From Candidatus Woesearchaeota archaeon (lineage in GTDB: Archaea; Nanobdellota; Nanobdellia; Woesearchaeales; GW2011-AR4): 64,000 nucleotides of DNA. The DNA is taken from contig JACPMR010000002.1 of the NCBI GenBank assembly GCA_016185945.1, positions 10,999-74,998 of the forward strand. Direction: 5' to 3'. Both the position numbers and the translations under genes were made by a program. The notes under the pieces are model-generated. The model ran no database searches. It was given only the letters and a program-made list of their open reading frames with translations, and was not told the origin of the DNA. Below, piece by piece: positions 1-64,000 of this stretch. How positions within the stretch are numbered: position 1 is the stretch's first letter; every line of letters begins with the position of its first letter.

Positions 1-1455
1 TTCCAGCTCTTTTTCAGTTTCAACGACATTTTTTATTTTGTACAAAAACCACTTGTCGATTTTTGTCAACTCATAAATTTTATCGATTGATATGCCTCTT
101 TTGATTGCCTCGACAATCACAAGCAGCCTTTTGTCTGTTGGAGTTTTCAGTTCTTTCTCGATGTCATTAAAAGTCAGATTGTTTCCAACAAGCCCATGAA
201 GATTTATGCCAAGCATTCTTATTGCCTTTTGAACTGTTTCCTCAAATTTCCTGCCGATTGCCATTACTTCCCCAACGCTTTTCATCTCAGAGCCAATCTC
301 AAAGCTCACATTCCTGAACTTCTGCAAGTCCCATCTCGGGATTTTGACGACAATATAGTCCAATGCCGGCTCGAAGCAGCTTTTTGTCACTTTTGTTATT
401 TGATTTTCTAATTCAATTAAAGAATATCCCAAAGCTAATTTTGCAGCTACAAATGCCAGCGGATAGCCTGTTGCCTTTGATGCAAGCGCAGAGCTTCTTG
501 ATAATCTTGCATTTACTTCTATGATTCTGTAATCCTCAGAGTAAGGGTCAAGGGCAAACTGTATATTGCATTCCCCGACAATTCCAAGATGCCTTATGAC
601 TTTGATTGAAATTTCCCTTAATTTATGGTATTCATTGTTTGTCAGAGTTTGAGATGGAGCAACAACAATGCTTTCTCCTGTATGGATTCCCATGGGATCA
701 AAGTTTTCCATGTTGCAGACGGTGATGCAGTTGTCGTAAGCATCCCTTACAACTTCATACTCAATTTCTTTCCAGCCGCCAAGGTATTTTTCAACAAGAA
801 CTTGAGAAGAGTAAGCAAAAGCGCGCTTTGCTTTGTTTATTAATTCTTCTTCATTCAATGCAGTTCCAGAGCCCTGCCCGCCTAAAGCGTAAGCAACCCT
901 TAGCATTATCGGATATTTTAGTTTTCTGGCAACATCAACTGCTTCTTCGACGCTTGTAACTGCTTCACTTTCAGGCACTTTAAGGTTTATTTCATTCAAT
1001 TTTTTGACAAATAATTCCCTATCCTCAGTATTTTTTATTGCATCAATCTGTGTGCCTAAAACTTTTACGTTGCATTTTTCAAAAATACCATTGTCTGCCA
1101 GTGCAACTCCGCAGTTCAATAACTTTTTCAACAAAATATGGGGTAACAGGAAGAAAATAGATTTTGTCTGCCATGCCTTCGCTAGATTGAATAGTAGCTA
1201 TATTTGGATTTATCAAAATACTCTTTATCCCTTCTTCCTTTAGTGCTTTTAGGCATTGAGAACCGGAGTAGTCGAATTGGCGTCTTTAGCAGATCTCGCC
1301 GGCCTCTCCGATTTTGACTTTGCCTAGATTAAATGCCTAATCTAATGTGCACCGCTGCCTAAGACAAGCACTTTTCTGGGCTTTTTTATCACATCGTTTA
1401 CCTCCGTTCTTAACTTATCAAATCTTTGTAAAAGGGCATAGTCTTTCTTTATCAT
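1..1455 (-). CDS. carB: carbamoyl-phosphate synthase large subunit (CarB), N-terminal ~480 codons; runs off window at position 1; 5' region frame-disrupted (see findings)
   Basis: ATG at 1455 overlaps carA stop (ATGA). N-terminus [36 protein letters not shown]. Then FDYSGSQ...[16 protein letters not shown]. One continuous frame from ~1118 to 1 with motifs [42 protein letters not shown]. In-frame stops in all frames between ~1262-1345 and a frame change near 1090-1118. Confidence 0.75.
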
Positions 1456-2528
1456 TTCCTCCTCTTCACAAACTCATCAAACAGAAACTCTGTATCATAA
1501 GGGCCGGGAGTGCTTTCTGGATGAAATTGACAAGAAAAAAAAGGCTTTGTATTATGCCTTATTCCTTCATTCGTGCCGTCGTTTGCATTAATAAAAAATT
1601 CCTGCCACTCATTGCTTAAAGATTCCATGTCAACAGCAAATCCATGATTTTGGGTTGTGATAAAACATCTTTTTGTCCCAACAAGTGTACAAGGTTGGTT
1701 TTGCGAGCGATGCCCATACTTTAGTTTGTAAGTATCGCCACCTGCTGCCAGCGCCATCAATTGGTTGCCAAGGCAGATTCCAAATGTTGGGATATTTTGA
1801 TTTAGGGCTTTGCTCACATTCTCTATTGTTTTCTTGCACATTTTAGGGTCGCCAGGACCATTGGAAATCAATAATCCATCAAAATCTAGTTTCAGAAAAT
1901 CATAGTCATATGGGACCCTCACAACAGTCAAATCTCTCTTAATCAAATTTCTGATTATGTTATTTTTAATGCCACAGTCAACAACAACGATTTTTTTGTT
2001 TACATTTTTTTCATTATAAACAATTGGCTTTTCTAGTGTGACTTCTTTTACAATATCTATTACGTTTGGATCATAAAAGTTAATATCCTCATTTTCAAAA
2101 ACTATTTTTCCAAGCATTGCGCCTTTCTCCCTTAATGTTTTTGTTAATTTTCTTGTATCAATGCCATAAATTGCTGGAATATTTTCTTCTTTTAGCCAGT
2201 CAGCCAAACTTTTTTTTGCATTCCAATGTGAATACTCAAAAGAATAGTCGGAAATAACTAATGCCTGAACTTGAATTTTATCGGATTCAAAATTCTTTAA
2301 CAGGCTATCCTCTTTTTCTTTTCCAGGCACGCCATAATTCCCGATTAATGGATAAGTTAAAGCAAGAATCTGCCCTTTATAGCTTGGGTCGGTCAATGAC
2401 TCAGGATAGCCGACCATTCCTGTGTTAAAAACTGCTTCGCCTGAAACAGAATGCTCCGCTCCAAAAGAAAAACCATTGAACTCGTCGCCGTTTTCTAGAA
2501 TAAGCTTGACTTCTTTAATGCCGTCCAT
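1452..2528 (-). CDS. carA: carbamoyl-phosphate synthase small subunit (glutamine amidotransferase)
   Basis: 358 aa. CarA N-domain followed by a class I GATase region (GICLGNQLMALAAGG, FHPES). Confidence 0.9.
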   Translation of the reverse strand: MDGIKEVKLILENGDEFNGFSFGAEHSVSGEAVFNTGMVGYPESLTDPSYKGQILALTYPLIGNYGVPGKEKEDSLLKNFESDKIQVQALVISDYSFEYSHWNAKKSLADWLKEENIPAIYGIDTRKLTKTLREKGAMLGKIVFENEDINFYDPNVIDIVKEVTLEKPIVYNEKNVNKKIVVVDCGIKNNIIRNLIKRDLTVVRVPYDYDFLKLDFDGLLISNGPGDPKMCKKTIENVSKALNQNIPTFGICLGNQLMALAAGGDTYKLKYGHRSQNQPCTLVGTKRCFITTQNHGFAVDMESLSNEWQEFFINANDGTNEGIRHNTKPFFSCQFHPESTPGPYDTEFLFDEFVKRRK

Positions 2529-2688
2529 TAAAAAAGGGAGATAGTATGAAGTTGTTAATAAAGGTTGCGGTTTATCTTTTTTAAGGTGCCAAAATGAGTG
2601 AAAAATTATATAGAAATTAGTGTTATTATTACTTTTTAGTAAATAATTAAAAAAGATTTATAAATTGATTATGCTAAATCATAGGTAA

Positions 2689-3615
2689 ATGACAAGTCAA
2701 ACTACTTTAAATCGGAGATATACTACTGATAGATTATATGATATAGTTTTGGCTGAAGCCAAAAATTTCCTAGTCCTTCCTGACGACGTGGCAAAATTGT
2801 GCTTGCAGGACGAACAAAGAACCAAAGCTTTGATGGATATAATATCTGAAACAACGTTGCCTGATACATTAGGAGCAGATATTGGCGCAGGTTCCGGAAT
2901 ACTAGGCTTTGCTTTTCTTAATGCGGGTGGTAGGTATTTGTTCAGTGTTGAAAAATCACCTAGATGGGCTGATTTTATTCGAAAACTCGCTTATCAATTA
3001 GGGTTTCATGAACAAATGAAAGTTTATACCGCCGATGCAACAACTGTTAGGCTGGAACCACACCCTCCAATTGATTATGTTATTGCCGAACTTGTCAGTA
3101 CTGGCTTAAGCCGTGAGCCATTGGTACAGGCTGTGAAAAATATAAGGCAGTATGCTTCTCCTAATGCAATCTATTTACCTTTATGGGTTATTTCAGAAAT
3201 TGTAGTTCATACCGGACGAAGGAGCGGAAATGGTTCAAAACCTCTTACAAAACCAAAAATATATGACGTGGTTCATATGCCTTCTGTATCGGCAACAGGA
3301 GTGGATTGCGAAGTCGAATTAGAAGCAATTAATGAAGGAAAGCCAGAGCATGTTGCTTTAGATACAACTCTTATAGGCCCAAATGGATTGCCAATAGGAA
3401 AATTTGATACACTCTGTGGCTCTTTTTCAGTTCCCTTAAGCTTCGAAGATCCTTCAGCTTCTTTGCTTGTAAAAATGGCAGGTCCATTTACTACTCCAAA
3501 GGTCTCGATTGGGCAAAGGATTATTGTTCGTATTGATTATCAATATGGTGAAGTAATAGATTGTGAATATGGCAGGCCACAAAAAACATTTCGATGGTCT
3601 TGTAGAAAGTTGTAA
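2689..3615 (+). CDS. class I SAM-dependent methyltransferase with PRMT-like architecture (MTase fold plus C-terminal beta domain)
   Basis: Motif I DIGAGSGILGFAF, post-I FSVEKSP, motif II IDYVIAELVSTGL. 308 aa, similar length and order to protein arginine methyltransferases. Opposite strand to the flanking car/arg genes. Confidence 0.5.
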   Translation: MTSQTTLNRRYTTDRLYDIVLAEAKNFLVLPDDVAKLCLQDEQRTKALMDIISETTLPDTLGADIGAGSGILGFAFLNAGGRYLFSVEKSPRWADFIRKLAYQLGFHEQMKVYTADATTVRLEPHPPIDYVIAELVSTGLSREPLVQAVKNIRQYASPNAIYLPLWVISEIVVHTGRRSGNGSKPLTKPKIYDVVHMPSVSATGVDCEVELEAINEGKPEHVALDTTLIGPNGLPIGKFDTLCGSFSVPLSFEDPSASLLVKMAGPFTTPKVSIGQRIIVRIDYQYGEVIDCEYGRPQKTFRWSCRKL

Positions 3616-3648
3616 CTAATAAAGTGCTTCTATAATTTTTAAGAAATT

Positions 3649-4983
3649 TTATTTGAAATTTGAAGGTTTTTTCTGCATATAATTGACGGCTTTTTCCGCT
3701 TCTCCAAAAGTTAATCCTATCCAATATCCGGCATACAATTCTCCATCCACACCAATAAATTTCTGGCTTCCATCTGCTATTTTTCGATATAATATTTCGG
3801 TCGCATCTCTGGAGAATTTTGTTCTCCAAAAAACTTTTGGCCCTATGCGATGTATTATATCAGTGGCTAAGCCATTTCCCCTGTAGCCATTATCTGTAAC
3901 AAGTATATCAAGATAAGGTATTCCATCCACAGCATTGAGCATTACTATACCTAATCCTTTGGCGTGTCTTTCTAAGTAAACAAATTTTTGCCCATTTACA
4001 AAATAATCATCCACAAGTTTTTGCCCAAAATTTCTTTCTGTTATATCTTTGATAACTCTTTGATTTACATTTGCTAAAGATATAGGTTCATTAATAACAT
4101 AACCCAATCTCACCAAAGTTCCCTTACCTTTATGTGTAAATAATTCAAAAGGTATATCACCTGGCTTTGTTATTTGTACACTTTTATCATCACCATTAAT
4201 CCTCATTTCCAAGCTTCTTTTAGCTTCTATTACTTTCTTTAGAGCTCCCTGAGTTACAATTCCTTGCTCTACCAATCTTTCAAAATCTCTTCTTAGTACA
4301 ATTTCATCGATTGTACGTCCTATTGCAACATCTGGATTGTCAAGAATCCCATGTGTTGAAGTCAACAAAAGGTATTTAACTGGGTCAATCGCTTCTACTA
4401 ATTTTGCGCCTACTGTATCTCCGTTAATATTAAACAGCTTAACCCCGCCAGCTGAAACTCCAATAGGAGAAAGAACAGGTATCATGGCTTGTGAAGCCAA
4501 CTGCAGTAATGGTTGTGGATTAATAAGGACAATTTCTCCATTATGGGCGCCATAGCCAGAGTCCTGTTTATCTTTTGTGATTATAACCTTTGCTTCGTAT
4601 TCTACACCAGCCACAGGAGTTCCTTTTGATGCTATAGCTTTTACCAGCCTTTGTCTCGTTTCAGAAGCAACTTCTAAAACATGTGGAAATACCTCCTCAT
4701 CAGTATATCTATCTTCCTCGGGGGTGAAAACTGTTGCTATCCCTTTTGCCTCCAATCTCTTTGTTAAAGTTTTGCCCCATCCATGAACAACAATCGGAAT
4801 TAAGCCCAGTTTTGACAGAAACGCCAAATCATTAGCTATGCTTTCGAGGTCATTTTCTAAACACTCTCCACCTATTTTCAGAACTGCGAATCTCCCAGGT
4901 TGTGCCTGTCTGAAGAGACTCCAGTAATAAAATGCTTCTTCATGTTTTATTCTTCCCAGCAAATCTACTACATTATCAATCAT
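3649..4983 (-). CDS. argA: amino-acid N-acetyltransferase (N-acetylglutamate synthase, two-domain bacterial type: amino-acid kinase domain plus GNAT)
   Basis: AAK-fold motifs VLKIGGE, VVHGWG. C-terminal GNAT motif YRGNGLATD. 444 aa. Confidence 0.7.
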   Translation of the reverse strand: MIDNVVDLLGRIKHEEAFYYWSLFRQAQPGRFAVLKIGGECLENDLESIANDLAFLSKLGLIPIVVHGWGKTLTKRLEAKGIATVFTPEEDRYTDEEVFPHVLEVASETRQRLVKAIASKGTPVAGVEYEAKVIITKDKQDSGYGAHNGEIVLINPQPLLQLASQAMIPVLSPIGVSAGGVKLFNINGDTVGAKLVEAIDPVKYLLLTSTHGILDNPDVAIGRTIDEIVLRRDFERLVEQGIVTQGALKKVIEAKRSLEMRINGDDKSVQITKPGDIPFELFTHKGKGTLVRLGYVINEPISLANVNQRVIKDITERNFGQKLVDDYFVNGQKFVYLERHAKGLGIVMLNAVDGIPYLDILVTDNGYRGNGLATDIIHRIGPKVFWRTKFSRDATEILYRKIADGSQKFIGVDGELYAGYWIGLTFGEAEKAVNYMQKKPSNFK

Positions 4984-6331
4984 TTTTATTTACTAATGAT
5001 TTAGCTTTAGAACTAAATTTTTCAATTTCAGTGTCAATTTTCTTTTGCAATAATTTAATTTTCTCCTTTATCTTCTCCAACCCCAAATTTCCAGTTGCTC
5101 CAATATGTTTTTTTGATTGAATATTTTTTATTGGGTTGATTTTTGGCAATTTGTTTATGTTCTTTGCAGTTTGCTTATAGGCATCTCTAAACGGAATTCC
5201 TTTTTTTACTAATTCATAAGCATGCTCTGTGGCAAATAAGTCTGGTGTGCATGCTGAAATACACTTGTCTTTGTTGACTTGGATTTTCTCAATGACTATT
5301 TTGAATATATTTAATGCTGAAAGTGCAATTTCAAAACTTTCCATAAGCGGCTCTTTTGTTAGCTGCAAATCCCTATTGTAGCCAGACTGCAATTTTGATA
5401 TGATGCTCTTTACTAAATATAAGTTTGAATCAACTTTTGCTGCTTTTGCGCGTGTTAATTCAAATACGTCAGGATTTTTCTTTTGAGGCATTATAGAACT
5501 GCCTGTGCAGAATTCATCTGGAAGCTTGAAAAATCCAAATCCATCCATACTGAATAATATTAAATCATTCGATAATCTTGCCAAATCATTCATTACATTG
5601 CTTAATGCGAAGATCGTAACAGATTCGAATTTGCCTCTACTATTTTGAACGTAAAGAACATTATTCTGAACTTTTTCAAACCCGAGCAAGTCTGCAACTA
5701 ATTGCCTATCTACATTCAAAGACAAACCATAACCTGCTCCGCTGCCTAATGGAGATTGATTATTGAGGTTATAGGCTTCTTCCAATAATCCCGAATCATC
5801 AATTAACGATTCTGCAAAGCTTCCAAAATACAATCCAACGGAGCTTGGCATTGCCTTTCTTGAATGAGTGTAACCTGGCATAGGAATATCTTTGTATTTT
5901 TCTGCAGCATTAACTAGAACAGATGCTAATTCTAAAGTCAGTTTTTGAACTTCAAGCAGTTTTTCTTTTGAATATAATCTTATATCAACTAGAACTTGGT
6001 CGTTTCTTGAGCGGGCAGTATGGATTTTCTTGCCCAAATCTCCCAATTTTTTTATAAGGTAGTTTTCTATTGATGTATGAACATCTTCATCTTCAAGTTT
6101 TATCTCAAATTGATTTTTTTGATGCAATTCCATAATTTCAATCAATGCTTTTTTCAATTTTTGAAGTTCATTTTTTGATAGAATTCCGATTTTTTCCAGC
6201 ATTATTGCATGCGCAATGCTTCCATAAACATCATATTTCACTAGATTTTTGTCTATTAAAAAATCATTTCCAACAGTGAATTTTTCAATTTCTTTGTTTA
6301 AGCTGTAGTCCTTTTGCCAGAGTTTTGACAT
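4976..6331 (-). CDS. argH: argininosuccinate lyase
   Basis: Fumarase/ASL signature GSSIMPQKKNPD. 451 aa. Confidence 0.9.
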   Translation of the reverse strand: MSKLWQKDYSLNKEIEKFTVGNDFLIDKNLVKYDVYGSIAHAIMLEKIGILSKNELQKLKKALIEIMELHQKNQFEIKLEDEDVHTSIENYLIKKLGDLGKKIHTARSRNDQVLVDIRLYSKEKLLEVQKLTLELASVLVNAAEKYKDIPMPGYTHSRKAMPSSVGLYFGSFAESLIDDSGLLEEAYNLNNQSPLGSGAGYGLSLNVDRQLVADLLGFEKVQNNVLYVQNSRGKFESVTIFALSNVMNDLARLSNDLILFSMDGFGFFKLPDEFCTGSSIMPQKKNPDVFELTRAKAAKVDSNLYLVKSIISKLQSGYNRDLQLTKEPLMESFEIALSALNIFKIVIEKIQVNKDKCISACTPDLFATEHAYELVKKGIPFRDAYKQTAKNINKLPKINPIKNIQSKKHIGATGNLGLEKIKEKIKLLQKKIDTEIEKFSSKAKSLVNKND

Positions 6332-6336
6332 TTTAT

Positions 6337-7176
6337 TTAATGTACAAGTTCTGCCACCCTCGAAAGTATCTCAACATTTGTGGCTATAATTCTTGCTTGA
6401 TCAGCTAGATTATATCTGCCATCAGCAATAAATACAGCGGGGACTTCAAGTGCAAAGTTGACTGTGCGATGCTCTTTTGCAAACTCTAGTATAGTGAAGT
6501 CATTATGCGCTGGTGCATATACATGTTTTCGTATTTCTTGAAAACCACTTGCTATTGGTACACATCCCTCTCGAATAGGATTCCCATTTGCTCTGATAAC
6601 TTCGATTAACAATCTTTCTATTTCTCTTTGCAGTTCTGATTCAATAGGTGCCGTAATTATAATATAAGGTTCGCCTACACAATTATGAATGTCTATTACA
6701 ACTAACGAGTTAGCTACTATATGTTCAATCTCTCCAATAAAAGATGGTTTTTGAACATGACTTCCGTAGCCCCAGTGACCCCACTTAGGATATAAATTAC
6801 CTATATTTTCGCTTTCTAAAAATTGATAAAACATAAAGTTTAACAAATTTTGGTCGCCATCACTTAATGCTCTAGTTTTTCCAACTTTTTTGTACATAGT
6901 ATCAAACATGTCAGCGTTAACCACAGGCGCAGCACTCATTGGAGCTCCGCTTGCAAGTGTCTCCAATACCGACTGATAAGTACCAAAAATTTCATTTGCG
7001 TGATGCATTGCAGTAACACATAGTCTTCCTCCAGCCCTAAATAAGTAAACTCTTTGCTCCTCTCCTTTTCCAGCGTCAATTAATTTTCCTTTTCCAGAGA
7101 CTGCAAGTCTTTTCAAAGGCTCGACAACAAATCTTTGATAATAACTCATTTTAATCAGCTTTTTTATGCGCTTCAT
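6337..7176 (-). CDS. succinylglutamate desuccinylase/aspartoacylase (AstE/AspA) family zinc deacylase-like protein
   Basis: VTAMHHANEIFG resembles the GxHGNE zinc-binding motif of the AstE/AspA (M14-like) family. 279 aa. Sits between argH and argG with an overlapping stop/start at 7176. Confidence 0.4.
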   Translation of the reverse strand: MKRIKKLIKMSYYQRFVVEPLKRLAVSGKGKLIDAGKGEEQRVYLFRAGGRLCVTAMHHANEIFGTYQSVLETLASGAPMSAAPVVNADMFDTMYKKVGKTRALSDGDQNLLNFMFYQFLESENIGNLYPKWGHWGYGSHVQKPSFIGEIEHIVANSLVVIDIHNCVGEPYIIITAPIESELQREIERLLIEVIRANGNPIREGCVPIASGFQEIRKHVYAPAHNDFTILEFAKEHRTVNFALEVPAVFIADGRYNLADQARIIATNVEILSRVAELVH

Positions 7177-8396
7177 TATCTCTTATTCCTCAGAGAACTA
7201 GCCTTTAATCTCAAAGCATTTAATCTGATAAAACCTAAAGCATCTTTTTGGTCGTAGCCGCCTAAAACATCCATGCTGCTTAAGTCCTGATTGTATAATG
7301 ATTCATTTGATTCTCTGCCTATAACCATGCAGTTTCCTTTGTACAAAGACAAATGGACTGTTCCACTTACATGCTCTTGGCTTTTGTCGAATGCTGCTCT
7401 CAAAAAGTCCATCTCAGGAGAGTACCAAAATCCATAGTAGATTAATTCTGCAAACTTTGGCATTAGCATTTCACGCAGATGCATCACTTCTCTGTCTAAT
7501 GTAATGCCTTCTATATCGCGATGCGCGATGTGCAATATTGTCCCTGCCGGCGTCTCATAAACTCCCCTTGACTTCAGGCCCACAAAGCGGTTTTCAACCA
7601 TGTCAATCCTGCCAATGCCGTTTTCGCCGCCAATTTTGTTCAAATATTGGAATAACTCCAATGGCTTTGCCTTTATAGTGCCATCATTTTTGTTTGTCAC
7701 CTTTACCGGATTTCCACTCTTAAATTCAATCTCTATTATTGTTTCCTGATCGGGCGCATCTTTCGGGCTTTTGGTCATCTCAAACATTTCTTCGCTTGGC
7801 GTTAAATTCGGGTCTTCCAAAATGCCTGCTTCATAACTGATATGCATTAAGTTTGCATCTGTGCTGTAAGGAGCTTCTTTAGTTGCTTTCACTGGAATTC
7901 CGTTTTTATTGGCAAATTCTATCATATCAGAGCGCCCTTTGAATTGTGACAAGAATTCTGCATCCTTCCAAGGCGCAATAATTTTTATTTTTGGGTTTAA
8001 TTTCATATAAGTAAGCTCAAATCTGACTTGGTCATTGCCTTTGCCAGTAGCGCCATGGCTTACGTATTCAGCATTTTCTTTTTCTGCAATTTCTATTTGC
8101 TTTTTTGCAATCAATGGTCTTGCCAAAGAAGTTCCCATTAGGTAGCGTCCTTCATAAACGGCATTTGCCCTTATTGCTGGAAATATGAAATCTGTGACAA
8201 ACTCTTCTTTCACATCTTCAATGTAAACTTTTGAAGCGCCTAATTTCAATGCCTTTTCCTTTGCTGCATCAAAATCTTCATTTTGCCCCAAATCAGCTAC
8301 AAATGCAACTACATCAAAGCCTTTATTAATCAACCATTTCAGGATTACAGATGTGTCCAAGCCCCCACTATAGGCTAAAACTACCTTTTGCTTCAT
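7176..8396 (-). CDS. argG: argininosuccinate synthase
   Basis: N-terminal PP-loop [10 protein letters not shown]. 406 aa. Confidence 0.92.
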
Positions 8397-8783
8397 TTAT
8401 CTATTAACTCCCCACTTGCATTGTCCAAATCCTCTGCCAGCAAATTATCAAAAAAATCTCCAGTTTTTGCAGAGTGAATTTTCGCGTTTTGTTTCATCAA
8501 ACATTACAGCATTAAATCTATTTTTAAATATGATGCCCGAACCAAAACAAAAATAAACAAAAATGTCCAAAACAAAACATTTAAATATTTGAATTGATTT
8601 TTATATTAAATGTGTAGTTTCGACACAATCAAAATATCAAAAACAAAATCAACAAACACGAGAGCGACTTTTGTATGCACAGCATGATAAAAGTGAACCG
8701 CTTGCGACAGTTCGCTTATATATTTACAATGGATAGGCGAAGGGGTTAAATGCCCCTGAGCAGTATCTTTTGCCGAAGGCAGT

Positions 8784-9455
8784 TTGAAAATATTAAAAAA
8801 ATTTAAAGTCTCCCTTAAAATGCCAAACATAACAAAATTAACAGAACAATACATTTTAGAACATCCTTCCATTAAAGATTGCCTGAAGAATGGCTTGATT
8901 AATTATTCCTCTTTATCACGACAGATTACCAGCGAATTGAATTTGAACTTAAAGAAAAACTTTGACGCGATATTGATAGCATGCCGCAGATTTAAATCCA
9001 AATTAAGGAAGGGGGAAGTTCATGAAAAAGAGATTTTGAAAATATTGAAGGACAGCAAGATTGAGATTAAGAACAAAATAGTGGCTGTGGTGCTGGAAAA
9101 GGATATTTACTTTGGGCATTTAATAAGCCTGGAAAAGGAAATCAAAAAGCAAAATGAAATTTTCAGAGTGATTGAGGGAGTTTCCGCAATAACAATAATA
9201 ACAACCGAGGAATTTTTAGATTCAATCAAAAAATATTTTAGGAACAAGATAATCCTGGAGAACAAAAATCTTGCGGAAATAACAATAAAAAGCCCAAAGG
9301 AAATTGAAACAACTCCTGGAACTTACGCTTATATGTCCTCATTATTTGGAGAAAACAACATAAATATAGTTGAAAGCTTAAGCTGCTGGACTGACACGAT
9401 TTTCCTTGTAAAAGAGGAGGATGCCGGGAAAGTGATTGGCTTGCTGAGATTTTGA
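8784..9455 (+). CDS. ACT-domain-containing putative amino-acid-binding regulatory protein (start more likely the internal Met near 8820)
   Basis: Two ACT-like beta-alpha-beta-beta-alpha-beta segments after an N-terminal helical region. Divergent from the arg genes. Confidence 0.4.
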   Translation: MKILKKFKVSLKMPNITKLTEQYILEHPSIKDCLKNGLINYSSLSRQITSELNLNLKKNFDAILIACRRFKSKLRKGEVHEKEILKILKDSKIEIKNKIVAVVLEKDIYFGHLISLEKEIKKQNEIFRVIEGVSAITIITTEEFLDSIKKYFRNKIILENKNLAEITIKSPKEIETTPGTYAYMSSLFGENNINIVESLSCWTDTIFLVKEEDAGKVIGLLRF

Positions 9456-9500
9456 TATAATCTGAATAAGTTTTTAAAGCTAGATTGGTTATTTTATGTA

Positions 9501-9983
9501 ATGCCAGTCCAAATAGGGGAATTATCTGATATAGTCGGACAAGATATTGCTAGTCATTTAGTATGTCAGGGTATATGTTCTGGCAGTTATTACGATTTTC
9601 TATTTTACATTCGGGAAGTTGATGACAAATTAATGCTTATAGGCGAAGCTTTGGTTCAAATAGACAGAACTAGAAAAGTAATAAGCTGGGAAAATTTTTA
9701 TCCGTTTCAACTGTTAAGGGGGTACGAAGGAAAAAAAGGTTGGGGAACATTGGCGCATGTATTAATTCTCCAGATGCTAATTGAAAATGAAGGCAATTTG
9801 ACTGGTTATATTGTAGAACATTCTAACAGCTTGGAAATTCAACGTATTGGACAGCTGGAAGCTATTGGTATTATACAAAAGGATGGTGTTTTTGCTGAAG
9901 AATTTTCATCCTACTACAGAAAATCAATTGACTATTTAAGAAGTAAGGGAATTAATTTTAAGCCAATCCAACTTGCACCCTAA
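9501..9983 (+). CDS. hypothetical protein (possible GNAT-like fold)
   Basis: 160-aa ORF. RGYEGKKGWGTLA resembles GNAT motif A, weakly. Confidence 0.3.
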   Translation: MPVQIGELSDIVGQDIASHLVCQGICSGSYYDFLFYIREVDDKLMLIGEALVQIDRTRKVISWENFYPFQLLRGYEGKKGWGTLAHVLILQMLIENEGNLTGYIVEHSNSLEIQRIGQLEAIGIIQKDGVFAEEFSSYYRKSIDYLRSKGINFKPIQLAP

Positions 9984-9984
9984 T

Positions 9985-10590
9985 TCAGTTGACAACCCCC
10001 CTCTCCTCCAGATAATGCCCTAGCTTTTCTTTTTTTGTTTTTAGATATCTTTTGTTGATTTTAGTAGGTTTTATTATAATTGGAACTCTTTCAACAATCT
10101 CCAAGCCGTATTTTTCAATGCCTTCAATTTTTCTAGGGTTATTGGTTAATAATCTTATTTTTGACAATCCTAAATCAGCAAGAATCTGCGCTCCTATAGT
10201 ATAATCCCTCGCATCTGCCTTGAAGCCGAGCTTTAAGTTTGCCTCAACCGTATCCATGCCGTGATCCTGCAAGTGATAAGCGGCGATCTTGTTCATCAAA
10301 CCGACTCCCCTGCCTTCCTGCGCCATGTAAAGAAGAACTCCGCCTTGCTTTCCTATTATTTTAAGAGATTTCTCAAGCTGCGTGCCGCAGTCGCATCTTA
10401 ACGAGCCAAGCGTGTCTCCTGTCAGGCATTCTGAATGCACTCTGACGAGAACATTTTTTTTGCCTTTTACGTTGCCCTTGACAAGGGCAAGGTGCTGTCC
10501 CTTGTTGCAGTCCTCATAGCAAATAACCCTGAAATTTCCGTATTTTGTAGGAAGATTTGCTTCGACTGTTTTTCTGACAAGTTCTTTCAT
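9985..10590 (-). CDS. ribA: GTP cyclohydrolase II (bacterial RibA type)
   Basis: [10 protein letters not shown]...RCDCGTQL zinc motif and EGRGVGL. Confidence 0.85.
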
Positions 10591-10669
10591 AGAAAACGCA
10601 ATTTTATGTTTTTATTTAAACCTTTGCAAAAACTTAAAGTTTATATACTAGAATAACATTACAGCAATT

Positions 10670-10846
10670 GATGCAAATAAACAAGACAATTTTAGTGGGA
10701 ATTTACGTAATTATTGGGCTTTATTTCCTGTACAGATTATTGTTTAATAGAAACCCTTATCAAGAAGAATATGAAAGATTATACAATGAGATTCTGACTT
10801 CGAAGAAGTACAAGGTAAAGGGGCAGTATGACAGGGAAGAGTGATT
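10670..10846 (+). CDS. small single-pass membrane protein (58 aa), not in ORF track
   Basis: ATG 10670 to TGA 10844-10846. One hydrophobic helix ILVGIYVIIGLYFLYRLLF followed by a charged tail. Confidence 0.3.
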
Positions 10847-10913
10847 TCTATAGAAAGATTTAAATAAACTTATAAAGTTTAATGCATTTTTGGGGTAGGT
10901 TGAAATCAGACAA

Positions 10914-12203
10914 TTGATTGCATTTCTATTGCTTATAGCTATTATTCTTATTGGTTGTGCTGAAAATAAAACTGATACTGGAAAGACTATTCCAACTGCT
11001 CAGGTAGTCGCGAGTAGCGAAAAAATTGCCAACAATGTATCAACTCCTGAAAAGATTAAACCGAAAGTAGAAACAAAGCCAAAACAAGTTGAGATTAAAA
11101 AAAAGCTGGCAGAAGAAGTGCCAAAAAACAAGACGACTGCTACAATATACGACCTCAATAAGTTAGAGGATGATATAAACAATGTAATGGGAAGCTTGTA
11201 CAGGTTCCACAGAGATCCCACACATACAAATTATGTTCGCTCGAATGAGTTAAAGTACTATGTAATAAACGTGATTCCTGATAAGAAGGAATTTATCAAA
11301 AATTCCGAAGATTTCTGCATGAAATATTGTGCAGAACACTGGGATGGCTGGAAGTACTTCTTTAATATGAGCAGTTTTAATGCTCTAATCCCTCTTCTAG
11401 GAAAGGAGAATTTCTCGACAGATCAGCAGTATAACGATTATACAAAAGAGGTTATATTTGTCAATTTCACTGTAGAGGAGAACGTTTTTGAATTAGAAAA
11501 TGGAAAAGTTCTGGAATACCAAGCATTGCCTTGGATACAAACACCATTCGGATACTTTGAAGGCGCCTATGAGGACACTTTGCTGATTTACAAGATTTAC
11601 TGCACGCCAAACTTAACCATTTTTATAAGACCAAAATGGGATATTTTTAAAGTGTCATTTCCAGCAGCCAAATCTGAGGATGTGTACAAAACATGGTTAA
11701 ATTATATCTATCCTATACGGAAAGAATTACTTAACATGTCCAATGAACTTCTTAGGAAATGCAATGTAAAAAAAGAATTTTTTGATACCTATCCCTTTGA
11801 AAGTTATTATAAATCTGAAGTGTTGACAGTACACTGGCGCCCGTACCTAAAATCTTTCTTGAACTTATCAAGAAATGTGAGCATCGGTGTAGAACCCTTT
11901 TCTAGTGTTGGGGAGCTGGTGTTAAAGGAAATCAATGTTTCATTTATAAATCATGAAGAGTTTGAGTTATATGGTTTGTCTCTAAGAATTATAGTAATCC
12001 CTGATGACATGCCTGAAGTTGTTTATTATGACAATCCATTTACAAATTATCTTGCACAGGGTAAAGCTTTTAGCAGGAGTTTCAGCAAAGACGTTAAATT
12101 TACAGACAATCTAAAGATTGATGTTGTTTTATATACAACTGAGCAAAAAGGAGAAATTAGACCCTTAGAATTAACTTACTCCAGAAAAGATTTTGTAAAG
12201 TAA
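10914..12203 (+). CDS. secreted/lipoprotein-like hypothetical protein
   Basis: N-terminal LLLIAIILIGCAEN (signal peptide plus lipobox-like Cys). 429 aa. No recognisable catalytic motifs. Confidence 0.55.
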   Translation: MIAFLLLIAIILIGCAENKTDTGKTIPTAQVVASSEKIANNVSTPEKIKPKVETKPKQVEIKKKLAEEVPKNKTTATIYDLNKLEDDINNVMGSLYRFHRDPTHTNYVRSNELKYYVINVIPDKKEFIKNSEDFCMKYCAEHWDGWKYFFNMSSFNALIPLLGKENFSTDQQYNDYTKEVIFVNFTVEENVFELENGKVLEYQALPWIQTPFGYFEGAYEDTLLIYKIYCTPNLTIFIRPKWDIFKVSFPAAKSEDVYKTWLNYIYPIRKELLNMSNELLRKCNVKKEFFDTYPFESYYKSEVLTVHWRPYLKSFLNLSRNVSIGVEPFSSVGELVLKEINVSFINHEEFELYGLSLRIIVIPDDMPEVVYYDNPFTNYLAQGKAFSRSFSKDVKFTDNLKIDVVLYTTEQKGEIRPLELTYSRKDFVK

Positions 12204-12216
12204 TAACATGATCTGG

Positions 12217-12483
12217 TTAGTTTGTTTTAAAGAATCTCAAACCAAAAAACAGCCAAAATAAAAACAAAACTAATGAAAGTAATGTAATAAACCAAACAAA
12301 ATTCTTGTCGTTGCCGAAGCCGAATGGTATAGGGCCGATAAAGCCGCCTACTGCAACTTTTGTTTTTGATGATGTTGATGTTTGCTTAGCAGCTAATAAA
12401 AAAGTTCCAATAAAAACTATGATAAAGCCGATAAAAATTAATAATATCCCTAAACTGATTAATTGTTCCATTTTGAAAGGCAT
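12217..12483 (-). CDS. small two-TM membrane protein
   Basis: 88 aa with two hydrophobic helices. Confidence 0.45.
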   Translation of the reverse strand: MPFKMEQLISLGILLIFIGFIIVFIGTFLLAAKQTSTSSKTKVAVGGFIGPIPFGFGNDKNFVWFITLLSLVLFLFWLFFGLRFFKTN

Positions 12484-12795
12484 GATAAGATAATAATATG
12501 CAAAATAGTACTTAAATATTTTCTATTTTTTAATTTATATTTTCCAGCCCCCAGTTTCCAGTATATACAAAAACCGAAAGATATATAAAGGTGTAATATA
12601 CAAAAAAGTATACTGGTATATCGAAATATAAAAAAGATATACTAGTGTATCAAAAAAGAGGCAAAACGCGCATGTCTTGGTGAACCGAGTGACTCGTCAC
12701 TCTTCCCAAGCTACGGCGCATTTGCTTGGAAGGCAAAGAAACAATCGCTTGTAGCCTTTGAAGAACTGCCTCTTTTTTGAGATTATAGGTGGAAG

Positions 12796-13056
12796 ATGCA
12801 TACTGAATTCGAGACATTCAGGGAAAATGTGGATTCTTGGATAAAGCAGATTAGAAGGGAGTTTACAGAGTTTTCTGACTTACCCAACATAGTAAATGAA
12901 AATACTGACAACATACAACACAATTATGAGTTAATCTATGAGTTAAAGGATGAGATTGAGGAATTGAAGCAGGAGATAAATGCCTTGAAATTAATCCAGA
13001 TAATAAGCCTGAAGCAGAAAATGGGGCAGAAAGCAGAAGAAACCCAGCAAACTTAA
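12796..13056 (+). CDS. small coiled-coil protein
   Basis: 86 aa with heptad-like ELKDEIEELKQEINALK. Confidence 0.4.
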   Translation: MHTEFETFRENVDSWIKQIRREFTEFSDLPNIVNENTDNIQHNYELIYELKDEIEELKQEINALKLIQIISLKQKMGQKAEETQQT

Positions 13057-13086
13057 AATATTGGAGTTCTTTTAAATCTTTAAATT

Positions 13087-13255
13087 TTCAATCCGTCTGC
13101 GACGCATTTTACTGCGCGTCGGCATTCTGATGTTGAGGAAGCATTCTTTTGTGCTCCTCCTCCGCGCCTATTTATTAAATAATTTCAGGCAAACTTTCCT
13201 GAGCTGGGTTCCCATTCCACCCTTGCTTTTGTTGGGAAGCGACGTTGATTGAATT
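13087..13255 (+). repeat. dispersed GC-rich element copy A (subfamily 1)
   Basis: TTCAATCCG, hairpin, conserved blocks cggcattctgatgtt / gtgctcctcc / cctatttatt / ttcctgagctgggttccca / tgggaagcgacgtt. Confidence 0.6.
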
Positions 13256-13301
13256 ATTTTTTTATGTTATAATTTTGAAAGAGTTAGTATTTTGTTGATT
13301 T

Positions 13302-13610
13302 TTAATCCAATTCACTAACTATTCTTTTCAATGCGTCGTCAACTGCAACAAATAGATTTCTATCTATAGCTTCTGAAGCATAAACTTTCCCATTGTCGAC
13401 AATCTTGACATGCACTTCATATTTTTCGCTTTTCTCTCTTTGGTGTATGGGCTTTAAAGTTACATGCAAAGACTCCATTTTTTCACATAATTCAGAAATT
13501 CTTTTGGCATGGTTGCCTATAATTTTCTTCAAAACTATCATTGAAGAGCTATCAATATCTCTGAAGCCAGTCAACTGGATATTGCCGCCAAGTCTTAAAT
13601 CGTCTTCCAT
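13302..13610 (-). CDS. ribosome hibernation-promoting factor / RaiA (S30AE) family-like protein
   Basis: 102 aa. The C-terminal half YEVHVKIVDNGKVYASEAIDRNLFVAVDDALKRIVSEL parallels E. coli HPF ATLHVNGGEIHASAEGQDMYAAIDGLIDKLARQL. The N-terminal NIQLTG parallels LNITGNN. Confidence 0.45.
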   Translation of the reverse strand: MEDDLRLGGNIQLTGFRDIDSSSMIVLKKIIGNHAKRISELCEKMESLHVTLKPIHQREKSEKYEVHVKIVDNGKVYASEAIDRNLFVAVDDALKRIVSELD

Positions 13611-14081
13611 GAGGCGCTATCTAATTTCAGGATTATAAAAAGATTTTGGTTTTGAAAATAAAAAAAGTTATTCAGAAGCCGGGTTTGCTTCCTTACTTTA
13701 GCCATTATTCCTTTCTATATAGAAGAAAAATAGATTTAAATCCTATTGATGATTTACAAAGTGTATTGTTCTAATTACGCAAGGTCAAAGGCTGCCTTCA
13801 GGGCAATCCAGCCAATATTTCGTACATTTTACCTATGGGAGCATAAGATGTTATAAAGGGAATAATAAAGTTAGAGTTATTCCAACTGCAGAATTAATTC
13901 AATTAGCTTCAAATCCAGATACATTAAAGCAATCGCTTGAAGAAAGATTATTGTTAAAAGGAGAGGAATTGGGGATAGTGGCTGATACTATAAGAGAAAT
14001 GTATGTGGATGGCTCATTGATTGCATATTTATAACTATTCTTGTATAAATATTTATATTATAGACATCATTACTTAGTAAT

Positions 14082-14378
14082 ATGAACATTGCCGATTTAG
14101 TTAAAGAACTTTTCCCAAGTCATGACTTAGACAGGTTAGAGAGCGCTAAAAATCCACGACAATTGTTCTTGAACTACATGGCTAATCTCCCAAAACATGC
14201 GATTAGGGGCGGAGCGCTTGGTGCCGTAATTGGCCCAGTTGTTATTCCATTGATATATGACTTCTTTGGTGTGGACTTATCAGGTGATCCTACTTTTGAC
14301 AGAGCAGGAGGCGCTTTTTGGGTTGCATTAATTGATATGGCACAATATGTTGCACGTGCATATAGATTTGCTAAATAA
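14082..14378 (+). CDS. hypothetical small protein with a Gly/Ala-rich hydrophobic segment
   Basis: 98-aa ORF. Confidence 0.35.
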   Translation: MNIADLVKELFPSHDLDRLESAKNPRQLFLNYMANLPKHAIRGGALGAVIGPVVIPLIYDFFGVDLSGDPTFDRAGGAFWVALIDMAQYVARAYRFAK

Positions 14379-14423
14379 AATATTGATTATCATTCACAAA
14401 GATAAAAATATAAATAGGAATAA

Positions 14424-15827
14424 GTGACAACTTGCATCATGGCTTTGGTTGAATCGTTTTCTGGAATTAGGGGCATATACGACAAGGACTTGACAGAAAG
14501 CATTTCTGTAAAATATGCACATTCTTATTTGACGTTTTTAAGGAAGAAAACGGAAAAGAATAATCCTACAATTGTTATTGGCATGGATACAAGGCCTTCT
14601 GGCGTTAAATTAAGCGATGCAATAATGGGAATTCTTGACTGCAACTTTATTGATGTGGGGATTGCCCCTACTCCTGCTGTCGAATTTGCTGTGAGGCACT
14701 TCGATGCGGACGGAGGGATTATAATAACAGCATCACATAATGAGCCATACTGGAACGGCTTCAAGTTTTTAAGCAGTGATGGCGGTATTTTAAATGAAAA
14801 AGAGATGAACTTGGTTATTAATGGTTCTAGACATTTACAAAATTTCCACAAGATACAAGAAAGAAGAATAGTGGAAAAAAACAAGGAAACTATTGAAAAA
14901 TATAAGGAATTTATTTATAGCATCATCGGCAAAGAAAATATAGCAAGAATAAAAGAATCAAGGCAAAAAATTGTGCTTGACCCAAATGGCGGAGCCGGAA
15001 TAATCGCAAAGAAATTTCTTGAAGACATTGGTGTTGAGGTTATTGGCGTCAACATGCAGTATGGCGAATTCAACAGGGCAGTTGAGCCGACAGAGGATTC
15101 ATTAATCTATTTGAAAAATATAATCGATGAAAACAAGGCAGATTTTGCTGCAGGGTTTGACTGCGATGCTGACAGGGTTGAGATTTTATTGAAAAACGGA
15201 CAACTTTTGTCAGGAAATTATATTCTCGCATTAATTGCTGATGACACACTTTCAGGTGCAAATAATCCTGAAAGACAAATTGTTGTTGTAAATGATGCAA
15301 CCTCAAATGTAGTTAGAGATGTTGTTAAAAAATTCGGCGCAAGAATAAAGGAAGTTGAGGTAGGCGAAACAAATGTCGTGCAGGAGATATACAAATCAAA
15401 AGCAATTGTTGGAGGAGAGGGCTCGAGCGGAGGAGCAATTATGCCACCTTCTAGATGCAGGGACGGGATTTTGACTTTGCTGGCAGTTTTGTCAATAACC
15501 GCGAAGAAAGACAAAAAATTGATTGACATAGTGGAGGAATTGCCGAAATATTACACATTGAGAAAAAAGATAGAATTTGATTCCAAAAAACATGATAGCA
15601 TAAAAAAATATTTAAAAGATTACTACTCGAAAAAAGGTTTTGAGATAGGGGAAACTGGCGGAATAAAAGGCGGATTGAAAATTATTACAGCAAAAAACTC
15701 ATTTGTATGGTTCAGAGCTTCAAAGACAGAGGGGAATGTCTTCAGGATAATAAGCGACTCTGACAAAAAAGGAGAGGCGGAAGGATTGATTGAAGAGGCA
15801 GTTAAAGTTTTCGAGAAAATAAAATGA
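14424..15827 (+). CDS. phosphohexomutase (phosphoglucosamine/phosphoglucomutase/phosphomannomutase family)
   Basis: GIRGI N-terminal motif. Active-site TASHNEPYWNGFK (SHN phosphoserine loop). Confidence 0.85.
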   Translation: MTTCIMALVESFSGIRGIYDKDLTESISVKYAHSYLTFLRKKTEKNNPTIVIGMDTRPSGVKLSDAIMGILDCNFIDVGIAPTPAVEFAVRHFDADGGIIITASHNEPYWNGFKFLSSDGGILNEKEMNLVINGSRHLQNFHKIQERRIVEKNKETIEKYKEFIYSIIGKENIARIKESRQKIVLDPNGGAGIIAKKFLEDIGVEVIGVNMQYGEFNRAVEPTEDSLIYLKNIIDENKADFAAGFDCDADRVEILLKNGQLLSGNYILALIADDTLSGANNPERQIVVVNDATSNVVRDVVKKFGARIKEVEVGETNVVQEIYKSKAIVGGEGSSGGAIMPPSRCRDGILTLLAVLSITAKKDKKLIDIVEELPKYYTLRKKIEFDSKKHDSIKKYLKDYYSKKGFEIGETGGIKGGLKIITAKNSFVWFRASKTEGNVFRIISDSDKKGEAEGLIEEAVKVFEKIK

Positions 15828-16681
15828 ACGAGACAACAAATGAAGGATTTATTGAAACACAAAAAAATCAAAGATTTTTTGTGCCCCAAAATTCTGAAAG
15901 AATTTTTAGGGAAATAGAATCTCAATTATTATCTGTACTATTCAATTACGCAATCCCGTTTATAGACAATAAAATAAAACAACCGCAAATAAAGCCAAAA
16001 CAACAAGCAAATAATTTAGAAAATATTGTCAATAACGCAAAGCCAAAAATTGATTTTGCAGATATTAAAGAGCTGGAAAAATTATTATTGCAAAATTTGA
16101 GCCGAAATGTGAAAGTAAGTAAAAAGGCAAGTTTGGACTCGAAACATGTAGTCTATTCAATAAATTTAAGACGGCAAAAATCGAAAAATGAAAAGTTAAG
16201 CAATTATTCGATATCTATAAAATACGAGGAAAATGAAAGTGGAGAAAAGTTAAGAGTTTCCGTCAAGAAAGACGGAAGGGAAGTTTATTCAACAGAAATA
16301 ACAGAAAACAAAGAGCAAAAAGACAAAATTGCTCCTTATGGCGTAGTAATAGCCTATGAAGATCGTTACGCAGAAGAAAGATTAACAATTACTTATAAAC
16401 AACAACTAAAAAATTACATGAAAAAACATGTTGAAGAAAAAGAAGATATGACTAATAGGGTTCCATTGAAATGGCTCAACATATTGCCTGAAACAATGAT
16501 GGGCGGAGTTCTTGGATTTACTTATTTGGGGGAAAACTTCATGGGCAGAAGAGCGGATTTAATAGGCAAAACTGCAAGAATGGTAGACATTCATGAAAGC
16601 ATACATACCCCTGATGAGTATGAAACAAGAGTTCTGACAAGCTGGATAATGGATAGGGTTAGGGGTAAGTATGTTAAGTAA
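15824..16681 (+). CDS. hypothetical protein with HExxH motif (putative metal-dependent hydrolase)
   Basis: MVDIHESIHTPDEYE near the C-terminus. K/N/E-rich N-terminal half. Confidence 0.35.
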   Translation: MNETTNEGFIETQKNQRFFVPQNSERIFREIESQLLSVLFNYAIPFIDNKIKQPQIKPKQQANNLENIVNNAKPKIDFADIKELEKLLLQNLSRNVKVSKKASLDSKHVVYSINLRRQKSKNEKLSNYSISIKYEENESGEKLRVSVKKDGREVYSTEITENKEQKDKIAPYGVVIAYEDRYAEERLTITYKQQLKNYMKKHVEEKEDMTNRVPLKWLNILPETMMGGVLGFTYLGENFMGRRADLIGKTARMVDIHESIHTPDEYETRVLTSWIMDRVRGKYVK

Positions 16682-16694
16682 AAATTGGTTAAAA

Positions 16695-17063
16695 TTAAGA
16701 AGTGACACGCCCTTCAATTCCGAACCTTTGAAGCAGGACCTTCAATTCATCTGGAGGGATACGCTGGTAATTTTCTACAACATTTCTGAGTTGCTTCCCT
16801 AGTTTGCTTCCACTATACCCAAAAATTTCTAGTACTTCGCTTAAAAAATCATCGATAGAAAGTTCGCCTTTTAAAACTTCTAAAGGGATAGGAGCCACAT
16901 TTCCATTTACTATACGTTCAATATACCCCTTCCTTCTTTTGTCAGTTGGTATTATCTCCACTAATCTTACCTCGCCGACCTGCCCATCATAAAGTACCAT
17001 CCCAGAATAAATATCGAGATGCGGCTGGTATATTGCCGGCTCCCCAACTTTGATGCCTTCCAT
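16695..17063 (-). CDS. hypothetical protein (small beta domain plus C-terminal HhH-like motif)
   Basis: 122-aa ORF. C-terminal GSKLGKQLRNVV...LLQRFGIEG. Confidence 0.35.
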   Translation of the reverse strand: MEGIKVGEPAIYQPHLDIYSGMVLYDGQVGEVRLVEIIPTDKRRKGYIERIVNGNVAPIPLEVLKGELSIDDFLSEVLEIFGYSGSKLGKQLRNVVENYQRIPPDELKVLLQRFGIEGRVTS

Positions 17064-17181
17064 AAGAATAAAATAAGGGTTTTATACTTATAAATTTTGC
17101 GTCGACGACAATTAAAACTGATTTAAAACCAGCAAAAATCCTGTTTTCAGATAAAAACCTTTAAATCCACTAATTGATTTC

Positions 17182-18474
17182 TTGACTTTCATGGCAAATG
17201 TGCACTTAATTACACAGGGATGCAGCAGCAATCTGAGGGAATCGGAAATAATGACTGGGCTGTTGCAGAATTCCGGCTATGAGATAGTTAATGATGAAAA
17301 TGATGCAGAGGTTAATGTAGTTAATATCTGCACAGTTAAAGGCGACACAACTGCCTTGAGGGAAATTAGAAGGCTGAAAAAATCAAATCCCAATAAAAAG
17401 CTGATTGTTGCAGGCTGCATAACAGAAAGCATTGTGCCGAAGATAAAGCAAATTGATGAAAATATAAGTTTTGTTAATACACATAATTTCGGAAAAATAT
17501 CGGCTGTTGTAGAGAATTTTTTAAATGGAACAATCCTTGAACTTCTGGACAAGAAATATGAGCAAAAAGTTAATCTGCCATCTGTAAGAAAAAATCCAGT
17601 TGTGGGGATAGTTCCTATCCTGAATGGCTGCAATTATTTCTGCACATTCTGCTCGACAAAACTAGTCAAGGGAAAATTGTTTTCCTATCCGATGTATGCA
17701 ATAAGGCAGGATGTCAAAGAGCATTTGAAAGCAGGCTGCAGGGAAATATGGGTTACATCAAATGACACTGGCGCTTACATGGTTGAGCAGGGCGGAAAGC
17801 AGAGGCTGGTAGAACTGTTAGAGCAGATTTTATCAGTGCCAATTGATTTTAAACTAAGATTGGGAATGTTGAATCCCGGCAACACAATGCCAATACTTAA
17901 TGAATTGATTGAAGCTTACAAGCATCCAAAAATGTTCAAGTTTTTGCATATCCCTATACAGTCGGGAAACAACGAAATATTAAAATTGATGAACAGGCAG
18001 TATAAGGCTGAAGATTTTATTAAAGTAGTTGAGGCATTCCGAAAAGAAATTCCGGAGATAACAATTTCCACCGACATCATTGTGGGGTTTCCCTCTGAAA
18101 CAGAGCAGCAGTTTGAAGATTCATTGAATTTGCTCAAAAAAATTAAGCCCGATGTTTTGAATTTGTCAAGGTATGCTGCACGGGAAGGGACCATTGCTGC
18201 TAAAATGAAGCAACTGGCGACAAACACCCTGAAGGATAGGTCCAGAATGATGACAAAAATTTATAAAGAAATCGCGCTTTCGAACAACAAAAAATGGGTT
18301 GGGTGGCAGGGCAAAATTCTAATTGACGAGAAAGGTAAAAATGATTCGTGGGTCGGAAGGAATTATTGCTATAAGCCAGTTGTGATAAAAGGAGATTTTA
18401 AGTTGGGAGATGAAATTCAAGTGAAAATAACGGATGCTACAAGCTTTGATTTGAGGGGAGAAATGTGGAATTAG
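17182..18474 (+). CDS. radical-SAM methylthiotransferase (MiaB/RimO/CDKAL1-like tRNA MTTase)
   Basis: N-terminal MTTase Cys cluster. Radical-SAM GCNYFCTFCS. C-terminal TRAM-like region. Confidence 0.85.
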   Translation: MTFMANVHLITQGCSSNLRESEIMTGLLQNSGYEIVNDENDAEVNVVNICTVKGDTTALREIRRLKKSNPNKKLIVAGCITESIVPKIKQIDENISFVNTHNFGKISAVVENFLNGTILELLDKKYEQKVNLPSVRKNPVVGIVPILNGCNYFCTFCSTKLVKGKLFSYPMYAIRQDVKEHLKAGCREIWVTSNDTGAYMVEQGGKQRLVELLEQILSVPIDFKLRLGMLNPGNTMPILNELIEAYKHPKMFKFLHIPIQSGNNEILKLMNRQYKAEDFIKVVEAFRKEIPEITISTDIIVGFPSETEQQFEDSLNLLKKIKPDVLNLSRYAAREGTIAAKMKQLATNTLKDRSRMMTKIYKEIALSNNKKWVGWQGKILIDEKGKNDSWVGRNYCYKPVVIKGDFKLGDEIQVKITDATSFDLRGEMWN

Positions 18475-18800
18475 AGAGAATATTATCTCCACAAGAATCG
18501 GAAGAAATTTGGGGATTGGTAAACTTGGGCACGATTAGGCACCATGCTGACGCAAGGGCAGCTAAAGAAACTGTCTATGAATTATTGAGAAGAATGTACA
18601 TTCTATCCAAAGCTATACATGATAGACAAAAACCACAAATAGGTATTATAAATATGGTGGCGTTCGATTCTGCTTTAAGAGAGTTAGAAATGTTGCCACA
18701 ATTTTCAAATTTCAGATCAAGACATCCTAATGCGGTTCAAATACTTAGACAAGCATATACTGTTATTCAAAATTATGTACTATCTCCTTCAACTCCATAA
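18465..18800 (+). CDS. hypothetical protein
   Basis: 111-aa ORF overlapping the MTTase stop by 10 nt. No motifs. Confidence 0.3.
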   Translation: MELERILSPQESEEIWGLVNLGTIRHHADARAAKETVYELLRRMYILSKAIHDRQKPQIGIINMVAFDSALRELEMLPQFSNFRSRHPNAVQILRQAYTVIQNYVLSPSTP

Positions 18801-19899
18801 ATTTATCCATTAAATTCAGCGCTTCTGCAACTGGCTTAAATGTGATATGCCCCTTGTATGTGTTGACACCTTTCGCGAACCCTGCATCATTTTCCATTGC
18901 ATTCTCGAATCCGTCATTTGCAAGCTTCAATGCATAAGGCAATGTGGCTGCTGTCAGCGCAATTGTCGATGTCCTAGGGTAAGCTCCCGGCATGTTGGTG
19001 ACGCAATAATGGGTTACTCCGTGCTTGACAAAAACAGGATCAGAGTGCTTTGTGGGCTTTGAAGTTTCTATACACCCTCCTTGGTCGATGCTGACGTCAA
19101 CAATCACTGAGCCGAGCTGCATTGTCTTTACCATTTCTTCTGTCACGACATGGGGCGCTTTTGCGCCTGTGACAAGGACTGCTCCCACAACCAAGTCAGC
19201 ATCCTTGATATGCTCTGAAATATTTTCAGGAGTGGAAAGCAGTATATGGGCTTTTCTCCCTATAAACTCTTTCAGGTTGTCCATTCTTTCCTGGTGCCTT
19301 CCAAAAACATAAACATTGGCGCCCATCCCATAAGCGGTTTTTGCAGCGTGCCTTCCCACAACGCCGTCTCCTACAACAACAACCTTGCCATAGAAATGCC
19401 CCATAACCTCGCCGAGCTGCATTCCCCTGCCATTGTTAAATTTCGCAAGATAGTAAGAGCCGATTGTGACAGCCATGTTGCCTGCAACCGCGCTCATAGG
19501 AGCAAGCAAAGGCAATCTGTGGTAAGCGTCTTCAACTGTCTCATATGCGATGCCTGTTGTCTTGTTTTTTAGCAATGCCTCTGTCAATGTTTTTGTGACT
19601 CCGGCAAGATGCAGATAAGTGAATAGAATCTGGTTTTCTTTTAAGAAATAGTACTCACTTTCCAGCGGCTCTTTTACTTTAAGAACAAGCTCCACATTCC
19701 AAGATTCTACAGTGCTTACAATCTTTGCGCCTGCATCTGCATACTCCCCATCACTGAATCCGCTGCCAATTCCTGCATTTTTCTCAACCAAAACTTCATG
19801 CTTGTGGGAAACTAGCTGCTTTGCTCCCTCTGGTGTCAGCGCAACCCTGTTCTCTTTGTCCTTTATCTCCTTCGGTACTCCTATTATCAATTGAATCAC
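18763..19899 (-). CDS. ald: alanine dehydrogenase
   Basis: N-terminal IGVPKEIKDKENRVALTP. NAD-binding VVVGDGVVG. 378 aa. GTG start. Confidence 0.85.
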   Translation of the reverse strand: MIQLIIGVPKEIKDKENRVALTPEGAKQLVSHKHEVLVEKNAGIGSGFSDGEYADAGAKIVSTVESWNVELVLKVKEPLESEYYFLKENQILFTYLHLAGVTKTLTEALLKNKTTGIAYETVEDAYHRLPLLAPMSAVAGNMAVTIGSYYLAKFNNGRGMQLGEVMGHFYGKVVVVGDGVVGRHAAKTAYGMGANVYVFGRHQERMDNLKEFIGRKAHILLSTPENISEHIKDADLVVGAVLVTGAKAPHVVTEEMVKTMQLGSVIVDVSIDQGGCIETSKPTKHSDPVFVKHGVTHYCVTNMPGAYPRTSTIALTAATLPYALKLANDGFENAMENDAGFAKGVNTYKGHITFKPVAEALNLMDKFMELKEIVHNFE

Positions 19900-19926
19900 C
19901 TTTTAAATTTTTAATTTGATTTTTTA

Positions 19927-20140
19927 TTATTTTAAATTCCAATCCGTTGCTTCGCAACATTAGTTACTGCTCGGCTTTCGCTCCCCTGCCAGTGACATGC
20001 GAGGCTCGCGAAGAGACTCGCTCGCCAGTCACCCGCTCAAGCCTCGCCTATTTATTTAATAAATTCAGGCAAACATTCCTGAGCTGGGTTCCCATATCAC
20101 CTAGGTAGATGCTGGGAAGCGACGTTTTTGAAATATTTTT
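19927..20140 (+). repeat. element copy B (subfamily-1 3' part, with a ~50-nt internal GC hairpin module)
   Basis: ttccaatccg GTTGC-TTCG-GCAAC. Internal module ccagtgacatgcgaggctcgcgaagagactcgctcgccagtcac. Confidence 0.6.
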
Positions 20141-20228
20141 ATTATTGTTTTTTTTTGAAATTTTTTAATGCGGTTTTTGAAAAATTCGATTTTTTATTTA
20201 TTGAATTATTTTATTTAATTATTGATTT

Positions 20229-21245
20229 TTATTTTATCCCAAATGTTCTATTTGTCATTTGCATTGACTTTTCCCCGTCCTTGAAGCCAGTCATTGCACG
20301 AATGCAGTCAATGTTTTCGGGGATTACATCTGATTCCTGGTGAACTGCCTGCATATAGAGTAATTTGTTGTGGGCGTTTGAGGTTATCCCAACCGCTTCC
20401 TGCCATACACAGATTTCAGGCATGTCCCCCCTTAGCCTGCCCATGTCCCTTGCAAATTCCATAATCTCTGCTGTCGAACGGAGATGCTCTGCATTCCTTA
20501 CAACCCTTACCCTTGTGGTATTCTTGAACAACTCAATCGCATCCTCAACATTTATCCTTTTCTTCAAGTCAACAGTCAAGGTGTGCAAATGCATCAAGGT
20601 TGATGGAACGCTCAATGCTGTTGTAAAAATCTCGACATTGTGCAACACACTCTGAACATCTGGGCCATGATGGCTTGGCATCTCCAAAACTGGAACAATC
20701 GCATTTATCGGCCCATGGTAAATGTCGCCAGGGTCTGCTCCTCGCCTTATCATTGTTGCGTGAACGCTTTCAATGCCATATGCCTTGTCAACAGCATGCA
20801 AGGTCCTGCAAAGTCCTGTTGTATTACAGCTTACAATCCTAACATAATCCTTGTTCAGTGCCTCCTTATAGTTGCACTGCGCGACAAAGCTTGTGCCTGT
20901 TGTTTCATGCTTCTCGCCGCCCTGCACGATTGCCTTGACTTTTTTCAGTTTGTACAGTTTTTCTAAGTTTTCCTTTCCAATTTTTTTTGGTGTTGCATCT
21001 ACAATAATATCAACATTGTCAAGCAGGTTGTTTATGTCGCCGTCTGGCTTTATGCCATTTGTTTTTAATTCCGAAGAATCTCCAACGCTAAAAATCTTGT
21101 AGCCCTTTGACTTTGCAACCTCTGTGTTAAAGCTATACGAATGCGCTGTAACTCCAACAAGCTTCATGTCTCTTTGCATTGCGACTGCATCAGCAACTCT
21201 CTTGCCGATTGTTCCGTAGCCGACAATCCCAACCTTAATTGCCAT
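20229..21245 (-). CDS. gap: glyceraldehyde-3-phosphate dehydrogenase, archaeal type II
   Basis: VGIVGYGTIGKRVA. Active-site VSCNTTGL. Confidence 0.88.
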   Translation of the reverse strand: MAIKVGIVGYGTIGKRVADAVAMQRDMKLVGVTAHSYSFNTEVAKSKGYKIFSVGDSSELKTNGIKPDGDINNLLDNVDIIVDATPKKIGKENLEKLYKLKKVKAIVQGGEKHETTGTSFVAQCNYKEALNKDYVRIVSCNTTGLCRTLHAVDKAYGIESVHATMIRRGADPGDIYHGPINAIVPVLEMPSHHGPDVQSVLHNVEIFTTALSVPSTLMHLHTLTVDLKKRINVEDAIELFKNTTRVRVVRNAEHLRSTAEIMEFARDMGRLRGDMPEICVWQEAVGITSNAHNKLLYMQAVHQESDVIPENIDCIRAMTGFKDGEKSMQMTNRTFGIK

Positions 21246-21251
21246 TTTTCA

Positions 21252-22268
21252 TTACTCTTCGTTTTCCATTTCTTCTTTGTATTTTCCCATTGTTGCCAAG
21301 CTATTTAACTTGGCGCGCTTTACGAATGCCTTTTGGGCTTTTGGGATGTTTTCATCCTTGCCCTGCCATGCCTTCAAAGCAGGATCCTGCAATGCCCTTG
21401 CATAGGAAAAGCTGACATACCATGGCAAATCCTCTCCTAAAGTGTGTATCCTGTTTAAGTGGGCTGTTGCTTCCTGCGGAGTCTGCCCGCCTGAAAGAAA
21501 ATTAATGCTTGGCAGCTCTTCGGGCACTGTTGCTTTCAGGCATTTCACTGTTCTTCTTGCAACCTCGTCAACGCCTGCCCTGCTATTTGCCTCTTTCCCA
21601 GAAATCACCATGCTCGGCTTCAATATGGCACAATCAATTATCACATTTTCTTTGTTCAATGCGTCAAACACCGCCCTCAAAACTTTTTCATTAACTTTAT
21701 GGCATGCATCGATAGAGTGGGTGCCGTCAATCAAAACTTCCGGCTCGACAATAGGCACAAAGCCATGCTGCTGGCATATTTTTGCATATTTTGCCAAGTC
21801 ATGCGCGTTTCTCTGGATTAATTTTTCAGTTGGTGTGTTTTCTGAAATAGAATAAACTGCGCGCCATTTGGCAAACCTCGTCCCAGCTTCTTTGTATTTT
21901 TCCAGCCTGTCCCCTAATCCATCGAGCCCTCTTGTGTACTGCTCTGCAGAGCTGTCAAAGTCAGCAAGCCCTTCGTCTACTTTAATACCTGGAACAATGC
22001 CTTTGCTGCTCAGCACTTCAGGAAATAAAATGCCATCATTTGACTTTTGATGCAGGGTTTCTTCATATAAAATAACTCCGCAAATGTATTTTTCCATTCC
22101 GGGAGCAGCCAGCATTACATTCCTGTACTGCCTTCTTGTCTCTTCTGTTGATTCAACGCCAATGCTTGCCAACCTTTTTGTTGCAGTCTTAACGCTTTCA
22201 TCAGCAGCCAAAATTCCCTTTCCGACAATTACCATGTCCTTTATTGTCTGTTTAAGCTCTTGGCTCAT
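21252..22268 (-). CDS. fba: fructose-bisphosphate aldolase, class I (eukaryotic/glycolytic-type fold)
   Basis: GILAADES, ILFPEVL and SGGQ motifs typical of class I FBA (PF00274-like). 338 aa. Confidence 0.85.
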   Translation of the reverse strand: MSQELKQTIKDMVIVGKGILAADESVKTATKRLASIGVESTEETRRQYRNVMLAAPGMEKYICGVILYEETLHQKSNDGILFPEVLSSKGIVPGIKVDEGLADFDSSAEQYTRGLDGLGDRLEKYKEAGTRFAKWRAVYSISENTPTEKLIQRNAHDLAKYAKICQQHGFVPIVEPEVLIDGTHSIDACHKVNEKVLRAVFDALNKENVIIDCAILKPSMVISGKEANSRAGVDEVARRTVKCLKATVPEELPSINFLSGGQTPQEATAHLNRIHTLGEDLPWYVSFSYARALQDPALKAWQGKDENIPKAQKAFVKRAKLNSLATMGKYKEEMENEE

Positions 22269-22323
22269 AACTATTTCACCTTTTGATTTTTAAGTGATTT
22301 TGATTTTTATTCGACGACTAATC

Positions 22324-22465
22324 TTTCAATCCGGCTTTGCCAAATTCTAGTGCTCGGCAAAACTTCCCTTTCAATCAGTTTTGCCTCGCCTATATATTCA
22401 ATAAAAAATAAAAAGCGGTTTACTTTCTTCACGCTTACATCCAAAAGTCGCTCTCGTTTTTTTGA
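22324..22465 (+). repeat. element copy C (subfamily 2)
   Basis: ttcaatccg, then ctcGGCAAAACT...AGTTTTGCCtcgcctatatattcaataaaa...aaagtcgctctcg. Confidence 0.6.
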
Positions 22466-22550
22466 TTTAAATTTTTTAATGAGTTTTAGTATTGTTTTAA
22501 TTTTTATTGATGAATTTTTTATTGATATTTGTTTTGAAATCTTTTTTAAC

Positions 22551-23507
22551 TTAATAATCGGGAAAATGCTCGAACTTGTGCCTTGCCTCGATAAATCTGA
22601 CTGTCTTTGTCTTTGCGCGCATTACAATTGAGTGTGTTTTTGCCCCGCCGCTCAGGAATTGCACTCCTTTGAGGATTGTTCCGTCTGTAACTCCTGTTGC
22701 CGCGAACATCGCCTCGTCGCTTTTAACCAATTCATTCATTGCAAGCTTTTTGTCAAAGTCAGTTATCCCCATTTTTCTAGCTCTTGCCTTTTCTTCCTCG
22801 TTCCTGAAATTTAATCTGCCCTGAATTTCGCCGCCAAGGCACTTAAGCGCAACTGCTGCGATGACGCCTTCCGGAGCCCCCCCGATTCCCATTAAAATAT
22901 CAACCCCTGAATCCTCGATTGCAGGCGCCAATGCTCCTGCTATATCCCCGTCTCTTATCAACTTGATTCTTGAGCCGCATTTTCTGATTTTTTCAATCAT
23001 TTCTTTATGCCTGTCTCTATCCAAGATTATTACAGTTACCTCGTCAATCGGCTTATCTAACTTCTCAGCAACTGCTTTAAGATTCTCTTCAACAGAAGCA
23101 TCCAAATCGACAGTGCCAACACATTCAGGGCCGACAGCGATCTTGTCCATGTAAGTGTCAGGGGCATTTAACAAGCAACCAGAAGGAGCAGCGGCAAAAA
23201 CAGACATCGCATTTGGGTCTCCTCTTGCTGTGATTGTTGTGCCTTCAAGAGGGTCTACAGCAATATCGAGCTTTGTGTTTCTGCCTGTGCCAACTTTTTC
23301 ACCAATAAAAAGCATTGGGGCTTCATCTCTTTCGCCTTCACCGATGACAATCGTGCCGTCCATGTCAATAATGCTGAAAGATTTTCGCATTGCCTCAACT
23401 GCAGCTTGGTCTGCTGCCTTTTCATTGCCTTTTCCCATCCAGTAAGCTGAGCTTATTGCAGCCGCCTCTGTGGCTCTTACAAAGTCCAAAGCAAGATTCC
23501 TGTCCAT
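22551..23507 (-). CDS. glpX: fructose-1,6-bisphosphatase class II (GlpX type)
   Basis: GlpX-like sequence throughout (GEGERDEAP, DPLEGTT, MGIGGAPEGV). Confidence 0.85.
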   Translation of the reverse strand: MDRNLALDFVRATEAAAISSAYWMGKGNEKAADQAAVEAMRKSFSIIDMDGTIVIGEGERDEAPMLFIGEKVGTGRNTKLDIAVDPLEGTTITARGDPNAMSVFAAAPSGCLLNAPDTYMDKIAVGPECVGTVDLDASVEENLKAVAEKLDKPIDEVTVIILDRDRHKEMIEKIRKCGSRIKLIRDGDIAGALAPAIEDSGVDILMGIGGAPEGVIAAVALKCLGGEIQGRLNFRNEEEKARARKMGITDFDKKLAMNELVKSDEAMFAATGVTDGTILKGVQFLSGGAKTHSIVMRAKTKTVRFIEARHKFEHFPDY

Positions 23508-23617
23508 CTAACCCCCAATCGGGTGTTTTTTTCACGTTATATATAAATCTTTCCATTTGTCATATCTCATCATACAAAAAACAAAAACTTTATAAATGAG
23601 CTTAAAAATAACCCCAA

Positions 23618-24499
23618 TTGAGGGTGGTGAATTTCGTGAAAGAGCGCATTACTATAACCCTTGACAAGAATCTGATAAATCAGATAGACAAAAGGATAGA
23701 CGGCATTGATATAAAGAACAGGTCGCAGGAGGTAGAGTTTCTACTTGCAGAGGCGCTTGGCACGCACATTCCTAGCAAAGCAGTTCTCTTGGTTGGAGGC
23801 AGAGGCACGAGATTAAGGCCTTTGACAGACAAAACGCCAAAAGCATTGCTTGAGGTGCAGGGCAAAACCATTACAGAACATTTGTTTGATTTGCTGAAAA
23901 AATACGGGATAAGGGAATGTATTTTATGCACAGGTTATCTGAAAGATAAAATAAAGGAGCACTTTGGAGACGGCAGCAAATTTGGAATGAGCATAACCTA
24001 TGTTGAAGAGGATGAACCATTGGGAACGGCTGGACCATTAAAATTGGCTAAAAAATACCTGAATGACAGCTTTATTGTCTCTAATGGGGACGAGTTGAAG
24101 AACATCAACATTCCAAGGATGTTTAGATTGCATAAGAGAAAAAACGCATTGTCTACAATTGCACTTACAACAGTCGATGATCCTTCACATTACGGGGTTG
24201 CACGGCTTGACGGCTCCAGAATCGTTGAGTTTGTTGAAAAACCAAGCAGTCCACCTTCTAATTTAATAAATGCGGGGTTTTATATACTCGAGCCAGAGGT
24301 TATTGACACTATTCCACATGGCTTTGCAATGCTTGAGAAGGATGTTTTCCCAAAGCTTGCACAGCTCGGCAGATTAAGGGGGTTTCCATTTGCAGGGCAG
24401 TGGTTTGACATCGGCAATATAGAAAGGTACAAGATTGCAGAAAAGAGATGGGGAGGCATTGTCCCATTCGAGGAAGACGAGATGGACATCAGGGAATAG
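23618..24499 (+). CDS. sugar-1-phosphate nucleotidyltransferase with N-terminal ribbon-helix-helix-like segment (start uncertain; TTG/GTG start)
   Basis: LVGGRGTRLRPLT pyrophosphorylase loop. N-terminal ERITITLDKNLINQIDKRI...EVEFLLAEAL resembles a CopG/RHH fold. Confidence 0.75.
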   Translation: MRVVNFVKERITITLDKNLINQIDKRIDGIDIKNRSQEVEFLLAEALGTHIPSKAVLLVGGRGTRLRPLTDKTPKALLEVQGKTITEHLFDLLKKYGIRECILCTGYLKDKIKEHFGDGSKFGMSITYVEEDEPLGTAGPLKLAKKYLNDSFIVSNGDELKNINIPRMFRLHKRKNALSTIALTTVDDPSHYGVARLDGSRIVEFVEKPSSPPSNLINAGFYILEPEVIDTIPHGFAMLEKDVFPKLAQLGRLRGFPFAGQWFDIGNIERYKIAEKRWGGIVPFEEDEMDIRE

Positions 24500-24533
24500 A
24501 AAAATAGTTAAATAAAAAAATGGTAATTTCTTT

Positions 24534-25880
24534 ATGCTCTCAGAAATATTCAAAGCATACGATGTAAGGGGGATTTACGGGCAAAATCTTACTGAGGAAA
24601 CAGCTTATAAAATCGGTAGGGCTTTTGTCTGCTTTCTCAAGTGCAAAGACGTGATTGTAGGGACTGACATGAGAGAATCCTCGCCAAAACTCAGCAAGGC
24701 ATTCATGAAGGGTGTTGCAGAACAAAGAGCAAATGCAGTTTTCATAGGAGAGGTTTGCACAGATGCCGTTTATTTTGCCTCGGGATTTTTGAATAAGCCG
24801 GCTGTGATGTTTACTGCCTCTCACAATCCACCCCAATGGAATGGAATTAAATTCTGCAGAGAAAATGCAATACCCATAAATGAAGACACCGGATTAAAAA
24901 GGATAAAGTCAATAATTGAAAATAATGAATATAGTAAAAAAACGGCAAAAAAACAAGGAAAAATAATCAAAAGAGATGTATTAAAAAACTATGTAGCTCA
25001 CGTCAGGAAATTTATTGATATTAAAAAACTGGGAAAATTAAAGATTGCAGTTGATGCGGGCAATGGGATGGCTGGAAAGATGATTCCATTGGTTTATAAA
25101 AATCTTCCAATTAAGATTATTCCTATTTATTTCAAACTCGACGGGACTTTCCCGAACCATCCTGCTGACCCGTCAAAATATGAAAACCTTGTTGAATTGC
25201 AGAAAATTGTAAGAGAGCAAAACTGCGACTTTGGAATAGCTTTTGATGGCGATGCCGACAGGATATTTTTCGTAGATGAAAATGGACATGTAATAAACAG
25301 TTCTCTTATATCGGCATTGATAATAAAAAATATATTAGCAATTAGCAATAAGCAAAAAATAATTTACAATGCAGTGTGCAGCCATATAGTGCCTGAGACG
25401 ATAAAAAAATACGGAGGCACCCCGATCATCGAAAGAGTGGGACATTCCTTCATAAAGGAAACGATGAGAAAAACAAAGGCGATTTTTGCATGTGAGCATT
25501 CAGCACATTATTATTACAAGGGGAATTTCCGGGCTGACTCCGGCATAATAACAAGCTTGATTATGTCCGAGATTATCTCAAAGGATAATAAGCCATTGTC
25601 ACAATTGCTGGAGGAATTCGGGGTTTACCATACAATAGAAGAAACCAATGTGGATGTAAAAGACAAAAGTGCAAAATTGAGGGAAATCGAAAACATTTAC
25701 AAAAAACAAGACCCTAAAAAAATATCAAAGCTCGACGGTATCACTATTGAATTTGATGCCTGGTGGTTCAATGTCAGGCCTAGCAATACAGAGCCATTGC
25801 TGAGGTTAAATTTAGAAGCGGATTCTGAGGAATTGATGAAAGAGAAAAAAGAGGAATTGCTTAATTTAATGAGAAGTTAA
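24534..25880 (+). CDS. phosphomannomutase/phosphoglucomutase
   Basis: YDVRGIY N-terminus. Active-site TASHNPPQWNGIKF. Confidence 0.88.
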   Translation: MLSEIFKAYDVRGIYGQNLTEETAYKIGRAFVCFLKCKDVIVGTDMRESSPKLSKAFMKGVAEQRANAVFIGEVCTDAVYFASGFLNKPAVMFTASHNPPQWNGIKFCRENAIPINEDTGLKRIKSIIENNEYSKKTAKKQGKIIKRDVLKNYVAHVRKFIDIKKLGKLKIAVDAGNGMAGKMIPLVYKNLPIKIIPIYFKLDGTFPNHPADPSKYENLVELQKIVREQNCDFGIAFDGDADRIFFVDENGHVINSSLISALIIKNILAISNKQKIIYNAVCSHIVPETIKKYGGTPIIERVGHSFIKETMRKTKAIFACEHSAHYYYKGNFRADSGIITSLIMSEIISKDNKPLSQLLEEFGVYHTIEETNVDVKDKSAKLREIENIYKKQDPKKISKLDGITIEFDAWWFNVRPSNTEPLLRLNLEADSEELMKEKKEELLNLMRS

Positions 25881-26865
25881 ATGTTTTTGTAGATATTGGT
25901 ATTGTTAAAAAATTATTTGGATTATATTGAAATATTGCAGGAACTGGTTTAACAAGGTGATCTATGGTATATTGTTGGCTCAAAGATTTTTGAGCTTGCA
26001 TATCAAATCCATAATAAGACGAGTCACTAGCATTTCTCCTAGGAGTAAAGCGTCCTCGCAAATAGTCACTGATAAATTCGGCAATTATCTCTCCATGGTT
26101 GAATGCGAAATTGCCAGCCTCAATGTTCTTGACAACCTTTTCAAGCGACATGACGGCAGGTATGCCTGCGTCAGGCGCCATTCCTGAAGAAGAAACTGCT
26201 TTCCAGTCTTCCTTCGATTTCACTTGTATAACATAAACAAAATTATTTGATTCGTATCCATTGAAGTAATCCTTGGCAACATAAACCGGCTTCGGATTTT
26301 CCTTCAAAGAGTCTAGCAATATTGTCTGCGCCTTTTTGTTAACTATTTCTTCCTTTATTTCCCTTACAAGCGCTTCCAAGCTTGATTCATTTTCTTCAAT
26401 GCCTCCTCCGACAAGCGAAAACTTCCCTATTTCGCTTTTTATTGGATAATCATACGACTTAATCTCCAAGTAGAATTTAATTTTGCCTGTCTTGGGGTCC
26501 CTGTAGAGAATTACTGCAATTGCCCCGTCAATATTCTCGTACTTAACTTGATTTTCTTTTTTGTTTGATTTTCTGTAGTTTCGTGAAGAACCTTCATTTT
26601 TGTAAGGAGATTTATCGTCTTGTTCTTTTCTATCTTTTCTGTGATTGACATGCCTACCAGATTTGGAGCCATTGGAAGTGTCTTTATCTTCATTAGCTGT
26701 TCTTCTTTCTGCTCTTGAGGATTTGGACTCGTAATTTTTATCGTTTAGCCTGCGCTCTATACCTCTTCTTTCATTAGGGGTGTTAGTCCTATGGCTATCT
26801 CCAGCATCTTCTTCTACTCTTTCTTCCAGCCCTTCACGCTCTGCAACTTCAGCAGCTTCTTCCAT
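25861..26865 (-). CDS. Nudix hydrolase with ~115-aa highly charged disordered N-terminal extension
   Basis: Nudix box GGGIEENESSLEALVREIKEEIV. N-terminal E/R/K/S/N-rich low-complexity region. Confidence 0.7.
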   Translation of the reverse strand: MEEAAEVAEREGLEERVEEDAGDSHRTNTPNERRGIERRLNDKNYESKSSRAERRTANEDKDTSNGSKSGRHVNHRKDRKEQDDKSPYKNEGSSRNYRKSNKKENQVKYENIDGAIAVILYRDPKTGKIKFYLEIKSYDYPIKSEIGKFSLVGGGIEENESSLEALVREIKEEIVNKKAQTILLDSLKENPKPVYVAKDYFNGYESNNFVYVIQVKSKEDWKAVSSSGMAPDAGIPAVMSLEKVVKNIEAGNFAFNHGEIIAEFISDYLRGRFTPRRNASDSSYYGFDMQAQKSLSQQYTIDHLVKPVPAIFQYNPNNFLTIPISTKTFNFSLN

Positions 26866-26934
26866 TTTTGCAAAAATTTGATTATTATATAGTGGTAAAT
26901 ATGCATTAAGGAATTTAAAAATTTATCGTTGTTT

Positions 26935-27024
26935 TAGAAAATGACATTAATTATTGGACATTTGTGTCATTTTCTAAGATAGTAAGTGACAAATAAATGC
27001 CCTAAAACTTGTGTCACTTACTAT
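26935..27024. promoter_or_regulatory. two adjacent perfect long-spacer palindromes (AGAAAATGACA-N20-TGTCATTTTCT and TAGTAAGTGACA-N20-TGTCACTTACTA) upstream of the Pop5/exosome superoperon
   Basis: Read directly. Both share a TGACA...TGTCA core. About 120-210 bp upstream of the ATG at 27144. Confidence 0.5.
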
Positions 27025-27143
27025 TTGGCTGACTTTTACCAAATAAAACTACAAAACCCAAAACTTTAAATACTATTTAATAATACTCCAGCCTAACAGA
27101 GAGAAGAGAATGGCGTTATTATATTTCTTCTCATAATAGTGAG

Positions 27144-27509
27144 ATGATAAAGACAAAATTAAAGCCTATTTTGCCAAGCCTGAGGGAAAAAAAGCGCTAT
27201 CTGGTATTCGAGATAATTTCAAAAGAGAGGGTAGAAGACGCTGGCGCTGTTTCAAACGCAATATGGGGCTGTGCATTGAAGTTTCTGGGACAGCTTGGCA
27301 CTGCCAAAGCAGGAATTATGGTGCTTAACAACAAGTGGAATGCAAAGCTTCAGAGAGGCGTCATAAAAGTCAGCCACAAGCATGTCGATGCCTTAAAGGC
27401 GGCATTGATTTTTGCTGGCGGGATTGACAACACAGAGGTTATATTTAAGAGTGTGGGCGTGTCGGGCATATTAAGAAAAGCCGAACGAAAATATTTAAAT
27501 GCTTTGTGA
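27144..27509 (+). CDS. rnp2: RNase P protein component 2 (Pop5/Rnp2)
   Basis: LPSLREKKRYLVFEI matches the archaeal Pop5 N-terminus. Position in the exosome superoperon. Confidence 0.75.
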   Translation: MIKTKLKPILPSLREKKRYLVFEIISKERVEDAGAVSNAIWGCALKFLGQLGTAKAGIMVLNNKWNAKLQRGVIKVSHKHVDALKAALIFAGGIDNTEVIFKSVGVSGILRKAERKYLNAL

Positions 27510-27554
27510 ATTATGGTTACTTAAAAAGAATTAACAAACGAGGTGCAATAAAAA

Positions 27555-28304
27555 ATGCAACAGCCAATGCCGCATCAATTGATGGGATACGACAGGGCAA
27601 TCACAATGTTCAGCCCTGATGGAAGATTACTTCAAGTAGAGTATGCCAAAAAGACTGTAAGACAAGGCTCTACAGCCATAGGAATGGTATGCTCTGACGG
27701 GGTTCTGCTGGTTGCCGACAAGAGAGTTGTTGACTCATTAGTTGTCCCGGAATCTGTTGAGAAAATATGGCAGATTGACGAGCATATAGGAGCTGCTGCT
27801 TCAGGGATTTTGAGCGATGCCAGAGTGCTGATTGACAGGGCTCAATTAAGAGCGCAGCAAAACAGGGTAACTTATGATTCTGAAATCGATACTTTGACGA
27901 TTGTCAAGGACATGTGCGACTTAAAGCAGATTTGCACCCAAAGCGGCGGCTTGAGGCCATTTGGTGTTTCTGTTCTGGTTGCAGGCATCGACAACCATAC
28001 CCCCAAGCTCTTTGAGACAGACCCGATAGGAATTTACTTTCAATACAGGGCAACGGCAATAGGCGAGGGCGAAATTGAGGTAGAGGAAATATTGCACAAC
28101 GAATACAAGCAGGACTCTACAATAGAAGAGGGCTTGAAATTGTCGTTAAAAGCCCTGAAAAAGGTGCTCGGAGAGAATTTTAACATAGAGAGAATCGATG
28201 CAGCATACATCAACTCGGCAGATAAAAAATTCAGAAGATTCGCAAAACAAAGATTAGAGAAAGTAGCGTCAGAGTTAAAGGATGAGAAAAAAACAAAGAA
28301 ATGA
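27555..28304 (+). CDS. psmA: proteasome alpha subunit
   Basis: YDRAITMFSPDGRLLQVEYA signature. Confidence 0.92.
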   Translation: MQQPMPHQLMGYDRAITMFSPDGRLLQVEYAKKTVRQGSTAIGMVCSDGVLLVADKRVVDSLVVPESVEKIWQIDEHIGAAASGILSDARVLIDRAQLRAQQNRVTYDSEIDTLTIVKDMCDLKQICTQSGGLRPFGVSVLVAGIDNHTPKLFETDPIGIYFQYRATAIGEGEIEVEEILHNEYKQDSTIEEGLKLSLKALKKVLGENFNIERIDAAYINSADKKFRRFAKQRLEKVASELKDEKKTKK

Positions 28305-28312
28305 CGGGATAG

Positions 28313-29017
28313 ATGATGGTTACAGTTGATCAGGCGATAATTGCAAGGTTAAAGGCGCATGGGCAAAGCTTTGAGATTCTTGTTGACTGCAACAATGCGC
28401 TTGCCCTGAGGGACGGCAGGGAAATGGACATGCGCGACATTCTTGCAGCCATGCAGATTTTCTCTGATGCCAAAAAGGGCTTGGTTGCTTCTGAAAACGC
28501 AATGCGGCAGATTTTCGGCACAAGCGAAGTTGATGATGTTGCAAGGCAGATTATACAGAAAGGAGAGATACAATTAACGCAGGAGTACAGGGAAAAATTA
28601 AGGGAGGAAAAAAGAAAGCAAATCATCGCAATAATTCATAGAAACGGCGTTGACCCAAAAACGCATTTGCCGCATCCTCCGCAAAGGATTGAGAACGCAT
28701 TTGAGGAAGCAAAGCTCCATGTTGACGAGTTCAGGTCCGTGCAGGAGCAGGTGCAGGAAGCGTTAAAGAAGCTAAGGCCGATTTTGCCGATTAAATTTGA
28801 GGTCAAGGAGATCGCAATCAAGATTCCGCCGGAGTATGCCCCAAAATGCTATGCCCCTGCAAAGCAATTCGGCACGATATTGAGAGAAGAGTGGCAAAGC
28901 AATGGCTACTGGGTTGCTGTTGTCGAGCTGCCAGGCGGCATGGAAAATGACCTTTACGACAGGTTAAACAAGATATGCCATGGAAATGTGGAAAGCAAGG
29001 TTTTGAAGATTAAGTGA
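28313..29017 (+). CDS. sdo1: ribosome maturation protein SBDS/Sdo1
   Basis: SBDS-family sequence. Conserved superoperon position. Confidence 0.8.
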   Translation: MMVTVDQAIIARLKAHGQSFEILVDCNNALALRDGREMDMRDILAAMQIFSDAKKGLVASENAMRQIFGTSEVDDVARQIIQKGEIQLTQEYREKLREEKRKQIIAIIHRNGVDPKTHLPHPPQRIENAFEEAKLHVDEFRSVQEQVQEALKKLRPILPIKFEVKEIAIKIPPEYAPKCYAPAKQFGTILREEWQSNGYWVAVVELPGGMENDLYDRLNKICHGNVESKVLKIK

Positions 29018-29112
29018 TTGAAAATTTAAGAATATGCAATATCAACGAAAAATAATATAAAAAGTAATATTCAAACGACAAAAACAATAAAAATTCAAAA
29101 TATCAAGCATAG

Positions 29113-29823
29113 GTGAAAACAAAAATGTCAAAAATAATTGCAAAGGACAAGGAAATAGCAGTGCCTGGAGAGACACTGGCTAAAGGGATGGAAGTTCTGC
29201 CGGGAATCGGCACTTGCAGGGACGGAGAAAATATAATGGCTAACCGCCTTGGATTAGTCATGATTGAAGGAAGGACAATAAAGCTTATCCCATTATCGGG
29301 AAGGTATATACCGAAAACAGGAGACACAATAATATGCAAAGTCGTTGATGTCAGCTTCAACGGCTGGCGACTTGACACAAACTCTGCCTATTCAGCGATG
29401 CTGTCGATGAAAGATGCGACTTCTGACTTCATTGCAAGAGGGGCTAACTTAACACAATATTATGACTTAGGAGATTATGTCGTATGTAAAATTGTCAATG
29501 TCACGAGCCAGAAACTCATTGATGTGACAATGAAAGGGCCTGGATTAAGGAAGCTGAAGGGCGGCAGGATAATTGAAGTTAATCCTCACAAAGTGCCTCG
29601 TATAATAGGAAAGCAGGGCTCAATGGTTGTGATGATAAAAGATGCAACAAGGTGCAACATTGTTGTCGGGCAAAATGGCTTGATATGGATTGACGGCGAG
29701 CCATTGAATGAGCTGCTTGCCATCCAAACAATCAGAAAGATTGAAAGGGAAAGCCATTTGAGCGGCTTGACTGACAAGATAAAGGAATTTTTGGAAAAAA
29801 ATGGCGGGAAATTAACAGGGTGA
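29113..29823 (+). CDS. rrp4: exosome complex RNA-binding subunit Rrp4 (S1 plus KH)
   Basis: S1 domain followed by KH (IIGKQGSMVVMI). Confidence 0.85.
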   Translation: MKTKMSKIIAKDKEIAVPGETLAKGMEVLPGIGTCRDGENIMANRLGLVMIEGRTIKLIPLSGRYIPKTGDTIICKVVDVSFNGWRLDTNSAYSAMLSMKDATSDFIARGANLTQYYDLGDYVVCKIVNVTSQKLIDVTMKGPGLRKLKGGRIIEVNPHKVPRIIGKQGSMVVMIKDATRCNIVVGQNGLIWIDGEPLNELLAIQTIRKIERESHLSGLTDKIKEFLEKNGGKLTG

Positions 29824-29830
29824 TATTAAC

Positions 29831-30541
29831 ATGGCTTACAAGCAAAGAATAGACGGAAGGGGCTTTGACGAGACAAGGCCTATAGAAGCGAAAGTTGGAG
29901 TGATTCAAAGGGCAGACGGCTCTGCAATGTTCAAGATAGGCAACACATGGGCATATGCTGCAGTGTACGGACCGAGAAACCTGCATCCTAAGTTTTTGCA
30001 GGACCCCCAAAGAGGAATTTTAAGATGCAACTATAACATGATGCCTTTTTCGAGCTCTGGCGAAAGGGTAAGGCCAGGCGGCTCAAGAAGATCAAAGGAA
30101 ATATCCCTTGTCACGGAAAAGGCGCTATTGCCTGTGCTTGACTTGGAGGAATTTCCTAATTCTGTGGTTGACGTCTTTATTGAATTGCCCCAGACAGAGG
30201 CTGGCTCAAGATGCGCTGGCATATGCGCTGCGTCAATGGCGCTGGCAGATGCAGGATTGAACATGAAGGATTTGGTTTGTGCAGTTTCTTTAGGAAGGGT
30301 TGACGACAAATTGCTTATTGACCTGGATTATTCGGAGGAGAGCTATAAAGACGGGCCAGTTGCAGACATTCCAATTGCAATGATGCCGAATTCCAGCAAG
30401 GTTACATTGCTGCAGATGGACGGCGAAATAAGCAAGGAAGAGCTGATGGAGCTGCTTGAAAAGAGCAGGAAAGTTTTGATGGATATTTACGAAGTCCAGA
30501 AAAGGGCATTGAAGGAAAAATATCACGAGGTTGAGGTATGA
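29831..30541 (+). CDS. rrp41: exosome complex exonuclease Rrp41 (RNase PH-like)
   Basis: RNase PH fold (RADGSAMFKIGNT). Confidence 0.88.
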   Translation: MAYKQRIDGRGFDETRPIEAKVGVIQRADGSAMFKIGNTWAYAAVYGPRNLHPKFLQDPQRGILRCNYNMMPFSSSGERVRPGGSRRSKEISLVTEKALLPVLDLEEFPNSVVDVFIELPQTEAGSRCAGICAASMALADAGLNMKDLVCAVSLGRVDDKLLIDLDYSEESYKDGPVADIPIAMMPNSSKVTLLQMDGEISKEELMELLEKSRKVLMDIYEVQKRALKEKYHEVEV

Positions 30542-31314
30542 TGCATAGGGAATTGAGAAATCACATAATCGGGCTTCTTAATGCTGACATAAGGCTTGAC
30601 GGAAGAAAGCTTACAGAGTACAGGAAGCCGATTGAAGTTGAATATGGAGTTGTAAAGACAGCAGAGGGCTCTGCAAGAGTCAAGATTGGCGAAACCGATG
30701 TCATTGTTGGAGTCAAACTTGATGTTGGCGAGCCGTACCCTGACACTCCTGATGAAGGCACAATTATTGTGGGAGCAGAATTATTGCCATTATCCAATCC
30801 AGAGTTTGAGCTTGGCCCGCCCGGGATTCAAGCGATTGAACTTGCAAGGGTTGTTGACAGGGGCATTCGGGAAAGCAAGGCGCTTGACTTCAAGAAGCTC
30901 TGCATCACCCCAAGCGAGAAGATATGGATGGTAATAATTGACATATGCCCGATAAATGATGCAGGCAATTTGTTTGATGCAGCGTCACTGGCTGCTCTTG
31001 CCGCCTTAAAGGACACAAAATATCCTGCATTTGACGGTGAGAAAATAGACTACAAGGCAAAGACGGACAAAAAGCTTGGGCTGGAAAAGATGCCGATAGC
31101 CGTGACTGTAATAAAAATCGGCAGCAAGTTCATTGTGGATCCTGACATAGAGGAGGAGAAGGCAATTGATGCAAGGCTGACGGTTTCCTCCATAGAAGAC
31201 GGCACTTTGTGCGCCATGCAGAAAGGCGGCGATTTTCCATTGTCAATCGAGGACATAGACAAGATGCTTGACATCGGGATTGAGAAGGCAAAGGAGTTGA
31301 GGAAGTATTTGTGA
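30538..31314 (+). CDS. rrp42: exosome complex subunit Rrp42
   Basis: RNase PH-like, inactive-type. Overlapping start with rrp41. Confidence 0.85.
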   Translation: MMHRELRNHIIGLLNADIRLDGRKLTEYRKPIEVEYGVVKTAEGSARVKIGETDVIVGVKLDVGEPYPDTPDEGTIIVGAELLPLSNPEFELGPPGIQAIELARVVDRGIRESKALDFKKLCITPSEKIWMVIIDICPINDAGNLFDAASLAALAALKDTKYPAFDGEKIDYKAKTDKKLGLEKMPIAVTVIKIGSKFIVDPDIEEEKAIDARLTVSSIEDGTLCAMQKGGDFPLSIEDIDKMLDIGIEKAKELRKYL

Positions 31315-31363
31315 TTGTTAAAACGAAAGATTTTTATAGTTTTATCACTTCTTAATAACTAAA

Positions 31364-31813
31364 ATGCAAAGGGTATTAAGATTGGAAGAAGCTGTTGTAG
31401 TATTGTTCAATCGAATGCATGGCACAGAAATATGGGATTTGATGTTGGATGAAGTTGAAAGATTTAATGAACGACGAGTTTTGGAAGGACCACTCCCCCT
31501 ATATATTCTTGGTACCCAACTATTAAAGTCTATTTATAAATTATCAATTCCGCTAGAGATACCAAAAAGTGACTATCAAGCTCTTGCTGAACTCACAGAT
31601 CCGTTAGGTTTTCACATTATTGGAGTGGCTGGAAAAGAAGTCTATCTGCAATTTCTAGAGGCGATCGGAGAGACAGCACAAGGAATATATCAATCAACAA
31701 GAAGTATGCAAATTACAATGGCCGAACAGTTAGCAGCTAGAACATTGACTACACATCCGTTAGCCCCGGTGGTTAATTTGCAACAATACCGACAAAAAAG
31801 GGCTAATCAATGA
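31364..31813 (+). CDS. hypothetical protein inserted after rrp42
   Basis: 149-aa ORF with locally higher GC. No motifs. Confidence 0.4.
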   Translation: MQRVLRLEEAVVVLFNRMHGTEIWDLMLDEVERFNERRVLEGPLPLYILGTQLLKSIYKLSIPLEIPKSDYQALAELTDPLGFHIIGVAGKEVYLQFLEAIGETAQGIYQSTRSMQITMAEQLAARTLTTHPLAPVVNLQQYRQKRANQ

Positions 31814-31820
31814 CTAAAAA

Positions 31821-32093
31821 ATGCAATCCCTTGAACAAAAACTCCAAAAATATTTTGAGCTTACTTCAAAAGCTCTTAAAAAAGTAAAAATCGTCGAGAA
31901 GCATAGGAAACAAGCAGAAGATATTCTTGACTTGGCAAAAAGATATTTTGATGACGCAAAATATTTTGAGAAGAAAGGCGATTTAGTAAATGCTTTTGGC
32001 GCAGTTGTCTATTCACATGCTTTTCTTGATGCAGGAGCCAGATTGGGGTTCTTTGACGTAGGGAAAGATAATGAGTTGTTTATGGTGGATTAA
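31821..32093 (+). CDS. DUF357-like small archaeal protein
   Basis: 90 aa. Helical. Confidence 0.45.
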   Translation: MQSLEQKLQKYFELTSKALKKVKIVEKHRKQAEDILDLAKRYFDDAKYFEKKGDLVNAFGAVVYSHAFLDAGARLGFFDVGKDNELFMVD

Positions 32094-32485
32094 CCCGCAA
32101 AAGGGAATATAAACAGCCATACAACATTTGCAATTACAAGAAACATACCGAGCCCCGGAATAATTGAAGGGTTCTGCAAATAAGGCACCAGGTAAGTTGT
32201 AATGTAGGGAATGTTCCAACCGGAGAAAAATGATATAAAAGTAAGTGAAATTACTAGATCAACAATGTTGTGCAGAATTGCCCCTCCTACAAAGAAGAAA
32301 TGCCTTGCCAAATCAGAAAATTCATTTACAATGTCCAAGAGGATAAAGATTATAAAAATAATAAAAACAAGAACATAGACAAAGTTCGGCAGCTTCAATG
32401 TGAAGAATTTCCCCGTGTAACCAAGAAGTAGAAGCCCGCATGCAATGCCTACAATTGCATCTTCTGCCTCGAATATTCCTTTCAT
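32090..32485 (-). CDS. integral membrane protein, hypothetical
   Basis: 131 aa with 3-4 hydrophobic helices. Confidence 0.5.
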   Translation of the reverse strand: MKGIFEAEDAIVGIACGLLLLGYTGKFFTLKLPNFVYVLVFIIFIIFILLDIVNEFSDLARHFFFVGGAILHNIVDLVISLTFISFFSGWNIPYITTYLVPYLQNPSIIPGLGMFLVIANVVWLFIFPFAG

Positions 32486-32526
32486 CGAGAATTTTATGAA
32501 ATAACTTGTTTATAAAGATTATTAAA

Positions 32527-32904
32527 TTATTTCCTTCCAAAATAAAAGAACTTGTCTATGCTCACATCATCCGGCTGATAATCTCCGTATCTTGGCTTTA
32601 TGGGCTCTGAGTTTTTTGCAGCTCCGCTTTGGAATTCTTCCTTTCTTTCATCTTCAGGTCTGCAGTCAACAATTCCCACCTCTTTTTTTGGTTTGATACT
32701 CGGCTCTTCTATGAGTTTTTTCTGGACAGAATGTTGGGGCTGGAATTGCAATCTAGAAATCTGGCTTTTCAATGAGCCAATCTCGCTGTTCAAGGAAACA
32801 ACATACTCCTTTAATGCTTGAATCTCCTGCTGCAGCTTCTTTGTCGCCATCTCAATCATTAACTCAAATCTTTTCTGAGTGAAAGCATCAAGCTGTTGTT
32901 CCAT
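32527..32904 (-). CDS. coiled-coil protein, hypothetical
   Basis: 125 aa. N-terminal heptads. Confidence 0.4.
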   Translation of the reverse strand: MEQQLDAFTQKRFELMIEMATKKLQQEIQALKEYVVSLNSEIGSLKSQISRLQFQPQHSVQKKLIEEPSIKPKKEVGIVDCRPEDERKEEFQSGAAKNSEPIKPRYGDYQPDDVSIDKFFYFGRK

Positions 32905-32943
32905 TTTTGTTAACCTTTTGATAACCTTATTTATTTAAATATA

Positions 32944-33146
32944 TTCAATCCGTTGCTTCGCAACAATATTTAGTGCTCACCCTCACTTTTCTGCCAGTGG
33001 CATGCGAGGCTCGCGAAGAGACTCGCTCGCCAGTCACCCGTTCGGGCTCGCCTATCATTCAATAACAAAATCAAAAGCTGGTCTCCTTCATCGCTTGGGG
33101 AATCTAAAGGAAGCTCTCGTGATTGTTTTGAATTAGTTTATTGTTA
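32944..33146 (+). repeat. element copy D (subfamily-2 3' end plus the internal module)
   Basis: ttcaatccg GTTGC-TTCG-GCAAC. Same internal module as B with gtggc in place of gtgac. Confidence 0.6.
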
Positions 33147-33201
33147 TTATTTAATTGTATTTTATATTTACCTCTAATTCTTGGTATATGAAATCAAAAA
33201 A

Positions 33202-33963
33202 TTAAAAGCTAGATAGTTTGTTGCCGAAGTTTTCCCTTATGAACTGCACCATCATGTCGTTGCCTGCTAAAGAGTATGCCTTTAGTGCAGTTGCAAGCAG
33301 CCCTTCCCTCAAGCAGACATCTCCAAGTCCACTTAATTTTTCCTTGTCGTGTGCCAGCTCATACGCCTTTGCAGCATATCCAATCTGCCTTTCCCTCAGG
33401 CATTTGTCGCCAATCTCTACAAGTTTGTGGGGCAAGTTGATTGCGCTGAAAATCTCAATGGCATAGTCCCATTTGCCTTTCTGGAAGCATTCATCTCCTA
33501 CTTTTGCAAGGCTTTCAACGTTATTGCAAAGCCTAAATGCTTTTATTGCATCTGCAAAATGCCCATTTTCCAGGCATTTCCTGCCGATTTTCAAAAGCTG
33601 CTCGTTTGCATCCGCTAATCTGTAAGTGTCAATTGCATTGCCGAATAGCCCGACTTCTTCATAATGCTCGCCGACTTCAACCAATCTTTGCCTGTTGCCT
33701 GCAAGAATGAATGCCTTCACAGCATCGTTCATGTTGCCTCTCCTTGTGTACTCTTCCCCAAGGGCATTCAAAAGCTTTGATTTTGTTCCTTCATCAAACA
33801 TCGAAAGGTTGACATTGTCTATACCTTTCTCCAAAAGAACCGGCACAATTCTCTTGAAATTTTCAATATCCTGTGGATGGCTCATGAACTTCTCATTAGA
33901 ATCCGCAATTTCAGCCACCATCTTTTTGACTATTTTGTCTTCGTCTACTGACATTAGTATCAC
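33202..33963 (-). CDS. tandem-repeat helical protein (six ~29-aa repeats, consensus xxAIKAFxLAxxxExLxKxGDxCLxxG)
   Basis: Internal periodicity read from the translation. Confidence 0.5.
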   Translation of the reverse strand: MILMSVDEDKIVKKMVAEIADSNEKFMSHPQDIENFKRIVPVLLEKGIDNVNLSMFDEGTKSKLLNALGEEYTRRGNMNDAVKAFILAGNRQRLVEVGEHYEEVGLFGNAIDTYRLADANEQLLKIGRKCLENGHFADAIKAFRLCNNVESLAKVGDECFQKGKWDYAIEIFSAINLPHKLVEIGDKCLRERQIGYAAKAYELAHDKEKLSGLGDVCLREGLLATALKAYSLAGNDMMVQFIRENFGNKLSSF

Positions 33964-33978
33964 CTTTTTTAATTGTGT

Positions 33979-34212
33979 TTATTCAAACGCTAGCGAAAGT
34001 TTCAGTTTGGCAAACTCTGAGATGAATTTTTCTTTTTCCTCGGCAAGTTTCATGCCCATTGCTTCTTTTAGATGTTCCACAACCCATCGGTCTAACTCTA
34101 TAATCACTTTTCCCTGACCAAAACTAGCAGGTATCGCTGAAAAAATTTTTACGCCTTTGTTAGGCTGATTAAAAGTGAGCCTAAATTCACTTTTATTAAA
34201 AAGGGGTATCAT
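33979..34212 (-). CDS. small hypothetical protein immediately downstream of ftsZ
   Basis: 77-aa ORF, co-oriented, 30-nt gap to ftsZ. Confidence 0.35.
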   Translation of the reverse strand: MIPLFNKSEFRLTFNQPNKGVKIFSAIPASFGQGKVIIELDRWVVEHLKEAMGMKLAEEKEKFISEFAKLKLSLAFE

Positions 34213-34242
34213 TTTTGCCTCAATAAAAATAAAAAATAAAGA

Positions 34243-35322
34243 TTACTCCGTAAAGTAGTCAATTCCAAGCTCGTCGCTGAATCTTTTGGCTTCAATGACT
34301 CTTGACTTCTTGTCCGCTTTGCCGAGTATCCATGGAGAGTTGACTCCTGTGATAATTGTCATAACAGCAACCTTTCCTTTCATGCTGTCTGAGACTCTTG
34401 CTCCCCAGATTACATTTGCGTCATGGTCCAAGCTTTCTGTCACCAGCTCGCCGATTTTGTTGACCTCGTCAAGTGTCATGTCAGGCCCGCCTTCAACATG
34501 AATTAAGGCTCCTGTTGCACCCTTGTAGCTAATCTCAAGCAGAGGATTGCTTAATGCTCCTTTTACAGCTTCTTCCACTCTGTTTGTTGTGTCAGAAACT
34601 CCAACTCCTATTGCTGCAACTCCACCATCCTGCATTATGGCTTTTACATCAGCATAGTCTAGATTAACCAATGATGGCACTGCAATTGTCTCCACTATTC
34701 CCCTTATCATTGTTGCCACAAGCTCGTTTGCAACTGCAAATGCCTGCTGAACCGGCAGATTGCCTGCGATGTTAACAAGGCGATTGTTGTCAATCACGAT
34801 AACTGTATCTGAGGTTTGCCTTAATTGCTGCAATCCGAATTCTGCCTTGTCTATTCTTGCCCTTTCAATCTTGAAAGGCATTGTCACTGTGCCGATTACA
34901 ATTGCGCCTGAGTCCTTTGCAACCTGCGCTACAACTGGAGATGCGCCTGTTCCTGTGCCGCCTCCCATTCCAGCGCATACAAAGACCATGTCAGAGCCTT
35001 TCAGGACTTCCTTGATTTCCTGTATGTTTTCCTGAGCTGCCTTGTTTCCCTTGTCCGGGAATCCTCCGCAGCCAAGCCCTCTTGTAAGCTCTCTTCCGAT
35101 TAGAAATCTCTTGTCAGATTCTGTGATTTCCAGATGCTGCTTGTCTGTGTTGCAGGCAATAATCTCAGCTCCCCTTATTCCTTTCCTGTAGAGCCAGCTC
35201 ACCATGTTGCTGCCTGCTCCTCCGCAGCCGATAACCTTTATGTTGGCATGCCCAACCTGCAAGTCCTCTTTTTGCGCAACGCCTTGCTTAAGCGCGCTTT
35301 CAATTACAAAATCCATTCCCAT
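34243..35322 (-). CDS. ftsZ: cell division GTPase FtsZ
   Basis: Tubulin signature GGGTGTG. 359 aa. Confidence 0.93.
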
Positions 35323-35617
35323 CCTTATTCACCTCAGATTTTTTTGTCTAATTAAAAATTGGAGTATAACCAGATATGAACTAGTATATAAATATTACTA
35401 TTTTGTATACTGGTATAGTTTTTCAAAATTTAAGGAATCCCAATTTTTTTCTATATTGAAAGATAATAAAGGGGTTTATAAATGAATAGTAGTTCATTAG
35501 GAAGTGGTGAAAAGTTTTATATTTTGAAGAAGATTTCGGTCAGAAGATAAGATAATATCAAACTAGAAACGGTTCTTATCGGTGGGTATTCGGTGTCAAG
35601 TAGTGATTAAAAACAAT

Positions 35618-35956
35618 TCAATAATCAAACCTTGGATCCATAGAATCTTTAATCAAATCATTCTCGTCTTTGTACTTCTTGACATGCATCAATCTTGTCT
35701 TGCCGCAGTATGGGCACCTTAATTCTTTAGGAGAACCTTTTCTTACGGAGAACTTGAATCTGCAGTTTACGCAGATAAAGTCAACTTTCTGCCCTTCATC
35801 GGCTTTTTCAATGCTCAGCTTTTCTTTCTTCTCTATTTTCTGCTGCTTTTCAAGGCAGTTTATGCAAATAATCCTGTTGTCAGAGTCGTATTTGATATGG
35901 TCGAAGTCAAACTCGTTCCTGCAACGAGAGCACGTATACATTGTAGTTAGAGGCAT
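35618..35956 (-). CDS. double zinc-ribbon protein, hypothetical
   Basis: CSRC...CINC and CVNC...CPYC. Confidence 0.5.
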   Translation of the reverse strand: MPLTTMYTCSRCRNEFDFDHIKYDSDNRIICINCLEKQQKIEKKEKLSIEKADEGQKVDFICVNCRFKFSVRKGSPKELRCPYCGKTRLMHVKKYKDENDLIKDSMDPRFDY

Positions 35957-36090
35957 TTTAACTCTAAACTTAATTCATTATTTTAGAATTATAAATAATT
36001 TTTGGTTTTTGTAAAGTAAGTTCTAGATTTTTTGATTTAATTTTTAATGTGTTTTTATTGAGTTTTTATTTTATCTTAATGTTGTATTAA

Positions 36091-37629
36091 CTATTTCCTA
36101 ACCTTTCCTTTCTCAATCTCCTCTGCAATATGCTCTATCTCGTGCATATTAGTCAATTCGTGCTTCTCTTTTTTTGGCGAAATATTTTTATCAATATACT
36201 TCAACAATCTTTTTTTGTAAGCCTCTGCTTCTTTTTTGTCGATTGTTTTCTGTTTTTTTGGTTTTATTTTAGTTAGTGTTTGCTTTATTTTTTCCTTTGC
36301 CTTTCTGTATTTTCCAATAACCTCGTAGACAAGCCCTTCGCTTGGCCTTATTGTGAGATATTTCTTGAAGAAAGAATGCCCTACATCTAATTCTATCAAC
36401 CTTGCCTCCTTCAGAGTTGGAAGTAGCGTAAGCGATGCAATCAATCTCAAAATTCCAGAAATTAAAAACACAATAGGGATGCTAGAAATAAAAATCCATG
36501 CAGGCAGTTTGCCTATCAGAAATCCTCCGAGCAAAGCGCCTGCGAAGGTTGCAATGCCTTCAAAGAACTTGTAGTATGCTATGCATCTTACCCTGTTTTC
36601 CGGCTTCACCGAATCAAATATAAAATTGGAGGAGCTTAAATTGAAACCAGCCCATGCAATGCCCGAGAATATTTCAATTGCAATCAAATAATAAAGATTA
36701 GAGGAAAAAAGCCAGAGCAATGGCACAATTGGAGTTAGCATGCCTGTAACATACAAAACAAGTTTTGTGCCTCGAGTATCGATAAGATTGCCCCAAATGC
36801 CAAGTGCCAAGAAACTCGCAATCATCTCTGCCGCAAGTATAAAAGTGAACTGTAAGTAACTCAATCCCAAGTCTTTTAGCATGTATACGGCAAAAAACGG
36901 CGCTGCTATGTTTACAGCAAACTTAAACAAGGTTATGTAAATGACAAAATGCCCGTAATTGGTTTTGTCCATTCTCTTTACAAAATCAATAAGAGAGAAC
37001 TTTTCTGCATGCTCCAAATCAGGAGGGAGATTATGCATCATGCCCTTAAAAATACCAGAAACCAATCTTGCGAAAAATGCTACTGAGAAAAGTATAGTAA
37101 AGCCGAGGAAAGGGTGCTTTGGCGAGAAATGGTTTAAAATAAAGCCGGCAATCAGCGCAGCAACAAATGAAGTTGCTCCAACAATTCTATTGCGAAGCCC
37201 AAAAAACCTGCCCCTTTCATACTTTGGCACTAAGTCGCCCATTAAGGAGTTCCAAACGGGGTTGATTAATTGCGCAAAGATTGTCTGCAAGGTAACATAA
37301 ACTATTAACAAATATTTCTGGCTTGGAGTTACGTATGGGATAAGCAAGAGCGGAATCCATAAAATTGCATGAAAAAAAGAGCTTGCAACAAGTATTTTTC
37401 TCCTGTCCTTTAAAATCTCGACAAGCTTTGTTGCGAAAAGCTGGATAAATGCGCCTACTAATTGAGGAACATAAGTTAAAGCTGCAATCAAATTAACAGA
37501 CGCGTTTAACGCAACAGCAAAAGGTGTAAGGAAAGAAGCGGTAAAGCCGTCCATTACTGCAAAAGCTGCTCCATCATAAATTGAATACCTCAAACTCTTT
37601 TTGATATTATCTTCTGTCATTTTAATCAC
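36091..37629 (-). CDS. MFS transporter with C-terminal K/E-rich tail
   Basis: 12 TM pattern. 512 aa. Confidence 0.7.
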   Translation of the reverse strand: MIKMTEDNIKKSLRYSIYDGAAFAVMDGFTASFLTPFAVALNASVNLIAALTYVPQLVGAFIQLFATKLVEILKDRRKILVASSFFHAILWIPLLLIPYVTPSQKYLLIVYVTLQTIFAQLINPVWNSLMGDLVPKYERGRFFGLRNRIVGATSFVAALIAGFILNHFSPKHPFLGFTILFSVAFFARLVSGIFKGMMHNLPPDLEHAEKFSLIDFVKRMDKTNYGHFVIYITLFKFAVNIAAPFFAVYMLKDLGLSYLQFTFILAAEMIASFLALGIWGNLIDTRGTKLVLYVTGMLTPIVPLLWLFSSNLYYLIAIEIFSGIAWAGFNLSSSNFIFDSVKPENRVRCIAYYKFFEGIATFAGALLGGFLIGKLPAWIFISSIPIVFLISGILRLIASLTLLPTLKEARLIELDVGHSFFKKYLTIRPSEGLVYEVIGKYRKAKEKIKQTLTKIKPKKQKTIDKKEAEAYKKRLLKYIDKNISPKKEKHELTNMHEIEHIAEEIEKGKVRK

Positions 37630-37872
37630 TCAAAAAAGAGAGAACTAGCAAAAATCATTCATATTTAAATTCGCTTCTTTTTTCAATGTCATTTTTGTAT
37701 TAATGTTTCTCCGCATTCGGGGCAATACCGCTCCTCTGAACCAATTTCTGCTCCGCATAAAGGGCATTCAAGCGCTTGTTTCATAATAAATTATTTTATA
37801 AAACAAGTATTTAAAGTTAGCGATTAAAATTCCAAAAATATACTTAAACTACATAAAATTTCAACAATAAAA

Positions 37873-38043
37873 ATATTTCAAACAACTTCGCTTCCCAGCA
37901 TCTGCAAAGGTTAGTGGGAGCCCAGCTCAGGAATTTTTGCCTATCCATTTCAAATATATAGGCGCCGAGGGGGAGCACAAAATAATGCAACTTTAACATC
38001 TAAATGCCGAGGCGCACTAGAATTCGCCGAAGGCGAATTGAAA
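37873..38043 (-). repeat. element copy E (subfamily 1, reverse orientation)
   Basis: Reverse complement reads ttcaattcg CGCC-TTCG-GCG ... cctatatatttg ... ttcctgagctgggctccca ... tgggaagcgaagtt. Confidence 0.6.
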
Positions 38044-38473
38044 TTTTAAGATTATAAAAGATTAAAAACAAAATCAATAAGTTGATAGAGCAGATTGAAT
38101 CAAAGATTTAAAATCATAAGAAAATCTTAAAATAAATTTATAAAAAAGCCACCCCCAACACCAAGCTGGGGGCAACCACACACAAAGAGGTTTTGAGTCA
38201 AAAGAGGGTTACTGACTCTTTGCCTATGCTTATAAATTATTCATCACCTTTAACTTATCACCTCCGATTTTTTAATCGCCTTCCAAACCAATGAAAATAA
38301 AAAGCACCTCATAAAGAGGTGCCACACACTTGGAGATGTTTTGATGATATCTAGGCAATAGCTTAAACGAGGGTTTATAAATACCCTGTGAAAGGCTGTT
38401 AGAGAGAAAACCTACAGAACTATCTTTCATAAGCTTTTTAAATGGATGTTTTTAAGCTGCCTGTGTGGGTTAA

Positions 38474-39208
38474 GTGGTAAAGCTCGTATATTCTCCGCAA
38501 TGGTTTTATGGAAAGGACATATTGATTGATTTAGTTAGCATTTTTGTTCTGTGTATGATAGCGCTGTTCAGCATAAAATCATATAAAATCAGGAAAAACA
38601 GGAATTACTTGTATTTGGCACTATCGTTTGGGCTTTTAGCTGTGTCTTTCTTGTTTAAGATATTAATGAATTTTAACATTTATTTTAAGTTTCTTGAAAA
38701 AAGTCAGCTTGGAGCAATAACAGAAACCTACCACGCAATGAGGGCGTCAAATTCTATCTTTCCAATATCATTCTTGTTTTACTGGCTTTTGACTCTTTTT
38801 GCCGTCTATGTGCTTTATTCCATATATGAAAAGCAGTCGATATCAAATCACCTGCTTAATATTTATCTTATATTCGTATCAACTTATCTTAGCTATCCCG
38901 ATTATTACGTATTCCACATCACGCTTTTGGTTCTGCTGGCTTTGGTAACCTTTGTTTATTCAAGAAAGTATTTAAACACAAAACATTTTGCTACTAAACT
39001 AGCGGCATACAGCTTCGGCATAATTGCAGCAAGCCAGATATTTTTTATATTAGTGAACATAAGCAATTACTTTTATGTGGTAGGCGAGCTTGTTCAATTG
39101 ATTGGGTATGCTGTTTTGCTCTCCACTTTTATCATGGTGCTAAAGTATGGCAGAACGAAGGACACGCACAGACATAATAGGCGATATGCTTACTTCTATA
39201 CTAGATAA
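38474..39208 (+). CDS. polytopic membrane protein, hypothetical
   Basis: 244 aa with ~7 hydrophobic helices. Confidence 0.5.
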   Translation: MVKLVYSPQWFYGKDILIDLVSIFVLCMIALFSIKSYKIRKNRNYLYLALSFGLLAVSFLFKILMNFNIYFKFLEKSQLGAITETYHAMRASNSIFPISFLFYWLLTLFAVYVLYSIYEKQSISNHLLNIYLIFVSTYLSYPDYYVFHITLLVLLALVTFVYSRKYLNTKHFATKLAAYSFGIIAASQIFFILVNISNYFYVVGELVQLIGYAVLLSTFIMVLKYGRTKDTHRHNRRYAYFYTR

Positions 39209-39419
39209 AGGAGGGAAAATCAAGCCAACCCACCTTATGTATAAGTCGAATCTTGCCCATAGCCAGATGATTGGCTACCTTAATGAGCTCATTGAAAAGG
39301 ATTTGGTAAAGAAGGTAAAGACAGAAAAGGGCGAAGTTATAACCATAACCGACAAAGGATGCGAGTTAGTGAAGAAACTGAAAGAGATTAAAGAGTTTGA
39401 GAAGGCGTTTGGGCTGTAG
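39147..39419 (+). CDS. small winged-helix DNA-binding protein (start probably an internal Met)
   Basis: 90 aa, helix-turn-helix-like. Overlaps the upstream ORF end by ~60 nt in another frame. Confidence 0.4.
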   Translation: MAERRTRTDIIGDMLTSILDKGGKIKPTHLMYKSNLAHSQMIGYLNELIEKDLVKKVKTEKGEVITITDKGCELVKKLKEIKEFEKAFGL

Positions 39420-39420
39420 T

Positions 39421-40420
39421 TTAAGTTATTTTATAAGTTCCCGGCTTCATAAACACCTTTTCCGTTTTGACAGCAAGTCCTTTTTCTCCAAGCATTTCCT
39501 TTGAGTTCATTTGTGATGTACCAAGTGCTATTAGCTCATTTTTTAGAGTCATTATAGCCACTACGCTATTCTGATTTATTCCACTTTCTACTTTACTTAT
39601 TCCAGGCACTTTCAAGTCAACGCCGTGGCATAAACTTTCAACAGTTGTGTCGAAAACCCAGATTTTTGGAAGGTGATTTACGCCATTTTCAACCAGCTGG
39701 ATTACTTTTCTGATGAATCTCTCATTGTTTTCTTCCTTCCAGAAATGATATGCGTCCTGAAGTTCGTGCAGCGTGAATAAAGTTGATTCGTCAAAAGGGC
39801 CTGCTTTTGTTCTTCTCAATTCAGCCATATGCGCGCCTGTGCCAAGTTTTTTTCCGATGTCGTGAATCAATTTTCTTATGTAAGTGCCTGCCTCTGTGCC
39901 GACTTTGAACAAAACATCCTTTCCGTCAATTTCAAGAATGTCAAGATAATAAACTGTTCTTGTCCTTAACTGCCTTTTGACAGAGCTTTTAATAGGGGGC
40001 AACTGCTCAATTTTTCCGATGAAATGCTTTTGAATTGTTTCCCTTAATTTTTCCTCTTCGACTTCCTTGTGCAAGTGCATTATTGCAACATACTCCTTGC
40101 CTGCTGTCAAAAGCGCTTGCACAATCCTTGTTGCTCTGCCTAAAGCAATTGGAAGAACTCCGGTTACTGCGGGATTTCTCTGATTTTTACTCTAGAGTCC
40201 CAGAGTGACCAGATTTAGTTATTCCGAGTATTTTTTGCACGTAGTCAGCGACCTGATGGCTTGTTGGACCTTTCGGTTTATCTATGTTTATGATTCCATA
40301 ATTTATTATCCCTTCTGTTTTCCTGTCCTCAGGTTTACAACCATATCCTTCGCCTGTCTCTGCTTCTTTCCGAACAAGGACTTTTCTTTCTATTCTTTCA
40401 AATGGTAACAGATTTTTCAT
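39421..40420 (-). CDS. cbf5: tRNA/rRNA pseudouridine synthase Cbf5 (TruB family), interrupted: exon 1 40191-40420, exon 2 39421-40174 (327 aa if 16 nt removed)
   Basis: Track ORFs 40187-40420 (...KSGHSGTLE*) and 39421-40122 are contiguous Cbf5. Removing 40175-40190 restores [23 protein letters not shown] with the catalytic Asp. Confidence 0.8.
40175..40190 (-). other. 16-nt intervening sequence in cbf5 (candidate bulge-helix-bulge-type archaeal intron; alternatively an indel)
   Basis: Pre-mRNA GGGACUCUAGA|GUAAAAAUCAGAGAAA|UCCCGCAG. GGGA pairs with UCCC and CUCU with AGAG, leaving an AAA bulge at the 3' junction. Confidence 0.45.
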
Positions 40421-40459
40421 ATAGAAAAAGAAAGTTTATTCTTTTAAAAATTTATTCAA

Positions 40460-40996
40460 TCAAACACTTCTAGGAGCAGTCGGATGCGTTTCCTGCATCT
40501 TCGGCTTTTGGGGGGCTTTCGGAGCATGTACTTTTGGATGCTCTTTCTTCAGTTCTTTAATTTCTTCCTGCTCAATTTTCTTTGCCTCTTCTGCTTTTTC
40601 CTCTTTTATCTCCTCGACTTGTTTTTCAAGTTTCTCTTCCGGTTTTTCTTCCGCCTTTTTCTCTTCTTTCTTAACTACTTTCTTTTTTTCCTCTGCCTTC
40701 GGCTCTTCTTTTGGCGCCCCCACAAGCTCGACAAAAACTTTGCCTTTGTCGTCTTTGGCTGCGTTCACTTTAACTTTGTGTGGCGGGTTTTTTGCGCCAT
40801 GGTTCCACACAGCAAGGTTCAGATATTTGCCGATAACGACATTATCGGATTTCATGTGCCTCGAGATGAAAGCCCTTATTGTCTTGACTGCTTTGTTTGC
40901 TTTCTTGAACGGAGGAACTTTCAGAGTTTCCCTTCTAAGCGGGATTATGTAAACTCTTTCCAACACCAGTTTTGGGGTTTCTTCTTTTTTTGGCAT
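40460..40996 (-). CDS. rpl31e: ribosomal protein L31e with ~90-aa K/E/A-rich C-terminal extension
   Basis: RVYIIPLRR...AVWNHGAKNPPHKVKV core, followed by a low-complexity tail. Confidence 0.8.
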   Translation of the reverse strand: MPKKEETPKLVLERVYIIPLRRETLKVPPFKKANKAVKTIRAFISRHMKSDNVVIGKYLNLAVWNHGAKNPPHKVKVNAAKDDKGKVFVELVGAPKEEPKAEEKKKVVKKEEKKAEEKPEEKLEKQVEEIKEEKAEEAKKIEQEEIKELKKEHPKVHAPKAPQKPKMQETHPTAPRSV

Positions 40997-41007
40997 CTTA
41001 TGCTTTC

Positions 41008-41171
41008 GTCTTGTTCCTTCTCCAGCTTCGCTTTAGTTTTGTGTGCCTGCCCGGATGGATTTTTCGAGTTTTGCCGTATATTTTTGGCACTGTCCAAAAA
41101 GGAGCCCATCTTGTCTGCTTCCTGAATCTTGCCAATCTTTTCTTCCTGCTTGGATGCTTGTAGCGTGCCAT
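41008..41171 (-). CDS. rpl39e: ribosomal protein L39e (53 aa; absent from ORF track)
   Basis: MARYKHPSRKKRLARFRKQTRWAPFWTVPKIYGKTRKIHPGRHTKLKRSWRRNKTKA. Stop TAA one nucleotide before the L31e ATG. Confidence 0.75.
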
Positions 41172-41204
41172 TTTTATTTTTTGATTTTAATTATATTTTT
41201 TATT

Positions 41205-41352
41205 TTTTCAATCCGTCCCTTCGGGACAATGTTTACTGCTCGGCAAAACTTTCCCTTTCAATCAGTTTTGCCTCGCCTATAAATCCAATAAAACGTCAAA
41301 AGCTGGTCTCCTTTATTATGATTACTTTCAAAGGACGCTCTCGTGATTGTTT
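41205..41352 (+). repeat. element copy F (subfamily 2)
   Basis: ttcaatccg GTCCC-TTCG-GGAC, then the same core as C. Confidence 0.6.
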
Positions 41353-41391
41353 GAATTTTTTAATTTTGTAAATTATCGTATATTTTTTGCT

Positions 41392-41727
41392 TTAAACTCT
41401 CTTGATTTTGATTTCCTTCTTCCTTGGAGTCATCTGCCCCAAAAGTTTTTTCAATGTTGAATCATCAATCTTGCCTTGAACCTGCCCTTTTTGTATTGCC
41501 TGAAACAAGACAACAAGCAGCTGCAGTGCTTTCTCTCGATGCGCTACCTTCAAATTTCCGTATCTTGCCAGTGCCTCTTTTGTGAAAAACTGCCTTACGA
41601 TATTTTCCATCGCCTCTATCTGCTGCTGTATCTGCGCCTGCTCTTGTGCCTGCTGCTGTAATTTTTCTTGCTGCAGCCTCATCAATTCTTCGAGCTTCTT
41701 TTTCCTTATTTCATCAAGGGTCGGCAT
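41392..41727 (-). CDS. PDCD5/TFAR19-like dsDNA-binding protein
   Basis: 111 aa with the family's helical pattern. Conserved neighbourhood with S19e/L39e/L31e. Confidence 0.6.
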   Translation of the reverse strand: MPTLDEIRKKKLEELMRLQQEKLQQQAQEQAQIQQQIEAMENIVRQFFTKEALARYGNLKVAHREKALQLLVVLFQAIQKGQVQGKIDDSTLKKLLGQMTPRKKEIKIKRV

Positions 41728-41732
41728 TTGGC

Positions 41733-42269
41733 TTATTCTTTCTTTTCCTCTGCTTTCTTGACAGCTTTTTGTTCCTGCTTAACTTCGGCCACTTCTTTTT
41801 TAGCTTCAACTATTTCAGGAACTTTTATTTCGTGCTTTGGCTTAATGCCTTGAATTTGAACTGCAATCTTGTCCAAAAATGACTTGCCTTTTGGTGTAAC
41901 AACTCTTCCTTTATGAACACCTTTTTCTACAAATTTAACAAAGCCCGCTTTCTCAAGCTGCTGCAGTGATTTTCTCAAAATGTTTCCTGAGCCCTTGTAG
42001 AAATGCTCCTTTTTATGCCCCCTGTTTTTTTTGCCGCCATACTTTGCCCTCAGCTTCGAAACTCCGACAGGACCAAGCCGATAAATAGCTCTAAGAACAG
42101 AAGCTGCCCTTACATACCACCAGTCATTATTCACAGGAGGGCGTTCCTTGTGCATTCCTGTCTTTACAAATGAAGCCCAAACAGGGGGATTTATCTCAGG
42201 AACTTTTTTCAGCTCTTCGGCTGTCTTTGAAACCAATTCCTGCGCATCAACATCGTACATTGTTGTCAT
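41733..42269 (-). CDS. rps19e: ribosomal protein S19e with K/E-rich C-terminal extension
   Basis: [22 protein letters not shown] core. ~40-aa low-complexity tail. Confidence 0.85.
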
Positions 42270-42315
42270 TTTTTTGTTAAATTTTTTATTTGATTTTTAA
42301 TTATTATTTTTTAAT

Positions 42316-42457
42316 ATTTCAATCCGCTCACTTCGTTCGCAAACTTTACTGCTCGGCGAAATTTGCCTGCCACTAAATTTCGCCTCGCCCATATATGCAC
42401 TAAAATCATCAAAAGCGGTTTACTTTAATCACTTGCTACATATAAAAGTCGCTCTTG
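42316..42457 (+). repeat. element copy G (subfamily 2, compensatory variant)
   Basis: ttcaatccg. Core hairpin GGCGAAATTT/AAATTTCGCC in place of GGCAAAACT/AGTTTTGCC. Confidence 0.55.
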
Positions 42458-42710
42458 GGATTGAATTATTTTGTTTTTATTGATTTAATTATTATTGAAT
42501 TTTAAAATTGTTTTTCTTTACACCTTGCGGTGTTAGAATGGCTAATTTGTATTAGCACAAAAGAATGGTATTTTGCTGTATTTATAAATATTATGTCCAA
42601 ATTAAAAAATCAAAGATTTTATAAATTTCTCCACATTATCATTAATGAGCAATTAAACTAACTACATTTATTTTCCATATAGAAATAAAACAACTGTATT
42701 TGATGTAAAA

Positions 42711-45314
42711 ATGATAGAATACTTAGAAAAACCCTACAAACCAGAGCAAATCAGGCACATTCTGAATCCTATTGTAGATAAATGGTTCTTCACAAGGTTC
42801 AAGGAATTCTCTTTGCCACAATTATTTGGGGTTATGGAAATACACTCAAGGAACAATATTCTCGTGAGCGCTCCGACCGGCGCGACAAAAACTTTGACTG
42901 CTTTCTTGTCAATTTTAAACGAACTGATTGACTCAAGCGAAAAAGGAATTTTGGAGGATAGGGTTTATTGCGTTTATGTGTCACCATTAAAGGCATTGAG
43001 CAATGACATTCATGTCAATCTTGTCGAGCCGCTGAAAGAGATGGAAAAGATTGCCGGAAAAAAATTAAACATAAGGGCTGCAGTAAGGACAGGCGACACA
43101 TCAGCTTCTGAGAAAGCAAAGATGCTGAAGCATCCTCCACATATTTTGATTACAACTCCTGAAAGTTTGGCAATCATGCTTTCATCAATAAAATTCAGGG
43201 AATTATTGAAAAATGTTGAATGGCTTATTGTAGACGAGATTCATGCACTGGCAGAAAACAAAAGAGGGGTGCACTTGTCATTGTCTGTGGAAAGATTAAA
43301 TAAAATTTCACCTTCAATGGCAAGAATCGGCTTGAGCGCAACTATTGCCCCGCTTGACGAAATAGCAAAATTCCTTGCCGGATATGAAAACGGAAAGCTG
43401 AGAAACTGCAAGATTGTGGATGTGCAGTTCATAAAAAACATGGACCTGAAAGTCCTATCGCCAGTCCCTGACTTGGTTGACATGGAGCATGCAATGATGC
43501 ACGATGCAATGTATAATTTAATCGACGATTTAATCCAAAGCCACAGGACAACTTTAATTTTCACAAACACACGTTCAGCAACTGAAAGAGTTGTCCATCA
43601 CTTGAAAGAAAAATTCCCGAAAAAATACACTGAAAATATAGGGGCGCATCACGGCTCATTGTCAAAGACATTAAGGCACAACATAGAGAATAGATTGAGA
43701 AAAGGCGAATTGAAGGTTATTGTGTCAAGCACGTCTTTGGAGTTGGGCATCGACATCGGCTACATAGACTTGGTTATATGCCTTGGCTCGCCTAAATCAG
43801 TCTCTAGATTCTTGCAGAGAGCAGGGCGTTCAGGGCATCGCCTTCATGACACGGTGAAAGCAAGGATAATTGTCCTGGACAGGGATGATTTGGTGGAATG
43901 TGCTGTTCTTCTCAAATCAGCAATCGAGAAAAAAATTGACAAAATTCATATTCCAAAAAACTGCCTTGATGTCCTTGCGCAGCAAATTCATGGGATGTCG
44001 CTTGAGCAGAAATGGAGGATAAGGGAAGTTTTTGAATTGATAAAGCAAAGCTACTGCTTTCATGAGATTGAATGGAAGGATTTCATGGAGATTTTGGATT
44101 ACCTCTCAGGAAAATACATCTCCTTGGAGGACAGGCACATTTATGCAAAAATATGGCATGATGATGAGACAGGCGAGCTTGGAAGAAAGGGCAAGATGAG
44201 CAGGGTAATTTACATGACAAACATTGGCACTATCCCTGAAGAATCTTTCATAACTGTAAAAGTCGGCGAGCAGATTATTGGGCATATTGACGAGGCGTTC
44301 CTTGAAAGGCTGAAGAAAAATGATGTTTTTGTTTTAGGCGGGGAAAGGTACGAATTTCTGCACGCAAAGGGGATGGTTGCTTATGTAAACGCATCTGTCT
44401 ACAGGCCGCCTACAATCCCCTCGTGGTTTTCCGAAATGCTGCCATTAAGCTTTGACTTGGCTTTGGACATCGGAAGGTTCAGAAAACTGATGAATGAGAT
44501 GTTTTGCGCTAATAAATCAAAAAGCGAAATTTTGGATTTTATTAACATGTACCTATACGTTGACAAAAATGCTGCTGAATCAGTTTATGATTATTTTTAC
44601 GAGCAGTTTAATTATGCGGAAATTCCTTCTCATTCAAGGATTATTGTTGAGCATTATACTGATGCAAAAAGCAAGAGAAAATATGCAATTTTTCACACGC
44701 TTTACGGAAGAAGAGTAAATGACTGCCTGTCAAGGGGAGTTGCATTTGCAATTGCAAGAACGCAGCACAGGGACGTAGAGATTGGAATAAATGACAATGG
44801 ATTTTATATCGCGTCAGAGAAAAGCGTAAATGTTATGCAGGCATTCAATTTAGTGAAGTCAAAGGAAATGAGAAAAGTTTTGGATATGGCAATCGAGCAC
44901 ACAGAAGTCCTGAAAAGGAGATTCAGGCACTGCGCTACTCGGGCAATGATGATACTGCGCAGCTACATGGGGCACCAGAAAAGGGTTGGAAGACAGCAGG
45001 TAAGCTCAATGATATTGATGAACGCTGTAAAGAGAATTGATCCAAATTTCTGCATTTTAAAAGAAGCAAGAAGGGAAGTTTTGGAGGATTTGATGGACAT
45101 AGAAAATGCGCAGAAAATAATCGAGGGCATCGAGCAGAAAAAGATTTTAATAAAGGAGATAAACACTAATCTGCCATCGCCGTTTGCCTTCAACTTAATA
45201 TTGCAAGGTTTTACTGATTTAATGAAGATAGAGGACAAGGTTGAATTTGTCAGGAGAATGCACGAGCAGATAATGGCGAAGATAAGTGTGGAGAAAATTT
45301 CATCCGAAAAATAA
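42711..45314 (+). CDS. lhr: Lhr-type ATP-dependent DEAD/DEAH-box helicase
   Basis: Walker A APTGATKT, DEIH box, Lhr-core length of 867 aa. Confidence 0.85.
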   Translation: MIEYLEKPYKPEQIRHILNPIVDKWFFTRFKEFSLPQLFGVMEIHSRNNILVSAPTGATKTLTAFLSILNELIDSSEKGILEDRVYCVYVSPLKALSNDIHVNLVEPLKEMEKIAGKKLNIRAAVRTGDTSASEKAKMLKHPPHILITTPESLAIMLSSIKFRELLKNVEWLIVDEIHALAENKRGVHLSLSVERLNKISPSMARIGLSATIAPLDEIAKFLAGYENGKLRNCKIVDVQFIKNMDLKVLSPVPDLVDMEHAMMHDAMYNLIDDLIQSHRTTLIFTNTRSATERVVHHLKEKFPKKYTENIGAHHGSLSKTLRHNIENRLRKGELKVIVSSTSLELGIDIGYIDLVICLGSPKSVSRFLQRAGRSGHRLHDTVKARIIVLDRDDLVECAVLLKSAIEKKIDKIHIPKNCLDVLAQQIHGMSLEQKWRIREVFELIKQSYCFHEIEWKDFMEILDYLSGKYISLEDRHIYAKIWHDDETGELGRKGKMSRVIYMTNIGTIPEESFITVKVGEQIIGHIDEAFLERLKKNDVFVLGGERYEFLHAKGMVAYVNASVYRPPTIPSWFSEMLPLSFDLALDIGRFRKLMNEMFCANKSKSEILDFINMYLYVDKNAAESVYDYFYEQFNYAEIPSHSRIIVEHYTDAKSKRKYAIFHTLYGRRVNDCLSRGVAFAIARTQHRDVEIGINDNGFYIASEKSVNVMQAFNLVKSKEMRKVLDMAIEHTEVLKRRFRHCATRAMMILRSYMGHQKRVGRQQVSSMILMNAVKRIDPNFCILKEARREVLEDLMDIENAQKIIEGIEQKKILIKEINTNLPSPFAFNLILQGFTDLMKIEDKVEFVRRMHEQIMAKISVEKISSEK

Positions 45315-45454
45315 AATTTAAATTCCAATCAATTCTATCGAAGCAAATCCATATATCTTATCAACGAAGTATCCGGAAGTTTCTTCCAATGAGTATGATG
45401 GGATGTCTCTGGAATAAGTATTAATATTTTGTCAGAATTTTTAGATAATAGATT

Positions 45455-46123
45455 CTAAGTCTCCTTATTTACTATACTTAAACACATATCATATAATGCG
45501 TCCTTCTGGTAATCCTTGCCCCATTTTTCACAGTATTGCAGTGCTTGTTCCTTATTTTTTATCATTATTTTTCGTACCCCAATCATAAAACAATTAAATC
45601 CCATATAAAATTGCTCTTTATCTTCTACACAATAATTAATAAGTTCTTTATACGACATAGAGTCTTTAATCTCTGCTTCCATCTTATCAAAACCCGTTAG
45701 CTCCTTTTCTTTAGGTTGTTCTTCAAGTTCTTTTTTTTCAAATTCACATCCATATTTGCTTTTTAATTCCTTAAATTCTTCTAAATATTCAGGTTCAAAA
45801 CTCATAATCCATCTTTGATAACCCATTTCGCAAGCATTTGCATAATAAGAATTTTTTTGTTTTCTGCAGTAGTTCAAATCATGTGTTAAACTGGTTACGA
45901 ATGATAAACAAAAAGCTTTGTTGGATTGTCTTTCATTTGTATCATCGGGCATTCGTTCACATAAATCAAAATCTTTATTTTTACAAACTAATTTTAGAAA
46001 ACAATCTTTTTCAGCTTCGCTATCTTTGTTCGTACAACTATTAATTTCTACCTTGTTTGTGTTTGAACAACCACTTAAGATAAATGTAACAACAAATAGA
46101 AATACAATCGTTTTTGAATTCAT
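45455..46123 (-). CDS. Cys-rich secreted/lipoprotein-like hypothetical protein
   Basis: Signal peptide plus LSGCS lipobox-like motif. 16 Cys. Confidence 0.5.
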   Translation of the reverse strand: MNSKTIVFLFVVTFILSGCSNTNKVEINSCTNKDSEAEKDCFLKLVCKNKDFDLCERMPDDTNERQSNKAFCLSFVTSLTHDLNYCRKQKNSYYANACEMGYQRWIMSFEPEYLEEFKELKSKYGCEFEKKELEEQPKEKELTGFDKMEAEIKDSMSYKELINYCVEDKEQFYMGFNCFMIGVRKIMIKNKEQALQYCEKWGKDYQKDALYDMCLSIVNKET

Positions 46124-46284
46124 ATGTCCACTTAGGAATCACTTGTTTATTAACTTTTTGATATATTCAGAAATATTTTCCTTGAAAATAATAAAAAAGA
46201 ACCCAAATTTATTGAACGACATTTCTCAAGTTCAATGTGAAAATAACATATTGGATACCCTAAACGAAGTATTTAAATATTGAG

Positions 46285-46908
46285 TTGTCTTCTTTGTCTC
46301 AAATAAAAATGACAACAATAATCGGCATAACCGGCTCAATCAGCTCAGGTAAGACAGTAGCAGCAAAAATATTCAGCAGGCACTGGTACAATAGAATTGA
46401 TGCAGATGAAATCGGGCATCAGATACTACAGAAAAATTCTGATGCTTATAGAAGAGTAATCAAAGAGTTTGGAAACGAAATTCTCGATAAAAACAGAAAT
46501 ATTGACAGAAAAAAATTGGGAGATGTTGTTTTTAATGATGATAAAAAACTGAAAAAATTGAACTCAATAACGCATCCGATGATACTCAATGAAATAAGAA
46601 AACAAATAAAAAAAATTCAAAAAAAATGTGGCAATAAGACAAAAATAATAATTGATGCTCCTTTATTGCTTGAAACAAAGGCAAAAGATTTGATTGATAA
46701 GATTATTGTCGTCAAGACGGATAAAAAAAATATTTATGAAAGGGCTGGAAAAAAATATCCAAGAGAAAAAATAGAAAAGATTTTAAAGAGCCAGATGCCT
46801 CTTGAGGAGAAGCTGAAACGTGCGGATTTTGTGATCGATAATAATAAAGATTTAAGGCATTTGGAAAAACAAATTTTGGGGATAATACAAAATATCGAGA
46901 AAAAATGA
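46285..46908 (+). CDS. coaE: dephospho-CoA kinase (bacterial type)
   Basis: IGITGSISSGKT P-loop and DADEIGH. Confidence 0.8.
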   Translation: MSSLSQIKMTTIIGITGSISSGKTVAAKIFSRHWYNRIDADEIGHQILQKNSDAYRRVIKEFGNEILDKNRNIDRKKLGDVVFNDDKKLKKLNSITHPMILNEIRKQIKKIQKKCGNKTKIIIDAPLLLETKAKDLIDKIIVVKTDKKNIYERAGKKYPREKIEKILKSQMPLEEKLKRADFVIDNNKDLRHLEKQILGIIQNIEKK

Positions 46909-47387
46909 AAACAGCAGTTTACCCGGGAACTTTTGACCCTGTTACAAACGGGCACATTGACATAATTGAAAGGGCTTTGAAGTTATTCGACAAACTGTAC
47001 ATTCTTGTCGGCGAAAATCCCCAAAAAGCCACTACTTTCTCCGCAGAAGAAAGGGTTGAAATGCTGAAACAGGCATTGAAAAAGCACAACAACAAAATAG
47101 AAGTTGAGCATTTTGACGGCTTGCTTCTGAATTATGTGAGGAAAAAGAAATCAAATGTGATTGTCAGGGGATTAAGGGCTATCTCTGATTTCGAGTTTGA
47201 ATTCCAGCGAGCACAATTTAACAGGGAGTTTGCAAAGGACATTGAAACTATCTTTATTATGACAAAAGACGACTATGCATTCTTGAGCTCCAGCATCATC
47301 AAGGAGATAGCAATGTTCGGCGGCTCGGTTAAAGGGTTTGTGCCAGCAATTGTCGAGAAAAAGTTGAAGGAGAAGTTTGTGAAATAA
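46905..47387 (+). CDS. coaD: phosphopantetheine adenylyltransferase (bacterial type)
   Basis: AVYPGTFDPVTNGH. Overlaps the coaE stop. Confidence 0.88.
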   Translation: MKTAVYPGTFDPVTNGHIDIIERALKLFDKLYILVGENPQKATTFSAEERVEMLKQALKKHNNKIEVEHFDGLLLNYVRKKKSNVIVRGLRAISDFEFEFQRAQFNREFAKDIETIFIMTKDDYAFLSSSIIKEIAMFGGSVKGFVPAIVEKKLKEKFVK

Positions 47388-47393
47388 AATTCA

Positions 47394-47645
47394 CTAATAA
47401 AACTTGCTCAAGTCCTCTTCCTGCATCCTTCTTCTGGGCTGGGTTTCGCTTATTGCTTTCTGCTTCATCAACCTTGCCGTGTAACCTGCTATCATGTTCC
47501 TGAGCTTTGCAGAAGCAACTGTAGTATATTTATCAACAATTTCCTTGTTCTTATCGAATTCAGAAGTAAATTCTTGCTCATGCTCTTTGATTAGCTTTCT
47601 TGCAACGCTCTTAACCAAAGTAGTTTTTATCCTGCCCATGTTCAC
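47394..47645 (-). CDS. rps17e: ribosomal protein S17e
   Basis: [18 protein letters not shown]-terminus. Confidence 0.8.
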
Positions 47646-47890
47646 TCAAGCTTTGTCTGGTCAAATGCCTTTGTAGCTGCCTCTTTCTTAAGTGTGCCTG
47701 GGATGGGCCTTTTAACTGTTATTGGTATCAAGCCCTGCTTGAATTCCAGCTTTGCTATCTCTATTGTGTTGTAGCCGAGCTTCTTAAGCTCATCATCACT
47801 TAGTTTGACCAAAATCGGGGCTCCCATAGAAATCTGCAATGCTCTTGTCCCTATAATCCTTGCCTGCTCGTATTTTGTGTAATCTTCCAT
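47642..47890 (-). CDS. rpoK: DNA-directed RNA polymerase subunit K (Rpb6 homologue)
   Basis: [19 protein letters not shown]. Confidence 0.85.
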
Positions 47891-47999
47891 TTTTCACTTA
47901 ATTGTAACTCCGCTTACTAATCTTCGCCGTCTTCGTCGCCCCAACCGTCTCCTTCATCATCAAAATAGATTCTCATATTTCTCACCCCAAAAAATGACA

Positions 48000-48110
48000 T
48001 TAAAGCACTTCATCATTATCAATAAAGCTCTCTCCGCATGAAGGGCACTCTTCCTCGCCTTCTTCAAGGATTGTACCACAATTAGGACATTCCCTTTGCT
48101 CTTCCTCCAT
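48000..48110 (-). CDS. 36-aa acidic zinc-ribbon peptide (not in ORF track)
   Basis: MEEEQRECPNCGTILEEGEEECPSCGESFIDNDEVL. Co-oriented downstream of rpoK. Confidence 0.35.
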   Translation of the reverse strand: MEEEQRECPNCGTILEEGEEECPSCGESFIDNDEVL

Positions 48111-48573
48111 TTTTCACCTCAGAACCTTATTGTGGCTTTATAAGGCATGGCTCGGCAGAATATTAAAAGGTGGTATTTAAATGTATCGTAAAAAATTAGA
48201 GAGAATATGTATCTAAAGTCTTTTGTTAAAAGATGTTCTCAAACCCTTTCTTATACTTTCCTTTTTAGTATGGTTTATACCTTTTAAAATACCAAAAAAT
48301 CTTAATATGTTATGTTTCTTTTTCATTGTTGTAGTTACAGCTTTCTTTGCAAGGAAATTGACATATATCACAAGTTGTTATAAGGTGTCTTCATATTTAA
48401 ATATTTTTAGTTGCAGAGTTATTTAAGTTGTAAATCGGAATTTGATTGCGTTATTGCTGCATCGTTTATAGCAAATGGTGTTGATAAAATACTGACTAAA
48501 AATCCAAAACATTTTGAAAATATTAAGCAGTTAAAAGTATTGAGTTATTGATTTATATGGCATCTGCCCTATA

Positions 48574-48873
48574 CTATCCGCCCTTCTTCCTCAAAGAATT
48601 CAACCTTGTCCTCAGCTTCTTGACAGCAGATTCCTTGTCCCTCGAGCTCAGCAAGTCATTTGCAAGCTTCTGGTCGCCTATGACATCTGAAATCCATTTG
48701 CTGAAATCGTTCTTCTCGCTGTTCACATGATGAATGTAAGTTTCATCGCTCATCTGCGGCAATGTGTCTGCCAATTCTTCAATGTTTTTCAGTATAGGGC
48801 CGTTATTCACCCAGAAGCATTGCTCAGGCTGGGTGTTGCCAAGGTATTTTCTTGCTTCATCTTTTGTAACCAT
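48574..48873 (-). CDS. hypothetical protein, paralogue A of a tandem pair
   Basis: Shares FxVxxGxxLKNIxELADxLxxMSxExxxHHxNxxxNDFSxWxxDV with the neighbouring ORF. Confidence 0.5.
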   Translation of the reverse strand: MVTKDEARKYLGNTQPEQCFWVNNGPILKNIEELADTLPQMSDETYIHHVNSEKNDFSKWISDVIGDQKLANDLLSSRDKESAVKKLRTRLNSLRKKGG

Positions 48874-48875
48874 TT

Positions 48876-49226
48876 TTACATCAGCTCTTTTACTAATCTT
48901 CTTAATACTGCAATCTGTGTTTCAAGGCGGTTTTTTGCTCTTGATATGTCTTCTGCAAGGCTATGATCGTAAAAAACATCTTTGACCCATGTACTGAAGT
49001 CATTCTTGAATTCATTGGCATGATGCCTGAAGATTTCCTCGCTCATGGTTTCAAGCGCATCTGCAAGCTCTATGATGTTTTTCAGCTTTCTGCCGTCTGC
49101 AACAACAAAATGATGCTCTTCGGGAGCTTCTCCGAGAACTTTTTTTCTTATTATTACTTCGACTGATTGCAATGGCTTTTTAGAATCAGACTTATTTTTA
49201 GCTGTTCTGCCTCTTTTTTTAACCAT
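48876..49226 (-). CDS. hypothetical protein, paralogue B (basic N-terminal tail)
   Basis: Same motif block as 48574-48873. Confidence 0.5.
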   Translation of the reverse strand: MVKKRGRTAKNKSDSKKPLQSVEVIIRKKVLGEAPEEHHFVVADGRKLKNIIELADALETMSEEIFRHHANEFKNDFSTWVKDVFYDHSLAEDISRAKNRLETQIAVLRRLVKELM

Positions 49227-49289
49227 TCTATCACCAATTAGAATGTTATTTGCCTTGTTATTTTTATAATTTGCGGTTTTTGGCTAGAA

Positions 49290-49658
49290 TTATTCAAGTT
49301 GGCAACCGCTTAACTGGCTTAATTGTTCCAAAGTTAATTCGCCTTCTATTCTTTGCCCTATAAATTCCCACGTTGGATAAGCCCTTATGCCGGCATCATT
49401 GCAAAACTGAGTTTGCCCTGCCTGGTTTGGCAGAGAACATTCAATATAGTTTATGTATTGCCTGCTTTCTCCAAACATTTCTTTTTGGCTATTGCAATGT
49501 GGGCACCAATATGCGCCATACATCTTGGCTCCAGAGTTTGTCAGGCATTTGGCAAAATCATCATATTTTGAAGATTTAACAACATTGCCTGTTGTATTAG
49601 TGCAACTGGCAATCAGAAGCCCAGTGACAAATAAGAAAATCATTGTTTTTAGGTTCAT
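49290..49658 (-). CDS. thioredoxin-fold lipoprotein (CxxC thiol-disulfide oxidoreductase-like)
   Basis: Signal peptide LLIASCT. WCPHC motif. Confidence 0.6.
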   Translation of the reverse strand: MNLKTMIFLFVTGLLIASCTNTTGNVVKSSKYDDFAKCLTNSGAKMYGAYWCPHCNSQKEMFGESRQYINYIECSLPNQAGQTQFCNDAGIRAYPTWEFIGQRIEGELTLEQLSQLSGCQLE

Positions 49659-49719
49659 AGAGCTGCTAATATTTTTGGTTATTTAAATGTGAGGTATATA
49701 GAGTATGAGAAAAAGATAA

Positions 49720-50925
49720 CTATCTTTCAACCTTCACTTCGCTCAACTTGTTCGCCTTAATCCTGAAATCATTAAGAATGTTCATGTAAGCAATGAAAGC
49801 TTCGTATGGGCTGTCGTATGGATTAAAATATTTATGCACATCGCCATCATTAAACCACTTAGTGCACATGTAATAGAAGTGGTCGCTTGTCTGCAAGTTT
49901 CTCCATTCATCGATTAAAGCAGGATTGTTTGACAGCTTCACATGCGGCTCCAGAGCATAGATTTCTTTTGTTGCTTCATGCTGCATTTTGTTGCCGAGCC
50001 ATGCGCTCAAGTCCCTTTCAATGTCTGCCCAGCTTACATAATGCGGGAAATCAATTTCAGCAATTGGCTCGTATCTCTTAATGGCTTCGCTTGGTGTTAC
50101 AAAATCATTATCGGGATGCTTTAGTATCTCAGAAGGCAAATGCTTCAGGAAATCAAAAATTCCCTTGTCTTCCCATTGGTGCTCGCCAAAGGTTTCATAG
50201 TCCATGAACAGATTTACAACATTGCCATTGCCGTTAATCTGGCTTATCCATTTGGCATATTTTGGAGCTGTCAACGGAAACTCTTTCCAGCTTTTCTCTG
50301 AAAACCTGAATGCAACATCATCTGACAACCTGTAGTTTTTGAGAAGCAATTTTATGCTGCTCAGCCCTTTTGGCTTGTAGACAAAATTCGGGCTTCTCCA
50401 CTGCAAAATATGGTCAGCTCCTTCTGCAAGAATGCCCTTGTAGCCCATTTTCTCAATGAAGGAGGCTATCTCGTTGCTGAAGACAAGCTCGGTGTTCCTG
50501 AAAACCTTTGGCTTGTAATTGAATAATTGTCTTATTTTTTGGTTATGTAATTGAATTTGTTCTTTAAATTCCTCCTTTGAGTAAAGAAAAGCCAATGTAT
50601 GATTATAAGTTTCATCCAGAATCTCTACACAGCCAGTATCAACAAGCTCTTTGAAGCTGTCTATAACCTCAGGAGCGTATTTTTCCAGCTGCTCAAGCAC
50701 AATGCCTGTCATGCTGTAGGCAACCTTGAATTTTCCATCGGTTTTATTGATTAAGTCAAGAATTATATTGTTGGCTGGCAGATAGCACTTGCGGGTTACT
50801 TTCCTTATGATTGCCTCGTTCTTGTGCTCGTCAAAGTAGCTATTGTGCTGCCCGATTTCAAACACAGAGTACTTTCTAAGCCTTGGCGGCTGGTGAACTT
50901 GAAAGTAAAAACATACGCTTACCAT
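49720..50925 (-). CDS. glycoside hydrolase family 57 protein (alpha-glucan active)
   Basis: CFYFQVHQPPR N-terminus and FMDYETFGEHQ. Confidence 0.75.
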   Translation of the reverse strand: MVSVCFYFQVHQPPRLRKYSVFEIGQHNSYFDEHKNEAIIRKVTRKCYLPANNIILDLINKTDGKFKVAYSMTGIVLEQLEKYAPEVIDSFKELVDTGCVEILDETYNHTLAFLYSKEEFKEQIQLHNQKIRQLFNYKPKVFRNTELVFSNEIASFIEKMGYKGILAEGADHILQWRSPNFVYKPKGLSSIKLLLKNYRLSDDVAFRFSEKSWKEFPLTAPKYAKWISQINGNGNVVNLFMDYETFGEHQWEDKGIFDFLKHLPSEILKHPDNDFVTPSEAIKRYEPIAEIDFPHYVSWADIERDLSAWLGNKMQHEATKEIYALEPHVKLSNNPALIDEWRNLQTSDHFYYMCTKWFNDGDVHKYFNPYDSPYEAFIAYMNILNDFRIKANKLSEVKVER

Positions 50926-50976
50926 TTTTGTTTTTGAGTTTTTGATTTGTTTTTAATCTTGCTTATTAAAAATTTC

Positions 50977-51075
50977 TTCAATCCGTCGTGCTTCGCACGA
51001 CAATATCTTGGCGCCTCGGCATTCTGATGTGAAGGCAACATTTATTTGTGCTCCTCCTCGGCGCCTATACATTTA
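50977..51075 (+). repeat. element copy H (subfamily 1, 3'-truncated)
   Basis: ttcaatccg GTCGTGC-TTCG-GCACGAC, then cggcattctgatgtg...gtgctcctcctcggcgcctatacattt. Confidence 0.55.
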
Positions 51076-51079
51076 ATCC

Positions 51080-52018
51080 TTACTTCTTAAATGCTGTTTT
51101 CATGCTCCAGTTGAATCCAATGTCCTCAATGGTTATTGAATTATTGTTCAAAGAGTCCAAAAACTTAAACTTTTCGTTTTTCTCAAAGCAGCTTCTATGC
51201 CACCATGAAGCACTATCGGAGTTTACAGCTTCTATAACCCTTGCATAGGCTCCTGCATCAAAGTGTATGTACTCAACTACAAGCTTTCCATCATCAGCTA
51301 CGGTGCATCTTGCCACAAACGGCTCTGCAGTCCTTTCCAAAACTGGAGAGTTTGCCTGCAACGCTCCATAGTAGACAGTTCCTGTAATGTTAGCATTACC
51401 GGCGACCATCAATCTCTGGTTTGGGGCAGTTGTGCCTATGCCGACGTTGCCTGCCTCGCTGATTCTCATTCGCTCATTATTGTCGGCGTTGCCTCCCGTA
51501 TAAAACCGAATAACTGCTGCCCCATTGGTGGAGGTGATTGACATCCCTCCTGCTCCGTTAGTTGCCAGTTCTGCGCCAGCCTGCTTTGCCGAGCCGCTAG
51601 AAGTATACGCAGAGCCATAATGATTGAAGAAGTTGGCCGTGACATCATCGGTAACCTGAATTATTGCGCTGGAAGATGTGCCTCCTCCTTGATTTGTAAC
51701 TTTTAATCTCGTCGATGCATCTTGGTCATGTCTTACTTCCAGCCGCTGTGAAGGGCTCGCTGTACCAATGCCCACCTTGTTGTTTGTTGAGTCAACAAAC
51801 AATGTATCCGTATCAATGAATAAGTTGTTTGAAACGTTTAAAGCACCATTTTCCGCTGTAATGCCTGCTCCGCTTATGAGGATGGCTGCCATTACGAATA
51901 GAGCTAACGCTAGGCAGAGCTTTAATATTTGGGTAAAATAGGAGTTCAATCTGGAAAATCTGTTCAAAACAAATCTTTCTTTTTTATTTTTCCTGTATGT
52001 ATTTCTTCTTTTTTCCAT
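51080..52018 (-). CDS. membrane-anchored protein with two copies of a VGIGT(A/T)xPxQRLxV tail-fibre-like motif; GC-rich relative to surroundings
   Basis: TM helix LCLALALFVMAAILISGAG. KVGIGTASPSQRLEV and NVGIGTTAPNQRLMV. A start at the internal Met (52018) avoids overlap with the upstream gene. Confidence 0.55.
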   Translation of the reverse strand: MEKRRNTYRKNKKERFVLNRFSRLNSYFTQILKLCLALALFVMAAILISGAGITAENGALNVSNNLFIDTDTLFVDSTNNKVGIGTASPSQRLEVRHDQDASTRLKVTNQGGGTSSSAIIQVTDDVTANFFNHYGSAYTSSGSAKQAGAELATNGAGGMSITSTNGAAVIRFYTGGNADNNERMRISEAGNVGIGTTAPNQRLMVAGNANITGTVYYGALQANSPVLERTAEPFVARCTVADDGKLVVEYIHFDAGAYARVIEAVNSDSASWWHRSCFEKNEKFKFLDSLNNNSITIEDIGFNWSMKTAFKK

Positions 52019-52028
52019 TCCATTCACC

Positions 52029-54122
52029 TCATGGACTGCCATTCTGTGTTAAAGTTCCTTTCAAAAATACGTATCCAGTCTCATTCACAAAAGCAACTAG
52101 ATTGCTTGAATTGTCCTTTATCCTGAAGTCATTTTTATTTGTGTCAGAGGTTAAAGTACCTTGATTTTCAAATAAAGTTCCATCAATGTACATGCTTCCA
52201 TTGTTTTCTATGATTAAGACATCATTTAGATTGTTTCTTATTTTAAAGGCAAAGTTGTCTGTTGCCTGGAAGTTGGAGTTTTGTTCCAAATTTCCTTTAA
52301 TCACAACATTGCCTGCATCTCCAAACCATGCTATGTTGCTTCCGCTTGAGTTTTTGATGAGGAATTTGTTTATGTCTGGAAGAGAGGTTGAGTTAACTTT
52401 AAAAGTAAAATTAATATCAGCCCAGTCACTCATAGAATTATTATCAAAAGCCAAACAATTCCAAATATAATTTCCATTGGGGATGTTATTAACTATAAAA
52501 GTTTCATAGTCAGAAGTTCCTGTTATATTTTTTGTTTCATCAGCTGCCCATACACCAGAAATATTATGGTATAAAGTAATATTCTTCAGATTCTCATTGA
52601 AATCAGTTGCTGAACAATTGAATATTAGGTTTCCTGTTGTGCTTATGTTGTTGTTTAATGGACTTACTAACGTTACGATTGGTGGTACTGGATTGGATAT
52701 TGTGAATGTTCCAGTGGTGTCATTTCCAGTATTTATACCATCTGTAGCTAGGATTTTTATTTTATATTCATGTGAATTGATAAAGTTAGATGAATTCAAT
52801 AATAAAGTAGTGTTTGGGTAATCAATTTCTATGGTTGATAAACTACTACCATTATCACTTGATATTAATATTGCATATTGGATTGTATCATTGTCTAAGT
52901 CGGAAGCGTTCCATGTTATATTAAAGGATTTGTCGAAGACTTCACTGCCTGTTGGGAAGGTTATTGTGATATTGGGTGTGTTTTGGGACACATTTATCTC
53001 AGATTTTATTACTGTTTCATTTTCTTTTATCATAATCGTGGTCACGTTATCTGTATATGGTAAGACAAAAGCGAAAGCTGTAACGTTTGTTTCGATTGTA
53101 TCACCACCAATCTCCGTTATCGTAAAATCAACATCAAATGTGTGATTGTAAAAAAGAGTACCATTAGATTCGAGAATAATAGAAAAATTACCCGATGAAG
53201 TCTGGTTTTCAATGCTCTGCTCATCTAAAATGTAAGAAATATCTGTAATTAAAGTTCCATTTTTAAGTATGGTTCCACTAAACAAAATTGCTTTCTCGAC
53301 ATTCAATAATTCAGAAGGTTCTTCTAGTTGTTCAAGTAAATGAATGTAAGTTAAGTTATCAATCCATCTATTATTTTGATCGCCTGCATTTCCCATAAAA
53401 TTAAAAAGATTGATTGTGTCATTTTGTGCTTTCCAAGGAACTAGTTTTCCTATAGTACTTGTATCACAACCTGTACTTTCATCTAAACAAGAAGCATCTA
53501 AAGAATTATCATTATCTAAATCGCCATTTGGACAAAAACCAGATATGAAAATAAATCTTGTATCTTGATTTTCCCAAACAGTATCGTTATATTCATCACA
53601 TATGCCAAAAGTGTGTGCCAATTCATGTGCACTTCCATGTCTAAATCCTTCTTCGATAATGACTGCTTTTATGTTAGCAGTTTTTAATGCATTATTTTTA
53701 TAACTTATATATGTATACCCTTTTGTATTATTTTGTCCATGGTTAAAAAACCATCCTTGAGGGACTATTCCAACTACTCTATCTGTTTTATTACTAAGTC
53801 TTCCCTCCTTGTATAATTCTTTAAGGAGATCGAACTTTTCAATTGTACTTAATGTACTTCCTATATTTGAACTAGAAATTCCACGTCTAACATTAGTGAT
53901 AAGTCCTGTATCAGAAAGTGGATAAGTCCTATTTATGAATTGTATACTATTCCCCAATCTCTGATCAAATTCAGAAGATTTTTCATCTATTGCCACAAAA
54001 TCTATTTTTAGTTGTCTTGTTTCTATTACATTTACATGGGTAGTTTTAGAAATAGCTACAACATTATTGATTACTATCATAAATATTATTACTTTTAATA
54101 TAAGTTTGATTATTTTTTTCAT
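52029..54122 (-). CDS. secreted zinc metalloprotease (HExxH) with many N-glycosylation sequons and a C-terminal cassette shared with 56730-58742
   Basis: Signal peptide. GSAHELAHTFGICDEY. Dozens of NxS/T. C-terminal ~110 aa near-identical to the other protein. Confidence 0.7.
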   Translation of the reverse strand: MKKIIKLILKVIIFMIVINNVVAISKTTHVNVIETRQLKIDFVAIDEKSSEFDQRLGNSIQFINRTYPLSDTGLITNVRRGISSSNIGSTLSTIEKFDLLKELYKEGRLSNKTDRVVGIVPQGWFFNHGQNNTKGYTYISYKNNALKTANIKAVIIEEGFRHGSAHELAHTFGICDEYNDTVWENQDTRFIFISGFCPNGDLDNDNSLDASCLDESTGCDTSTIGKLVPWKAQNDTINLFNFMGNAGDQNNRWIDNLTYIHLLEQLEEPSELLNVEKAILFSGTILKNGTLITDISYILDEQSIENQTSSGNFSIILESNGTLFYNHTFDVDFTITEIGGDTIETNVTAFAFVLPYTDNVTTIMIKENETVIKSEINVSQNTPNITITFPTGSEVFDKSFNITWNASDLDNDTIQYAILISSDNGSSLSTIEIDYPNTTLLLNSSNFINSHEYKIKILATDGINTGNDTTGTFTISNPVPPIVTLVSPLNNNISTTGNLIFNCSATDFNENLKNITLYHNISGVWAADETKNITGTSDYETFIVNNIPNGNYIWNCLAFDNNSMSDWADINFTFKVNSTSLPDINKFLIKNSSGSNIAWFGDAGNVVIKGNLEQNSNFQATDNFAFKIRNNLNDVLIIENNGSMYIDGTLFENQGTLTSDTNKNDFRIKDNSSNLVAFVNETGYVFLKGTLTQNGSP

Positions 54123-54478
54123 CTTATTCTAATAAATTTTCTATAAATAATTGTCAGCAAACAAGACACTAAATAATAATATGCTAACAAAACAATAAAA
54201 ACTAATATAAGTGAAGATGTGAAACCATATCTTTCTATATCTATGCTAATATTTGTTATATCTGTAATAAAAATTAAAGGATAAATTGGGCCAGTAACTA
54301 AAAAAGACGGTTTTGATACAATAACGTCTCCAACCTGAGTGTAATAAGCAAAAGGTACTATCCCAAAGAATCCTAAAGTAGCTATAATGATAAATATTAA
54401 GGTGGTTAATATTTTCCATTTCGTCGGTCTAAAAAACTCAACTAAAAACTCATAAATCTTAAATTGTTTTTTTTCCAT
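54119..54478 (-). CDS. small membrane protein
   Basis: 119 aa with 3 hydrophobic segments. Confidence 0.4.
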   Translation of the reverse strand: MEKKQFKIYEFLVEFFRPTKWKILTTLIFIIIATLGFFGIVPFAYYTQVGDVIVSKPSFLVTGPIYPLIFITDITNISIDIERYGFTSSLILVFIVLLAYYYLVSCLLTIIYRKFIRIR

Positions 54479-54551
54479 TTTAGTTCACCTTGACCTTGCA
54501 AGTTGCTACAGTTTCACTCATTTTCACCACCTTTTTTATTTTTTATTTAAA

Positions 54552-56558
54552 TTAAGTAACTTCCACTCTAATCTCTTTATTACTTCCAGCAACATCAGGA
54601 ACAAAATTTAAATCAATATTTTTTTCTTGTCCAGCATTTATAGTTTCTATTGTAGAATTTTTTAGGGTATTTTCAAAAAACAAACTAATAGTAATATTTT
54701 TATTATCTATAAAATTGTTTTTTATAACAGATCTTACTAAAGTAGTTTTACCTTTAACCAAATCGACATCTTTTATGACTTGAATAGGAATGATCTCTTG
54801 AATAGTGAATCCTATTGTTAAATTTGATTCATACCATATTACTTTATCATCATTTTGTGATGCGCTTAACACATCTGTATCATTATCTTTATCGATATCT
54901 ATTGCAAATACAGACCATGCACCATCTGCAGTGATTGATATATTATGTGGTATAAAATTTGGAGGAACACTACCATTGTTCTCGTACCAAGCTATTTTGT
55001 CATCAAATTCAGAAGCACTTAATACATCAATATCATTATCCTTGTCTAAATCTATTGCAAATACTGATCTTGCTCCATTTGCATCAGTTGCTATAATTCT
55101 AGTAGTCCAATTTGGAATTGAACTACCATTATTTTCGTACCATGCTATTTTATTATCATCAACTGATACACTAACTACATCAATATCATTATCACCATCG
55201 ATGTCTATAGCAAATACCGAAGATGCACCTGCAGCAGATGTTGTTATATTATGAACTGTCCAATTCGGTGGAGAACTGCCATTATTTTCATACCAAGTAA
55301 TTCTGTTATCATCCAATGAAGCACTTACCACGTCTATATCATTATCTTTATCTATATCTTTCGCATATACAGACCATGCATTGTTAACATTTGTTGAGAT
55401 TATGTGTGTGGTCCAATTTAGAGGTGATCCTCCTTTATTCTCGTACCATTCTATCCTATCATTAAAACTTGATTCACTAACCACATCAATGTCGCTATCA
55501 TTGTCTATGTCTATTGCATATAGGCCTCCAGGGTCTTTAACAGAACTTATAATATGGCTTACCCAATTTATTGGTGAACCCCCTATATTTTCATACCATT
55601 CAATTCTGTCAAGACCATCTAGAGTGGCGATTACATCAGTATCATTATCTTTATCTAAATCTATCGCAAACACGGCAATAGGTCTGTCGGCATCTGTCTT
55701 TATTGTATAATTTGTCCAGCTTGGAGTGGATCCACCATTATTTTGATACCATTCTATTTTATTGTCAAAATTGACTGAGCTAATAACATCAATATCTTGG
55801 TCATTATCTAGGTCAGCGGCATAGACAGATAATGCTCCATTGGCTGTAACACTTATATTTCGTGCTGTCCACCCGATTACCGGATCAATAAACAATTCTT
55901 CTAATCCTTCAAGTTCTTTATTTACCTCTAAATTAATATAATTTTTATTATTGAAAGAATAAACAGAAACAGAGTAATTTAAATCAGTGATATCCTTAAA
56001 ATTATAATAATTATTTCCAAATGTTAATGTATGTCCTGTTAAAGAACTTTTATTTAAACCTGGAAACTTTCCTTTTGTAACTTCAAACGCTTTAAAGTAA
56101 ATAGGTTTTTTGCTAACAACGTATTTTGTTCTATTCCAAACAACAAAATCAGAATCTATTTCATACAGAATATTTAATTTTGTATTCTTGTTGGTATTTA
56201 ATAAATTTCTAAGAATATAACTCTGTTTTATTGGTCTTTCATCCACATTAAAGAAACTGGTATCAATTTCTTCATAAATGCTTTCAACCTCTATATTTTG
56301 GGATTTAAACTTATTTCTTATTTTTTTTTCAGAAAAAGGAAGAGTTTCTTTATCAAATGCTTCAACAGTGATATTATCATAATCAATGCCAAATCCTATC
56401 TGCTTAAATCTTTTAAGCTGATTAAACTTATCAACAGCTACTATATCATCTATGATTGGTTTTGTTTGATTACCATTTAAACTAACAGCGCTTACAATAA
56501 CAGAGAAAGAAATAACTATAATAAGGAAAGCTATCACCTGCTTTTTGTTTAACTCCAC
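54552..56558 (-). CDS. secreted FG-GAP/VCBS-repeat beta-propeller protein
   Basis: Signal peptide. About 7 repeats of DxDxDxDIDVxS...D.KIxWYENxGGSxxxW. Confidence 0.7.
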   Translation of the reverse strand: MELNKKQVIAFLIIVISFSVIVSAVSLNGNQTKPIIDDIVAVDKFNQLKRFKQIGFGIDYDNITVEAFDKETLPFSEKKIRNKFKSQNIEVESIYEEIDTSFFNVDERPIKQSYILRNLLNTNKNTKLNILYEIDSDFVVWNRTKYVVSKKPIYFKAFEVTKGKFPGLNKSSLTGHTLTFGNNYYNFKDITDLNYSVSVYSFNNKNYINLEVNKELEGLEELFIDPVIGWTARNISVTANGALSVYAADLDNDQDIDVISSVNFDNKIEWYQNNGGSTPSWTNYTIKTDADRPIAVFAIDLDKDNDTDVIATLDGLDRIEWYENIGGSPINWVSHIISSVKDPGGLYAIDIDNDSDIDVVSESSFNDRIEWYENKGGSPLNWTTHIISTNVNNAWSVYAKDIDKDNDIDVVSASLDDNRITWYENNGSSPPNWTVHNITTSAAGASSVFAIDIDGDNDIDVVSVSVDDNKIAWYENNGSSIPNWTTRIIATDANGARSVFAIDLDKDNDIDVLSASEFDDKIAWYENNGSVPPNFIPHNISITADGAWSVFAIDIDKDNDTDVLSASQNDDKVIWYESNLTIGFTIQEIIPIQVIKDVDLVKGKTTLVRSVIKNNFIDNKNITISLFFENTLKNSTIETINAGQEKNIDLNFVPDVAGSNKEIRVEVT

Positions 56559-56729
56559 ACTAACACCCCCAAACTGATTTTTATGATAAAGTACAACTCC
56601 TATTTATATTTTTTCATTTTCTCGTCTATAAATCTTGTATAATCCATTCTATATAAAATATATTTCTTCAATTCTTAAAACTTAATCGAGTTAATAAATT
56701 TTTAACAATAATTCATGTTACATAGTACT

Positions 56730-58742
56730 TTACTTCAAACTCCCCTTCAAAAACAAATAACCACCTTCATTAACAAAAGCAACTAGATTGCTTGAATTGT
56801 CCTTTATCCTGAAGTCATTTTTATTTGTGCCAGAGGTTAAAGTACCTTGATTTTCCTGCAAAGTGCCGTCAATATACATAGAGCCATTGTTTTCTATTAT
56901 CAAGACATCATTTAGGTTGTTTCTTATCTTAAAGGCGAAATTATCTGTCGCTTGGAAGTTTGAGGATTGTTCTAGAACACCTTTTATTACTATATTTCCA
57001 GCATCTCCAAACCATGCTATGTTGCTACCTGAAGAGTTTTTTATGAGGAATTTGTTTATGTCTGGAAGAGAGGTTGTGTTTACAGTGACAGAAGCAGTTA
57101 ATGAAGCAGTTACTGCAGTTGATTCGCTTATTCCAGTTGCATTTGCCTTTACATTGAATGTTCCGCCGCTGCTGAAATTGTAAGCCAGATATACAAATTC
57201 CTTTTCGTTTACAGCTAAAGAGCTTATGTTTATTGTGCTGTTTATCACATTGTTGTTGGCTGTGTCAAACTGCCATTGGACATTTGTGACTGTGTTGCTG
57301 CCGTTGTTCAGAATGACAAATTCAAAGATTTTTAGTGTTCCATTGCTGTACATCTCTGTTATAGATTCTATCTTAAGCGATACAACAACGCTTACATTAT
57401 CCTGTATGTAATAAACACCAAAATCAGATAAATTTAATATACCAAAATTGTTTGAAGAAAATGCCAGAGAGACATTGCAGTAGCCTTCAGAATCCTCGCT
57501 GCAATTTGCTAGAGCATTATTTAATTCCTGATTGAAGTCAAGCACATTTTCTTCATTGCCAAAGTATCCTGTATTATTCCAAGCCTGGCTATTATTTACA
57601 TATAAAATGGGGTTTTGTGTTGCGTTTCTAATTGTAACAGTATTAGCACTTTGTACCTGTGTTCCAAACAACAAACCATCGCTTGGAGTGACTTTGCAAT
57701 ACCATTGATCGCCAGGTGTTAAATTGTTTTTGGCCAATGTTTGAGAGTTTATATTTTGGTTTACACTATTTTTCCACCATTGATAGCTTGAATTTTGCTC
57801 TGTAAAGTTTTCTGGATCGGAATAAGTGTAGTTGCATAATAAGTCTTGTCCAGCATTTGGGATTTCTGGTAGGACACTTACATTAGAAACAGAAGGTGCT
57901 TCATGAGTTCTGTCACAGCTTTGGTCATTGCTTTGATTTATTAAAGTTGATTCATAAACAATATATTTTACACTAGGTGGAGTTACAGCGCCTATCCTGT
58001 TTATGTTTACATAGTCATTGGCGCCCCCTAAATTATCACCGCACTCTGAATCTGTATATAATGTACTATCTGGAGTGCCCTGATCATAATAATAACCTTG
58101 ATGCACATTCAGTATTGTGGCTCTGTTGTAGCAGTCTGTATCGCATATACCACTTCCACCAACCCCTGAGCATGCTACTGTATTCGGAGAGCATAATACC
58201 CCTTCTTTAACTCTGATTTTTGAACGATAAGTGCTGTCGGCATCAGCTTCTGTATGGGCCCTCATTGTCTTAATTAAATAATCAAACTCTGGATCGCCAA
58301 CATTCCCGATATAGTTGTTCATGCCGTTAAACCATGGCGAGCTTCTTTGCGTATCATCCCAAAATCCGCCTATTGCTTCTGAATCACAATCTGGAGAAAC
58401 TGGATCTACTGTAATACTTACCTCATGGTCAGCCATGTGTGTTGCATCATAAGTGAAATTGTAGCATCTTCCTGTATTTGTAGGAGTATAGCTAGAAGAA
58501 ATATCATTATCTTCCACTCTGCTGTTGTCTAAAAATCCAACGTTTGTATCAGAAGCCACTTGAGTCCAATCTTGCTTGCATACTTCCACTGTGCAATTCC
58601 TTACACAAGTTGAGCCTTCGCATTTTACGCCATTATCGGTATAGCCAGAAGGACATGCTGATGTAGTGCAGTTTATGTAAGCCAAAGTATTTGGAATTAT
58701 TAAAAATAATGCTAAAATCCATATTAAATTTATTTTTCTCAT
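56730..58742 (-). CDS. secreted Cys-rich surface protein with shared C-terminal cassette
   Basis: Signal peptide. Cys-rich N-terminus. C-terminal ~110 aa about 90% identical to the tail of 52029-54122. Confidence 0.6.
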   Translation of the reverse strand: MRKINLIWILALFLIIPNTLAYINCTTSACPSGYTDNGVKCEGSTCVRNCTVEVCKQDWTQVASDTNVGFLDNSRVEDNDISSSYTPTNTGRCYNFTYDATHMADHEVSITVDPVSPDCDSEAIGGFWDDTQRSSPWFNGMNNYIGNVGDPEFDYLIKTMRAHTEADADSTYRSKIRVKEGVLCSPNTVACSGVGGSGICDTDCYNRATILNVHQGYYYDQGTPDSTLYTDSECGDNLGGANDYVNINRIGAVTPPSVKYIVYESTLINQSNDQSCDRTHEAPSVSNVSVLPEIPNAGQDLLCNYTYSDPENFTEQNSSYQWWKNSVNQNINSQTLAKNNLTPGDQWYCKVTPSDGLLFGTQVQSANTVTIRNATQNPILYVNNSQAWNNTGYFGNEENVLDFNQELNNALANCSEDSEGYCNVSLAFSSNNFGILNLSDFGVYYIQDNVSVVVSLKIESITEMYSNGTLKIFEFVILNNGSNTVTNVQWQFDTANNNVINSTINISSLAVNEKEFVYLAYNFSSGGTFNVKANATGISESTAVTASLTASVTVNTTSLPDINKFLIKNSSGSNIAWFGDAGNIVIKGVLEQSSNFQATDNFAFKIRNNLNDVLIIENNGSMYIDGTLQENQGTLTSGTNKNDFRIKDNSSNLVAFVNEGGYLFLKGSLK

Positions 58743-61573
58743 GGCGCTAATCCAGTCACTTTTAATTTTGAATAAATCACAGTGGCATTCTTTGGAAGCC
58801 TTATATTAACAGTTAAATTTCCTGGCTGGGTGAAGTTAAGCAATTTATTCGTTAAGCCATCTGTGAATTGGTTTTGTAACTTTGTAGTTTCATTGAAAAC
58901 AATAACGTCAATAAACTGGGTTGTGCTTAAATTGCCGTCAGAAGCCTCTACTAAAATAGAATAGTTGCCAGTGTCATTAATTGTAGTTTGCCATTGACCT
59001 GAAGAGTTAAATGGTGAGCTATAGAAAAAATCTATGCTATTACCTTCCGCATCTGAAGTTGAAATCAATTGGCTTATATTGATTAAATCTCCAGCAATTG
59101 CTGTTACGTTGCTTATCTTTGTTATTTCTGGCGGTGAATTAATATTTGAAACACTAACGAAAACAGTTTCAGGACTTGCTGCTCTTTTGAATGCAATTTC
59201 TGCAACTCCGTCATTATCAAGGTCGGCAATTGCTAGACCGTTGTCTATCAATCCTACTATTTTGTAAGGATCAAACAGTAAGTTTCCATCATTTTTTAAT
59301 ACATAAACGCTTGAGCCTTTGTTTTCGCCTAAAATAATATTGTAATTTCCATCATTGTCTATATCAGCACTGCTGGGACTTATGGCTCCTGGATGTAAGG
59401 TGTTAGAAGCATCATAAATCCATTGCTGTGCTCCGCTCACAGCATCAAAAGCCCTTACAGAGCCAAGACCATCAGGCAAGGTTTTTTCCATTGTAACGAC
59501 TATCTCCATATTTGAATCAGAGTCTAAATTAACTATTGTTGGCGTCGCTCTTGGAATGTCTGTAAAGCTTATAGGAAAGTTTGCATTGTATTCATTGCAA
59601 GTTAAAGGATTAACTACATGCAGTTTATTTTCACAAGTGCTACCTGCAGCGCAAGGTGTATTAGCTGTCACATACACCAATTCATAATCATTATCTTTAT
59701 CAACATCATAAATTACAGCAGAATCCCATAAATAAGCATGCGTGTTGTTGCATAATTTGTTTAATTTTCCAGTGCTTTGATTATATTTAAGGATAATAAT
59801 TCCATATTGAGATGGAACCACAATTTCGGGATAATCATCGCTATCCAGATTTGCTATTGAAACAGAGCCATAAGCTCCTCCATTTCCTATTATATAGCTG
59901 GTTTCATTTGCTCCTGTATTTCCATTAAGAACATAAACCTTTCCTGGCCATTCATCATCGCCATCAAGCAAATCAACAACAATTACTTCTTGTTGCCCGT
60001 CCAAATCAACATCAGCAACAGCGCTTCCTCCATTAAACTTAACTCTAAAGTTAGTGCCATCAAATCTTGGCTCTAAATGATATTGCCATTTTATTGTTGG
60101 CTGTCCGCCATCAAAGTCATAAGCATAGATTGTTCCGTTTCTGTTGCCTGTAATAATTTCTTTCTTTTCATCATTATCTATATCTGCTAAAGTTGGAGGT
60201 CGATAGATTGAGCCGTCTTCGCCGCCTCTTACATTTACAGCATTCCATTTTGGTTTTGTTTCAAAGCCAAGCGGTATTTTCAAGAATGATTTTTTCTTTG
60301 TTTCAGTAGCAAACATTCTTGTAAAGTTGCCCATAACTGGCTTATGGACAAGAATTACAGTGTCCATCAAGCCATTTCCTTCCAAATCAGCAACAGAGGG
60401 CTTAACAACTTGCTGTATGTTGTCGTTTGCTGCGTCTAAGAAGAAATCAACTTGATTTTTTACATCTTTTTTGTCTTTTAAGTCGCCTTTAAGCAAAGTA
60501 AATCCAGTTCTTCTGAAATCATGGTTTTCGGTGGGCCAGTCGAAGAAATTTACTGCACTAAATAAGTCAATTCTTGAGAAGTTTTTACCTGTATCTGGTT
60601 CTAATATTTTCTTACCAGTATTTTTAAGAAGCATCTCGATATCGAATGGTTTTAAAGCAGTATCATATTGTTTTAAGAGCAAAAAAGCCCCAGCTACGTG
60701 TGGTGTAGCAAAACTAGTTCCAATAGTACACCTAAAGTCTGATATTCCCAGTTCACACAAAATCTCATTAAAGAATGTAAAACCTCCTCCTCTTTTAATT
60801 GTTTTTATATAATCTCCAGGTGCCAATAAATCCAAATTGGAACCTACATTTGTGTAACCACTGATAATGTCCTTCTTATTTACAGAACCTACTGGTGTAA
60901 CATTTCCTAAACAAGCAGGAAAATTAATTCCAACCCGACTAAATTCATTTCCCGATGCGAATATAACCGATATTCCCTTAGAAATAGCTTCAGCTACAAC
61001 TTTGGATAAATTAGAATTATAAAGATTTCCACAATTTGTATCATTATAGGTTAAATCACCTAAACTTGCACTAATAGTTGTTATGTTTAATTTTGTGCTG
61101 TTATCAATACACCACTTCATACCCTTTTCTACTCGATTCCAAAATTCTTGGTCTGATGCCGAATCTCCAGTATCTTTAAAGACTTTTATAGATACTATCT
61201 TAGAATTTGGAGCAACACCTGGAAAAATCGCATTAGTAGACGAAATTATCCCAGCAACTGCTGTTCCATGATATTCTACAGCATATGGATTAGAATCGTT
61301 ATCACCAAAATCGTAACCACCTATTACTTTTCCACAACTTTTGTCATTGATATCAGTTGTTATGTTGCATCCACCCAGACTGGGGCGGGTATAATCTATC
61401 CCATCATCAATAATACAAACTGTATTATATTGTCCTGAGATACCACTCAAATATAAATTCCAAGAACCAATTATTCTAGTAGTTGTGGACAAAGCATATG
61501 CAAATTGTACTATAAGTATTAAAGTCATTAAAATTAACAAATTTATTTTAATTCTTTTTATTAATATGGTCAT
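58739..61573 (-). CDS. subtilisin-like serine protease (S8) fused to FG-GAP repeats
   Basis: Catalytic triad contexts IIDDGIDY, HGTAVAGII, GTSFATPHVAG. 944 aa. Confidence 0.8.
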   Translation of the reverse strand: MTILIKRIKINLLILMTLILIVQFAYALSTTTRIIGSWNLYLSGISGQYNTVCIIDDGIDYTRPSLGGCNITTDINDKSCGKVIGGYDFGDNDSNPYAVEYHGTAVAGIISSTNAIFPGVAPNSKIVSIKVFKDTGDSASDQEFWNRVEKGMKWCIDNSTKLNITTISASLGDLTYNDTNCGNLYNSNLSKVVAEAISKGISVIFASGNEFSRVGINFPACLGNVTPVGSVNKKDIISGYTNVGSNLDLLAPGDYIKTIKRGGGFTFFNEILCELGISDFRCTIGTSFATPHVAGAFLLLKQYDTALKPFDIEMLLKNTGKKILEPDTGKNFSRIDLFSAVNFFDWPTENHDFRRTGFTLLKGDLKDKKDVKNQVDFFLDAANDNIQQVVKPSVADLEGNGLMDTVILVHKPVMGNFTRMFATETKKKSFLKIPLGFETKPKWNAVNVRGGEDGSIYRPPTLADIDNDEKKEIITGNRNGTIYAYDFDGGQPTIKWQYHLEPRFDGTNFRVKFNGGSAVADVDLDGQQEVIVVDLLDGDDEWPGKVYVLNGNTGANETSYIIGNGGAYGSVSIANLDSDDYPEIVVPSQYGIIILKYNQSTGKLNKLCNNTHAYLWDSAVIYDVDKDNDYELVYVTANTPCAAGSTCENKLHVVNPLTCNEYNANFPISFTDIPRATPTIVNLDSDSNMEIVVTMEKTLPDGLGSVRAFDAVSGAQQWIYDASNTLHPGAISPSSADIDNDGNYNIILGENKGSSVYVLKNDGNLLFDPYKIVGLIDNGLAIADLDNDGVAEIAFKRAASPETVFVSVSNINSPPEITKISNVTAIAGDLINISQLISTSDAEGNSIDFFYSSPFNSSGQWQTTINDTGNYSILVEASDGNLSTTQFIDVIVFNETTKLQNQFTDGLTNKLLNFTQPGNLTVNIRLPKNATVIYSKLKVTGLAP

Positions 61574-61583
61574 TTTTAATAAT

Positions 61584-61871
61584 TTATTTCAGTCTTTTTA
61601 TAGTACATTGGTTATATCTACAAATTGGAGTTCCAAATCTGCAATCTAATATAGTTCTGCAATCTTTTGTACAACCAACACCATTACAATTTGGAGCATA
61701 TTTTATATTCACAACGTCTTCAGCATGACAACATTTGTTAGGAACACAATCAGTATCTTTTTCACAATACTTTTCTGGAGGGATACTTCCTTTGTTTATT
61801 TTAGTACATGCACTTACAAAAATCATTGTAATCAAAATAAAAATCAATAATTGTTTATATTGAATTTTCAT
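61584..61871 (-). CDS. small secreted Cys-rich protein (14 Cys)
   Basis: Signal peptide plus knottin-like Cys spacing. Confidence 0.45.
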   Translation of the reverse strand: MKIQYKQLLIFILITMIFVSACTKINKGSIPPEKYCEKDTDCVPNKCCHAEDVVNIKYAPNCNGVGCTKDCRTILDCRFGTPICRYNQCTIKRLK

Positions 61872-61913
61872 AATCCAACACCTCCAAAATCACAATAACA
61901 ATTAGTGTATTCC

Positions 61914-62819
61914 TCATTTCCTCTCCACTGAAACATCCACAACATCATAACTTTGATAACCAAAATGGCAAAATCCAGTACCTTCGCAATGATTAAATTT
62001 GACAGAGTTAACTTTCAGCACATAATCACCATCAATATCAAAAGAAGTTACTTTGCTGTTTCCAAATTGCTCAAAGCTTCGAATTTGGGGTATAGGAACA
62101 CCATTTATTCTGAAAGCACAATACTTTCCATTTATCTCGCAGTATAAAATGTCTATTACATAATTCTGATTATTGAGTTTGACGCCTTTTAATCTTTCAT
62201 TTACAGCCCCTACCTTTAACGTGTATTTTGTGTTTCCTGTAATGTTAGTAAACACAACATCAGAAAAATTTTTATTTTTTTGCAAGTAATTGAGTCTGTA
62301 TTCTCTATCAAAATCTAAACTATCTTCATCAAATACTTTTGCTAATCTAGTGGTATTATTAGATAGATTAATGGTCAGATTTTCTACAACAATTGCAGAA
62401 TAATTTAGTATAGTATTATTTAATAAATTAAGCGTCTCATCACTTAAGTTAATACTTTGATTCGGTATTATTGTCCGGTTGCTTATTGAGATATTTGGAA
62501 TCAAATTATCAGTTTCAATTGTAGAAAAATTATCTACGGAAAGAGTTAAATTTATAGTATCATTGCTTATTATTGTTTGATTTTGTGTTTCATTTTCTAT
62601 TGGAATCGTTAAGTTAGTTGTTTCATTGACAGATGTTGTATTTTCAATTATAAAATTATTTACAGGTGAAACATTTAGTAAGGCATCATTCAATGTGTTA
62701 TTAATGCTAGAATTAAGCACCTGCGCACTTACAAAAATAACAGCGCCAAAGAGCAATGCAAGTACTGCAACTAATCCAAACTCGCCTTTCTTGCTCTTTA
62801 AAATGTTATTTTGTTGCAT
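61914..62819 (-). CDS. N-terminally anchored Asn-rich surface protein with >25 NxS/T sequons
   Basis: TM helix followed by NxT/NxS-dense sequence. Confidence 0.5.
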   Translation of the reverse strand: MQQNNILKSKKGEFGLVAVLALLFGAVIFVSAQVLNSSINNTLNDALLNVSPVNNFIIENTTSVNETTNLTIPIENETQNQTIISNDTINLTLSVDNFSTIETDNLIPNISISNRTIIPNQSINLSDETLNLLNNTILNYSAIVVENLTINLSNNTTRLAKVFDEDSLDFDREYRLNYLQKNKNFSDVVFTNITGNTKYTLKVGAVNERLKGVKLNNQNYVIDILYCEINGKYCAFRINGVPIPQIRSFEQFGNSKVTSFDIDGDYVLKVNSVKFNHCEGTGFCHFGYQSYDVVDVSVERK

Positions 62820-64000
62820 TAATCATCAATTCCACTGCTTTGGTTATATTCGCAGTTGTGATGTTGGACATCTCCAGCACATACAATGTAGGAGTCAGAT
62901 TAAGCATATTGACATGCTGTTCTCCCTTAGTCACATAATTGAAAGCCCATACTTTATTGCCTTTCTTAGCCATCCAGTCAAACGTTCCTCTTGCTTGGGC
63001 ATTACTTAAGTTCCTAGAATGCATCTGCTGCGCAGTATAGTTTGTATAGCCATTCAGCAAAGCATTCTGCACTCCTGCTCCAATTGCTGCGTCTCCATTT
63101 GCTTCCAAGCCAGTCACTGTAAGGCTTAATGGCCCGCTTGTGCTTGTGGAATTCATGTTTCCAGAAGTGTCTTTGCAGCTTAGATAAACTATAGAGTCTT
63201 CATAAACCAGTTCATCTTGTGATACTAATTCACAAGCATGCTCTATTGTGCCTTCTCCTACTGTGCAGTTCCTTGAGCTTCCCATTTGAGTGTAATTCCA
63301 ATTGCTTATTCCAATAGCGCAAAAAGCAAACTCGCTTGTGTTGAAGTATAGAGTTGGGGTAGTGTCGCTTGTAGTGCAGGGATTTGAGGGATTTGTATTC
63401 CAGTTTGTGCAGGAAGAGCCTTGATTGCTGTAACCTGTTATAACTGGAGGTGTTGTGTCTATCCCAGCTTCCTGCGCAAGAATCCTTCCTGTTCCATTAT
63501 TGTAAATATGCTCCCAGTCGCTGTCTTTGCCAAAAGTAAGGGATTTGTTAATGATGAAGCATTCATCCATGCCGCCTTGATAAACTTGTGTGCCTGGATT
63601 TTGGCTGTTGCTTCCTACATAGATAGCAGATGGATTGTCTAACGGCTCATTGCTATTCACGCTTAAGGAAGCTTGAGAAGAAGTGCCATTGAAAATATTA
63701 TAGCAATACATTATGTTTGATGTTAAATTACAAGTAAAACCAATCAAATGCCATGTTGCATCATTGGCAAAAATGCCTGCATTGACATAATTGGCATTTG
63801 CCGCATCGCCTCCAGTATTTCCCCTGTAATAAAACTGAACAGTGCTTGTTCCGCCAACTAAAACAAGCTGCCAATCTCCATTGGCATCTGGATTGGCTTG
63901 TCTTGTTATAACTACAAGGCTGCCTGAATTTGAATAATTAACCCAGCAGCCTACTGAAAAATTCTGCATCTTCTTGTACTCGTCAATTGCAGGAAATTTC
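62806..64000 (-). CDS. laminin-G/concanavalin-A-like lectin-domain surface protein, 5' end beyond window
   Basis: The frame stays open upstream of the listed Met (…KFPAIDEYKKMQNF…). LamG-like block WQLVLVGG...WHLIGF...IYVGSN...GGMDECFIINKSL. Confidence 0.6.
   Translation of the reverse strand, partial: KFPAIDEYKKMQNFSVGCWVNYSNSGSLVVITRQANPDANGDWQLVLVGGTSTVQFYYRGNTGGDAANANYVNAGIFANDATWHLIGFTCNLTSNIMYCYNIFNGTSSQASLSVNSNEPLDNPSAIYVGSNSQNPGTQVYQGGMDECFIINKSLTFGKDSDWEHIYNNGTGRILAQEAGIDTTPPVITGYSNQGSSCTNWNTNPSNPCTTSDTTPTLYFNTSEFAFCAIGISNWNYTQMGSSRNCTVGEGTIEHACELVSQDELVYEDSIVYLSCKDTSGNMNSTSTSGPLSLTVTGLEANGDAAIGAGVQNALLNGYTNYTAQQMHSRNLSNAQARGTFDWMAKKGNKVWAFNYVTKGEQHVNMLNLTPTLYVLEMSNITTANITKAVELMINATK

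Follow-up and report, generated by a model that had tools for sequence, protein, structure and literature searches.

A minimal PRMT-fold methyltransferase of a DPANN archaeal subclade, encoded beside arginine-biosynthesis genes

The gene at 2689..3615 on the plus strand (308 aa, ATG start, stop codon counted in) encodes a SAM-dependent methyltransferase with the fold of the protein arginine methyltransferases (PRMTs), which are central regulators in eukaryotes. The prokaryotic PRMT-like family to which it belongs is large and uncharacterised, and within it the gene falls into a fast-evolving DPANN subclade; the novelty lies in an arm-less, THW-less archaeal variant of the PRMT fold within a family that was already catalogued but is uncharacterised. 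The explanation preferred here, at a probability of about 0.45, is an active N-methyltransferase that would act on arginine side chains of at least one cellular protein, the neighbouring arginine genes being a case of inherited synteny. Coordinates refer to the window, that is, the whole 64-kb stretch of DNA that was analysed.

The open reading frame lies between carA and an argA-like gene, on the strand opposite to both, and the three methyltransferase motifs quoted in the sequence-only reading were read from the translation exactly as claimed there (DIGAGSGILGF, residues 64–74; FSVEKSP, 85–91; IDYVIAELVSTGL, 128–140). A database search recovered an identical protein from six public contigs, where it is recorded as 'hypothetical protein HYX02_00100 [Candidatus Woesearchaeota archaeon]'; the archaeal attribution of the DNA is therefore right. 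Because of this six-contig record and the full-length homologues described below, the gene is no chance ORF. Its GC3 (0.25) is the same as that of the arg neighbours, so it is no recent foreign insert; recent horizontal insertion was ruled out by GC and GC3 values equal to those of the neighbours. Searches of the 64-kb window returned no second methyltransferase copy and no Rfam match. A TATA-like box (TTTATAAA, 2657..2664, plus strand), preceded by a purine-rich stretch, lies 25–32 nt 5′ of the ATG and suggests that the gene may have its own archaeal promoter, with a leader that would be short or absent.

The divergent upstream neighbour is carA, for the small subunit of carbamoyl-phosphate synthase (1452..2528, minus strand; Pfam CPSase_sm_chain 1e-50, GATase 2e-55), which is separated from the methyltransferase gene by an intergenic region of 160 bp. 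Convergent with the methyltransferase gene and 33 bp downstream of it lies a gene for a 444-aa protein with AA_kinase and NAT domains (3649..4983, minus strand; Pfam, NCBIfam). Of the two neighbours named from the letters alone, carA was thus identified by Pfam, and 'argA' proved approximate: the top NCBIfam models for the two-domain protein are of the bifunctional acetylglutamate kinase type, all below cut-off (the best at 219.9 bits against a cut-off of 426). The same shortfall applies to every NCBIfam model of acetylglutamate kinase or synthase, all cut-offs being far above the score, and the protein represents a diverged version of the enzyme for step one of the arginine pathway. The minus-strand cluster is completed by argH, an unannotated 279-aa gene and argG (4976..8396). 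Arginine biosynthesis is uncommon among DPANN archaea.

The 279-aa gene (6337..7176, minus strand) is tightly packed between argH and argG and gave no Pfam, NCBIfam or PDB sequence match; its product carries an HxxE-like 'MHHANEIFG' motif and might, speculatively, provide a missing step of the arginine pathway, e.g. a deacylase. At the other end of the region, downstream of carA, carB (1..1450, minus strand) is 88 % identical over 372 residues to the carB of a related locus, L006 (1048..5600). The 5′ part of the window carB is broken by a stop and then a frame change. An in-frame, stop-containing insertion of 18 nt lies inside the conserved GQAGE-FDYSG motif, and an out-of-frame deletion of 53 nt relative to L006 removes 'KENPDGVMLSFGGQTA', which is flanked by ATTGA direct repeats in L006. 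At this GQAGE/FDYSG site the L006 carB also carries an insertion, ~20 nt long and likewise containing a stop. For the window carB, decay to a pseudogene, an error of assembly and small intron-like inserts are possible explanations.

The assignment to the PRMT fold was made by sequence and structure comparison. All 44 matches with E<0.1 in a sequence search of the PDB were eukaryotic PRMTs, among them TbPRMT7 (1.3e-6), PRMT6, CARM1 and PRMT1/2/8, and the alignments with them start before motif I, within the PRMT-specific helix. The family profile was aligned with human PRMT1 by hhalign at a probability of 99.1 % and E 1e-18; the PRMT1 sequence used is identical to that of PDB entry 6nt2_A, and equivalent residues are numbered as in rat PRMT1. 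The predicted model of the query was confident and compact. The C-terminal part of about 150 aa, described as free of recognisable motifs in the sequence-only reading, is a beta-rich domain (about residues 156–300; 3154..3588, plus strand) that superposes on the PRMT beta-barrel in the model. The PRMT-likeness proposed from the letters was thus borne out in sequence and in fold by the PDB matches, the structural superposition and the alignment with PRMT1. The query has four features of the PRMT superfamily: a Rossmann domain with GxGxG and an acidic post-I residue, the helix before motif I, the double-E loop and the C-terminal beta-barrel.

Conservation of single residues was counted in 60 diverse homologues; counts for the archaeal subclade are out of 23. 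All elements lie on the plus strand. The N-terminal helices before motif I (residues 13–55; 2725..2853; secondary structure of the model) contain an aromatic position, Y17 (W/Y/F in 55/60), and the CLQDEQRT helix (residues 38–45; 2800..2823), which corresponds in the hhalign alignment to PRMT1 M48-L-K-D51-E-V-R54-T. Cys replaces Met at position 38 (C38 = M48; Cys in 56/60), and the remaining equivalences are D41 = D51 (59/60), R44 = R54 (58/60) and T45 = T55. Motif I, DIGAGSGIL (residues 64–72; 2878..2904), aligned with PRMT1 LDVGSGTGIL, is the SAM-binding glycine loop, and its three glycines are nearly invariant (G66 60/60, G68 59/60, G70 57/60). The acidic residue after motif I, E88 (2950..2952), is equivalent to PRMT1 E100 by hhalign (E in 52 and D in 8 of the 60). 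The double-E loop, E134-LVSTGLSR-E143 (3088..3117), has two Glu residues eight residues apart, corresponds to PRMT1 E144...E153 and was aligned with SEWMGYCLFYE; E134 is conserved in 59/60 and E143 in 60/60 homologues.

These equivalences lead to predicted functions. SAM would be held by the G66-x-G68-x-G70 loop, with E88 as the predicted ligand of the ribose hydroxyls and R44 as that of the carboxylate; a guanidinium group would be clamped by the E134/E143 pair, the predicted clamp, and then methylated on an omega nitrogen. Omega-N methylation of arginine by the query is what we infer from these residues. By its sequence the protein is a minimal PRMT-fold variant and no canonical PRMT, in which the SAM- and guanidinium-binding residues are under strong constraint. 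This constraint argues for an active guanidino-N methyltransferase.

Two elements of canonical PRMTs were looked for and were absent. Opposite the PRMT1 dimerisation arm, hhalign placed a gap of ~31 residues in the query, and in the model residues 176–189 form a helix-free loop of 14 residues at the arm position. The query sequence contains no T-H-W, the profile alignments ending before that region. At the place of the THW loop by spacing, with no aligned match, stands T241-L242-C243 (3409..3417), an [S/T]-L-C motif conserved in the subclade (L242 21/23, C243 22/23); position 243 in the wider family is C in 29 and N in 25 sequences. Judged from this spacing, [S/T]-L-C probably takes the place of the THW loop. 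The minimal fold would thus have the conserved Cys38 and Leu242-Cys243 instead of a dimerisation arm and a THW loop. Since the arm is missing, the protein may be a monomer or may assemble in some other way than PRMTs do.

No Pfam or NCBIfam model scored above cut-off with the query; the sub-threshold matches were generic (Methyltransf_12, 24.8 bits; PrmA, 12.5 bits against a cut-off of 22). A word-index search with the query alone gave three relatives only. Exhaustive HMMER searching with a profile of three sequences gave 86 representative clusters at E<1e-30, mostly of 270–300 aa and matched end to end, and a later word-index search gave 278 family clusters at E<=1e-10. The statement in the sequence-only reading that PRMT-type enzymes are essentially eukaryotic is, with 86 such clusters in a large prokaryotic family, overstated. 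The query is a full member of this family, with homology over its whole length, the C-terminal domain included, and with the CLxDxxRT, AEL..TGL..E and Y..G signatures. Scanning of genome contigs with a generic GxGxG pattern yielded at least three loci, and a metagenome scan with an AEL..T pattern yielded three. Named members belong to Woesearchaeota and Micrarchaeota among archaea, and to Saccharimonadales, Blastocatellia, Nocardioides and Thermomicrobiales among bacteria. One woesearchaeal member (L009, 7503..8882, plus strand) has 459 aa, like P0040, with an N-terminal extension of 165 aa in which no family match was detectable. The literature search found no tested function for any member of the prokaryotic family, nothing specific on archaeal, DPANN or prokaryotic PRMTs and no paper on an archaeal or DPANN PRMT-like clade. 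The COG4076 superfamily model of CDD matches plant PRMTs (PMC11165092); from this and from JGI labels, the prokaryotic PRMT-like family is likely COG4076.

The relation to the eukaryotic enzymes is a distant one. For human PRMT1, an HMM built from the non-archaeal members gave a score of 97 bits and one built from the archaeal subclade a score of 52 bits. In a neighbour-joining tree the archaeal sequences formed one coherent clade, at a larger mean distance from PRMT1 than the non-archaeal members. The query alone scored 20–31 bits against the significant PRMT matches in the PDB and 57–164 bits against prokaryotic relatives. A eukaryote-like origin, at which the sequence-only reading had hinted and for which it had proposed a phylogeny, was ruled out by the PRMT1 scores and by the distant, coherent archaeal clade: human PRMT1 is less distant from the other family members than from this subclade, and the phylogeny, once run, spoke against such an origin. 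As the clade shows no special affinity to the PRMTs of eukaryotes, the gene has no bearing on eukaryogenesis. A bacterial radiation ancestral to the eukaryotic PRMTs has already been described (PMC3417536).

About twelve independent genomic contexts were recovered for the archaeal subclade. Linkage to arg genes was found for the query and its two nearest relatives (P0004 and P0005) and was absent in about nine other contexts. The three arg-linked loci, with methyltransferases 39–44 % identical, represent at least two different arrangements, in none of which the methyltransferase gene is on the strand of the arg genes. At L006 (P0004, 44 % identical), carB, a LAGLIDADG gene, a NUDIX gene and carA are followed by the divergent methyltransferase gene, which converges with a gene for a 243-aa protein; this counterpart of the AA_kinase + NAT gene matches only the NAT part of the window protein. 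At L015 (P0005, 39–41 % identical), the methyltransferase gene converges with argC, argD and argB. The window and L006 are closely related (carA 78 %, carB 88 % identical), so that the arrangement common to both probably goes back to a single event by descent. Query and P0005 paired in 73 % of bootstraps, and a clade of all three arg-linked sequences was obtained in 32 %.

The other contexts are varied. In four genomes, PheRS, (Fic) and the methyltransferase gene run in one direction and converge with PAC2, near Nop10/eIF2a/S27e/histone genes. One context has L15e ahead of the methyltransferase gene, which is followed by L7Ae/S28e/L24e/NDK/EF2/EF1a; in another, glucokinase precedes the methyltransferase gene, which converges with genes for a PUA methyltransferase and aIF5B; in a third, the gene is divergent from AspRS and followed by Dus. 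For P0153 it is convergent with glnA, with an AsnC regulator adjoining, and in a micrarchaeote the neighbours are unannotated. At L001 (P0002), an ACT gene precedes the methyltransferase gene, which converges with ribA. No universally conserved neighbour was found across the family loci, only two syntenic groups, and comparison of the carA–methyltransferase and argG–ACT intergenic regions for a shared operator gave AT-rich low-complexity repeats only.

Comparison of the window with L001 showed 73 % identity for ACT and 87 % for RibA, and only 35 % for the methyltransferase. Between genomes (window against L001 and L006) the methyltransferase is 35–44 % identical and the flanking carA, carB, ACT and RibA are 73–88 % identical, a divergence unusually fast for a protein with invariant catalytic residues. 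The ACT protein of the window (8784..9455, plus strand; 223 aa, C-terminal ACT_7 domain, weak N-terminal HTH-like match to DUF7523) is encoded divergently from argG; its 73 % identical orthologue at L001 (3..530) lies 22 bp 5′ of the methyltransferase homologue of that genome and is read in the same direction. A possible role for the ACT protein is that of a regulator which senses amino acids and is linked both to argG and to the methyltransferase. The slot between ACT and ribA, where the close relative L001 has its methyltransferase homologue, is occupied in the window by an ORF of 160 aa (9501..9983, plus strand) with no family match; a paralogue or remnant of the methyltransferase was ruled out here, as the ORF has no similarity to methyltransferases.

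The choice of substrate lies mainly between protein arginine and free arginine or another guanidino compound; the former is slightly favoured and the latter is a serious rival. Methylation of protein arginine is favoured because the contexts are mostly housekeeping ones and no operon with the arg genes is formed, and because the family is kept in DPANN lineages with contigs free of nearby arg genes and its lineage has a peptide/protein bias. Transcription of the gene would be independent of the arg genes, which are on the other strand, and the arg neighbourhood would be synteny within a small group of Woesearchaeota with no role in the pathway. The housekeeping neighbours carry little weight, since DPANN genomes are rich in translation genes. 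It also counts against this explanation that eukaryotic PRMTs need dimerisation via the arm, which the query lacks, and that no RGG/GAR-rich ORF was found within the 64-kb window, which is a small part of a genome.

A tentative alternative is methylation of free L-arginine or a small guanidino compound (e.g. agmatine or argininosuccinate) by an enzyme tied to the carbamoyl-phosphate/arginine cluster; N-omega-methylarginine might then, by analogy with SznE/StzE, serve in regulation, as a sink or as a building block. The query, P0004 and P0005, the three closest members, are all flanked by arginine-pathway genes in differing combinations, query and P0005 pair in the tree, and a fourth relative (P0153) abuts glnA and the AsnC gene, all of which favours this alternative; the arg and glnA neighbours also count against protein arginine as substrate. 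Against the alternative, the arrangement shared by window and L006 probably reflects one descent event, the clade of all arg-linked members has the low bootstrap value given above, some nine subclade contexts are free of arg genes, the gene runs opposite to the arg cluster and a shared regulatory motif was not found. An enzyme that has lost the arm and the THW loop could be suited to a small substrate.

Domain fusions in the wider family bear on the same question. Pyruvoyl arginine decarboxylase (PvlArgDC) is fused to a PRMT-like domain in three metagenomic clusters (P0200, P0244, P0052), one of which has LPG_synthase_C-type and GNAT acyltransferase genes downstream; this combination suggests an uncharacterised pathway to arginine- or agmatine-derived small molecules. 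Methyltransferases of the NNMT/PNMT/TEMT type, which act on small molecules, are fused to the PRMT-like domain in P0058, P0127 and P0138. Both kinds of fusion favour a free guanidino substrate over protein arginine, but the branches concerned are distant ones, which score about 130 bits with the profile. Other partners are SET (P0069), EAL (P0043), CxxCxxCC (P0083) and a TrmB-type wHTH (P0150, 25.7 bits; weaker in P0141 and P0148). Given this diversity of fusions, both small-molecule and macromolecule branches exist in the family. An enzymatic precedent for the free substrate is provided by SznE/StzE, a characterised arginine-guanidino methyltransferase that acts on free arginine (PMC11705231; SznE, UniProt A0A411EW25).

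A more specific proposal, which we regard as doubtful, holds that the protein is a monomeric, arm-less DPANN mini-PRMT and that its arg-linked branch (query, P0004, P0005) methylates free arginine, a pathway intermediate or a pathway enzyme. If true, SAM-dependent guanidino methylation would be coupled to the control of carbamoyl-phosphate and arginine synthesis, and such an archaeal metabolic role for the PRMT fold would not have been described previously.

It is unlikely that the PRMT fold is a scaffold only, used on a non-guanidino substrate such as RNA, a lysine or N-terminus, or a natural product of peptide type. Genes for translation or RNA functions are frequent among the neighbours, and some family members bear the legacy label 'predicted RNA methylase' or, from PGAP, '50S ribosomal protein L11 methyltransferase', the pipelines differing in their labels (a third is 'protein arginine N-methyltransferase 1'); weak matches to the PrmA, Trm5 and RrnaAD models are frequent among them and cover the Rossmann domain only. 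The query neither passes the PrmA model nor has the N-terminal L11-binding domain, and none of the RNA methyltransferase families RsmC, RsmD, Trm5, KsgA and Erm was its best match in sequence or structure. The outcome that the sequence-only reading had named as fatal to its proposal, best matches of the RsmC or PrmA type with no barrel, was looked for and did not occur. Very improbable is a decaying or non-catalytic protein, e.g. an arginine- or SAM-binding sensor: its low identity beside well-conserved flanking proteins and the apparently disrupted neighbouring carB would fit, but no relative has a broken ORF, the SAM-binding and double-E residues are all kept across very distant homologues and the predicted model is confident and compact.

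The gene documents a coherent archaeal (DPANN) clade with the PRMT fold at its catalytic minimum, in which every SAM- and guanidinium-binding residue is kept. If the protein is active, one could learn from it which elements of a PRMT catalysis can do without, and as a model enzyme it would be small and tractable. That its nearest relatives repeatedly lie next to genes of arginine synthesis yields a concrete hypothesis to set free against protein arginine. To our knowledge, the prokaryotic roots of the PRMTs are known solely from the comparative genomics of bacterial secondary-metabolite enzymes.

Among known systems, the eukaryotic PRMTs (PRMT7 of T. brucei, 4m36/5eku, and of mouse, 4c4a/6ogn; PRMT6/CARM1/PRMT1) gave the best and the only two-domain structural matches. 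Like the query, they combine a lid helix and a Rossmann fold with a C-terminal beta-barrel, and their SAM ligands and double-E loop are the same. The query differs from them in its low identity (14–18 %), in the ~31 residues gone at the arm, in having no recognisable THW loop, in a Cys for PRMT1 Met48 and in the lack of N-terminal targeting domains, and it is orthologous to none of PRMT1–9. The prokaryotic PRMT-like family (about 280 aa) resembles the query with the barrel included (e.g. a profile match over 38–297), P164 and Y284..G287 being common. The DPANN subclade is set apart from this wider family by an extra N-terminal helix segment (about residues 18–33), a loop at the arm position that is shorter still, and Cys instead of Asn at position 243; across the query loop 176–189, the bacterial member P0003 was aligned with a longer segment (...ERMYGF..., ...LRHEWPFYERD...). 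PrmA, the lysine methyltransferase of ribosomal protein L11, whose name was given to some family members by PGAP, shares with the query the class I Rossmann methyltransferase domain. SznE is presumably PRMT-related. It can be set beside the bacterial peptide and secondary-metabolite PRMT-like methylases of Aravind et al. (cited in PMC3417536): these methylases and, presumably, SznE/StzE are prokaryotic enzymes of PRMT lineage that act on guanidino groups, and the family studied here has contexts and fusions of a secondary-metabolite-like kind. In contrast to these enzymes, the query is archaeal and stand-alone, and is encoded among primary-metabolism and housekeeping genes, outside any biosynthetic gene cluster.

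Follow-up and report, generated by a model that had tools for sequence, protein, structure and literature searches.

A contig of Candidatus Woesearchaeota, from a tiny DPANN archaeon, carries an argG-X-argH-NAGS/K operon. We predict that X, a 279-aa orphan, is a catalytically active mono-zinc hydrolase from the superfamily to which AstE and AspA belong. We consider it plausible, although tentatively so, that X is a non-orthologous ArgE-like deacylase supplying the missing deacylation step of arginine synthesis.

Organization of the arginine genes

In the 64,000-nucleotide stretch of DNA analyzed here (the window), four genes on the minus strand overlap or abut one another.

7176-8396, minus strand: argG, argininosuccinate synthase, first gene of the operon (NF001770, 584 bits; TIGR00032, 513 bits)
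6337-7176, minus strand: X, 279-aa orphan M14-like (clan MC) predicted zinc hydrolase
4976-6331, minus strand: argH, argininosuccinate lyase (TIGR00838, 363 bits against a cut-off of 279.5)
3649-4983, minus strand: NAGS/K, AA_kinase plus NAT (PF04768), from Pfam

Both Pfam domains of argG, Arginosuc_synth and its C-terminal domain, were matched. The ATG of X is overlapped by 1 nt by the TAA stop of argG, 5 nt separate X from argH, and argH shares 8 nt with NAGS/K. Judged by this spacing, the junctions are operon-like, and we expect a single transcript, with translational coupling, for X, argG, argH, and the bifunctional-type NAGS/K. Because the identical X protein is encoded on six independently assembled metagenome contigs, it is not an assembly artefact. 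A preliminary description of the region had placed an argA-type fusion, argH, and argG contiguously on one strand, with a 279-aa ORF bearing an HHANE motif between argH and argG; the ORFs and their order are as described, and the motif is present as TAMHHANEIFG at residues 55-65.

The carbamoyl-phosphate synthase genes lie at lower coordinates, separated from the arginine operon by a plus-strand methyltransferase gene.

1452-2528, minus strand: carA, carbamoyl-phosphate synthase small subunit (TIGR01368, 462 bits)
1-1455, minus strand: 5' part of carB, running off the window

carAB had been described as upstream of the arginine genes; carA and the 5' part of carB are indeed present, but on the same strand and downstream. 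The first ~110 codons of carB are broken by two short inserts and one deletion. Candidate bulge-helix-bulge introns were seen in cbf5 and carB.

The AAK+NAT protein resembles bifunctional NAGS/K

The ORF at 3649-4983 matched the Pfam families AA_kinase (83 bits) and NAT (48 bits). Its best match in the PDB was the Xanthomonas NAGS/K (3S6K, E 1.6e-48, residues 13-424), in whose alignment the kinase motifs K-x-GG, HGxG, and N-x-D are present, and it aligned over its full length with the Maricaulis NAGS/K (3S6G/3S6H, E about 1e-37). PRK04531 also matched at full length with 220 bits, under the NCBIfam cut-off of 426. The NAGS/K of Xanthomonas campestris and Maricaulis maris and the vertebrate NAGS have the same length and the same AAK plus PF04768 NAT architecture, while the protein described here is archaeal, with ~30% identity; a word-indexed search found only five close relatives. 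Based on these matches, we predict that it has the activities of a bifunctional NAGS/K of the Xanthomonas/Maricaulis/vertebrate type. The preliminary reading of a bacterial-type two-domain ArgA was right about the fusion of AAK with an acetyltransferase but not about classical ArgA (AAK plus a PF00583-type GNAT): TIGR01890 scored 60.9 bits against 202.85 and covered residues 30-292, the kinase domain only.

Searches by tblastn with the proteins of a relative, together with Pfam scans of the larger ORFs, found no argC, argD, argF, argJ, separate argB, or ADI homologue in the 64-kb window. The earlier statement that argB, C, D, F, and J are absent from the window therefore needs one amendment, in that the argB step would also be covered by a protein of the bifunctional NAGS/K type.

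X belongs to a small family with a predicted carboxypeptidase-like active site

The predicted active site of X is encoded at three places.

6991-7005, minus strand: codons of H58-H59-A-N-E62; H59 and E62 are predicted zinc ligands (HxxE), near-invariant in 24 family members
6682-6693, minus strand: codons of D162-I-H164-N165; H164 is the predicted third zinc ligand (24-member alignment)
6445-6447, minus strand: codon of E244, predicted general base/acid, near-invariant in 24 members

In the alignment of 24 family members, which share the motifs HHAxE and DxHN, D162, N165, and P246 show no variation and H59, E62, H164, and E244 almost none, bearing out the HxNE zinc motif noticed earlier. Profile alignment pairs H59, E62, H164, Y220 (24 residues upstream of E244), and E244 of X with H69, E72, H196, Y248, and E270 of carboxypeptidase A (CPA). 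X thus has the zinc triad His-x-x-Glu...His with a catalytic Glu, as well as the fold and catalytic residues of M14 metallocarboxypeptidases. The AF2 model, built with the 24 sequences (pLDDT 92), consists of one alpha/beta domain with H164 at the end of a beta-strand and a single helix at the end of the chain, 35 residues following E244. A conserved N-terminal helix (Y13, L21) is specific to the family, and the N-terminus contains neither a signal peptide nor a hydrophobic stretch. These features suggest that X is a cytosolic, single-domain amidohydrolase whose family, small and not classified before, lies within the M14/AstE-AspA superfamily (clan MC). Searching 1.84 billion cluster representatives found 28 of the family, and homologues are missing from nearly all genomes.

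X matched no Pfam family at E<=10 and no NCBIfam model, and the 24 members gave no Pfam match at E<=1, AstE_AspA and Peptidase_M14 included, nor any NCBIfam match. The AstE_AspA models (PF04952/PF24827), which the preliminary description had proposed as a check, matched neither X nor any of the 24, and X lacks the beta-rich C-terminal domain of the AstE/AspA family (succinylglutamate desuccinylase, aspartoacylase, DoeB/EutE, CphZ), so the proposed assignment holds for the superfamily but not for the family. AstE/AspA enzymes are also structurally further from X than true M14 peptidases, and the X family has no family-wide conserved arginines. The family profile found at best carboxypeptidase B2 in the PDB, at E 0.25-0.56 over the PVVNxDGY segment. 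Compared with the M14 metallocarboxypeptidases (carboxypeptidase A/B/T), to whose structures it is 12-15% identical, X has no pro-domain or signal peptide and is encoded within an amino-acid operon. The M14 anchors Arg127 and Asn144-Arg145 have no conserved counterpart in X, where the aligned region is variable or gapped and without a conserved basic residue; in the alignment of the 24 sequences, neither Arg nor Lys occupies an invariant position, and R216 is invariant solely in the five closest. Single-domain 'putative metallopeptidases' of Shewanella (PDB 3IEH, 2QVP, 3B2Y) are bacterial, 12-14% identical to X, and of unassigned function, and therefore give no functional lead.

Homologues of X recur beside arginine genes

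As the preliminary description had suggested, the genomic context of homologues was inspected, and the association of X with arginine genes extends to other genomes. Relatives of X adjoin argG or argH in five other lineages, and X is adjacent to argG, argH, or an arginine-deiminase-like (ADI-like) gene in at least eight distinct lineages, with translational coupling in several. The closest homologue lies in locus L010 in the order argG-X-ACT; the argG there (a fragment) is 85% identical to that of the window, versus 44% for X. The order is argG-X-argH in L011, X is convergent with argH in L015, and in L026-28 X lies about 4 kb from argH-argG-NAGS/K. In L012, a close relative whose argH is 73% identical to the one described here, and in L013, the cluster reads argG-[X remnant]-argF-argH-argJ-argB-argD-argC, where X is a deletion pseudogene retaining residues 1-71 and a frameshifted C-terminal scrap.

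More distant X proteins (clade 2, 26-30% identity) are encoded by genes that overlap an ADI-like gene at its 3' end in L019, L026-28, and L029, within a different six-gene operon. In the ADI-like proteins, the FxRD and HLD aspartates that bind the guanidino group are retained, as is the cysteine of GGPHC. In some lineages, a 122-aa partner domain accompanies X and the ADI-like enzyme. In L026, ArgRS is encoded near X, and no argC, argD, or argF was found in the 21 kb read of the 33-kb contig. No OTC gene was found near X except where X is dead, and no arg neighbours were found for the homologues in L007, L016/17, and L020.

A candidate operator and regulator upstream of argG

Three features lie between argG and the divergent gene or within that gene.

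8561-8582, minus strand: 22-nt palindrome AAATGTTTTGTTTTGGACATTT, candidate operator, ~165 nt upstream of argG and beside a TATA-like box
8650-8790, plus strand: relatively GC-rich intergenic segment (GC 0.42-0.45), possible structured RNA
8784-9455, plus strand: divergent gene, probably starting near 8820, whose product has an N-terminus resembling a helix-turn-helix and an ACT domain at its C-terminus

The palindrome has one match in the window versus 0.05 expected. A degenerate form of the pattern has exact matches upstream of NAGS/K in L021-23, L024, L025, and L026-28, and the block flanking the palindrome (8518-8615) is 83-92% identical in these loci, versus only 30-50% for the proteins. 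The ACT domain recognized in the preliminary description corresponds to a match of the C-terminus to ACT_7 (E 4e-6, 26.9 bits, just below the 27-bit cut-off), next to a weak match to DUF7523. The genes divergent from NAGS/K in L021 and L026 encode proteins 60% and 47% identical, respectively, to this one, which is a candidate arginine-responsive regulator. The 'GC-rich leader' noted before is raised over its flanks, although modestly (0.42-0.45 at 8650-8770, flanks 0.17-0.25, window ~0.36). The plus strand of this segment folds with a z-score of -3.5, compared with -0.8 for the minus strand, no Rfam match was found at 8650-8790, and the corresponding position in L021, L024, and L025 is occupied by a stem, a GC hairpin, and a T-run.

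Possible roles of X

X would hold one Zn2+ through H59, E62, and H164, and the metal would activate a water molecule, with E244 as general base/acid and Y220 assisting, as in carboxypeptidase A. The enzyme would cleave an amide bond of a small arginine-pathway metabolite, most likely by stripping the N-alpha-acyl group (acetyl or succinyl) from N-acyl-ornithine or N-acyl-citrulline, and its product would feed ArgG, encoded immediately upstream. X would then stand in for ArgE, or for the acetylcitrulline deacetylase of Xanthomonas, with the same reaction and the same place in the pathway, here a linear one initiated by NAGS/K and without ArgJ. It lacks the M20 catalytic domain, two-metal site, and dimerisation domain of ArgE. 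Clan MC contains N-alpha-acyl amino acid deacylases, namely AstE, aspartoacylase, and DoeB, whose substrate is N-acetyl-2,4-diaminobutyrate, and the presence of ArgJ removes the need for a deacetylase. Published work describes NAGS/K enzymes as typical of linear pathways that have no ornithine acetyltransferase (PMC3236213); because such pathways need a deacetylase, an ArgE-like role of X is plausible. The acetylcitrulline deacetylase step of Xanthomonas is likewise associated with a NAGS/K-type first enzyme (PMC3236213). We read the decay of X in L012 and L013 as loss where it is redundant, since ArgJ is encoded there, a correlation that comes from one lineage.

Several findings weigh against the ArgE-like role. 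argC, argD, and argF are missing from both the 64 kb here and the 21 kb of L026, so a complete acetylated route can only be supposed for these organisms. Three homologue contexts have no arg neighbours, the structurally nearest proteins are peptidases rather than deacylases, and the family has no family-wide Arg or Lys for the alpha-carboxylate, with R127 and N144-R145 of CPA lacking a conserved counterpart. The pairing with ADI-like genes in three divergent loci is hard to explain for a biosynthetic deacetylase, and makes other arginine- or citrulline-related reactions possible.

It is unlikely, but deserves consideration, that X is an arginine-releasing exopeptidase, either carboxypeptidase-B-like or a dipeptidase, with substrates such as Xaa-Arg or beta-Asp-Arg, which would supplement the arginine pool of a DPANN cell that lives by scavenging. 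The complete CPA-type catalytic set is conserved, the Tyr248 equivalent included, and arginine is common to all contexts (product of ArgH, substrate of ADI, with ArgRS nearby in L026), so that such an enzyme would be sensible both beside arginine-making argG/argH and, elsewhere, directly after an arginine-consuming deiminase; its loss in L012, with a complete de novo pathway, would also suit a dispensable salvage enzyme. However, Asn144-Arg145, the M14 clamp on the peptide C-terminal carboxylate, and Arg127 are not conserved, and the position of the CPB specificity residue 255 holds Leu or Ile rather than Asp, in a part of the alignment that is tentative. The N-terminus carries no signal peptide and is not hydrophobic, and clade-1 X is fixed right after argG, not beside peptide transport or peptidase genes.

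The overlapping ADI-like and X genes also bring up an improbable reading, in which X acts after the deiminase on a ureido compound, as a citrullinase (citrulline to ornithine, CO2, and NH3) or a hydrolase of some other carbamoylated product, serving a salvage network built around citrulline and not de novo synthesis. Citrulline is the sole metabolite common to ADI (as product) and ArgG (as substrate), OTC is missing near intact X, and agmatine deiminase with N-carbamoylputrescine amidase is a precedent for successive deiminase and amidase steps. With their conserved Asp and Cys residues, the ADI-like proteins are expected to yield a ureido product, and they are not of the CtlX type, a putative citrullinase in which the guanidino-binding Asp is replaced by Asn (PMC9007349). 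Yet a citrullinase between argG and argH would compete with ArgG, and clade-2 X, distant in sequence and in a different operon, may differ in function. Moreover, we know of no M14-like enzyme that hydrolyses ureido groups, the ureidohydrolases known to us being M20 or nitrilase-type. Ctu belongs to PF00795 (PMC9007349).

Lastly, that X is a fast-evolving accessory hydrolase of unrelated role lodged in the operon is very improbable, because its catalytic residues are clearly constrained and it recurs beside arginine genes in at least eight lineages, even though three contexts lack arg genes, X diverges much faster than the neighbouring argG in L010, and nearly all genomes have no homologue.

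Beyond the ArgE-like role, a more far-reaching proposal, which we regard as unlikely, is that this DPANN lineage has a self-contained arginine module, consisting of NAGS/K, ArgG, ArgH, X, the HTH-ACT regulator, the 22-nt operator, and in some lineages the ADI-like enzyme and the 122-aa domain, that works without ArgC, ArgD, ArgF, and ArgJ. X would then catalyze a reaction unprecedented in the M14 superfamily, such as N-acyl-citrulline deacylation or citrulline ureidohydrolysis, in a new citrulline-centred route or salvage cycle rather than a fragment of the textbook pathway.

Implications

DPANN archaea are thought to be without most amino-acid biosynthesis. A comparative study found ArgG and ArgH in Altiarchaeota and Micrarchaeota only (PMC8407392). 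Here, a Woesearchaeota lineage has a compact arginine operon with candidate regulation, and the operon holds an enzyme family recognized by no annotation library. If X is the deacylase, a new, non-orthologous enzyme would take the ArgE/ArgJ step and fill a gap that automated pathway reconstruction scores as 'missing'. If it is not, its repeated pairing with argG and ADI-like genes would point to an undescribed arginine or citrulline reaction.

An Arginine Operon with an Additional Gene

As the preliminary description had observed, the window contains a cluster of arginine genes, which consists of four ORFs on the minus strand:

7176–8396, minus strand: argG (NF001770, 584 bits)
6337–7176, minus strand: 279-residue ORF, here called X, between argG and argH
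4976–6331, minus strand: argH (TIGR00838, 363 bits)
3649–4983, minus strand: 444-residue fusion of an AA_kinase and a NAT (PF04768) domain

The TAA stop codon of argG and the ATG of X overlap by one base, X and argH are separated by 5 nt, and argH overlaps the fusion gene by 8 nt, indicating that the four genes form one operon. X is encoded identically, each time between argG and argH, on six contigs assembled independently from other sequencing runs, so the ORF is not an assembly artifact. X and the 444-residue protein are identical to the NCBI proteins HYX02_00115 and HYX02_00105, respectively, of the Candidatus Woesearchaeota (DPANN) metagenome-assembled genome to which the window belongs, and archaeal hallmark genes (proteasome alpha, SBDS, exosome Rrp4/Rrp41/Rrp42, and Cbf5) are present elsewhere in the window. 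ArgG and ArgH were reported in one comparative study to be absent from DPANN except Altiarchaeota and Micrarchaeota (PMC8407392), which makes this cluster unusual for Woesearchaeota. Genes for ArgC, ArgD, ArgF, ArgJ, and arginine deiminase (ADI) were not found in the 64-kb window, either by tblastn with proteins of two metagenome loci (L012 and L026) as queries or in Pfam scans of its larger ORFs.

Two other regions differ in composition. A minus-strand central-carbon cluster at 18763–23507 (alanine dehydrogenase, a GAPDH-like protein, class I fructose-bisphosphate aldolase, and GlpX-type fructose-1,6-bisphosphatase) has a GC content of 0.41–0.43, above most of the window, and may therefore be laterally acquired. 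The stretch at 52000–61600 is low in GC (0.30–0.32 between 52 and 58 kb) and encodes very large FG-GAP-repeat proteins, a subtilase-FG-GAP fusion of 944 residues, and several ORFs of 670–700 residues without a family match.

The Fusion Protein Resembles Bifunctional NAGS/K

The 444-residue protein had been labeled a bacterial ArgA, which is wrong in detail. Its acetyltransferase part is the PF04768 "NAT" domain, and TIGR01890, the model of classical ArgA, scores no more than 61 bits where 203 are required, with a match confined to the kinase domain. The closest solved structure is that of the bifunctional enzyme NAGS/K (N-acetylglutamate synthase and kinase) of Xanthomonas campestris (3S6K, E = 1.6e-48, residues 13–424); the NAGS/K of Maricaulis maris is also among the best structures, followed by the NAGK of yeast and the human NAGS NAT domain. 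The alignment to 3S6K shows the kinase motifs K-x-GG, HGxG, and N-x-D. Judged from its sequence, the protein is a NAGS/K and not a classical ArgA. Such bifunctional enzymes seem characteristic of linear arginine pathways without ornithine acetyltransferase (PMC3236213), and a pathway of this type needs a deacetylase.

In L021, a locus of another lineage, an intact carB N-terminus directly follows the NAGS/K gene with no carA between them (2423–5112), an arrangement that repeats the proximity of NAGS/K and carbamoyl-phosphate synthase in the window.

Interruptions in cbf5 and carB

The cbf5 gene (approximately 39421–40420, minus strand) carries a 16-nt insert at the codon of the catalytic Asp (40176–40191). 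This insert has a canonical bulge-helix-bulge fold, with a 4-bp helix (CUCU/AGAG) and 3-nt bulges (AGA and AAA). Once it is excised in silico, the encoded protein has 327 residues and runs colinear with that of Pyrococcus (E = 2.5e-121), making the insert a candidate intron. Within the crenarchaeal sample of one study, cbf5 introns were found in no orders other than Desulfurococcales and Sulfolobales (PMC2738675), and an example from a DPANN archaeon may therefore be new.

Three lesions lie in the 5' region of carB (1–1455, minus strand). The first is an 18-nt insert at 1277–1294 with an in-frame UAA stop, which takes a bulge-helix-bulge form (helix GGCG/CGCC; bulges AGA and AAU) with the same cut rule as in cbf5; the second is a hairpin insert of 26–29 nt at 1319–1347, in which the motif is imperfect; and in the third, near 1115–1123, approximately 14–16 codons (the ..PD..GGQTA segment) are missing and the frame is shifted. 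Removal of both inserts restores a 19-residue stretch colinear with CPS1 and CarB. Because the deletion is beyond repair by splicing, carB may still be defective, perhaps a pseudogene, or locally misassembled.

Putative Regulatory Elements Upstream of argG

Three features lie between argG and the divergent gene upstream of it or coincide with that gene:

8518–8615: conserved block with a palindromic core at 8561–8582
8650–8790, plus strand: segment with a stable predicted fold
8784–9455 (likely start 8820), plus strand: HTH-ACT protein (HTH-like N-terminus, ACT domain at the C-terminus), which matches DUF7523 weakly

Against an expectation of 0.05 copies, the window holds one copy of the 22-nt palindrome AAATGTTTTGTTTTGGACATTT, which lies approximately 165 nt upstream of argG. 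Its degenerate pattern is matched exactly in four other lineages, each time upstream of NAGS/K; the surrounding 60–70 nt are 83–92% identical there, whereas the proteins share only 30–50% identity. At least five lineages have the block, including its TATA-like flank, ahead of an argG or NAGS/K operon, and it probably serves as operator and promoter of an arginine regulon. L021 (60% identity) and L026 (47%) likewise have the HTH-ACT gene in divergent orientation beside the arg operon, and its product, which belongs to no well-described family, is the obvious candidate for a dedicated regulator.

The segment at 8650–8790 had been described as a GC-rich leader. It is richer in GC than its flanks, but only relatively so. 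Rfam gave no match, either to the whole window at gathering thresholds or to 8380–8850 at E ≤ 1, and ARAGORN likewise found nothing; for lack of an Rfam match, a riboswitch or leader of known type was rejected. The plus strand, and only this strand, folds more stably than shuffled sequences (z = −3.5), and equivalent positions in three other loci (L021, L024, and L025) hold a stem that shows compensatory changes, together with a GC hairpin and a T-run. The segment could encode a small RNA or the leader of the regulator gene.

X Belongs to a New M14-like Family

X had no match in Pfam (up to E = 10), NCBIfam, or PDB sequence searches, so the AstE_AspA HMM check that the preliminary description had suggested fails, and none of 24 aligned family members matched any Pfam family. 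A word-indexed homologue search retrieved only X itself when X alone was used and only three proteins when the family profile was used, and two scans of genome contigs, a set in which the genome of the window is not represented, gave one locus (L020). When 1.84 billion cluster representatives were scanned exhaustively with HMMER, 27 relatives were obtained, with a top identity of 44%.

Near-invariant in the family alignment are H59 and E62 (HHAxE), P84-V85 (PVVD/N), D162-x-H164-N165, and E244-x-P246, among which H59, E62, and H164 are the predicted zinc ligands and E244 the predicted general base/acid. The prediction is that X is an active hydrolase with a single zinc, and the conserved catalytic residues speak against a pseudo-enzyme. 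The AlphaFold2 model computed with the family alignment has a pLDDT of 92 and a pTM of 0.91, while the sequence alone gave an unusable model (pLDDT 38). Foldseek agrees with this fold, with three uncharacterized single-domain Shewanella "metallopeptidases" at the top. A cytosolic location is expected from the N-terminus of X, which is helical and hydrophilic.

X shares the catalytic core of M14 enzymes but has a divergent substrate-binding site, and it shows some AstE/AspA-like local motifs without the C-terminal domain of those enzymes. From an HHANE motif, the preliminary description had placed X in the AstE/AspA family; this was a good call at the superfamily level but wrong in detail at the family level, where neither the HMM nor the architecture agrees. 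X, conserved and probably active, is a zinc amidohydrolase whose family is new and M14-like.

Gene Neighborhoods of X Homologues

X is embedded in the arginine operon of the window and is repeatedly associated with arginine/citrulline genes elsewhere. In the nearest clade (37–44% identity; L010, L011, L012/L013, L015, and L016/L017), the gene order is argG-X-ACT protein in L010, where argG is 85% identical to that of the window versus only 44% for X, and argG-X-argH in L011; argH is convergent with X in L015, and no arg genes surround the homologues in L016/L017. L012, a close relative as judged from an argH 73% identical to that of the window, and L013, from a different sample, carry a complete cluster, argG-[X remnant]-argF-argH-argJ-argB-argD-argC. 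In both metagenomes the remnant between argG and argF (L012, 370–660; L013, 1520–1717) comprises residues 1–71 and a frameshifted piece matching approximately residues 228–250. X has thus decayed in the sole lineage seen with ArgJ and a separate ArgB, and it is intact where NAGS/K is present.

In a distant clade (26–33% identity), an upstream, divergent ADI-like gene and X overlap at the end of the former (L019, 2–2368; L026, 8829–14576; L027, L028, and L029), and X precedes, or is fused to (P0014, 399 residues), a 122-residue domain ending in ..YTCPCR. On the 33-kb contig of L026, the ADI-like/X pair heads an operon of six overlapping genes that also encodes a beta-propeller-like protein, an unknown protein, a flavin reductase, and an SDR, with two AsnC/Lrp-type regulators ahead of it; argH-argG-NAGS/K, a divergent regulator, and ArgRS lie approximately 4 kb from its end. 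The ADI-like proteins retain the aspartates of FxRD and HLD and the cysteine of GGPHC, indicating that they act on a guanidino substrate. The putative citrullinase of the CtlX type has Asn in place of these guanidino-binding aspartates (PMC9007349), and their retention rules out CtlX-type citrullinases. Three further X homologues have unrelated neighbors.

A Possible Role for X

In the most economical reading, which we favor tentatively, X would remove the acyl group in a linear pathway initiated by NAGS/K. In support, the pathway requires a deacetylase, the place of X immediately behind argG is fixed, and X is a pseudogene in the ArgJ-bearing relative. Against this role, the neighborhoods seen lack argC, argD, and argF, the distant-clade X is coupled to the ADI-like gene, and X has no recognizable carboxylate-binding residue. 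An exopeptidase or dipeptidase that releases arginine is rather unlikely, and a ureidohydrolase or citrullinase working after the deiminase is improbable. That the association with arginine is incidental, as the homologues with unrelated neighbors might suggest, is very improbable given its recurrence. Some other arginine-related amidase takes up the remaining probability.

The earlier interpretation holds for the superfamily and the arginine linkage of X but not for the AstE/AspA family or the ArgA label. Its proposal that X replaces ArgE is unproven but survives the refuting condition set for it, because X co-occurs with arg genes in other genomes. As the acyl-removing enzyme, X would deacylate N-acyl-ornithine or, as in Xanthomonas, N-acyl-citrulline.

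Follow-up and report, generated by a model that had tools for sequence, protein, structure and literature searches.

Hairpin-forming modular repeat cassettes widespread in Woesearchaeota genomes, and their possible role as structured 5′ leaders

The Correia elements (NEMIS) of Neisseria, repeats that measure about 100-200 bp and have inverted ends, often lie just upstream of genes or inside operons. They are co-transcribed and form RNA hairpins, outward promoters have been reported, and they are distinguished by 26-bp terminal inverted repeats, a TA duplication, and a single long hairpin cut by RNase III. The BOX elements of Streptococcus pneumoniae, built as boxA-boxB(n)-boxC, are likewise intergenic and transcribed, have stable predicted RNA structures, and can affect neighbouring genes. 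DPANN archaea have been described as genome-reduced, yet the stretch of Woesearchaeota DNA analysed here (the window, 64,000 nucleotides of contig JACPMR010000002.1) carries about one cassette of 100-200 nt per 7 kb, even in essential ribosomal-protein operons. These cassettes belong to a hairpin-forming modular repeat family that is widespread across Woesearchaeota (DPANN archaea) genomes.

Each cassette comprises a gene-proximal module, L, and a variable partner module. The L module consists of two covarying hairpins, terminates in CGGATTGAA, and is of one type with at least three central-hairpin variants, while the partner upstream of it may be an R module of type X, Y or Z, an inverted L, another hairpin (W and M modules), or missing. 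Within the window, partners are of type X in E1, E2 and E5 and of type Y in E3, E4, E6, E7 and E9, and E8 has none. Modules are combined as mosaics, in varying order and orientation and in different combinations even at the same orthologous site. The “two subfamilies plus mosaics” proposed in the original prediction, which was made from the sequence alone, are better described as modules, one L with X or Y partners. A covariance model trained exclusively on three window copies and on copies from other genomes gives exactly nine matches in the window (E ≤ 6e-3), after which E rises to ~1. All eight predicted repeat loci are recovered at their coordinates, together with a ninth copy at 8636-8790 that had escaped notice, in the opposite orientation and upstream of a plus-strand gene starting at 8820, which is also recovered through the inverted repeat blocks I3/I8/I15. 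Shared blocks among the copies were recovered independently (D7, D8, D9, D12, D13, D15, D17, I1, I2, I4), and TTCAATCCG occurs seven times in the window against 0.68 expected, with none of 100 shuffles reaching seven; one of these seven sites (15671-15679, minus strand) is inside an ORF, not an element. The parts of the nine copies are:

8650..8712, plus strand: E9 partner module R, type Y; hairpin CACGAGAGCGACUUUUG...AAAAGUGAACCGCUUG, an inverted match to E7 and E3 (I3, I8) by alignment.
8729..8790, plus strand: E9 L module with short central hairpin; covariance model 41.4 bits, E = 4.5e-8; its end is CAGUUUGAA, and the ATG of a 211-aa gene (start 8820) is ~30 nt further on.
13085..13175, minus strand: E1 L module, type b central hairpin; 30.4 bits; 84% identity to E8 over 67 nt (D12).
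13176..13255, minus strand: E1 partner module R, type X; repeat blocks D7, I1; 47 nt past the stop codon of an S30AE-family gene (13302-13610).
19927..20055, minus strand: E2 L module, type c (extra inserted hairpin, 96% identical to the E4 insert, D17); 58.5 bits; upstream of an alanine dehydrogenase gene (Pfam) with a Shine-Dalgarno (SD) sequence and a TTG start.
20056..20140, minus strand: E2 partner module R, type X; repeat blocks D7, I4, I6.
22323..22397, minus strand: E3 L module, type a; 73.7 bits; between glpX-type FBPase and class I aldolase genes (Pfam).
22398..22465, minus strand: E3 partner module R, type Y; U5 and U6 tracts after R on the sense strand.
32942..33059, minus strand: E4 L module, type c; 57.8 bits; upstream of a 125-aa ORF (32527-32904).
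33060..33146, minus strand: E4 partner module R, type Y; repeat block D9.
37873..37953, plus strand: E5 partner module R, type X; repeat blocks I1, I4, I6.
37954..38044, plus strand: E5 L module, type b; 30.4 bits; no ORF within 110 nt downstream.
41205..41284, minus strand: E6 L module, type a; 83.6 bits; within the S19e-PF01984-L39e-L31e operon, with the L39e ATG 37 nt downstream.
41285..41354, minus strand: E6 partner module R, type Y; repeat block D8.
42316..42396, minus strand: E7 L module, type a; 79.3 bits; preceded by the conserved S19e leader, with the S19e ATG 50 nt downstream.
42397..42466, minus strand: E7 partner module R, type Y; outer end GGGAUUGAA (strand opposite gene-sense), complementary to the L end.
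50975..51072, minus strand: E8 L module, type b, without partner; 24.7 bits; 84% identity to E1 (D12); its upstream end abuts the stop codon of gene 51080-52042, and a GH57 gene starts 53 nt downstream.

The family extends well beyond the window: a pattern scan gave 54 matches in 23 Woesearchaeota/Nanoarchaeota assemblies, and the covariance model counted 91 copies in 434 kb and 29 further copies in 43 S19e loci, answering the proposed search of relatives for more copies. Another 20 pattern matches in bacteria, with scores of at most 20.5 bits, were dismissed as chance. The family had been put forward as undescribed, in agreement with which Rfam 15 gave no match at gathering thresholds over the whole window, and a literature search found no published description of it. 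At E ≤ 5 over 8-52 kb, Rfam returned three weak unrelated matches, none overlapping the elements, and in a test for kinship to tRNAs or split tRNAs neither ARAGORN nor the Rfam tRNA model matched any element. The family accounts for GC-rich “islands” in the intergenic DNA of Woesearchaeota, less sharply than was first claimed (elements of 45-55% GC in a ~33% GC genome), since whole elements have 37-48% GC and L cores 43-56% in a window of 37.3%.

On the gene-sense strand, the L consensus opens with AUAGGC-GA, followed by a covarying stem with the apical loop A(A/G)UGGCAG(A/G)A, and then GA and GCACUAAAU; after this come a small hairpin with a GNA triloop, often GCGAAGC, and CGGAUUGAA. Beyond the 3′ end of L lie an A-rich spacer of ~30-40 nt and an AAAAUG start. 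That the family may be structured had been raised, with covariation proposed as the check. The alignment scores 0.424 for covariation, compared with 0.123 for shuffles (none of 500 reaches 0.424) and at most 0.129 for slid versions. Cells at paired positions are indeed paired in 82% of cases, compared with 61.5% in shuffles and at most 36% with partners slid; 15 of the 18 pairs show double-sided changes (205 cells with double changes), and RNAalifold finds compensatory changes in seven of nine pairs. Read on the gene-sense strand, the non-Watson-Crick stem cells are G·A pairs (109 cells), with an invariant tandem GA/GA beside the stem in CGAG/CGAG contexts, and the small hairpins retain GA/GA in either arm order (GUGAGC-GAA-GCGAAC, GCGAAC-GAA-GUGAGC). 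As the tandem G·A pairs and GNA triloops are on the gene-sense strand, it is this strand, the sense strand of the adjacent gene, that is structured, and the repeats had first been written as its reverse complement, the wrong strand. Minimum free energy is lower on the gene-sense strand in seven of the nine window copies. The tandem G·A motif is not a kink-turn (L7Ae-binding), being a symmetric 5′-C-GA-G / 5′-C-GA-G without a bulge on either strand in the consensus, which also has no GTAG-like REP head. With more than 100 natural variants, the family offers a tandem-G·A hairpin scaffold for structural study.

The asymmetry between the strands is due solely to G·A pairs and purine-rich loops. 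Stem cells include 740 Watson-Crick, nine G·U and seven A·C pairs, with no excess of G·U over A·C, so wobble pairs give no RNA signature, and such near-pure Watson-Crick stems would also fit DNA hairpins or folding of both strands. Mini-hairpins of the GCGAAGC type and tandem G·A pairs are very stable in DNA too. This stability and the Watson-Crick-only stems favour a reading that seems to us rather unlikely, namely that the cassettes are purely selfish mobile DNA with no host role, either a MITE bounded by TTCAATC...GATTGAA or REP/PATE-like single-stranded DNA hairpins moved by an HUH/Y1 enzyme, whose bias in orientation and spacing would reflect tolerated insertions only. Conservation of loop and junction sequences over 23 species-level assemblies speaks against it.

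Turnover of the cassettes is seen at two orthologous sites, the region upstream of S19e, where it takes place between the conserved S19e leader and the S19e ATG, and the PF01984-L39e junction. Among related loci these are filled, empty or left with a remnant, and cassettes are present, absent or swapped for other variants, as the mobile, mosaic behaviour first proposed would have it. The closest relative locus (L108, S19e 90% identical in amino acids) differs at the same site in both its R and its L variant, the stems of an orthologous pair (L054/L070) are wholly different, one locus (L078) retains only a small hairpin and CGGATTGAA, and the PF01984-L39e junction measures only 1-14 nt in many “empty” relatives. 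It is a conserved ribosomal-protein operon junction that the cassettes split here, which was counted for the leader reading discussed below. Presence, absence and replacement at orthologous sites, such remnants, and the high density of cassettes (one per ~7 kb of the window) would all be expected of selfish DNA, as would inverted ends. The latter, predicted as imperfect terminal inverted repeats, are short as well as imperfect: TTCAATC(CG)...(G)GATTGAA extends over 7-8 bp in E1 and E7 and ~5 bp in other window copies such as E4 and E6, and perfect 9-bp inverted ends occur only in L-L′ pairs (L paired with an inverted copy), L-only copies having none. ATTGAA recurs at module borders and belongs to the consensus.

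Other marks of transposition were sought. No consistent direct repeat was found in the flanks of window copies or pairs, no autonomous partner with the same ends and no transposase were noticed in the window and in loci of 8-10 kb, and no exact empty site was found among the related loci compared; the closest filled/empty pair is only ~82% identical in coding sequence, so that exact insertion borders cannot be read. The proposed check for target-site duplications and empty sites thus yielded no duplication, yet did reveal sites in relatives that lack the cassette, with inexact borders. The mean similarity of the variable part is no higher within genomes (0.605) than between them (0.632), giving no sign of recent bursts. 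Given the lack of target-site duplication and autonomous partner, “MITE” is an analogy rather than a demonstrated membership: of the MITE-like behaviour originally suggested, presence/absence at orthologous sites holds, whereas duplication, partner and near-identical copies do not. The lack of duplication, transposase, autonomous partner and recent bursts weighs against selfish DNA, as do the sense orientation exceeding the antisense by ~14 to 1 at the S19e site, and persistence inside essential ribosomal-protein operons and in organisms that have been called genome-reduced. We favour instead, with about even confidence, mobile or recombining cassettes akin to BIME, BOX and Correia elements and found Woesearchaeota-wide, in which L would serve as the structured 5′ leader of the downstream mRNA. 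They would be gained, lost and replaced by transposition or, more likely, by recombination/conversion among copies.

Most often the cassettes immediately precede a gene. A same-strand ORF start lies downstream of 51 of 116 copies, mostly 28-40 nt past CGGATTGAA (the model end), and the AAAAUG start context is found in ~95% of L-associated ORFs versus ~55% of others; the gene-sense strand is A-rich in all intergenic DNA here. At least 23 of the 116 copies face the stop codon of a convergent gene. In the window, where seven of eight copies were said to precede minus-strand genes closely, E2, E3, E4, E6, E7 and E8 do so (30-60 nt upstream), while E1 faces the stop of a plus-strand ORF and none lies within 110 nt of E5. 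Since these two have no downstream gene and at least 23 copies are at gene ends, L is not always a leader. Where it is, L would be co-transcribed with the downstream gene and make up a structured 5′ end (or 5′ UTR) for its mRNA, or a boundary between two cistrons; it would shield the message against exonucleases and keep structure away from the A-rich stretch where ribosomes load. The partner module, a hairpin and U-rich tract on the same strand, would close off the upstream transcript or insulate it. A point against the leader reading is that the linker between R and L, rich in U on the sense strand and with T ≥ 5 in about a third of copies, could terminate read-through. Intrinsic terminators (GC-rich stem, loop of 3-8 nt, T-run) show no enrichment in 32-52 kb (16 versus 16.4 expected), a scan in which small L hairpins were weakly flagged and R and big L hairpins have loops of more than 8 nt.

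The same U-rich tracts after the R hairpin enter into a competing reading, close to the “outward promoter” idea of the original prediction, which we regard as unlikely. In it, L lies outside the transcript, ATTGAA(A) acts as BRE and the next A/T-rich bases as TATA, leaderless or short-leader mRNAs result, and partner and U-tract terminate the upstream gene, making the cassette a portable terminator-promoter unit. SD-less ATGs are tightly clustered 28-40 nt past the L end and SD-preceded starts lie at 47-64 nt, and the fixed distance from CGGATTGAA(A) to the SD-less ATG fits a BRE/TATA driving leaderless mRNA; in tRNA and 5S genes, which have GAAAAC(C)-TTTTAAAT, the first T of the TATA box precedes the mature 5′ end by 28-33 nt, a spacing that resembles it. 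Only ~10% of ORFs have an SD, and throughout the genome ATGs are preceded at -30 to -24 by a weak T-then-A signal, two hints that leaderless mRNAs are common. Moreover, once a cassette has split a tightly coupled operon junction, downstream expression must be restored in some way. Against this, spacers past L are 60-70% A and have no canonical TTTTTAAAT box, L-associated genes show no clean T peak at -30 to -26, and both the strand-specific G·A hairpins and the covarying stems upstream of such a promoter would be left unexplained; the 23 of 116 copies facing gene ends also count against it. At S19e, moreover, L is downstream of a conserved promoter and leader, the latter pointless if S19e were transcribed from the L end, and leader-to-L junctions of 20 nt (L085) and ~15 nt (W-L type cassettes) leave no room for a separate promoter. 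In keeping with the leader reading, canonical TATA boxes lie upstream of the entire cassette in the window's two divergent intergenic regions, those of E7 and E9.

The prediction had further seen BRE/TATA-like boxes inside the repeats, and had asked whether discrete transcripts start about 25 nt after them; the analysis gave no support for separate small RNAs of that kind. The consensus of the internal box, CGCCTATWYAT, tolerates G or C at central positions and bears little resemblance to the canonical promoter of these genomes, AAC[CA]TTTTTAAAT (5S, tRNA and 28 S19e leaders). In E8, transcription from the box would run antisense into the upstream gene. Independent small RNA genes, with this box driving a ~50-nt RNA (the R module) on the strand opposite gene-sense, ending at T-runs, and L a second RNA there, are very improbable. 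They would account for the constant 26-29 nt between box and R-stem base, which resembles TATA-to-TSS spacing, for T ≥ 5 runs after R on that strand in seven of eight window copies, and for E1 and E5 having no adjacent downstream gene. However, many copies have a central G or C in the box (CTATACAT, CCATCTAT), the T-richness matches the general gene-sense A-richness of intergenic DNA, the box in E8 directly adjoins a stop codon with no R module present, unrelated hairpins can take the place of partner modules, and conserved mismatches on that strand would be U·C/C·U.

A bolder form of the leader reading, which we judge quite doubtful, makes L a portable lineage-wide “expression leader” whose tandem G·A helices, UGGCAG loop and CGGAUUGAA would be recognised by a Woesearchaeota-specific factor or ribosome, so that SD-less genes would be expressed wherever a cassette lands, even in a split coupled operon. 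If true, a mobile cis-element would be rewiring transcription-unit architecture in ultra-small genomes. As functional leaders or insulators, the cassettes would illustrate a mode of gene expression where ~10% of ORFs have a Shine-Dalgarno sequence; as selfish DNA, a hitherto unnoticed mobile load in streamlined genomes. Either way, the family marks transcription-unit boundaries in Woesearchaeota MAGs.

Among known systems, the BIME/REP repeats of enterobacteria share dispersed extragenic hairpins whose stems vary in sequence yet remain complementary, mosaics of a few module types including inverted pairs, and location at transcription-unit boundaries with differing module content at orthologous sites. 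They differ in sequence, GTAG-type REP head and host domain, ours being archaeal, and REPs are mostly 3′ of genes or between convergent ones, whereas the present cassettes are mostly 5′ of genes in fixed orientation. Correia elements resemble these in size (~100-200 bp), inverted ends, and sites upstream of genes or inside operons, but the inverted ends of the present cassettes span 5-9 bp, a search for a duplication found none, and their modules fold separately, with tandem G·A pairs. The modular build with exchangeable modules is shared with BOX elements, which are unrelated in sequence and host domain and have no fixed spacing to start codons. Archaeal MITEs (such as Sulfolobus SM elements) and IS200/IS605-derived PATEs are also short and non-coding, carry inverted or subterminal palindromes, and are present in some relatives and absent from others, yet have identifiable parent insertion sequences and near-identical copies, whereas no parent was found here, and the copies are old and diverged in a family conserved in many species. 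Finally, the role proposed for L recalls 5′-terminal stabiliser hairpins such as the ompA leader, where an unstructured ribosome-loading region follows a stable stem-loop located at the 5′ end or close to it; these are single-gene features, whereas here a repeated, exchangeable cassette is associated with roughly a quarter of transcription units.

The eight intergenic loci named in the original prediction do form a repeat family: all have long blocks in common and were recovered by an independent repeat search, which added a ninth copy in the opposite orientation, and a covariance model, most of whose source copies came from other genomes, matched exactly these nine in the window (E = 7e-19 to 6e-3; next match E ~1). 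The window contains the motif TTCAATCCG seven times where 0.68 occurrences would be expected; it starts an element in six cases, the seventh (15671-15679) being unrelated and inside an ORF. The GC contrast first put forward (45-55% in a genome of ~33%) is overstated, the window having 37.3%, whole elements 37-48% and the cores of their constant module 43-56%. The nine copies align as modules, namely a constant gene-proximal module with two hairpins, L, and a partner module, R, of type X or Y. On the strand used in the prediction, L reads TTCAATCCG, a small hairpin, TASTGCKC, a large hairpin and YCGCCTAT, and the large hairpin comes in no fewer than three types among the window copies (a, b and c).

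Copies of the element in the window
E1, 13087-13255: large hairpin type b, partner X
E2, 19927-20140: large hairpin type c (extra hairpin inserted), partner X
E3, 22324-22465: large hairpin type a, partner Y
E4, 32944-33146: large hairpin type c (extra hairpin inserted), partner Y
E5, 37873-38043, opposite orientation: large hairpin type b, partner X
E6, 41205-41352: large hairpin type a, partner Y
E7, 42316-42457: large hairpin type a, partner Y
E8, 50977-51075: large hairpin type b, no partner, L abutting the upstream gene's stop codon
E9, 8636-8790, opposite orientation: short central hairpin of none of these types, partner Y

Two other repeated hairpin families in the same genomes, M (GTCGAAAAT..ATTTTCGAGCATGCTCG..ATTTYCGAC) and W (GAAACTTTTTGCGAAAAAGTTTC..GTACCATCTTCGATGGCAC), can each occupy the partner position beside L; such modules lie in the related loci L091 (~4790-5000), L003, L024, L025, L027, L030 and L105, and L057 (~7600-7690), L116, L079 and L041, where numbered labels denote fetched genomic loci and not module L. 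Downstream of E5, a gene-free gap of 934 nt holds two strong hairpin-plus-T-run sites on the minus strand (38147-38177 and 38303-38323) and a GC-rich, UGAUGA-containing stretch (38330-38400), features that may be further small RNA genes.

A degenerate pattern scan in which each GTDB species was represented by a single genome gave 74 loci, 54 of them from 23 Woesearchaeota/Nanoarchaeota assemblies, several of which (TPA MAGs) carry a 'Methanosarcinales' label that we take to be wrong. The remaining 20 are bacterial, about the number expected by chance, and score at most 20.5 bits with the covariance model as against 57-93 bits for the archaeal ones; they are chance matches. Viral contigs searched with the pattern gave none. 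The model found 91 copies in the 434 kb of window and archaeal loci, and 29 additional copies in 43 loci encoding S19e relatives; exact-protein look-ups of S19e and L39e returned no record. Because the elements are distributed across Woesearchaeota, match no Rfam family and are not described in the literature on DPANN archaea that we found, the family is genuine, lineage-wide and, as far as we can tell, undescribed.

Both hairpins of L are maintained by compensatory changes in an alignment of 55 modules made with no structural input: 82% of cells are paired, compared with 61.5% after shuffling and at most 36% with partners slid, covariation scores 0.424 as compared with 0.123, a level that none of 500 shuffles attains, and 15 of 18 pairs have changed on both sides. 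One-sided changes in stem pairs are almost absent, and wobbles carry no strand signal, the stems having 740 Watson-Crick cells as against 9 of G·U and 7 of A·C. Stems of Watson-Crick pairs only might be expected of DNA hairpins, of elements that have to fold in either orientation, or where template switching corrects one arm by the other. The non-canonical positions are strongly one-sided: tandem G·A pairs in a CGAG/CGAG context interrupt the stems on the complement of the strand first used; the large hairpin has them without exception at its base and again further in, and the small hairpin has them in both arm orders along with a GNA triloop closure, often GCGAAGC; the apical loop is A(A/G)UGGCAG(A/G)A. 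Folding energy is lower on the same complement in seven of the nine full-length window copies. Since G·A pairs, GNA triloops and folding energy agree, we take as the structured strand the one that is sense for the neighbouring gene, the opposite of that originally chosen. Several candidate features did not stand: tRNA halves or tRNA-like parts were rejected as the identity of the elements, the GA/GA pair lacks the bulge of a kink-turn, the variable positions of a pairing between apical loop (UARUGG) and junction (GCASUA) show no covariation in the alignment, and G·U pairs in the R stem (GAGAGC/GCUUUU) break down as a strand marker in CGUUGCG subtypes. For a long closing helix proposed between the outer end of R and CGGAUUGAA, R is often non-complementary at its end, and that of L does not vary.

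When 116 copies were classified by neighbouring ORFs of at least 100 aa, 51 were followed on the same strand by a start codon no more than 120 nt past CGGATTGAA, 23 pointed at a convergent gene's stop codon, in most cases 19-42 nt off, and 42 had neither, small genes and contig ends being among these. Start codons lie mostly 28-40 nt past the model end, or at 47-64 nt in genes led by a Shine-Dalgarno (SD) sequence, which only ~10% of ORFs possess; AAA precedes ~95% of L-associated start codons at -3 to -1, compared with ~55% of others. The commonest layout (30 copies) runs from a co-directional upstream stop codon through partner, L and A-rich spacer to ATG; stop-facing copies are largely the inverted halves (L') of L'-L pairs between tandem genes. 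The window genes adjoining L encode alanine dehydrogenase, class I aldolase (followed by GAPDH), a 125-aa ORF, L39e, S19e, a GH57 enzyme and an ACT-domain protein. The placement just upstream of minus-strand start codons stated in the original prediction holds for six rather than seven of its eight copies.

Comparison of orthologous sites is the most informative step. At all S19e loci a canonical promoter, AAC[CA]TTTTTAAAT, is followed by a conserved two-hairpin leader, GYGCUAA..UUAGCC AUUCU CACC-GCAA-GGUG; promoter and leader together lie at 42516-42590 (minus strand) in the window and upstream of S19e in L075-L115, and are found in 28 loci. This leader covaries in the most distant loci (L114, L115), has no match in Rfam, and is a candidate ribosomal-protein leader. 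In 'empty' loci, 25-80 nt of A-rich, SD-less sequence separate it from the ATG, so the S19e mRNA is leadered and SD-less, and an A-rich spacer alone is therefore no proof of a leaderless message. Elsewhere the same interval is variously filled, with L in sense orientation at every locus except L106.

Modules between the S19e leader and ATG
R-L: window, L076, L084, L088, L100, L108, L075, L079
L'-L: L096
L alone: L085, L086
R alone: L087
Remnant: L078
Other hairpin modules: L091, L105

In L108, the closest relative (amino-acid identity 90%), this site has other R and L variants. A second site, the junction between the PF01984 and L39e genes within a conserved ribosomal-protein operon, measures just 1-14 nt in many relatives (L082, L087, L088, L091, L099, L107 and L109), and is filled in the window (by E6) and some ten other loci by a cassette of 150-250 nt, with differing partner modules and a sense-oriented L beside the ATG. 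With both sites filled, empty or differently filled, the cassettes are gained, lost and exchanged as units, A-rich flanks included. No exact empty site was found, the closest filled/empty pair being ~82% identical. Copies within a genome are no more similar than copies between genomes, which argues for an old shared pool of reshuffled variants rather than recent bursts.

The family, its hairpins, their strand asymmetry, the placement relative to genes and the turnover are established; how the cassettes work is inferred. The mechanism that we find likeliest, with moderate confidence, would have L transcribed together with the downstream gene, as its structured 5' leader or as the boundary between two cistrons, with an A-rich loading region free of structure after it. 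The partner, whose hairpin precedes U-rich sequence on the same strand, would serve to close off the upstream transcript or insulate it. Co-transcription is suggested because L lies downstream of a conserved promoter and leader at S19e, because the leader-L (20 nt, L085) and W-L (~15 nt) junctions are too short for a promoter, and because canonical TATA boxes stand upstream of the whole cassette in the window's two divergent intergenic regions. The hairpins keep at least ~20 nt from stop codons and at least ~30 nt from start codons, a spacing that ribosome clearance fits and promoter geometry fits equally. A leaderless promoter downstream of L would account for the L-to-ATG spacing just as well: in tRNA and 5S genes GAAAAC(C)-TTTTAAAT precedes the mature end by 28-33 nt, and the end of L, ATTGAA(A), runs into A/T-rich sequence, yet the L-to-ATG spacers have no canonical TATA box and no clean TATA peak. 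Transcription may thus read through, re-initiate at the L border or start from a leaderless promoter downstream of L. The region upstream of L's GAGG (preceded by C) is 65-88% A+T, and the TATA positions predicted upstream of L are scattered. A start between that C and GAGG with TATA at -28 to -21 was rejected, as TATA-like runs begin anywhere from -33 to -22 and the two junctions are too short; a scan for bacterial-type terminators gave no enrichment. Of the initial interpretation, the real, structured and mobile-like family survives, but its internal promoters and small RNAs find no support; in the description of the elements themselves our confidence is high.

Other features were recorded alongside. 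The AAC[CA]TTTTTAAAT promoter consensus of these genomes, the first T of which precedes the 5' end of the mature RNA by 28-33 nt, also occurs upstream of a 5S rRNA and a tRNA (L019 236-280, L020 3938-3985), and ATGs are preceded at -30 to -24 by a TATA-like signal, though a weak one. The window has no tRNA genes, and 144 kb of related loci (L001-L073) contain only one 5S rRNA and two tRNAs (84 and 149 nt), presumably intron-containing. A GC-rich segment of ~130 nt (12650-12790, plus strand), closed by AAGAGGCA...TGCCTCTT with T6 at its end, overlaps short doubtful ORFs only, has no Rfam match and may be an ncRNA; a weak match to the C/D-box sRNA sR4 (45194-45249, plus strand; 25.6 bits, E = 0.08, below the gathering score) falls at the 3' end of an 867-aa ORF. 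Cbf5 is present as two minus-strand ORFs (39421-40420; DKCLD 40187-40420, TruB/PUA 39421-40122) whose 106-nt gap still resembles Cbf5 coding sequence, an arrangement that a frameshift, sequencing error or split gene could explain. Tandem repeats of 153 nt lie inside a 668-aa ORF (54828-55767), and two neighbouring large ORFs have in common a 300-nt block, 83% identical (52051-52350 and 56737-57036).

Among known systems, the family is like the bacterial mosaic intergenic repeats (BIME/REP, BOX, Correia/NEMIS) and the archaeal MITEs/PATEs in kind, with no shared sequence. Neither target-site duplications, nor a parent element, nor near-identical copies were found among the copies and loci examined, and the long single hairpin that is a defining feature among known repeat systems is absent. 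Three further differences set the Woesearchaeota family apart from these repeats: it keeps a fixed orientation and spacing 5' of genes, is built around tandem G·A pairs, and is conserved in many species.

Follow-up and report, generated by a model that had tools for sequence, protein, structure and literature searches.

A stand-alone HPF/RaiA-like protein, likely a native ribosome hibernation factor, in a Woesearchaeota genome

According to two papers published in 2026, the HPF/RaiA domain is widespread in Archaea (PMC13324472, PMC12934967). HibA, in which an HPF/RaiA domain is combined with a CBS module, was discovered by cryo-EM on ribosomes of stressed Pyrococcus abyssi (Madru et al., Nat Commun 2026, PMC13324472). 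Of archaeal genomes, 47% have HibA and 8% have stand-alone 'HPF/RaiA-like' proteins, described as 'mostly DPANN and Nitrososphaerales' (PMC13324472); the genome database of that study holds 122 Woesearchaeales entries (PMC13324472). The preprint on AHA of Haloferax volcanii reports 926 HPF homologues of the stand-alone type, spread over 814 archaeal species and 12 phyla, and separates archaeal and bacterial HPFs into two clades without intermixing (PMC12934967). A third group found the same CBS-HPF fusion in 42% of archaeal species. The HibA/AHA fusion is present in ~45% of genomes.

In cryo-EM structures the HPF domain of HibA/AHA occupies the decoding channel of the archaeal 30S subunit (PMC13324472, PMC12934967). 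Two insertions have been described in the HPF domain of HibA: one of 3 residues between the first strand and the first helix, which contacts the tail of archaeal uS19, and one of 7 residues in the next hairpin (2 in the deletion mutant, i.e. a net difference of 5), which contacts uS12 and the decoding bases (PMC13324472). Furthermore, aSBDS has been seen on idle Pyrococcus ribosomes, which may represent a parallel hibernation route (PMC13324472). The preliminary description of the locus analysed here had considered S30AE factors to lie outside the archaeal ribosome toolkit, a view that the distribution figures above have overtaken.

A conserved protein of the HPF/RaiA superfamily

The gene lies within a 64-kb window, by which we mean the whole stretch of DNA that was analysed; its position, strand, length and sequence were confirmed as originally given (Table 1). 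The encoded protein is identical to MBI2653200.1, which is annotated as 'hypothetical protein HYX02_00160 [Candidatus Woesearchaeota archaeon]'. The ORF is a real gene and not a chance ORF: a word-indexed search with the window protein returned 311 clusters at 90% identity, the listed matches being 67-82% identical to it and almost all of them 98-112 aa long. When the gene is compared with 12 orthologues, non-synonymous divergence is 0.09-0.18 per site while synonymous divergence is saturated (pS 0.72-0.98); in the sole unsaturated pair dN/dS is ~0.04. The protein is mildly acidic (pI 6.1), as are E. coli HPF (6.5) and RaiA (5.95). The host genome is archaeal, because the window carries archaeal marker genes, namely a proteasome-alpha/SBDS/Rrp4/Rrp41/Rrp42 operon and genes for eL31, eS19 and a Cbf5-type pseudouridine synthase. 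No tRNA genes were found in the 64-kb window, and Rfam gave no match either across the window or around the HPF-like gene.

Table 1. Coordinates of the features discussed in the text (window positions, or residues of the window protein where so stated)
Feature	Position	Strand	Remark
Stand-alone HPF/RaiA-like CDS, stop codon included	13302..13610	-	ATG start, 102 aa
G15 codon	13566-13568	-	Directly 5' of codons 16-25 on the gene strand
Codons 16-25 (FRDIDSSSMI), end of beta1 and linker to alpha1	13536..13565	-	Conservation, alignment offsets, AF2 boundaries
Codons 55-59 (IHQRE), lengthened beta2-beta3 hairpin	13434..13448	-	Gap placed by hhalign and HMMER
Extra N-terminal strand	residues 4-8		AF2 model
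beta1	residues 11-14		AF2 model
alpha1	residues 21-41		AF2 model
beta2	residues 45-56		AF2 model
beta3	residues 62-72		AF2 model
beta4	residues 75-83		AF2 model
alpha2	residues 86-101		AF2 model
Predicted archaeal-type core promoter, BRE/TATA	13633..13648	-	Motif conservation; function predicted from known archaeal promoter geometry
BRE-like CAAAATC	13642-13648	-	Read on the gene strand
TATA box TTTTTATAA	13633-13641	-	Directly after the BRE-like CAAAATC on the gene strand
Repeat element A, copies of ~180-210 nt	13068-13280; 19940-20160; 37846-38061 (inverted); 51011-51077 (partial)		First copy directly downstream of the HPF-like gene
Related repeat family	22341-22457; 32946-33091; 41209-41344; 42340-42480; 8636-8703		Same 5' module
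Predicted coiled-coil protein	12796-13056	+	86 aa, convergent to the HPF-like gene
Upstream spacer and ORF	13611-14378		470-nt spacer; 98-aa ORF at 14082-14378
Possible short peptide	13951-14034		
Exosome 'superoperon', proteasome alpha/SBDS/Rrp4/Rrp41/Rrp42	27555-31314		
aSBDS	28313-29017		Within the 'superoperon'
Very large ORFs	52029-61573		Lowest-GC part of the window
Repeat ORF	54552-56558	-	668 aa

The preliminary description had called the protein HPF/RaiA (S30AE)-like on the basis of an alignment made by eye, clearest in the C-terminal half, and this call is borne out by profile, register and fold comparisons alike. Pfam PF02482 (Ribosomal_S30AE) matches residues 35-100 significantly (25.6 bits, E 2.1e-5), if by a narrow margin over its gathering threshold, which is 23.7 bits. 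The same model is matched individually by 52 of 109 diverse relatives that are 27-63% identical to the window protein (best E 1.5e-7), and apart from it no family recurs among these relatives. The sole NCBIfam match, to the bacterial HPF/YfiA equivalog TIGR00741, reaches 19.9 bits, which is under the cutoff of 40.9; judged by its sequence, the window protein is no orthologue-level match to bacterial HPF/YfiA. An hhalign comparison with an alignment of bacterial RaiA/HPF (probability 91%, E 9.7e-7) aligns window residues 29-102 with residues 18-93 of E. coli HPF, and its register in the C-terminal half, 67-102 against 51-86, is identical to that of the alignment made by eye.

Searches of the PDB with a broad family profile recovered HPF chains from E. 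coli, Vibrio, Thermus and chloroplasts at E 0.008-0.05; a single-sequence phmmer search with the window protein gave no HPF match in the PDB, and with a narrow family profile the match did not reach significance (E 0.59). The AF2 model, computed on 32 homologues (pLDDT 90, pTM 0.82), has its secondary-structure elements in the order expected for HPF, with an extra N-terminal strand in addition. When this model was compared with the PDB by Foldseek, the top 30 matches were HPF, RaiA, pY or RafH throughout (best E 2e-5). HibA/AHA was absent among the PDB matches of both the profile and the fold searches.

Where the bacterial set is invariant (R17, K26, L27, D69-M70-Y71, A73 and K80 in E. coli HPF), the aligned family positions are the conserved K28, K/R37, hydrophobic 38, N85-L86-F87, A89 and K/R96. 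The basic helix positions are thereby kept, with K28, R37 and R96 of the window protein aligned to R17, K26 and K80, and at the start of helix 2 the stretch N85-L86-F87-V-A89-V-D91 aligns with D69-M70-Y71-A-A73-I-D75 through conservative substitutions, not identities. By its profile match, its helix-2 motif and its basic residues, the window protein belongs to the HPF/RaiA superfamily (PF02482 / COG1544). This assignment corrects the 'hypothetical protein' annotation, with modest consequences.

In comparison with bacterial HPF/RaiA, the family is distinguished by two segments. At the end of beta1, G15-F16 is the only invariant or near-invariant pair across the whole family, and the linker from beta1 to alpha1 has gained ~3 residues in comparison with E. 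coli HPF (offset 8 at beta1 and 11 at alpha1), in agreement with the secondary-structure boundaries in the AF2 models of the window protein and of E. coli RaiA. At the N-terminus MAFFT produces a different register with a 10-residue insertion, and since this disagrees with the ~3 residues read from alignment anchors and secondary structure, the size of the linker insertion is uncertain. The placement of the second segment is firm: the beta2-beta3 hairpin exceeds that of bacterial HPF/RaiA by 5 residues, I55-E59, and H56 within this extension is conserved in 81% of family members. The extra N-terminal strand is optional, being missing from some family members and from a divergent paralogue described below.

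Distribution, gene neighbourhood and promoter

The size of the family is defined by a profile (HMMER) scan of 1.84 billion representative proteins, which yielded 456 clusters at 50% identity, 217 of them with E <=1e-10. The best 150 of the 456 clusters are all short (66-151 aa) and therefore leave no room for a CBS module; many family members carry the name 'ribosome-associated translation inhibitor RaiA', given by JGI. One member (P0295) is attributed to a Flavobacteriales MAG, probably through a binning error.

Scanning GTDB species genomes gave 51 loci. The titles of 32 name Woesearchaeota, Nanoarchaeota or Nanoarchaeia, 17 are titled 'uncultured Methanosarcinales' and 2 just 'archaeon'. 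Most of the 'Methanosarcinales'-titled loci (identity 47-80%) have Woesearchaeota-type synteny, so the label of these assemblies looks wrong; the third-party MAG loci titled 'uncultured Methanosarcinales archaeon' include L001, L006, L009, L016-L019, L021, L024, L028-L030, L033, L038, L049 and L051. In 29 of the 51 loci the HPF-like gene is preceded by a divergent phosphoglucomutase/phosphomannomutase gene, and in many closer relatives the start of the latter is only ~100-130 nt away. Downstream, the gene for the 86-aa predicted coiled-coil protein is found in convergent orientation in 28 of the 51. The HPF-like protein is about as conserved as the products of the neighbouring housekeeping genes, with 75-80% identity among close species. 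The coiled-coil protein surpasses its neighbours in conservation (69-90% identity among the matches listed, mostly >80%) and matches no significant Pfam family, giving only a weak V-SNARE-like match.

A second, divergent HPF/RaiA-like paralogue was detected in one Nanoarchaeota MAG (locus L027, positions 3380-3718 of that locus, minus strand; E 1.3e-13 to the family profile in hmmsearch). It adjoins the main copy (4001-4306, plus strand) in divergent orientation; its N-terminus is without the extra strand, and G-I stands where the family otherwise has the invariant G-F. The loci L008 and L010, two matches from one MAG, are probably strain variants and not paralogues, since the same phosphoglucomutase gene adjoins both.

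Upstream of the window gene the BRE-like element runs directly into a TATA box that stops 22 nt short of the ATG, so that the mRNA would be leaderless or nearly so. Most of the closer orthologous loci have the motif CAAAATCTTTTTATA(A/T) equally far from the start codon, and in the majority of closer relatives the full upstream motif, CAAAATC-TTTTTATA(A/T), keeps a fixed spacing to the ATG. More distant loci have boxes of the TTTAAA/TTTATA type, some of them with a GGTGA Shine-Dalgarno sequence. This pattern of conservation points to a conserved BRE/TATA promoter that is predicted to give a leaderless transcript. A scan for sigma-70 promoters and intrinsic terminators was uninformative for the archaeal host.

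The 'repeat element A' that the preliminary description had placed directly downstream of the gene is real. Its copies and those of a related family (Table 1) are dispersed and intergenic, at a density of about one copy per 7 kb, and share a 5' module consisting of CAATCCG, a hairpin with a TTCG-like loop and ACTGC. The ends of the repeat resemble short terminal inverted repeats (TTCAATC...GATTGAA), its internal hairpin shows compensatory changes between copies, and Rfam gave no match to it. The gene is also carried by SRR121134xx sequencing runs, which come from groundwater samples of the source project. Contigs assembled from short reads of the organism break off ~84 nt beyond the end of the HPF-like gene, where the repeat is situated, and the gap between the convergent genes is ~2-60 nt in several relatives and far larger in others. 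A role as a functional 3' element of the gene was considered and rejected, since none of the 51 orthologous loci contains the repeat. The element has the look of a MITE-like insertion or structured-RNA element specific to this lineage, and it is no part of the HPF-like locus. The upstream spacer and the 98-aa ORF, which have a counterpart in none of the 51 loci, look like another lineage-specific insertion, and a short peptide could be encoded at 13951-14034. Elsewhere in the window, an ORF with 6-7 tandem 153-nt repeats (units of ~51 aa, 60-73% identical) stands among several very large ORFs, which probably encode repetitive surface proteins. The window also encodes aSBDS, as expected since this protein is universal in Archaea.

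Proposed function and competing readings

The product of the gene is, in our view, likely to be a stand-alone HPF/RaiA-like ribosome hibernation factor of archaeal type that is native to Woesearchaeota. Homology, fold, conservation, synteny, promoter motif and archaeal host follow from the results above; ribosome binding, binding site and physiological role we infer by analogy with bacterial HPF/RaiA and with HibA/AHA. The protein would bind the small subunit between head and body, in the 30S decoding channel, with its two helices facing the 16S rRNA, and would occlude the mRNA path together with the places taken by the A- and P-site tRNAs. In this way translation by idle ribosomes would be switched off, and nucleases kept away from them, until the cell grows again. 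As with the HibA insertions, the beta2-beta3 hairpin is predicted to contact uS12 and the decoding bases, and the G-F junction to contact the uS19 tail. Since it has no CBS module, the protein should not sense AMP in the manner of HibA, and alone it is not expected to dimerise ribosomes. Its action would be that of a minimal clamp of the RaiA type, and regulation would lie in the amount made from a strong, conserved and leaderless archaeal promoter. From a published pattern of mutual exclusion, genomes with this gene are predicted to be without HibA, the Sri/Dri/CBS-module families, aRDF and Balon.

The preliminary description had instead suggested lateral acquisition, that is, a bacterial HPF gene recently transferred into an archaeal genome as an unusual addition to its toolkit. 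The best curated models, PF02482 and TIGR00741, are mainly built on bacterial and plastid proteins, which would suit such a transfer, as would the ancient bacteria-to-archaea transfer of the whole archaeal HPF domain that is favoured by Madru and colleagues (PMC13324472). However, identity with bacterial HPFs is just 10-19%, and the 456 clusters, the best 150 of which are all short, form an isolated group. Dozens of Woesearchaeota/Nanoarchaeota species have the gene in synteny; it is conserved among close species to the same degree as its housekeeping neighbours, and is preceded by an archaeal BRE/TATA promoter in a region where the local GC content shows nothing unusual. Moreover, its extra residues appear to fall at the 'archaeal-specific' positions of HibA, and archaeal and bacterial HPFs form separate clades with no mixing (PMC12934967). 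Given the family distribution, synteny, promoter, HibA-type insertion sites and unremarkable GC, the claim of lateral acquisition has to give way to that of a large Woesearchaeota/Nanoarchaeota family that is conserved vertically and in synteny, under an archaeal promoter: the gene appears native to Woesearchaeota (DPANN) and belongs, as is to be expected, to a known family, and a recent import from bacteria is very unlikely. Placing it with the archaeal branch, as we tentatively do, draws on insertion positions, distribution and the literature, not on a tree.

Because the fold is related to that of dsRBDs, a different RNA partner is conceivable, and the protein could serve in the binding of double-stranded or structured RNA or in ribosome assembly, not in hibernation. 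HPF structures, however, score clearly higher than dsRBDs and align over the whole domain (84-91 residues against ~68), including beta1, which dsRBDs are without. The helix-2 motif and the basic helix positions typical of HPF are kept as well, and the two family-specific segments sit where HibA contacts uS19 and uS12 (PMC13324472). Membership among the dsRBDs was rejected, the HPF-type matches being better, and another RNA-related use of the fold seems to us distinctly unlikely. The protein might also be a constitutive, stoichiometric ribosome-associated component in Woesearchaeota that is not induced by stress. Plastid PSRP1/pY was initially mistaken for a ribosomal protein. Very strong conservation of the window protein together with its near-consensus promoter suggests high expression, and DPANN cells are probably at low translational activity for much of their life. 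Wherever the domain has been characterised, however, it obstructs the sites of tRNA and mRNA (PMC12934967, PMC13324472) and is therefore incompatible with a translating ribosome; we see only a slim chance that the protein is constitutive in this sense.

Whether the DPANN stand-alone family is a distinct minimal hibernation factor, and not a degenerate HibA whose CBS module was lost, is a separate matter. The family-specific and most conserved elements, namely the invariant G15-F16, the His-containing beta2-beta3 hairpin and the optional N-terminal strand, would then suffice for 30S affinity with no need for a large-subunit anchor; we think this unlikely. The family might represent the unfused ancestral state, which, if true, bears on the origin of HPF in LUCA or in Bacteria.

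On the preferred reading of a native archaeal hibernation factor, genome-reduced DPANN would be keeping, under strong selection, the smallest known hibernation domain common to Bacteria and Archaea, in line with the life of episymbionts, which face host-free periods. A specialist will not be surprised by this, since HPF-type domains in Archaea have been established since 2025-2026. Being highly conserved and only 102 aa long, the protein would also lend itself well to binding assays and cryo-EM with archaeal ribosomes.

Comparison with described hibernation factors

The fold of the window protein is common to the N-terminal domain of long HPF from Firmicutes, Actinobacteria and Thermus. The C-terminal dimerisation domain of long HPF (PF16321) is missing: the chain stops one residue past alpha2, Pfam detects no domain besides PF02482 in the window protein, and 100S-type dimers are therefore not predicted. 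Bacterial short HPF (YhbH), RaiA/YfiA/protein Y and plastid PSRP1/pY are closer in architecture, yet identity to the window protein is only 10-19% for this group as a whole, and relative to them it has the extra N-terminal strand, the invariant G-F with a longer linker and the 5-residue longer hairpin. It has no C-terminal tail of the RaiA type, an RMF partner is not expected, and its presumed target is an archaeal ribosome with eS28 and an extended uS19 tail.

With HibA/AHA the window protein has in common an HPF/RaiA-type domain and presumably the 30S decoding-channel site. Relative to bacterial sequences it has extra residues between beta1 and alpha1 (~3, or 10 by MAFFT) and in the beta2-beta3 hairpin (5), and these appear to match the two HibA insertions in place and roughly in size. 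This is a positional correspondence, for which the HibA positions are taken from the published description (PMC13324472), and not a demonstrated homology of the insertions. The 4xCBS module of HibA/AHA (~270 aa) is missing, which should deprive the window protein of AMP binding, of the large-subunit contacts (peptidyl-transferase centre, uL5, L1 stalk) and of multiple conformations. Its alpha2 ends at residue 101, whereas the terminal helix of AHA is longer than that of E. coli HPF (PMC12934967) and HibA makes contacts through a long C-terminal element (PMC13324472). A split or truncated HibA was considered and rejected, as no CBS ORF is present in the 470 nt upstream of the gene and the listed family members are ~100 aa long; a second HPF-like domain was likewise not found in the 64-kb window.

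The closest counterparts are the stand-alone archaeal HPF/RaiA-like proteins (PMC13324472), referred to as 'canonical HPF homologs' in the AHA preprint (PMC12934967). These have in common with the window protein an archaeal DPANN host and a chain made up of the HPF/RaiA domain only, and their distribution, mostly in DPANN and Nitrososphaerales, fits the window gene, with no substantive difference between them.
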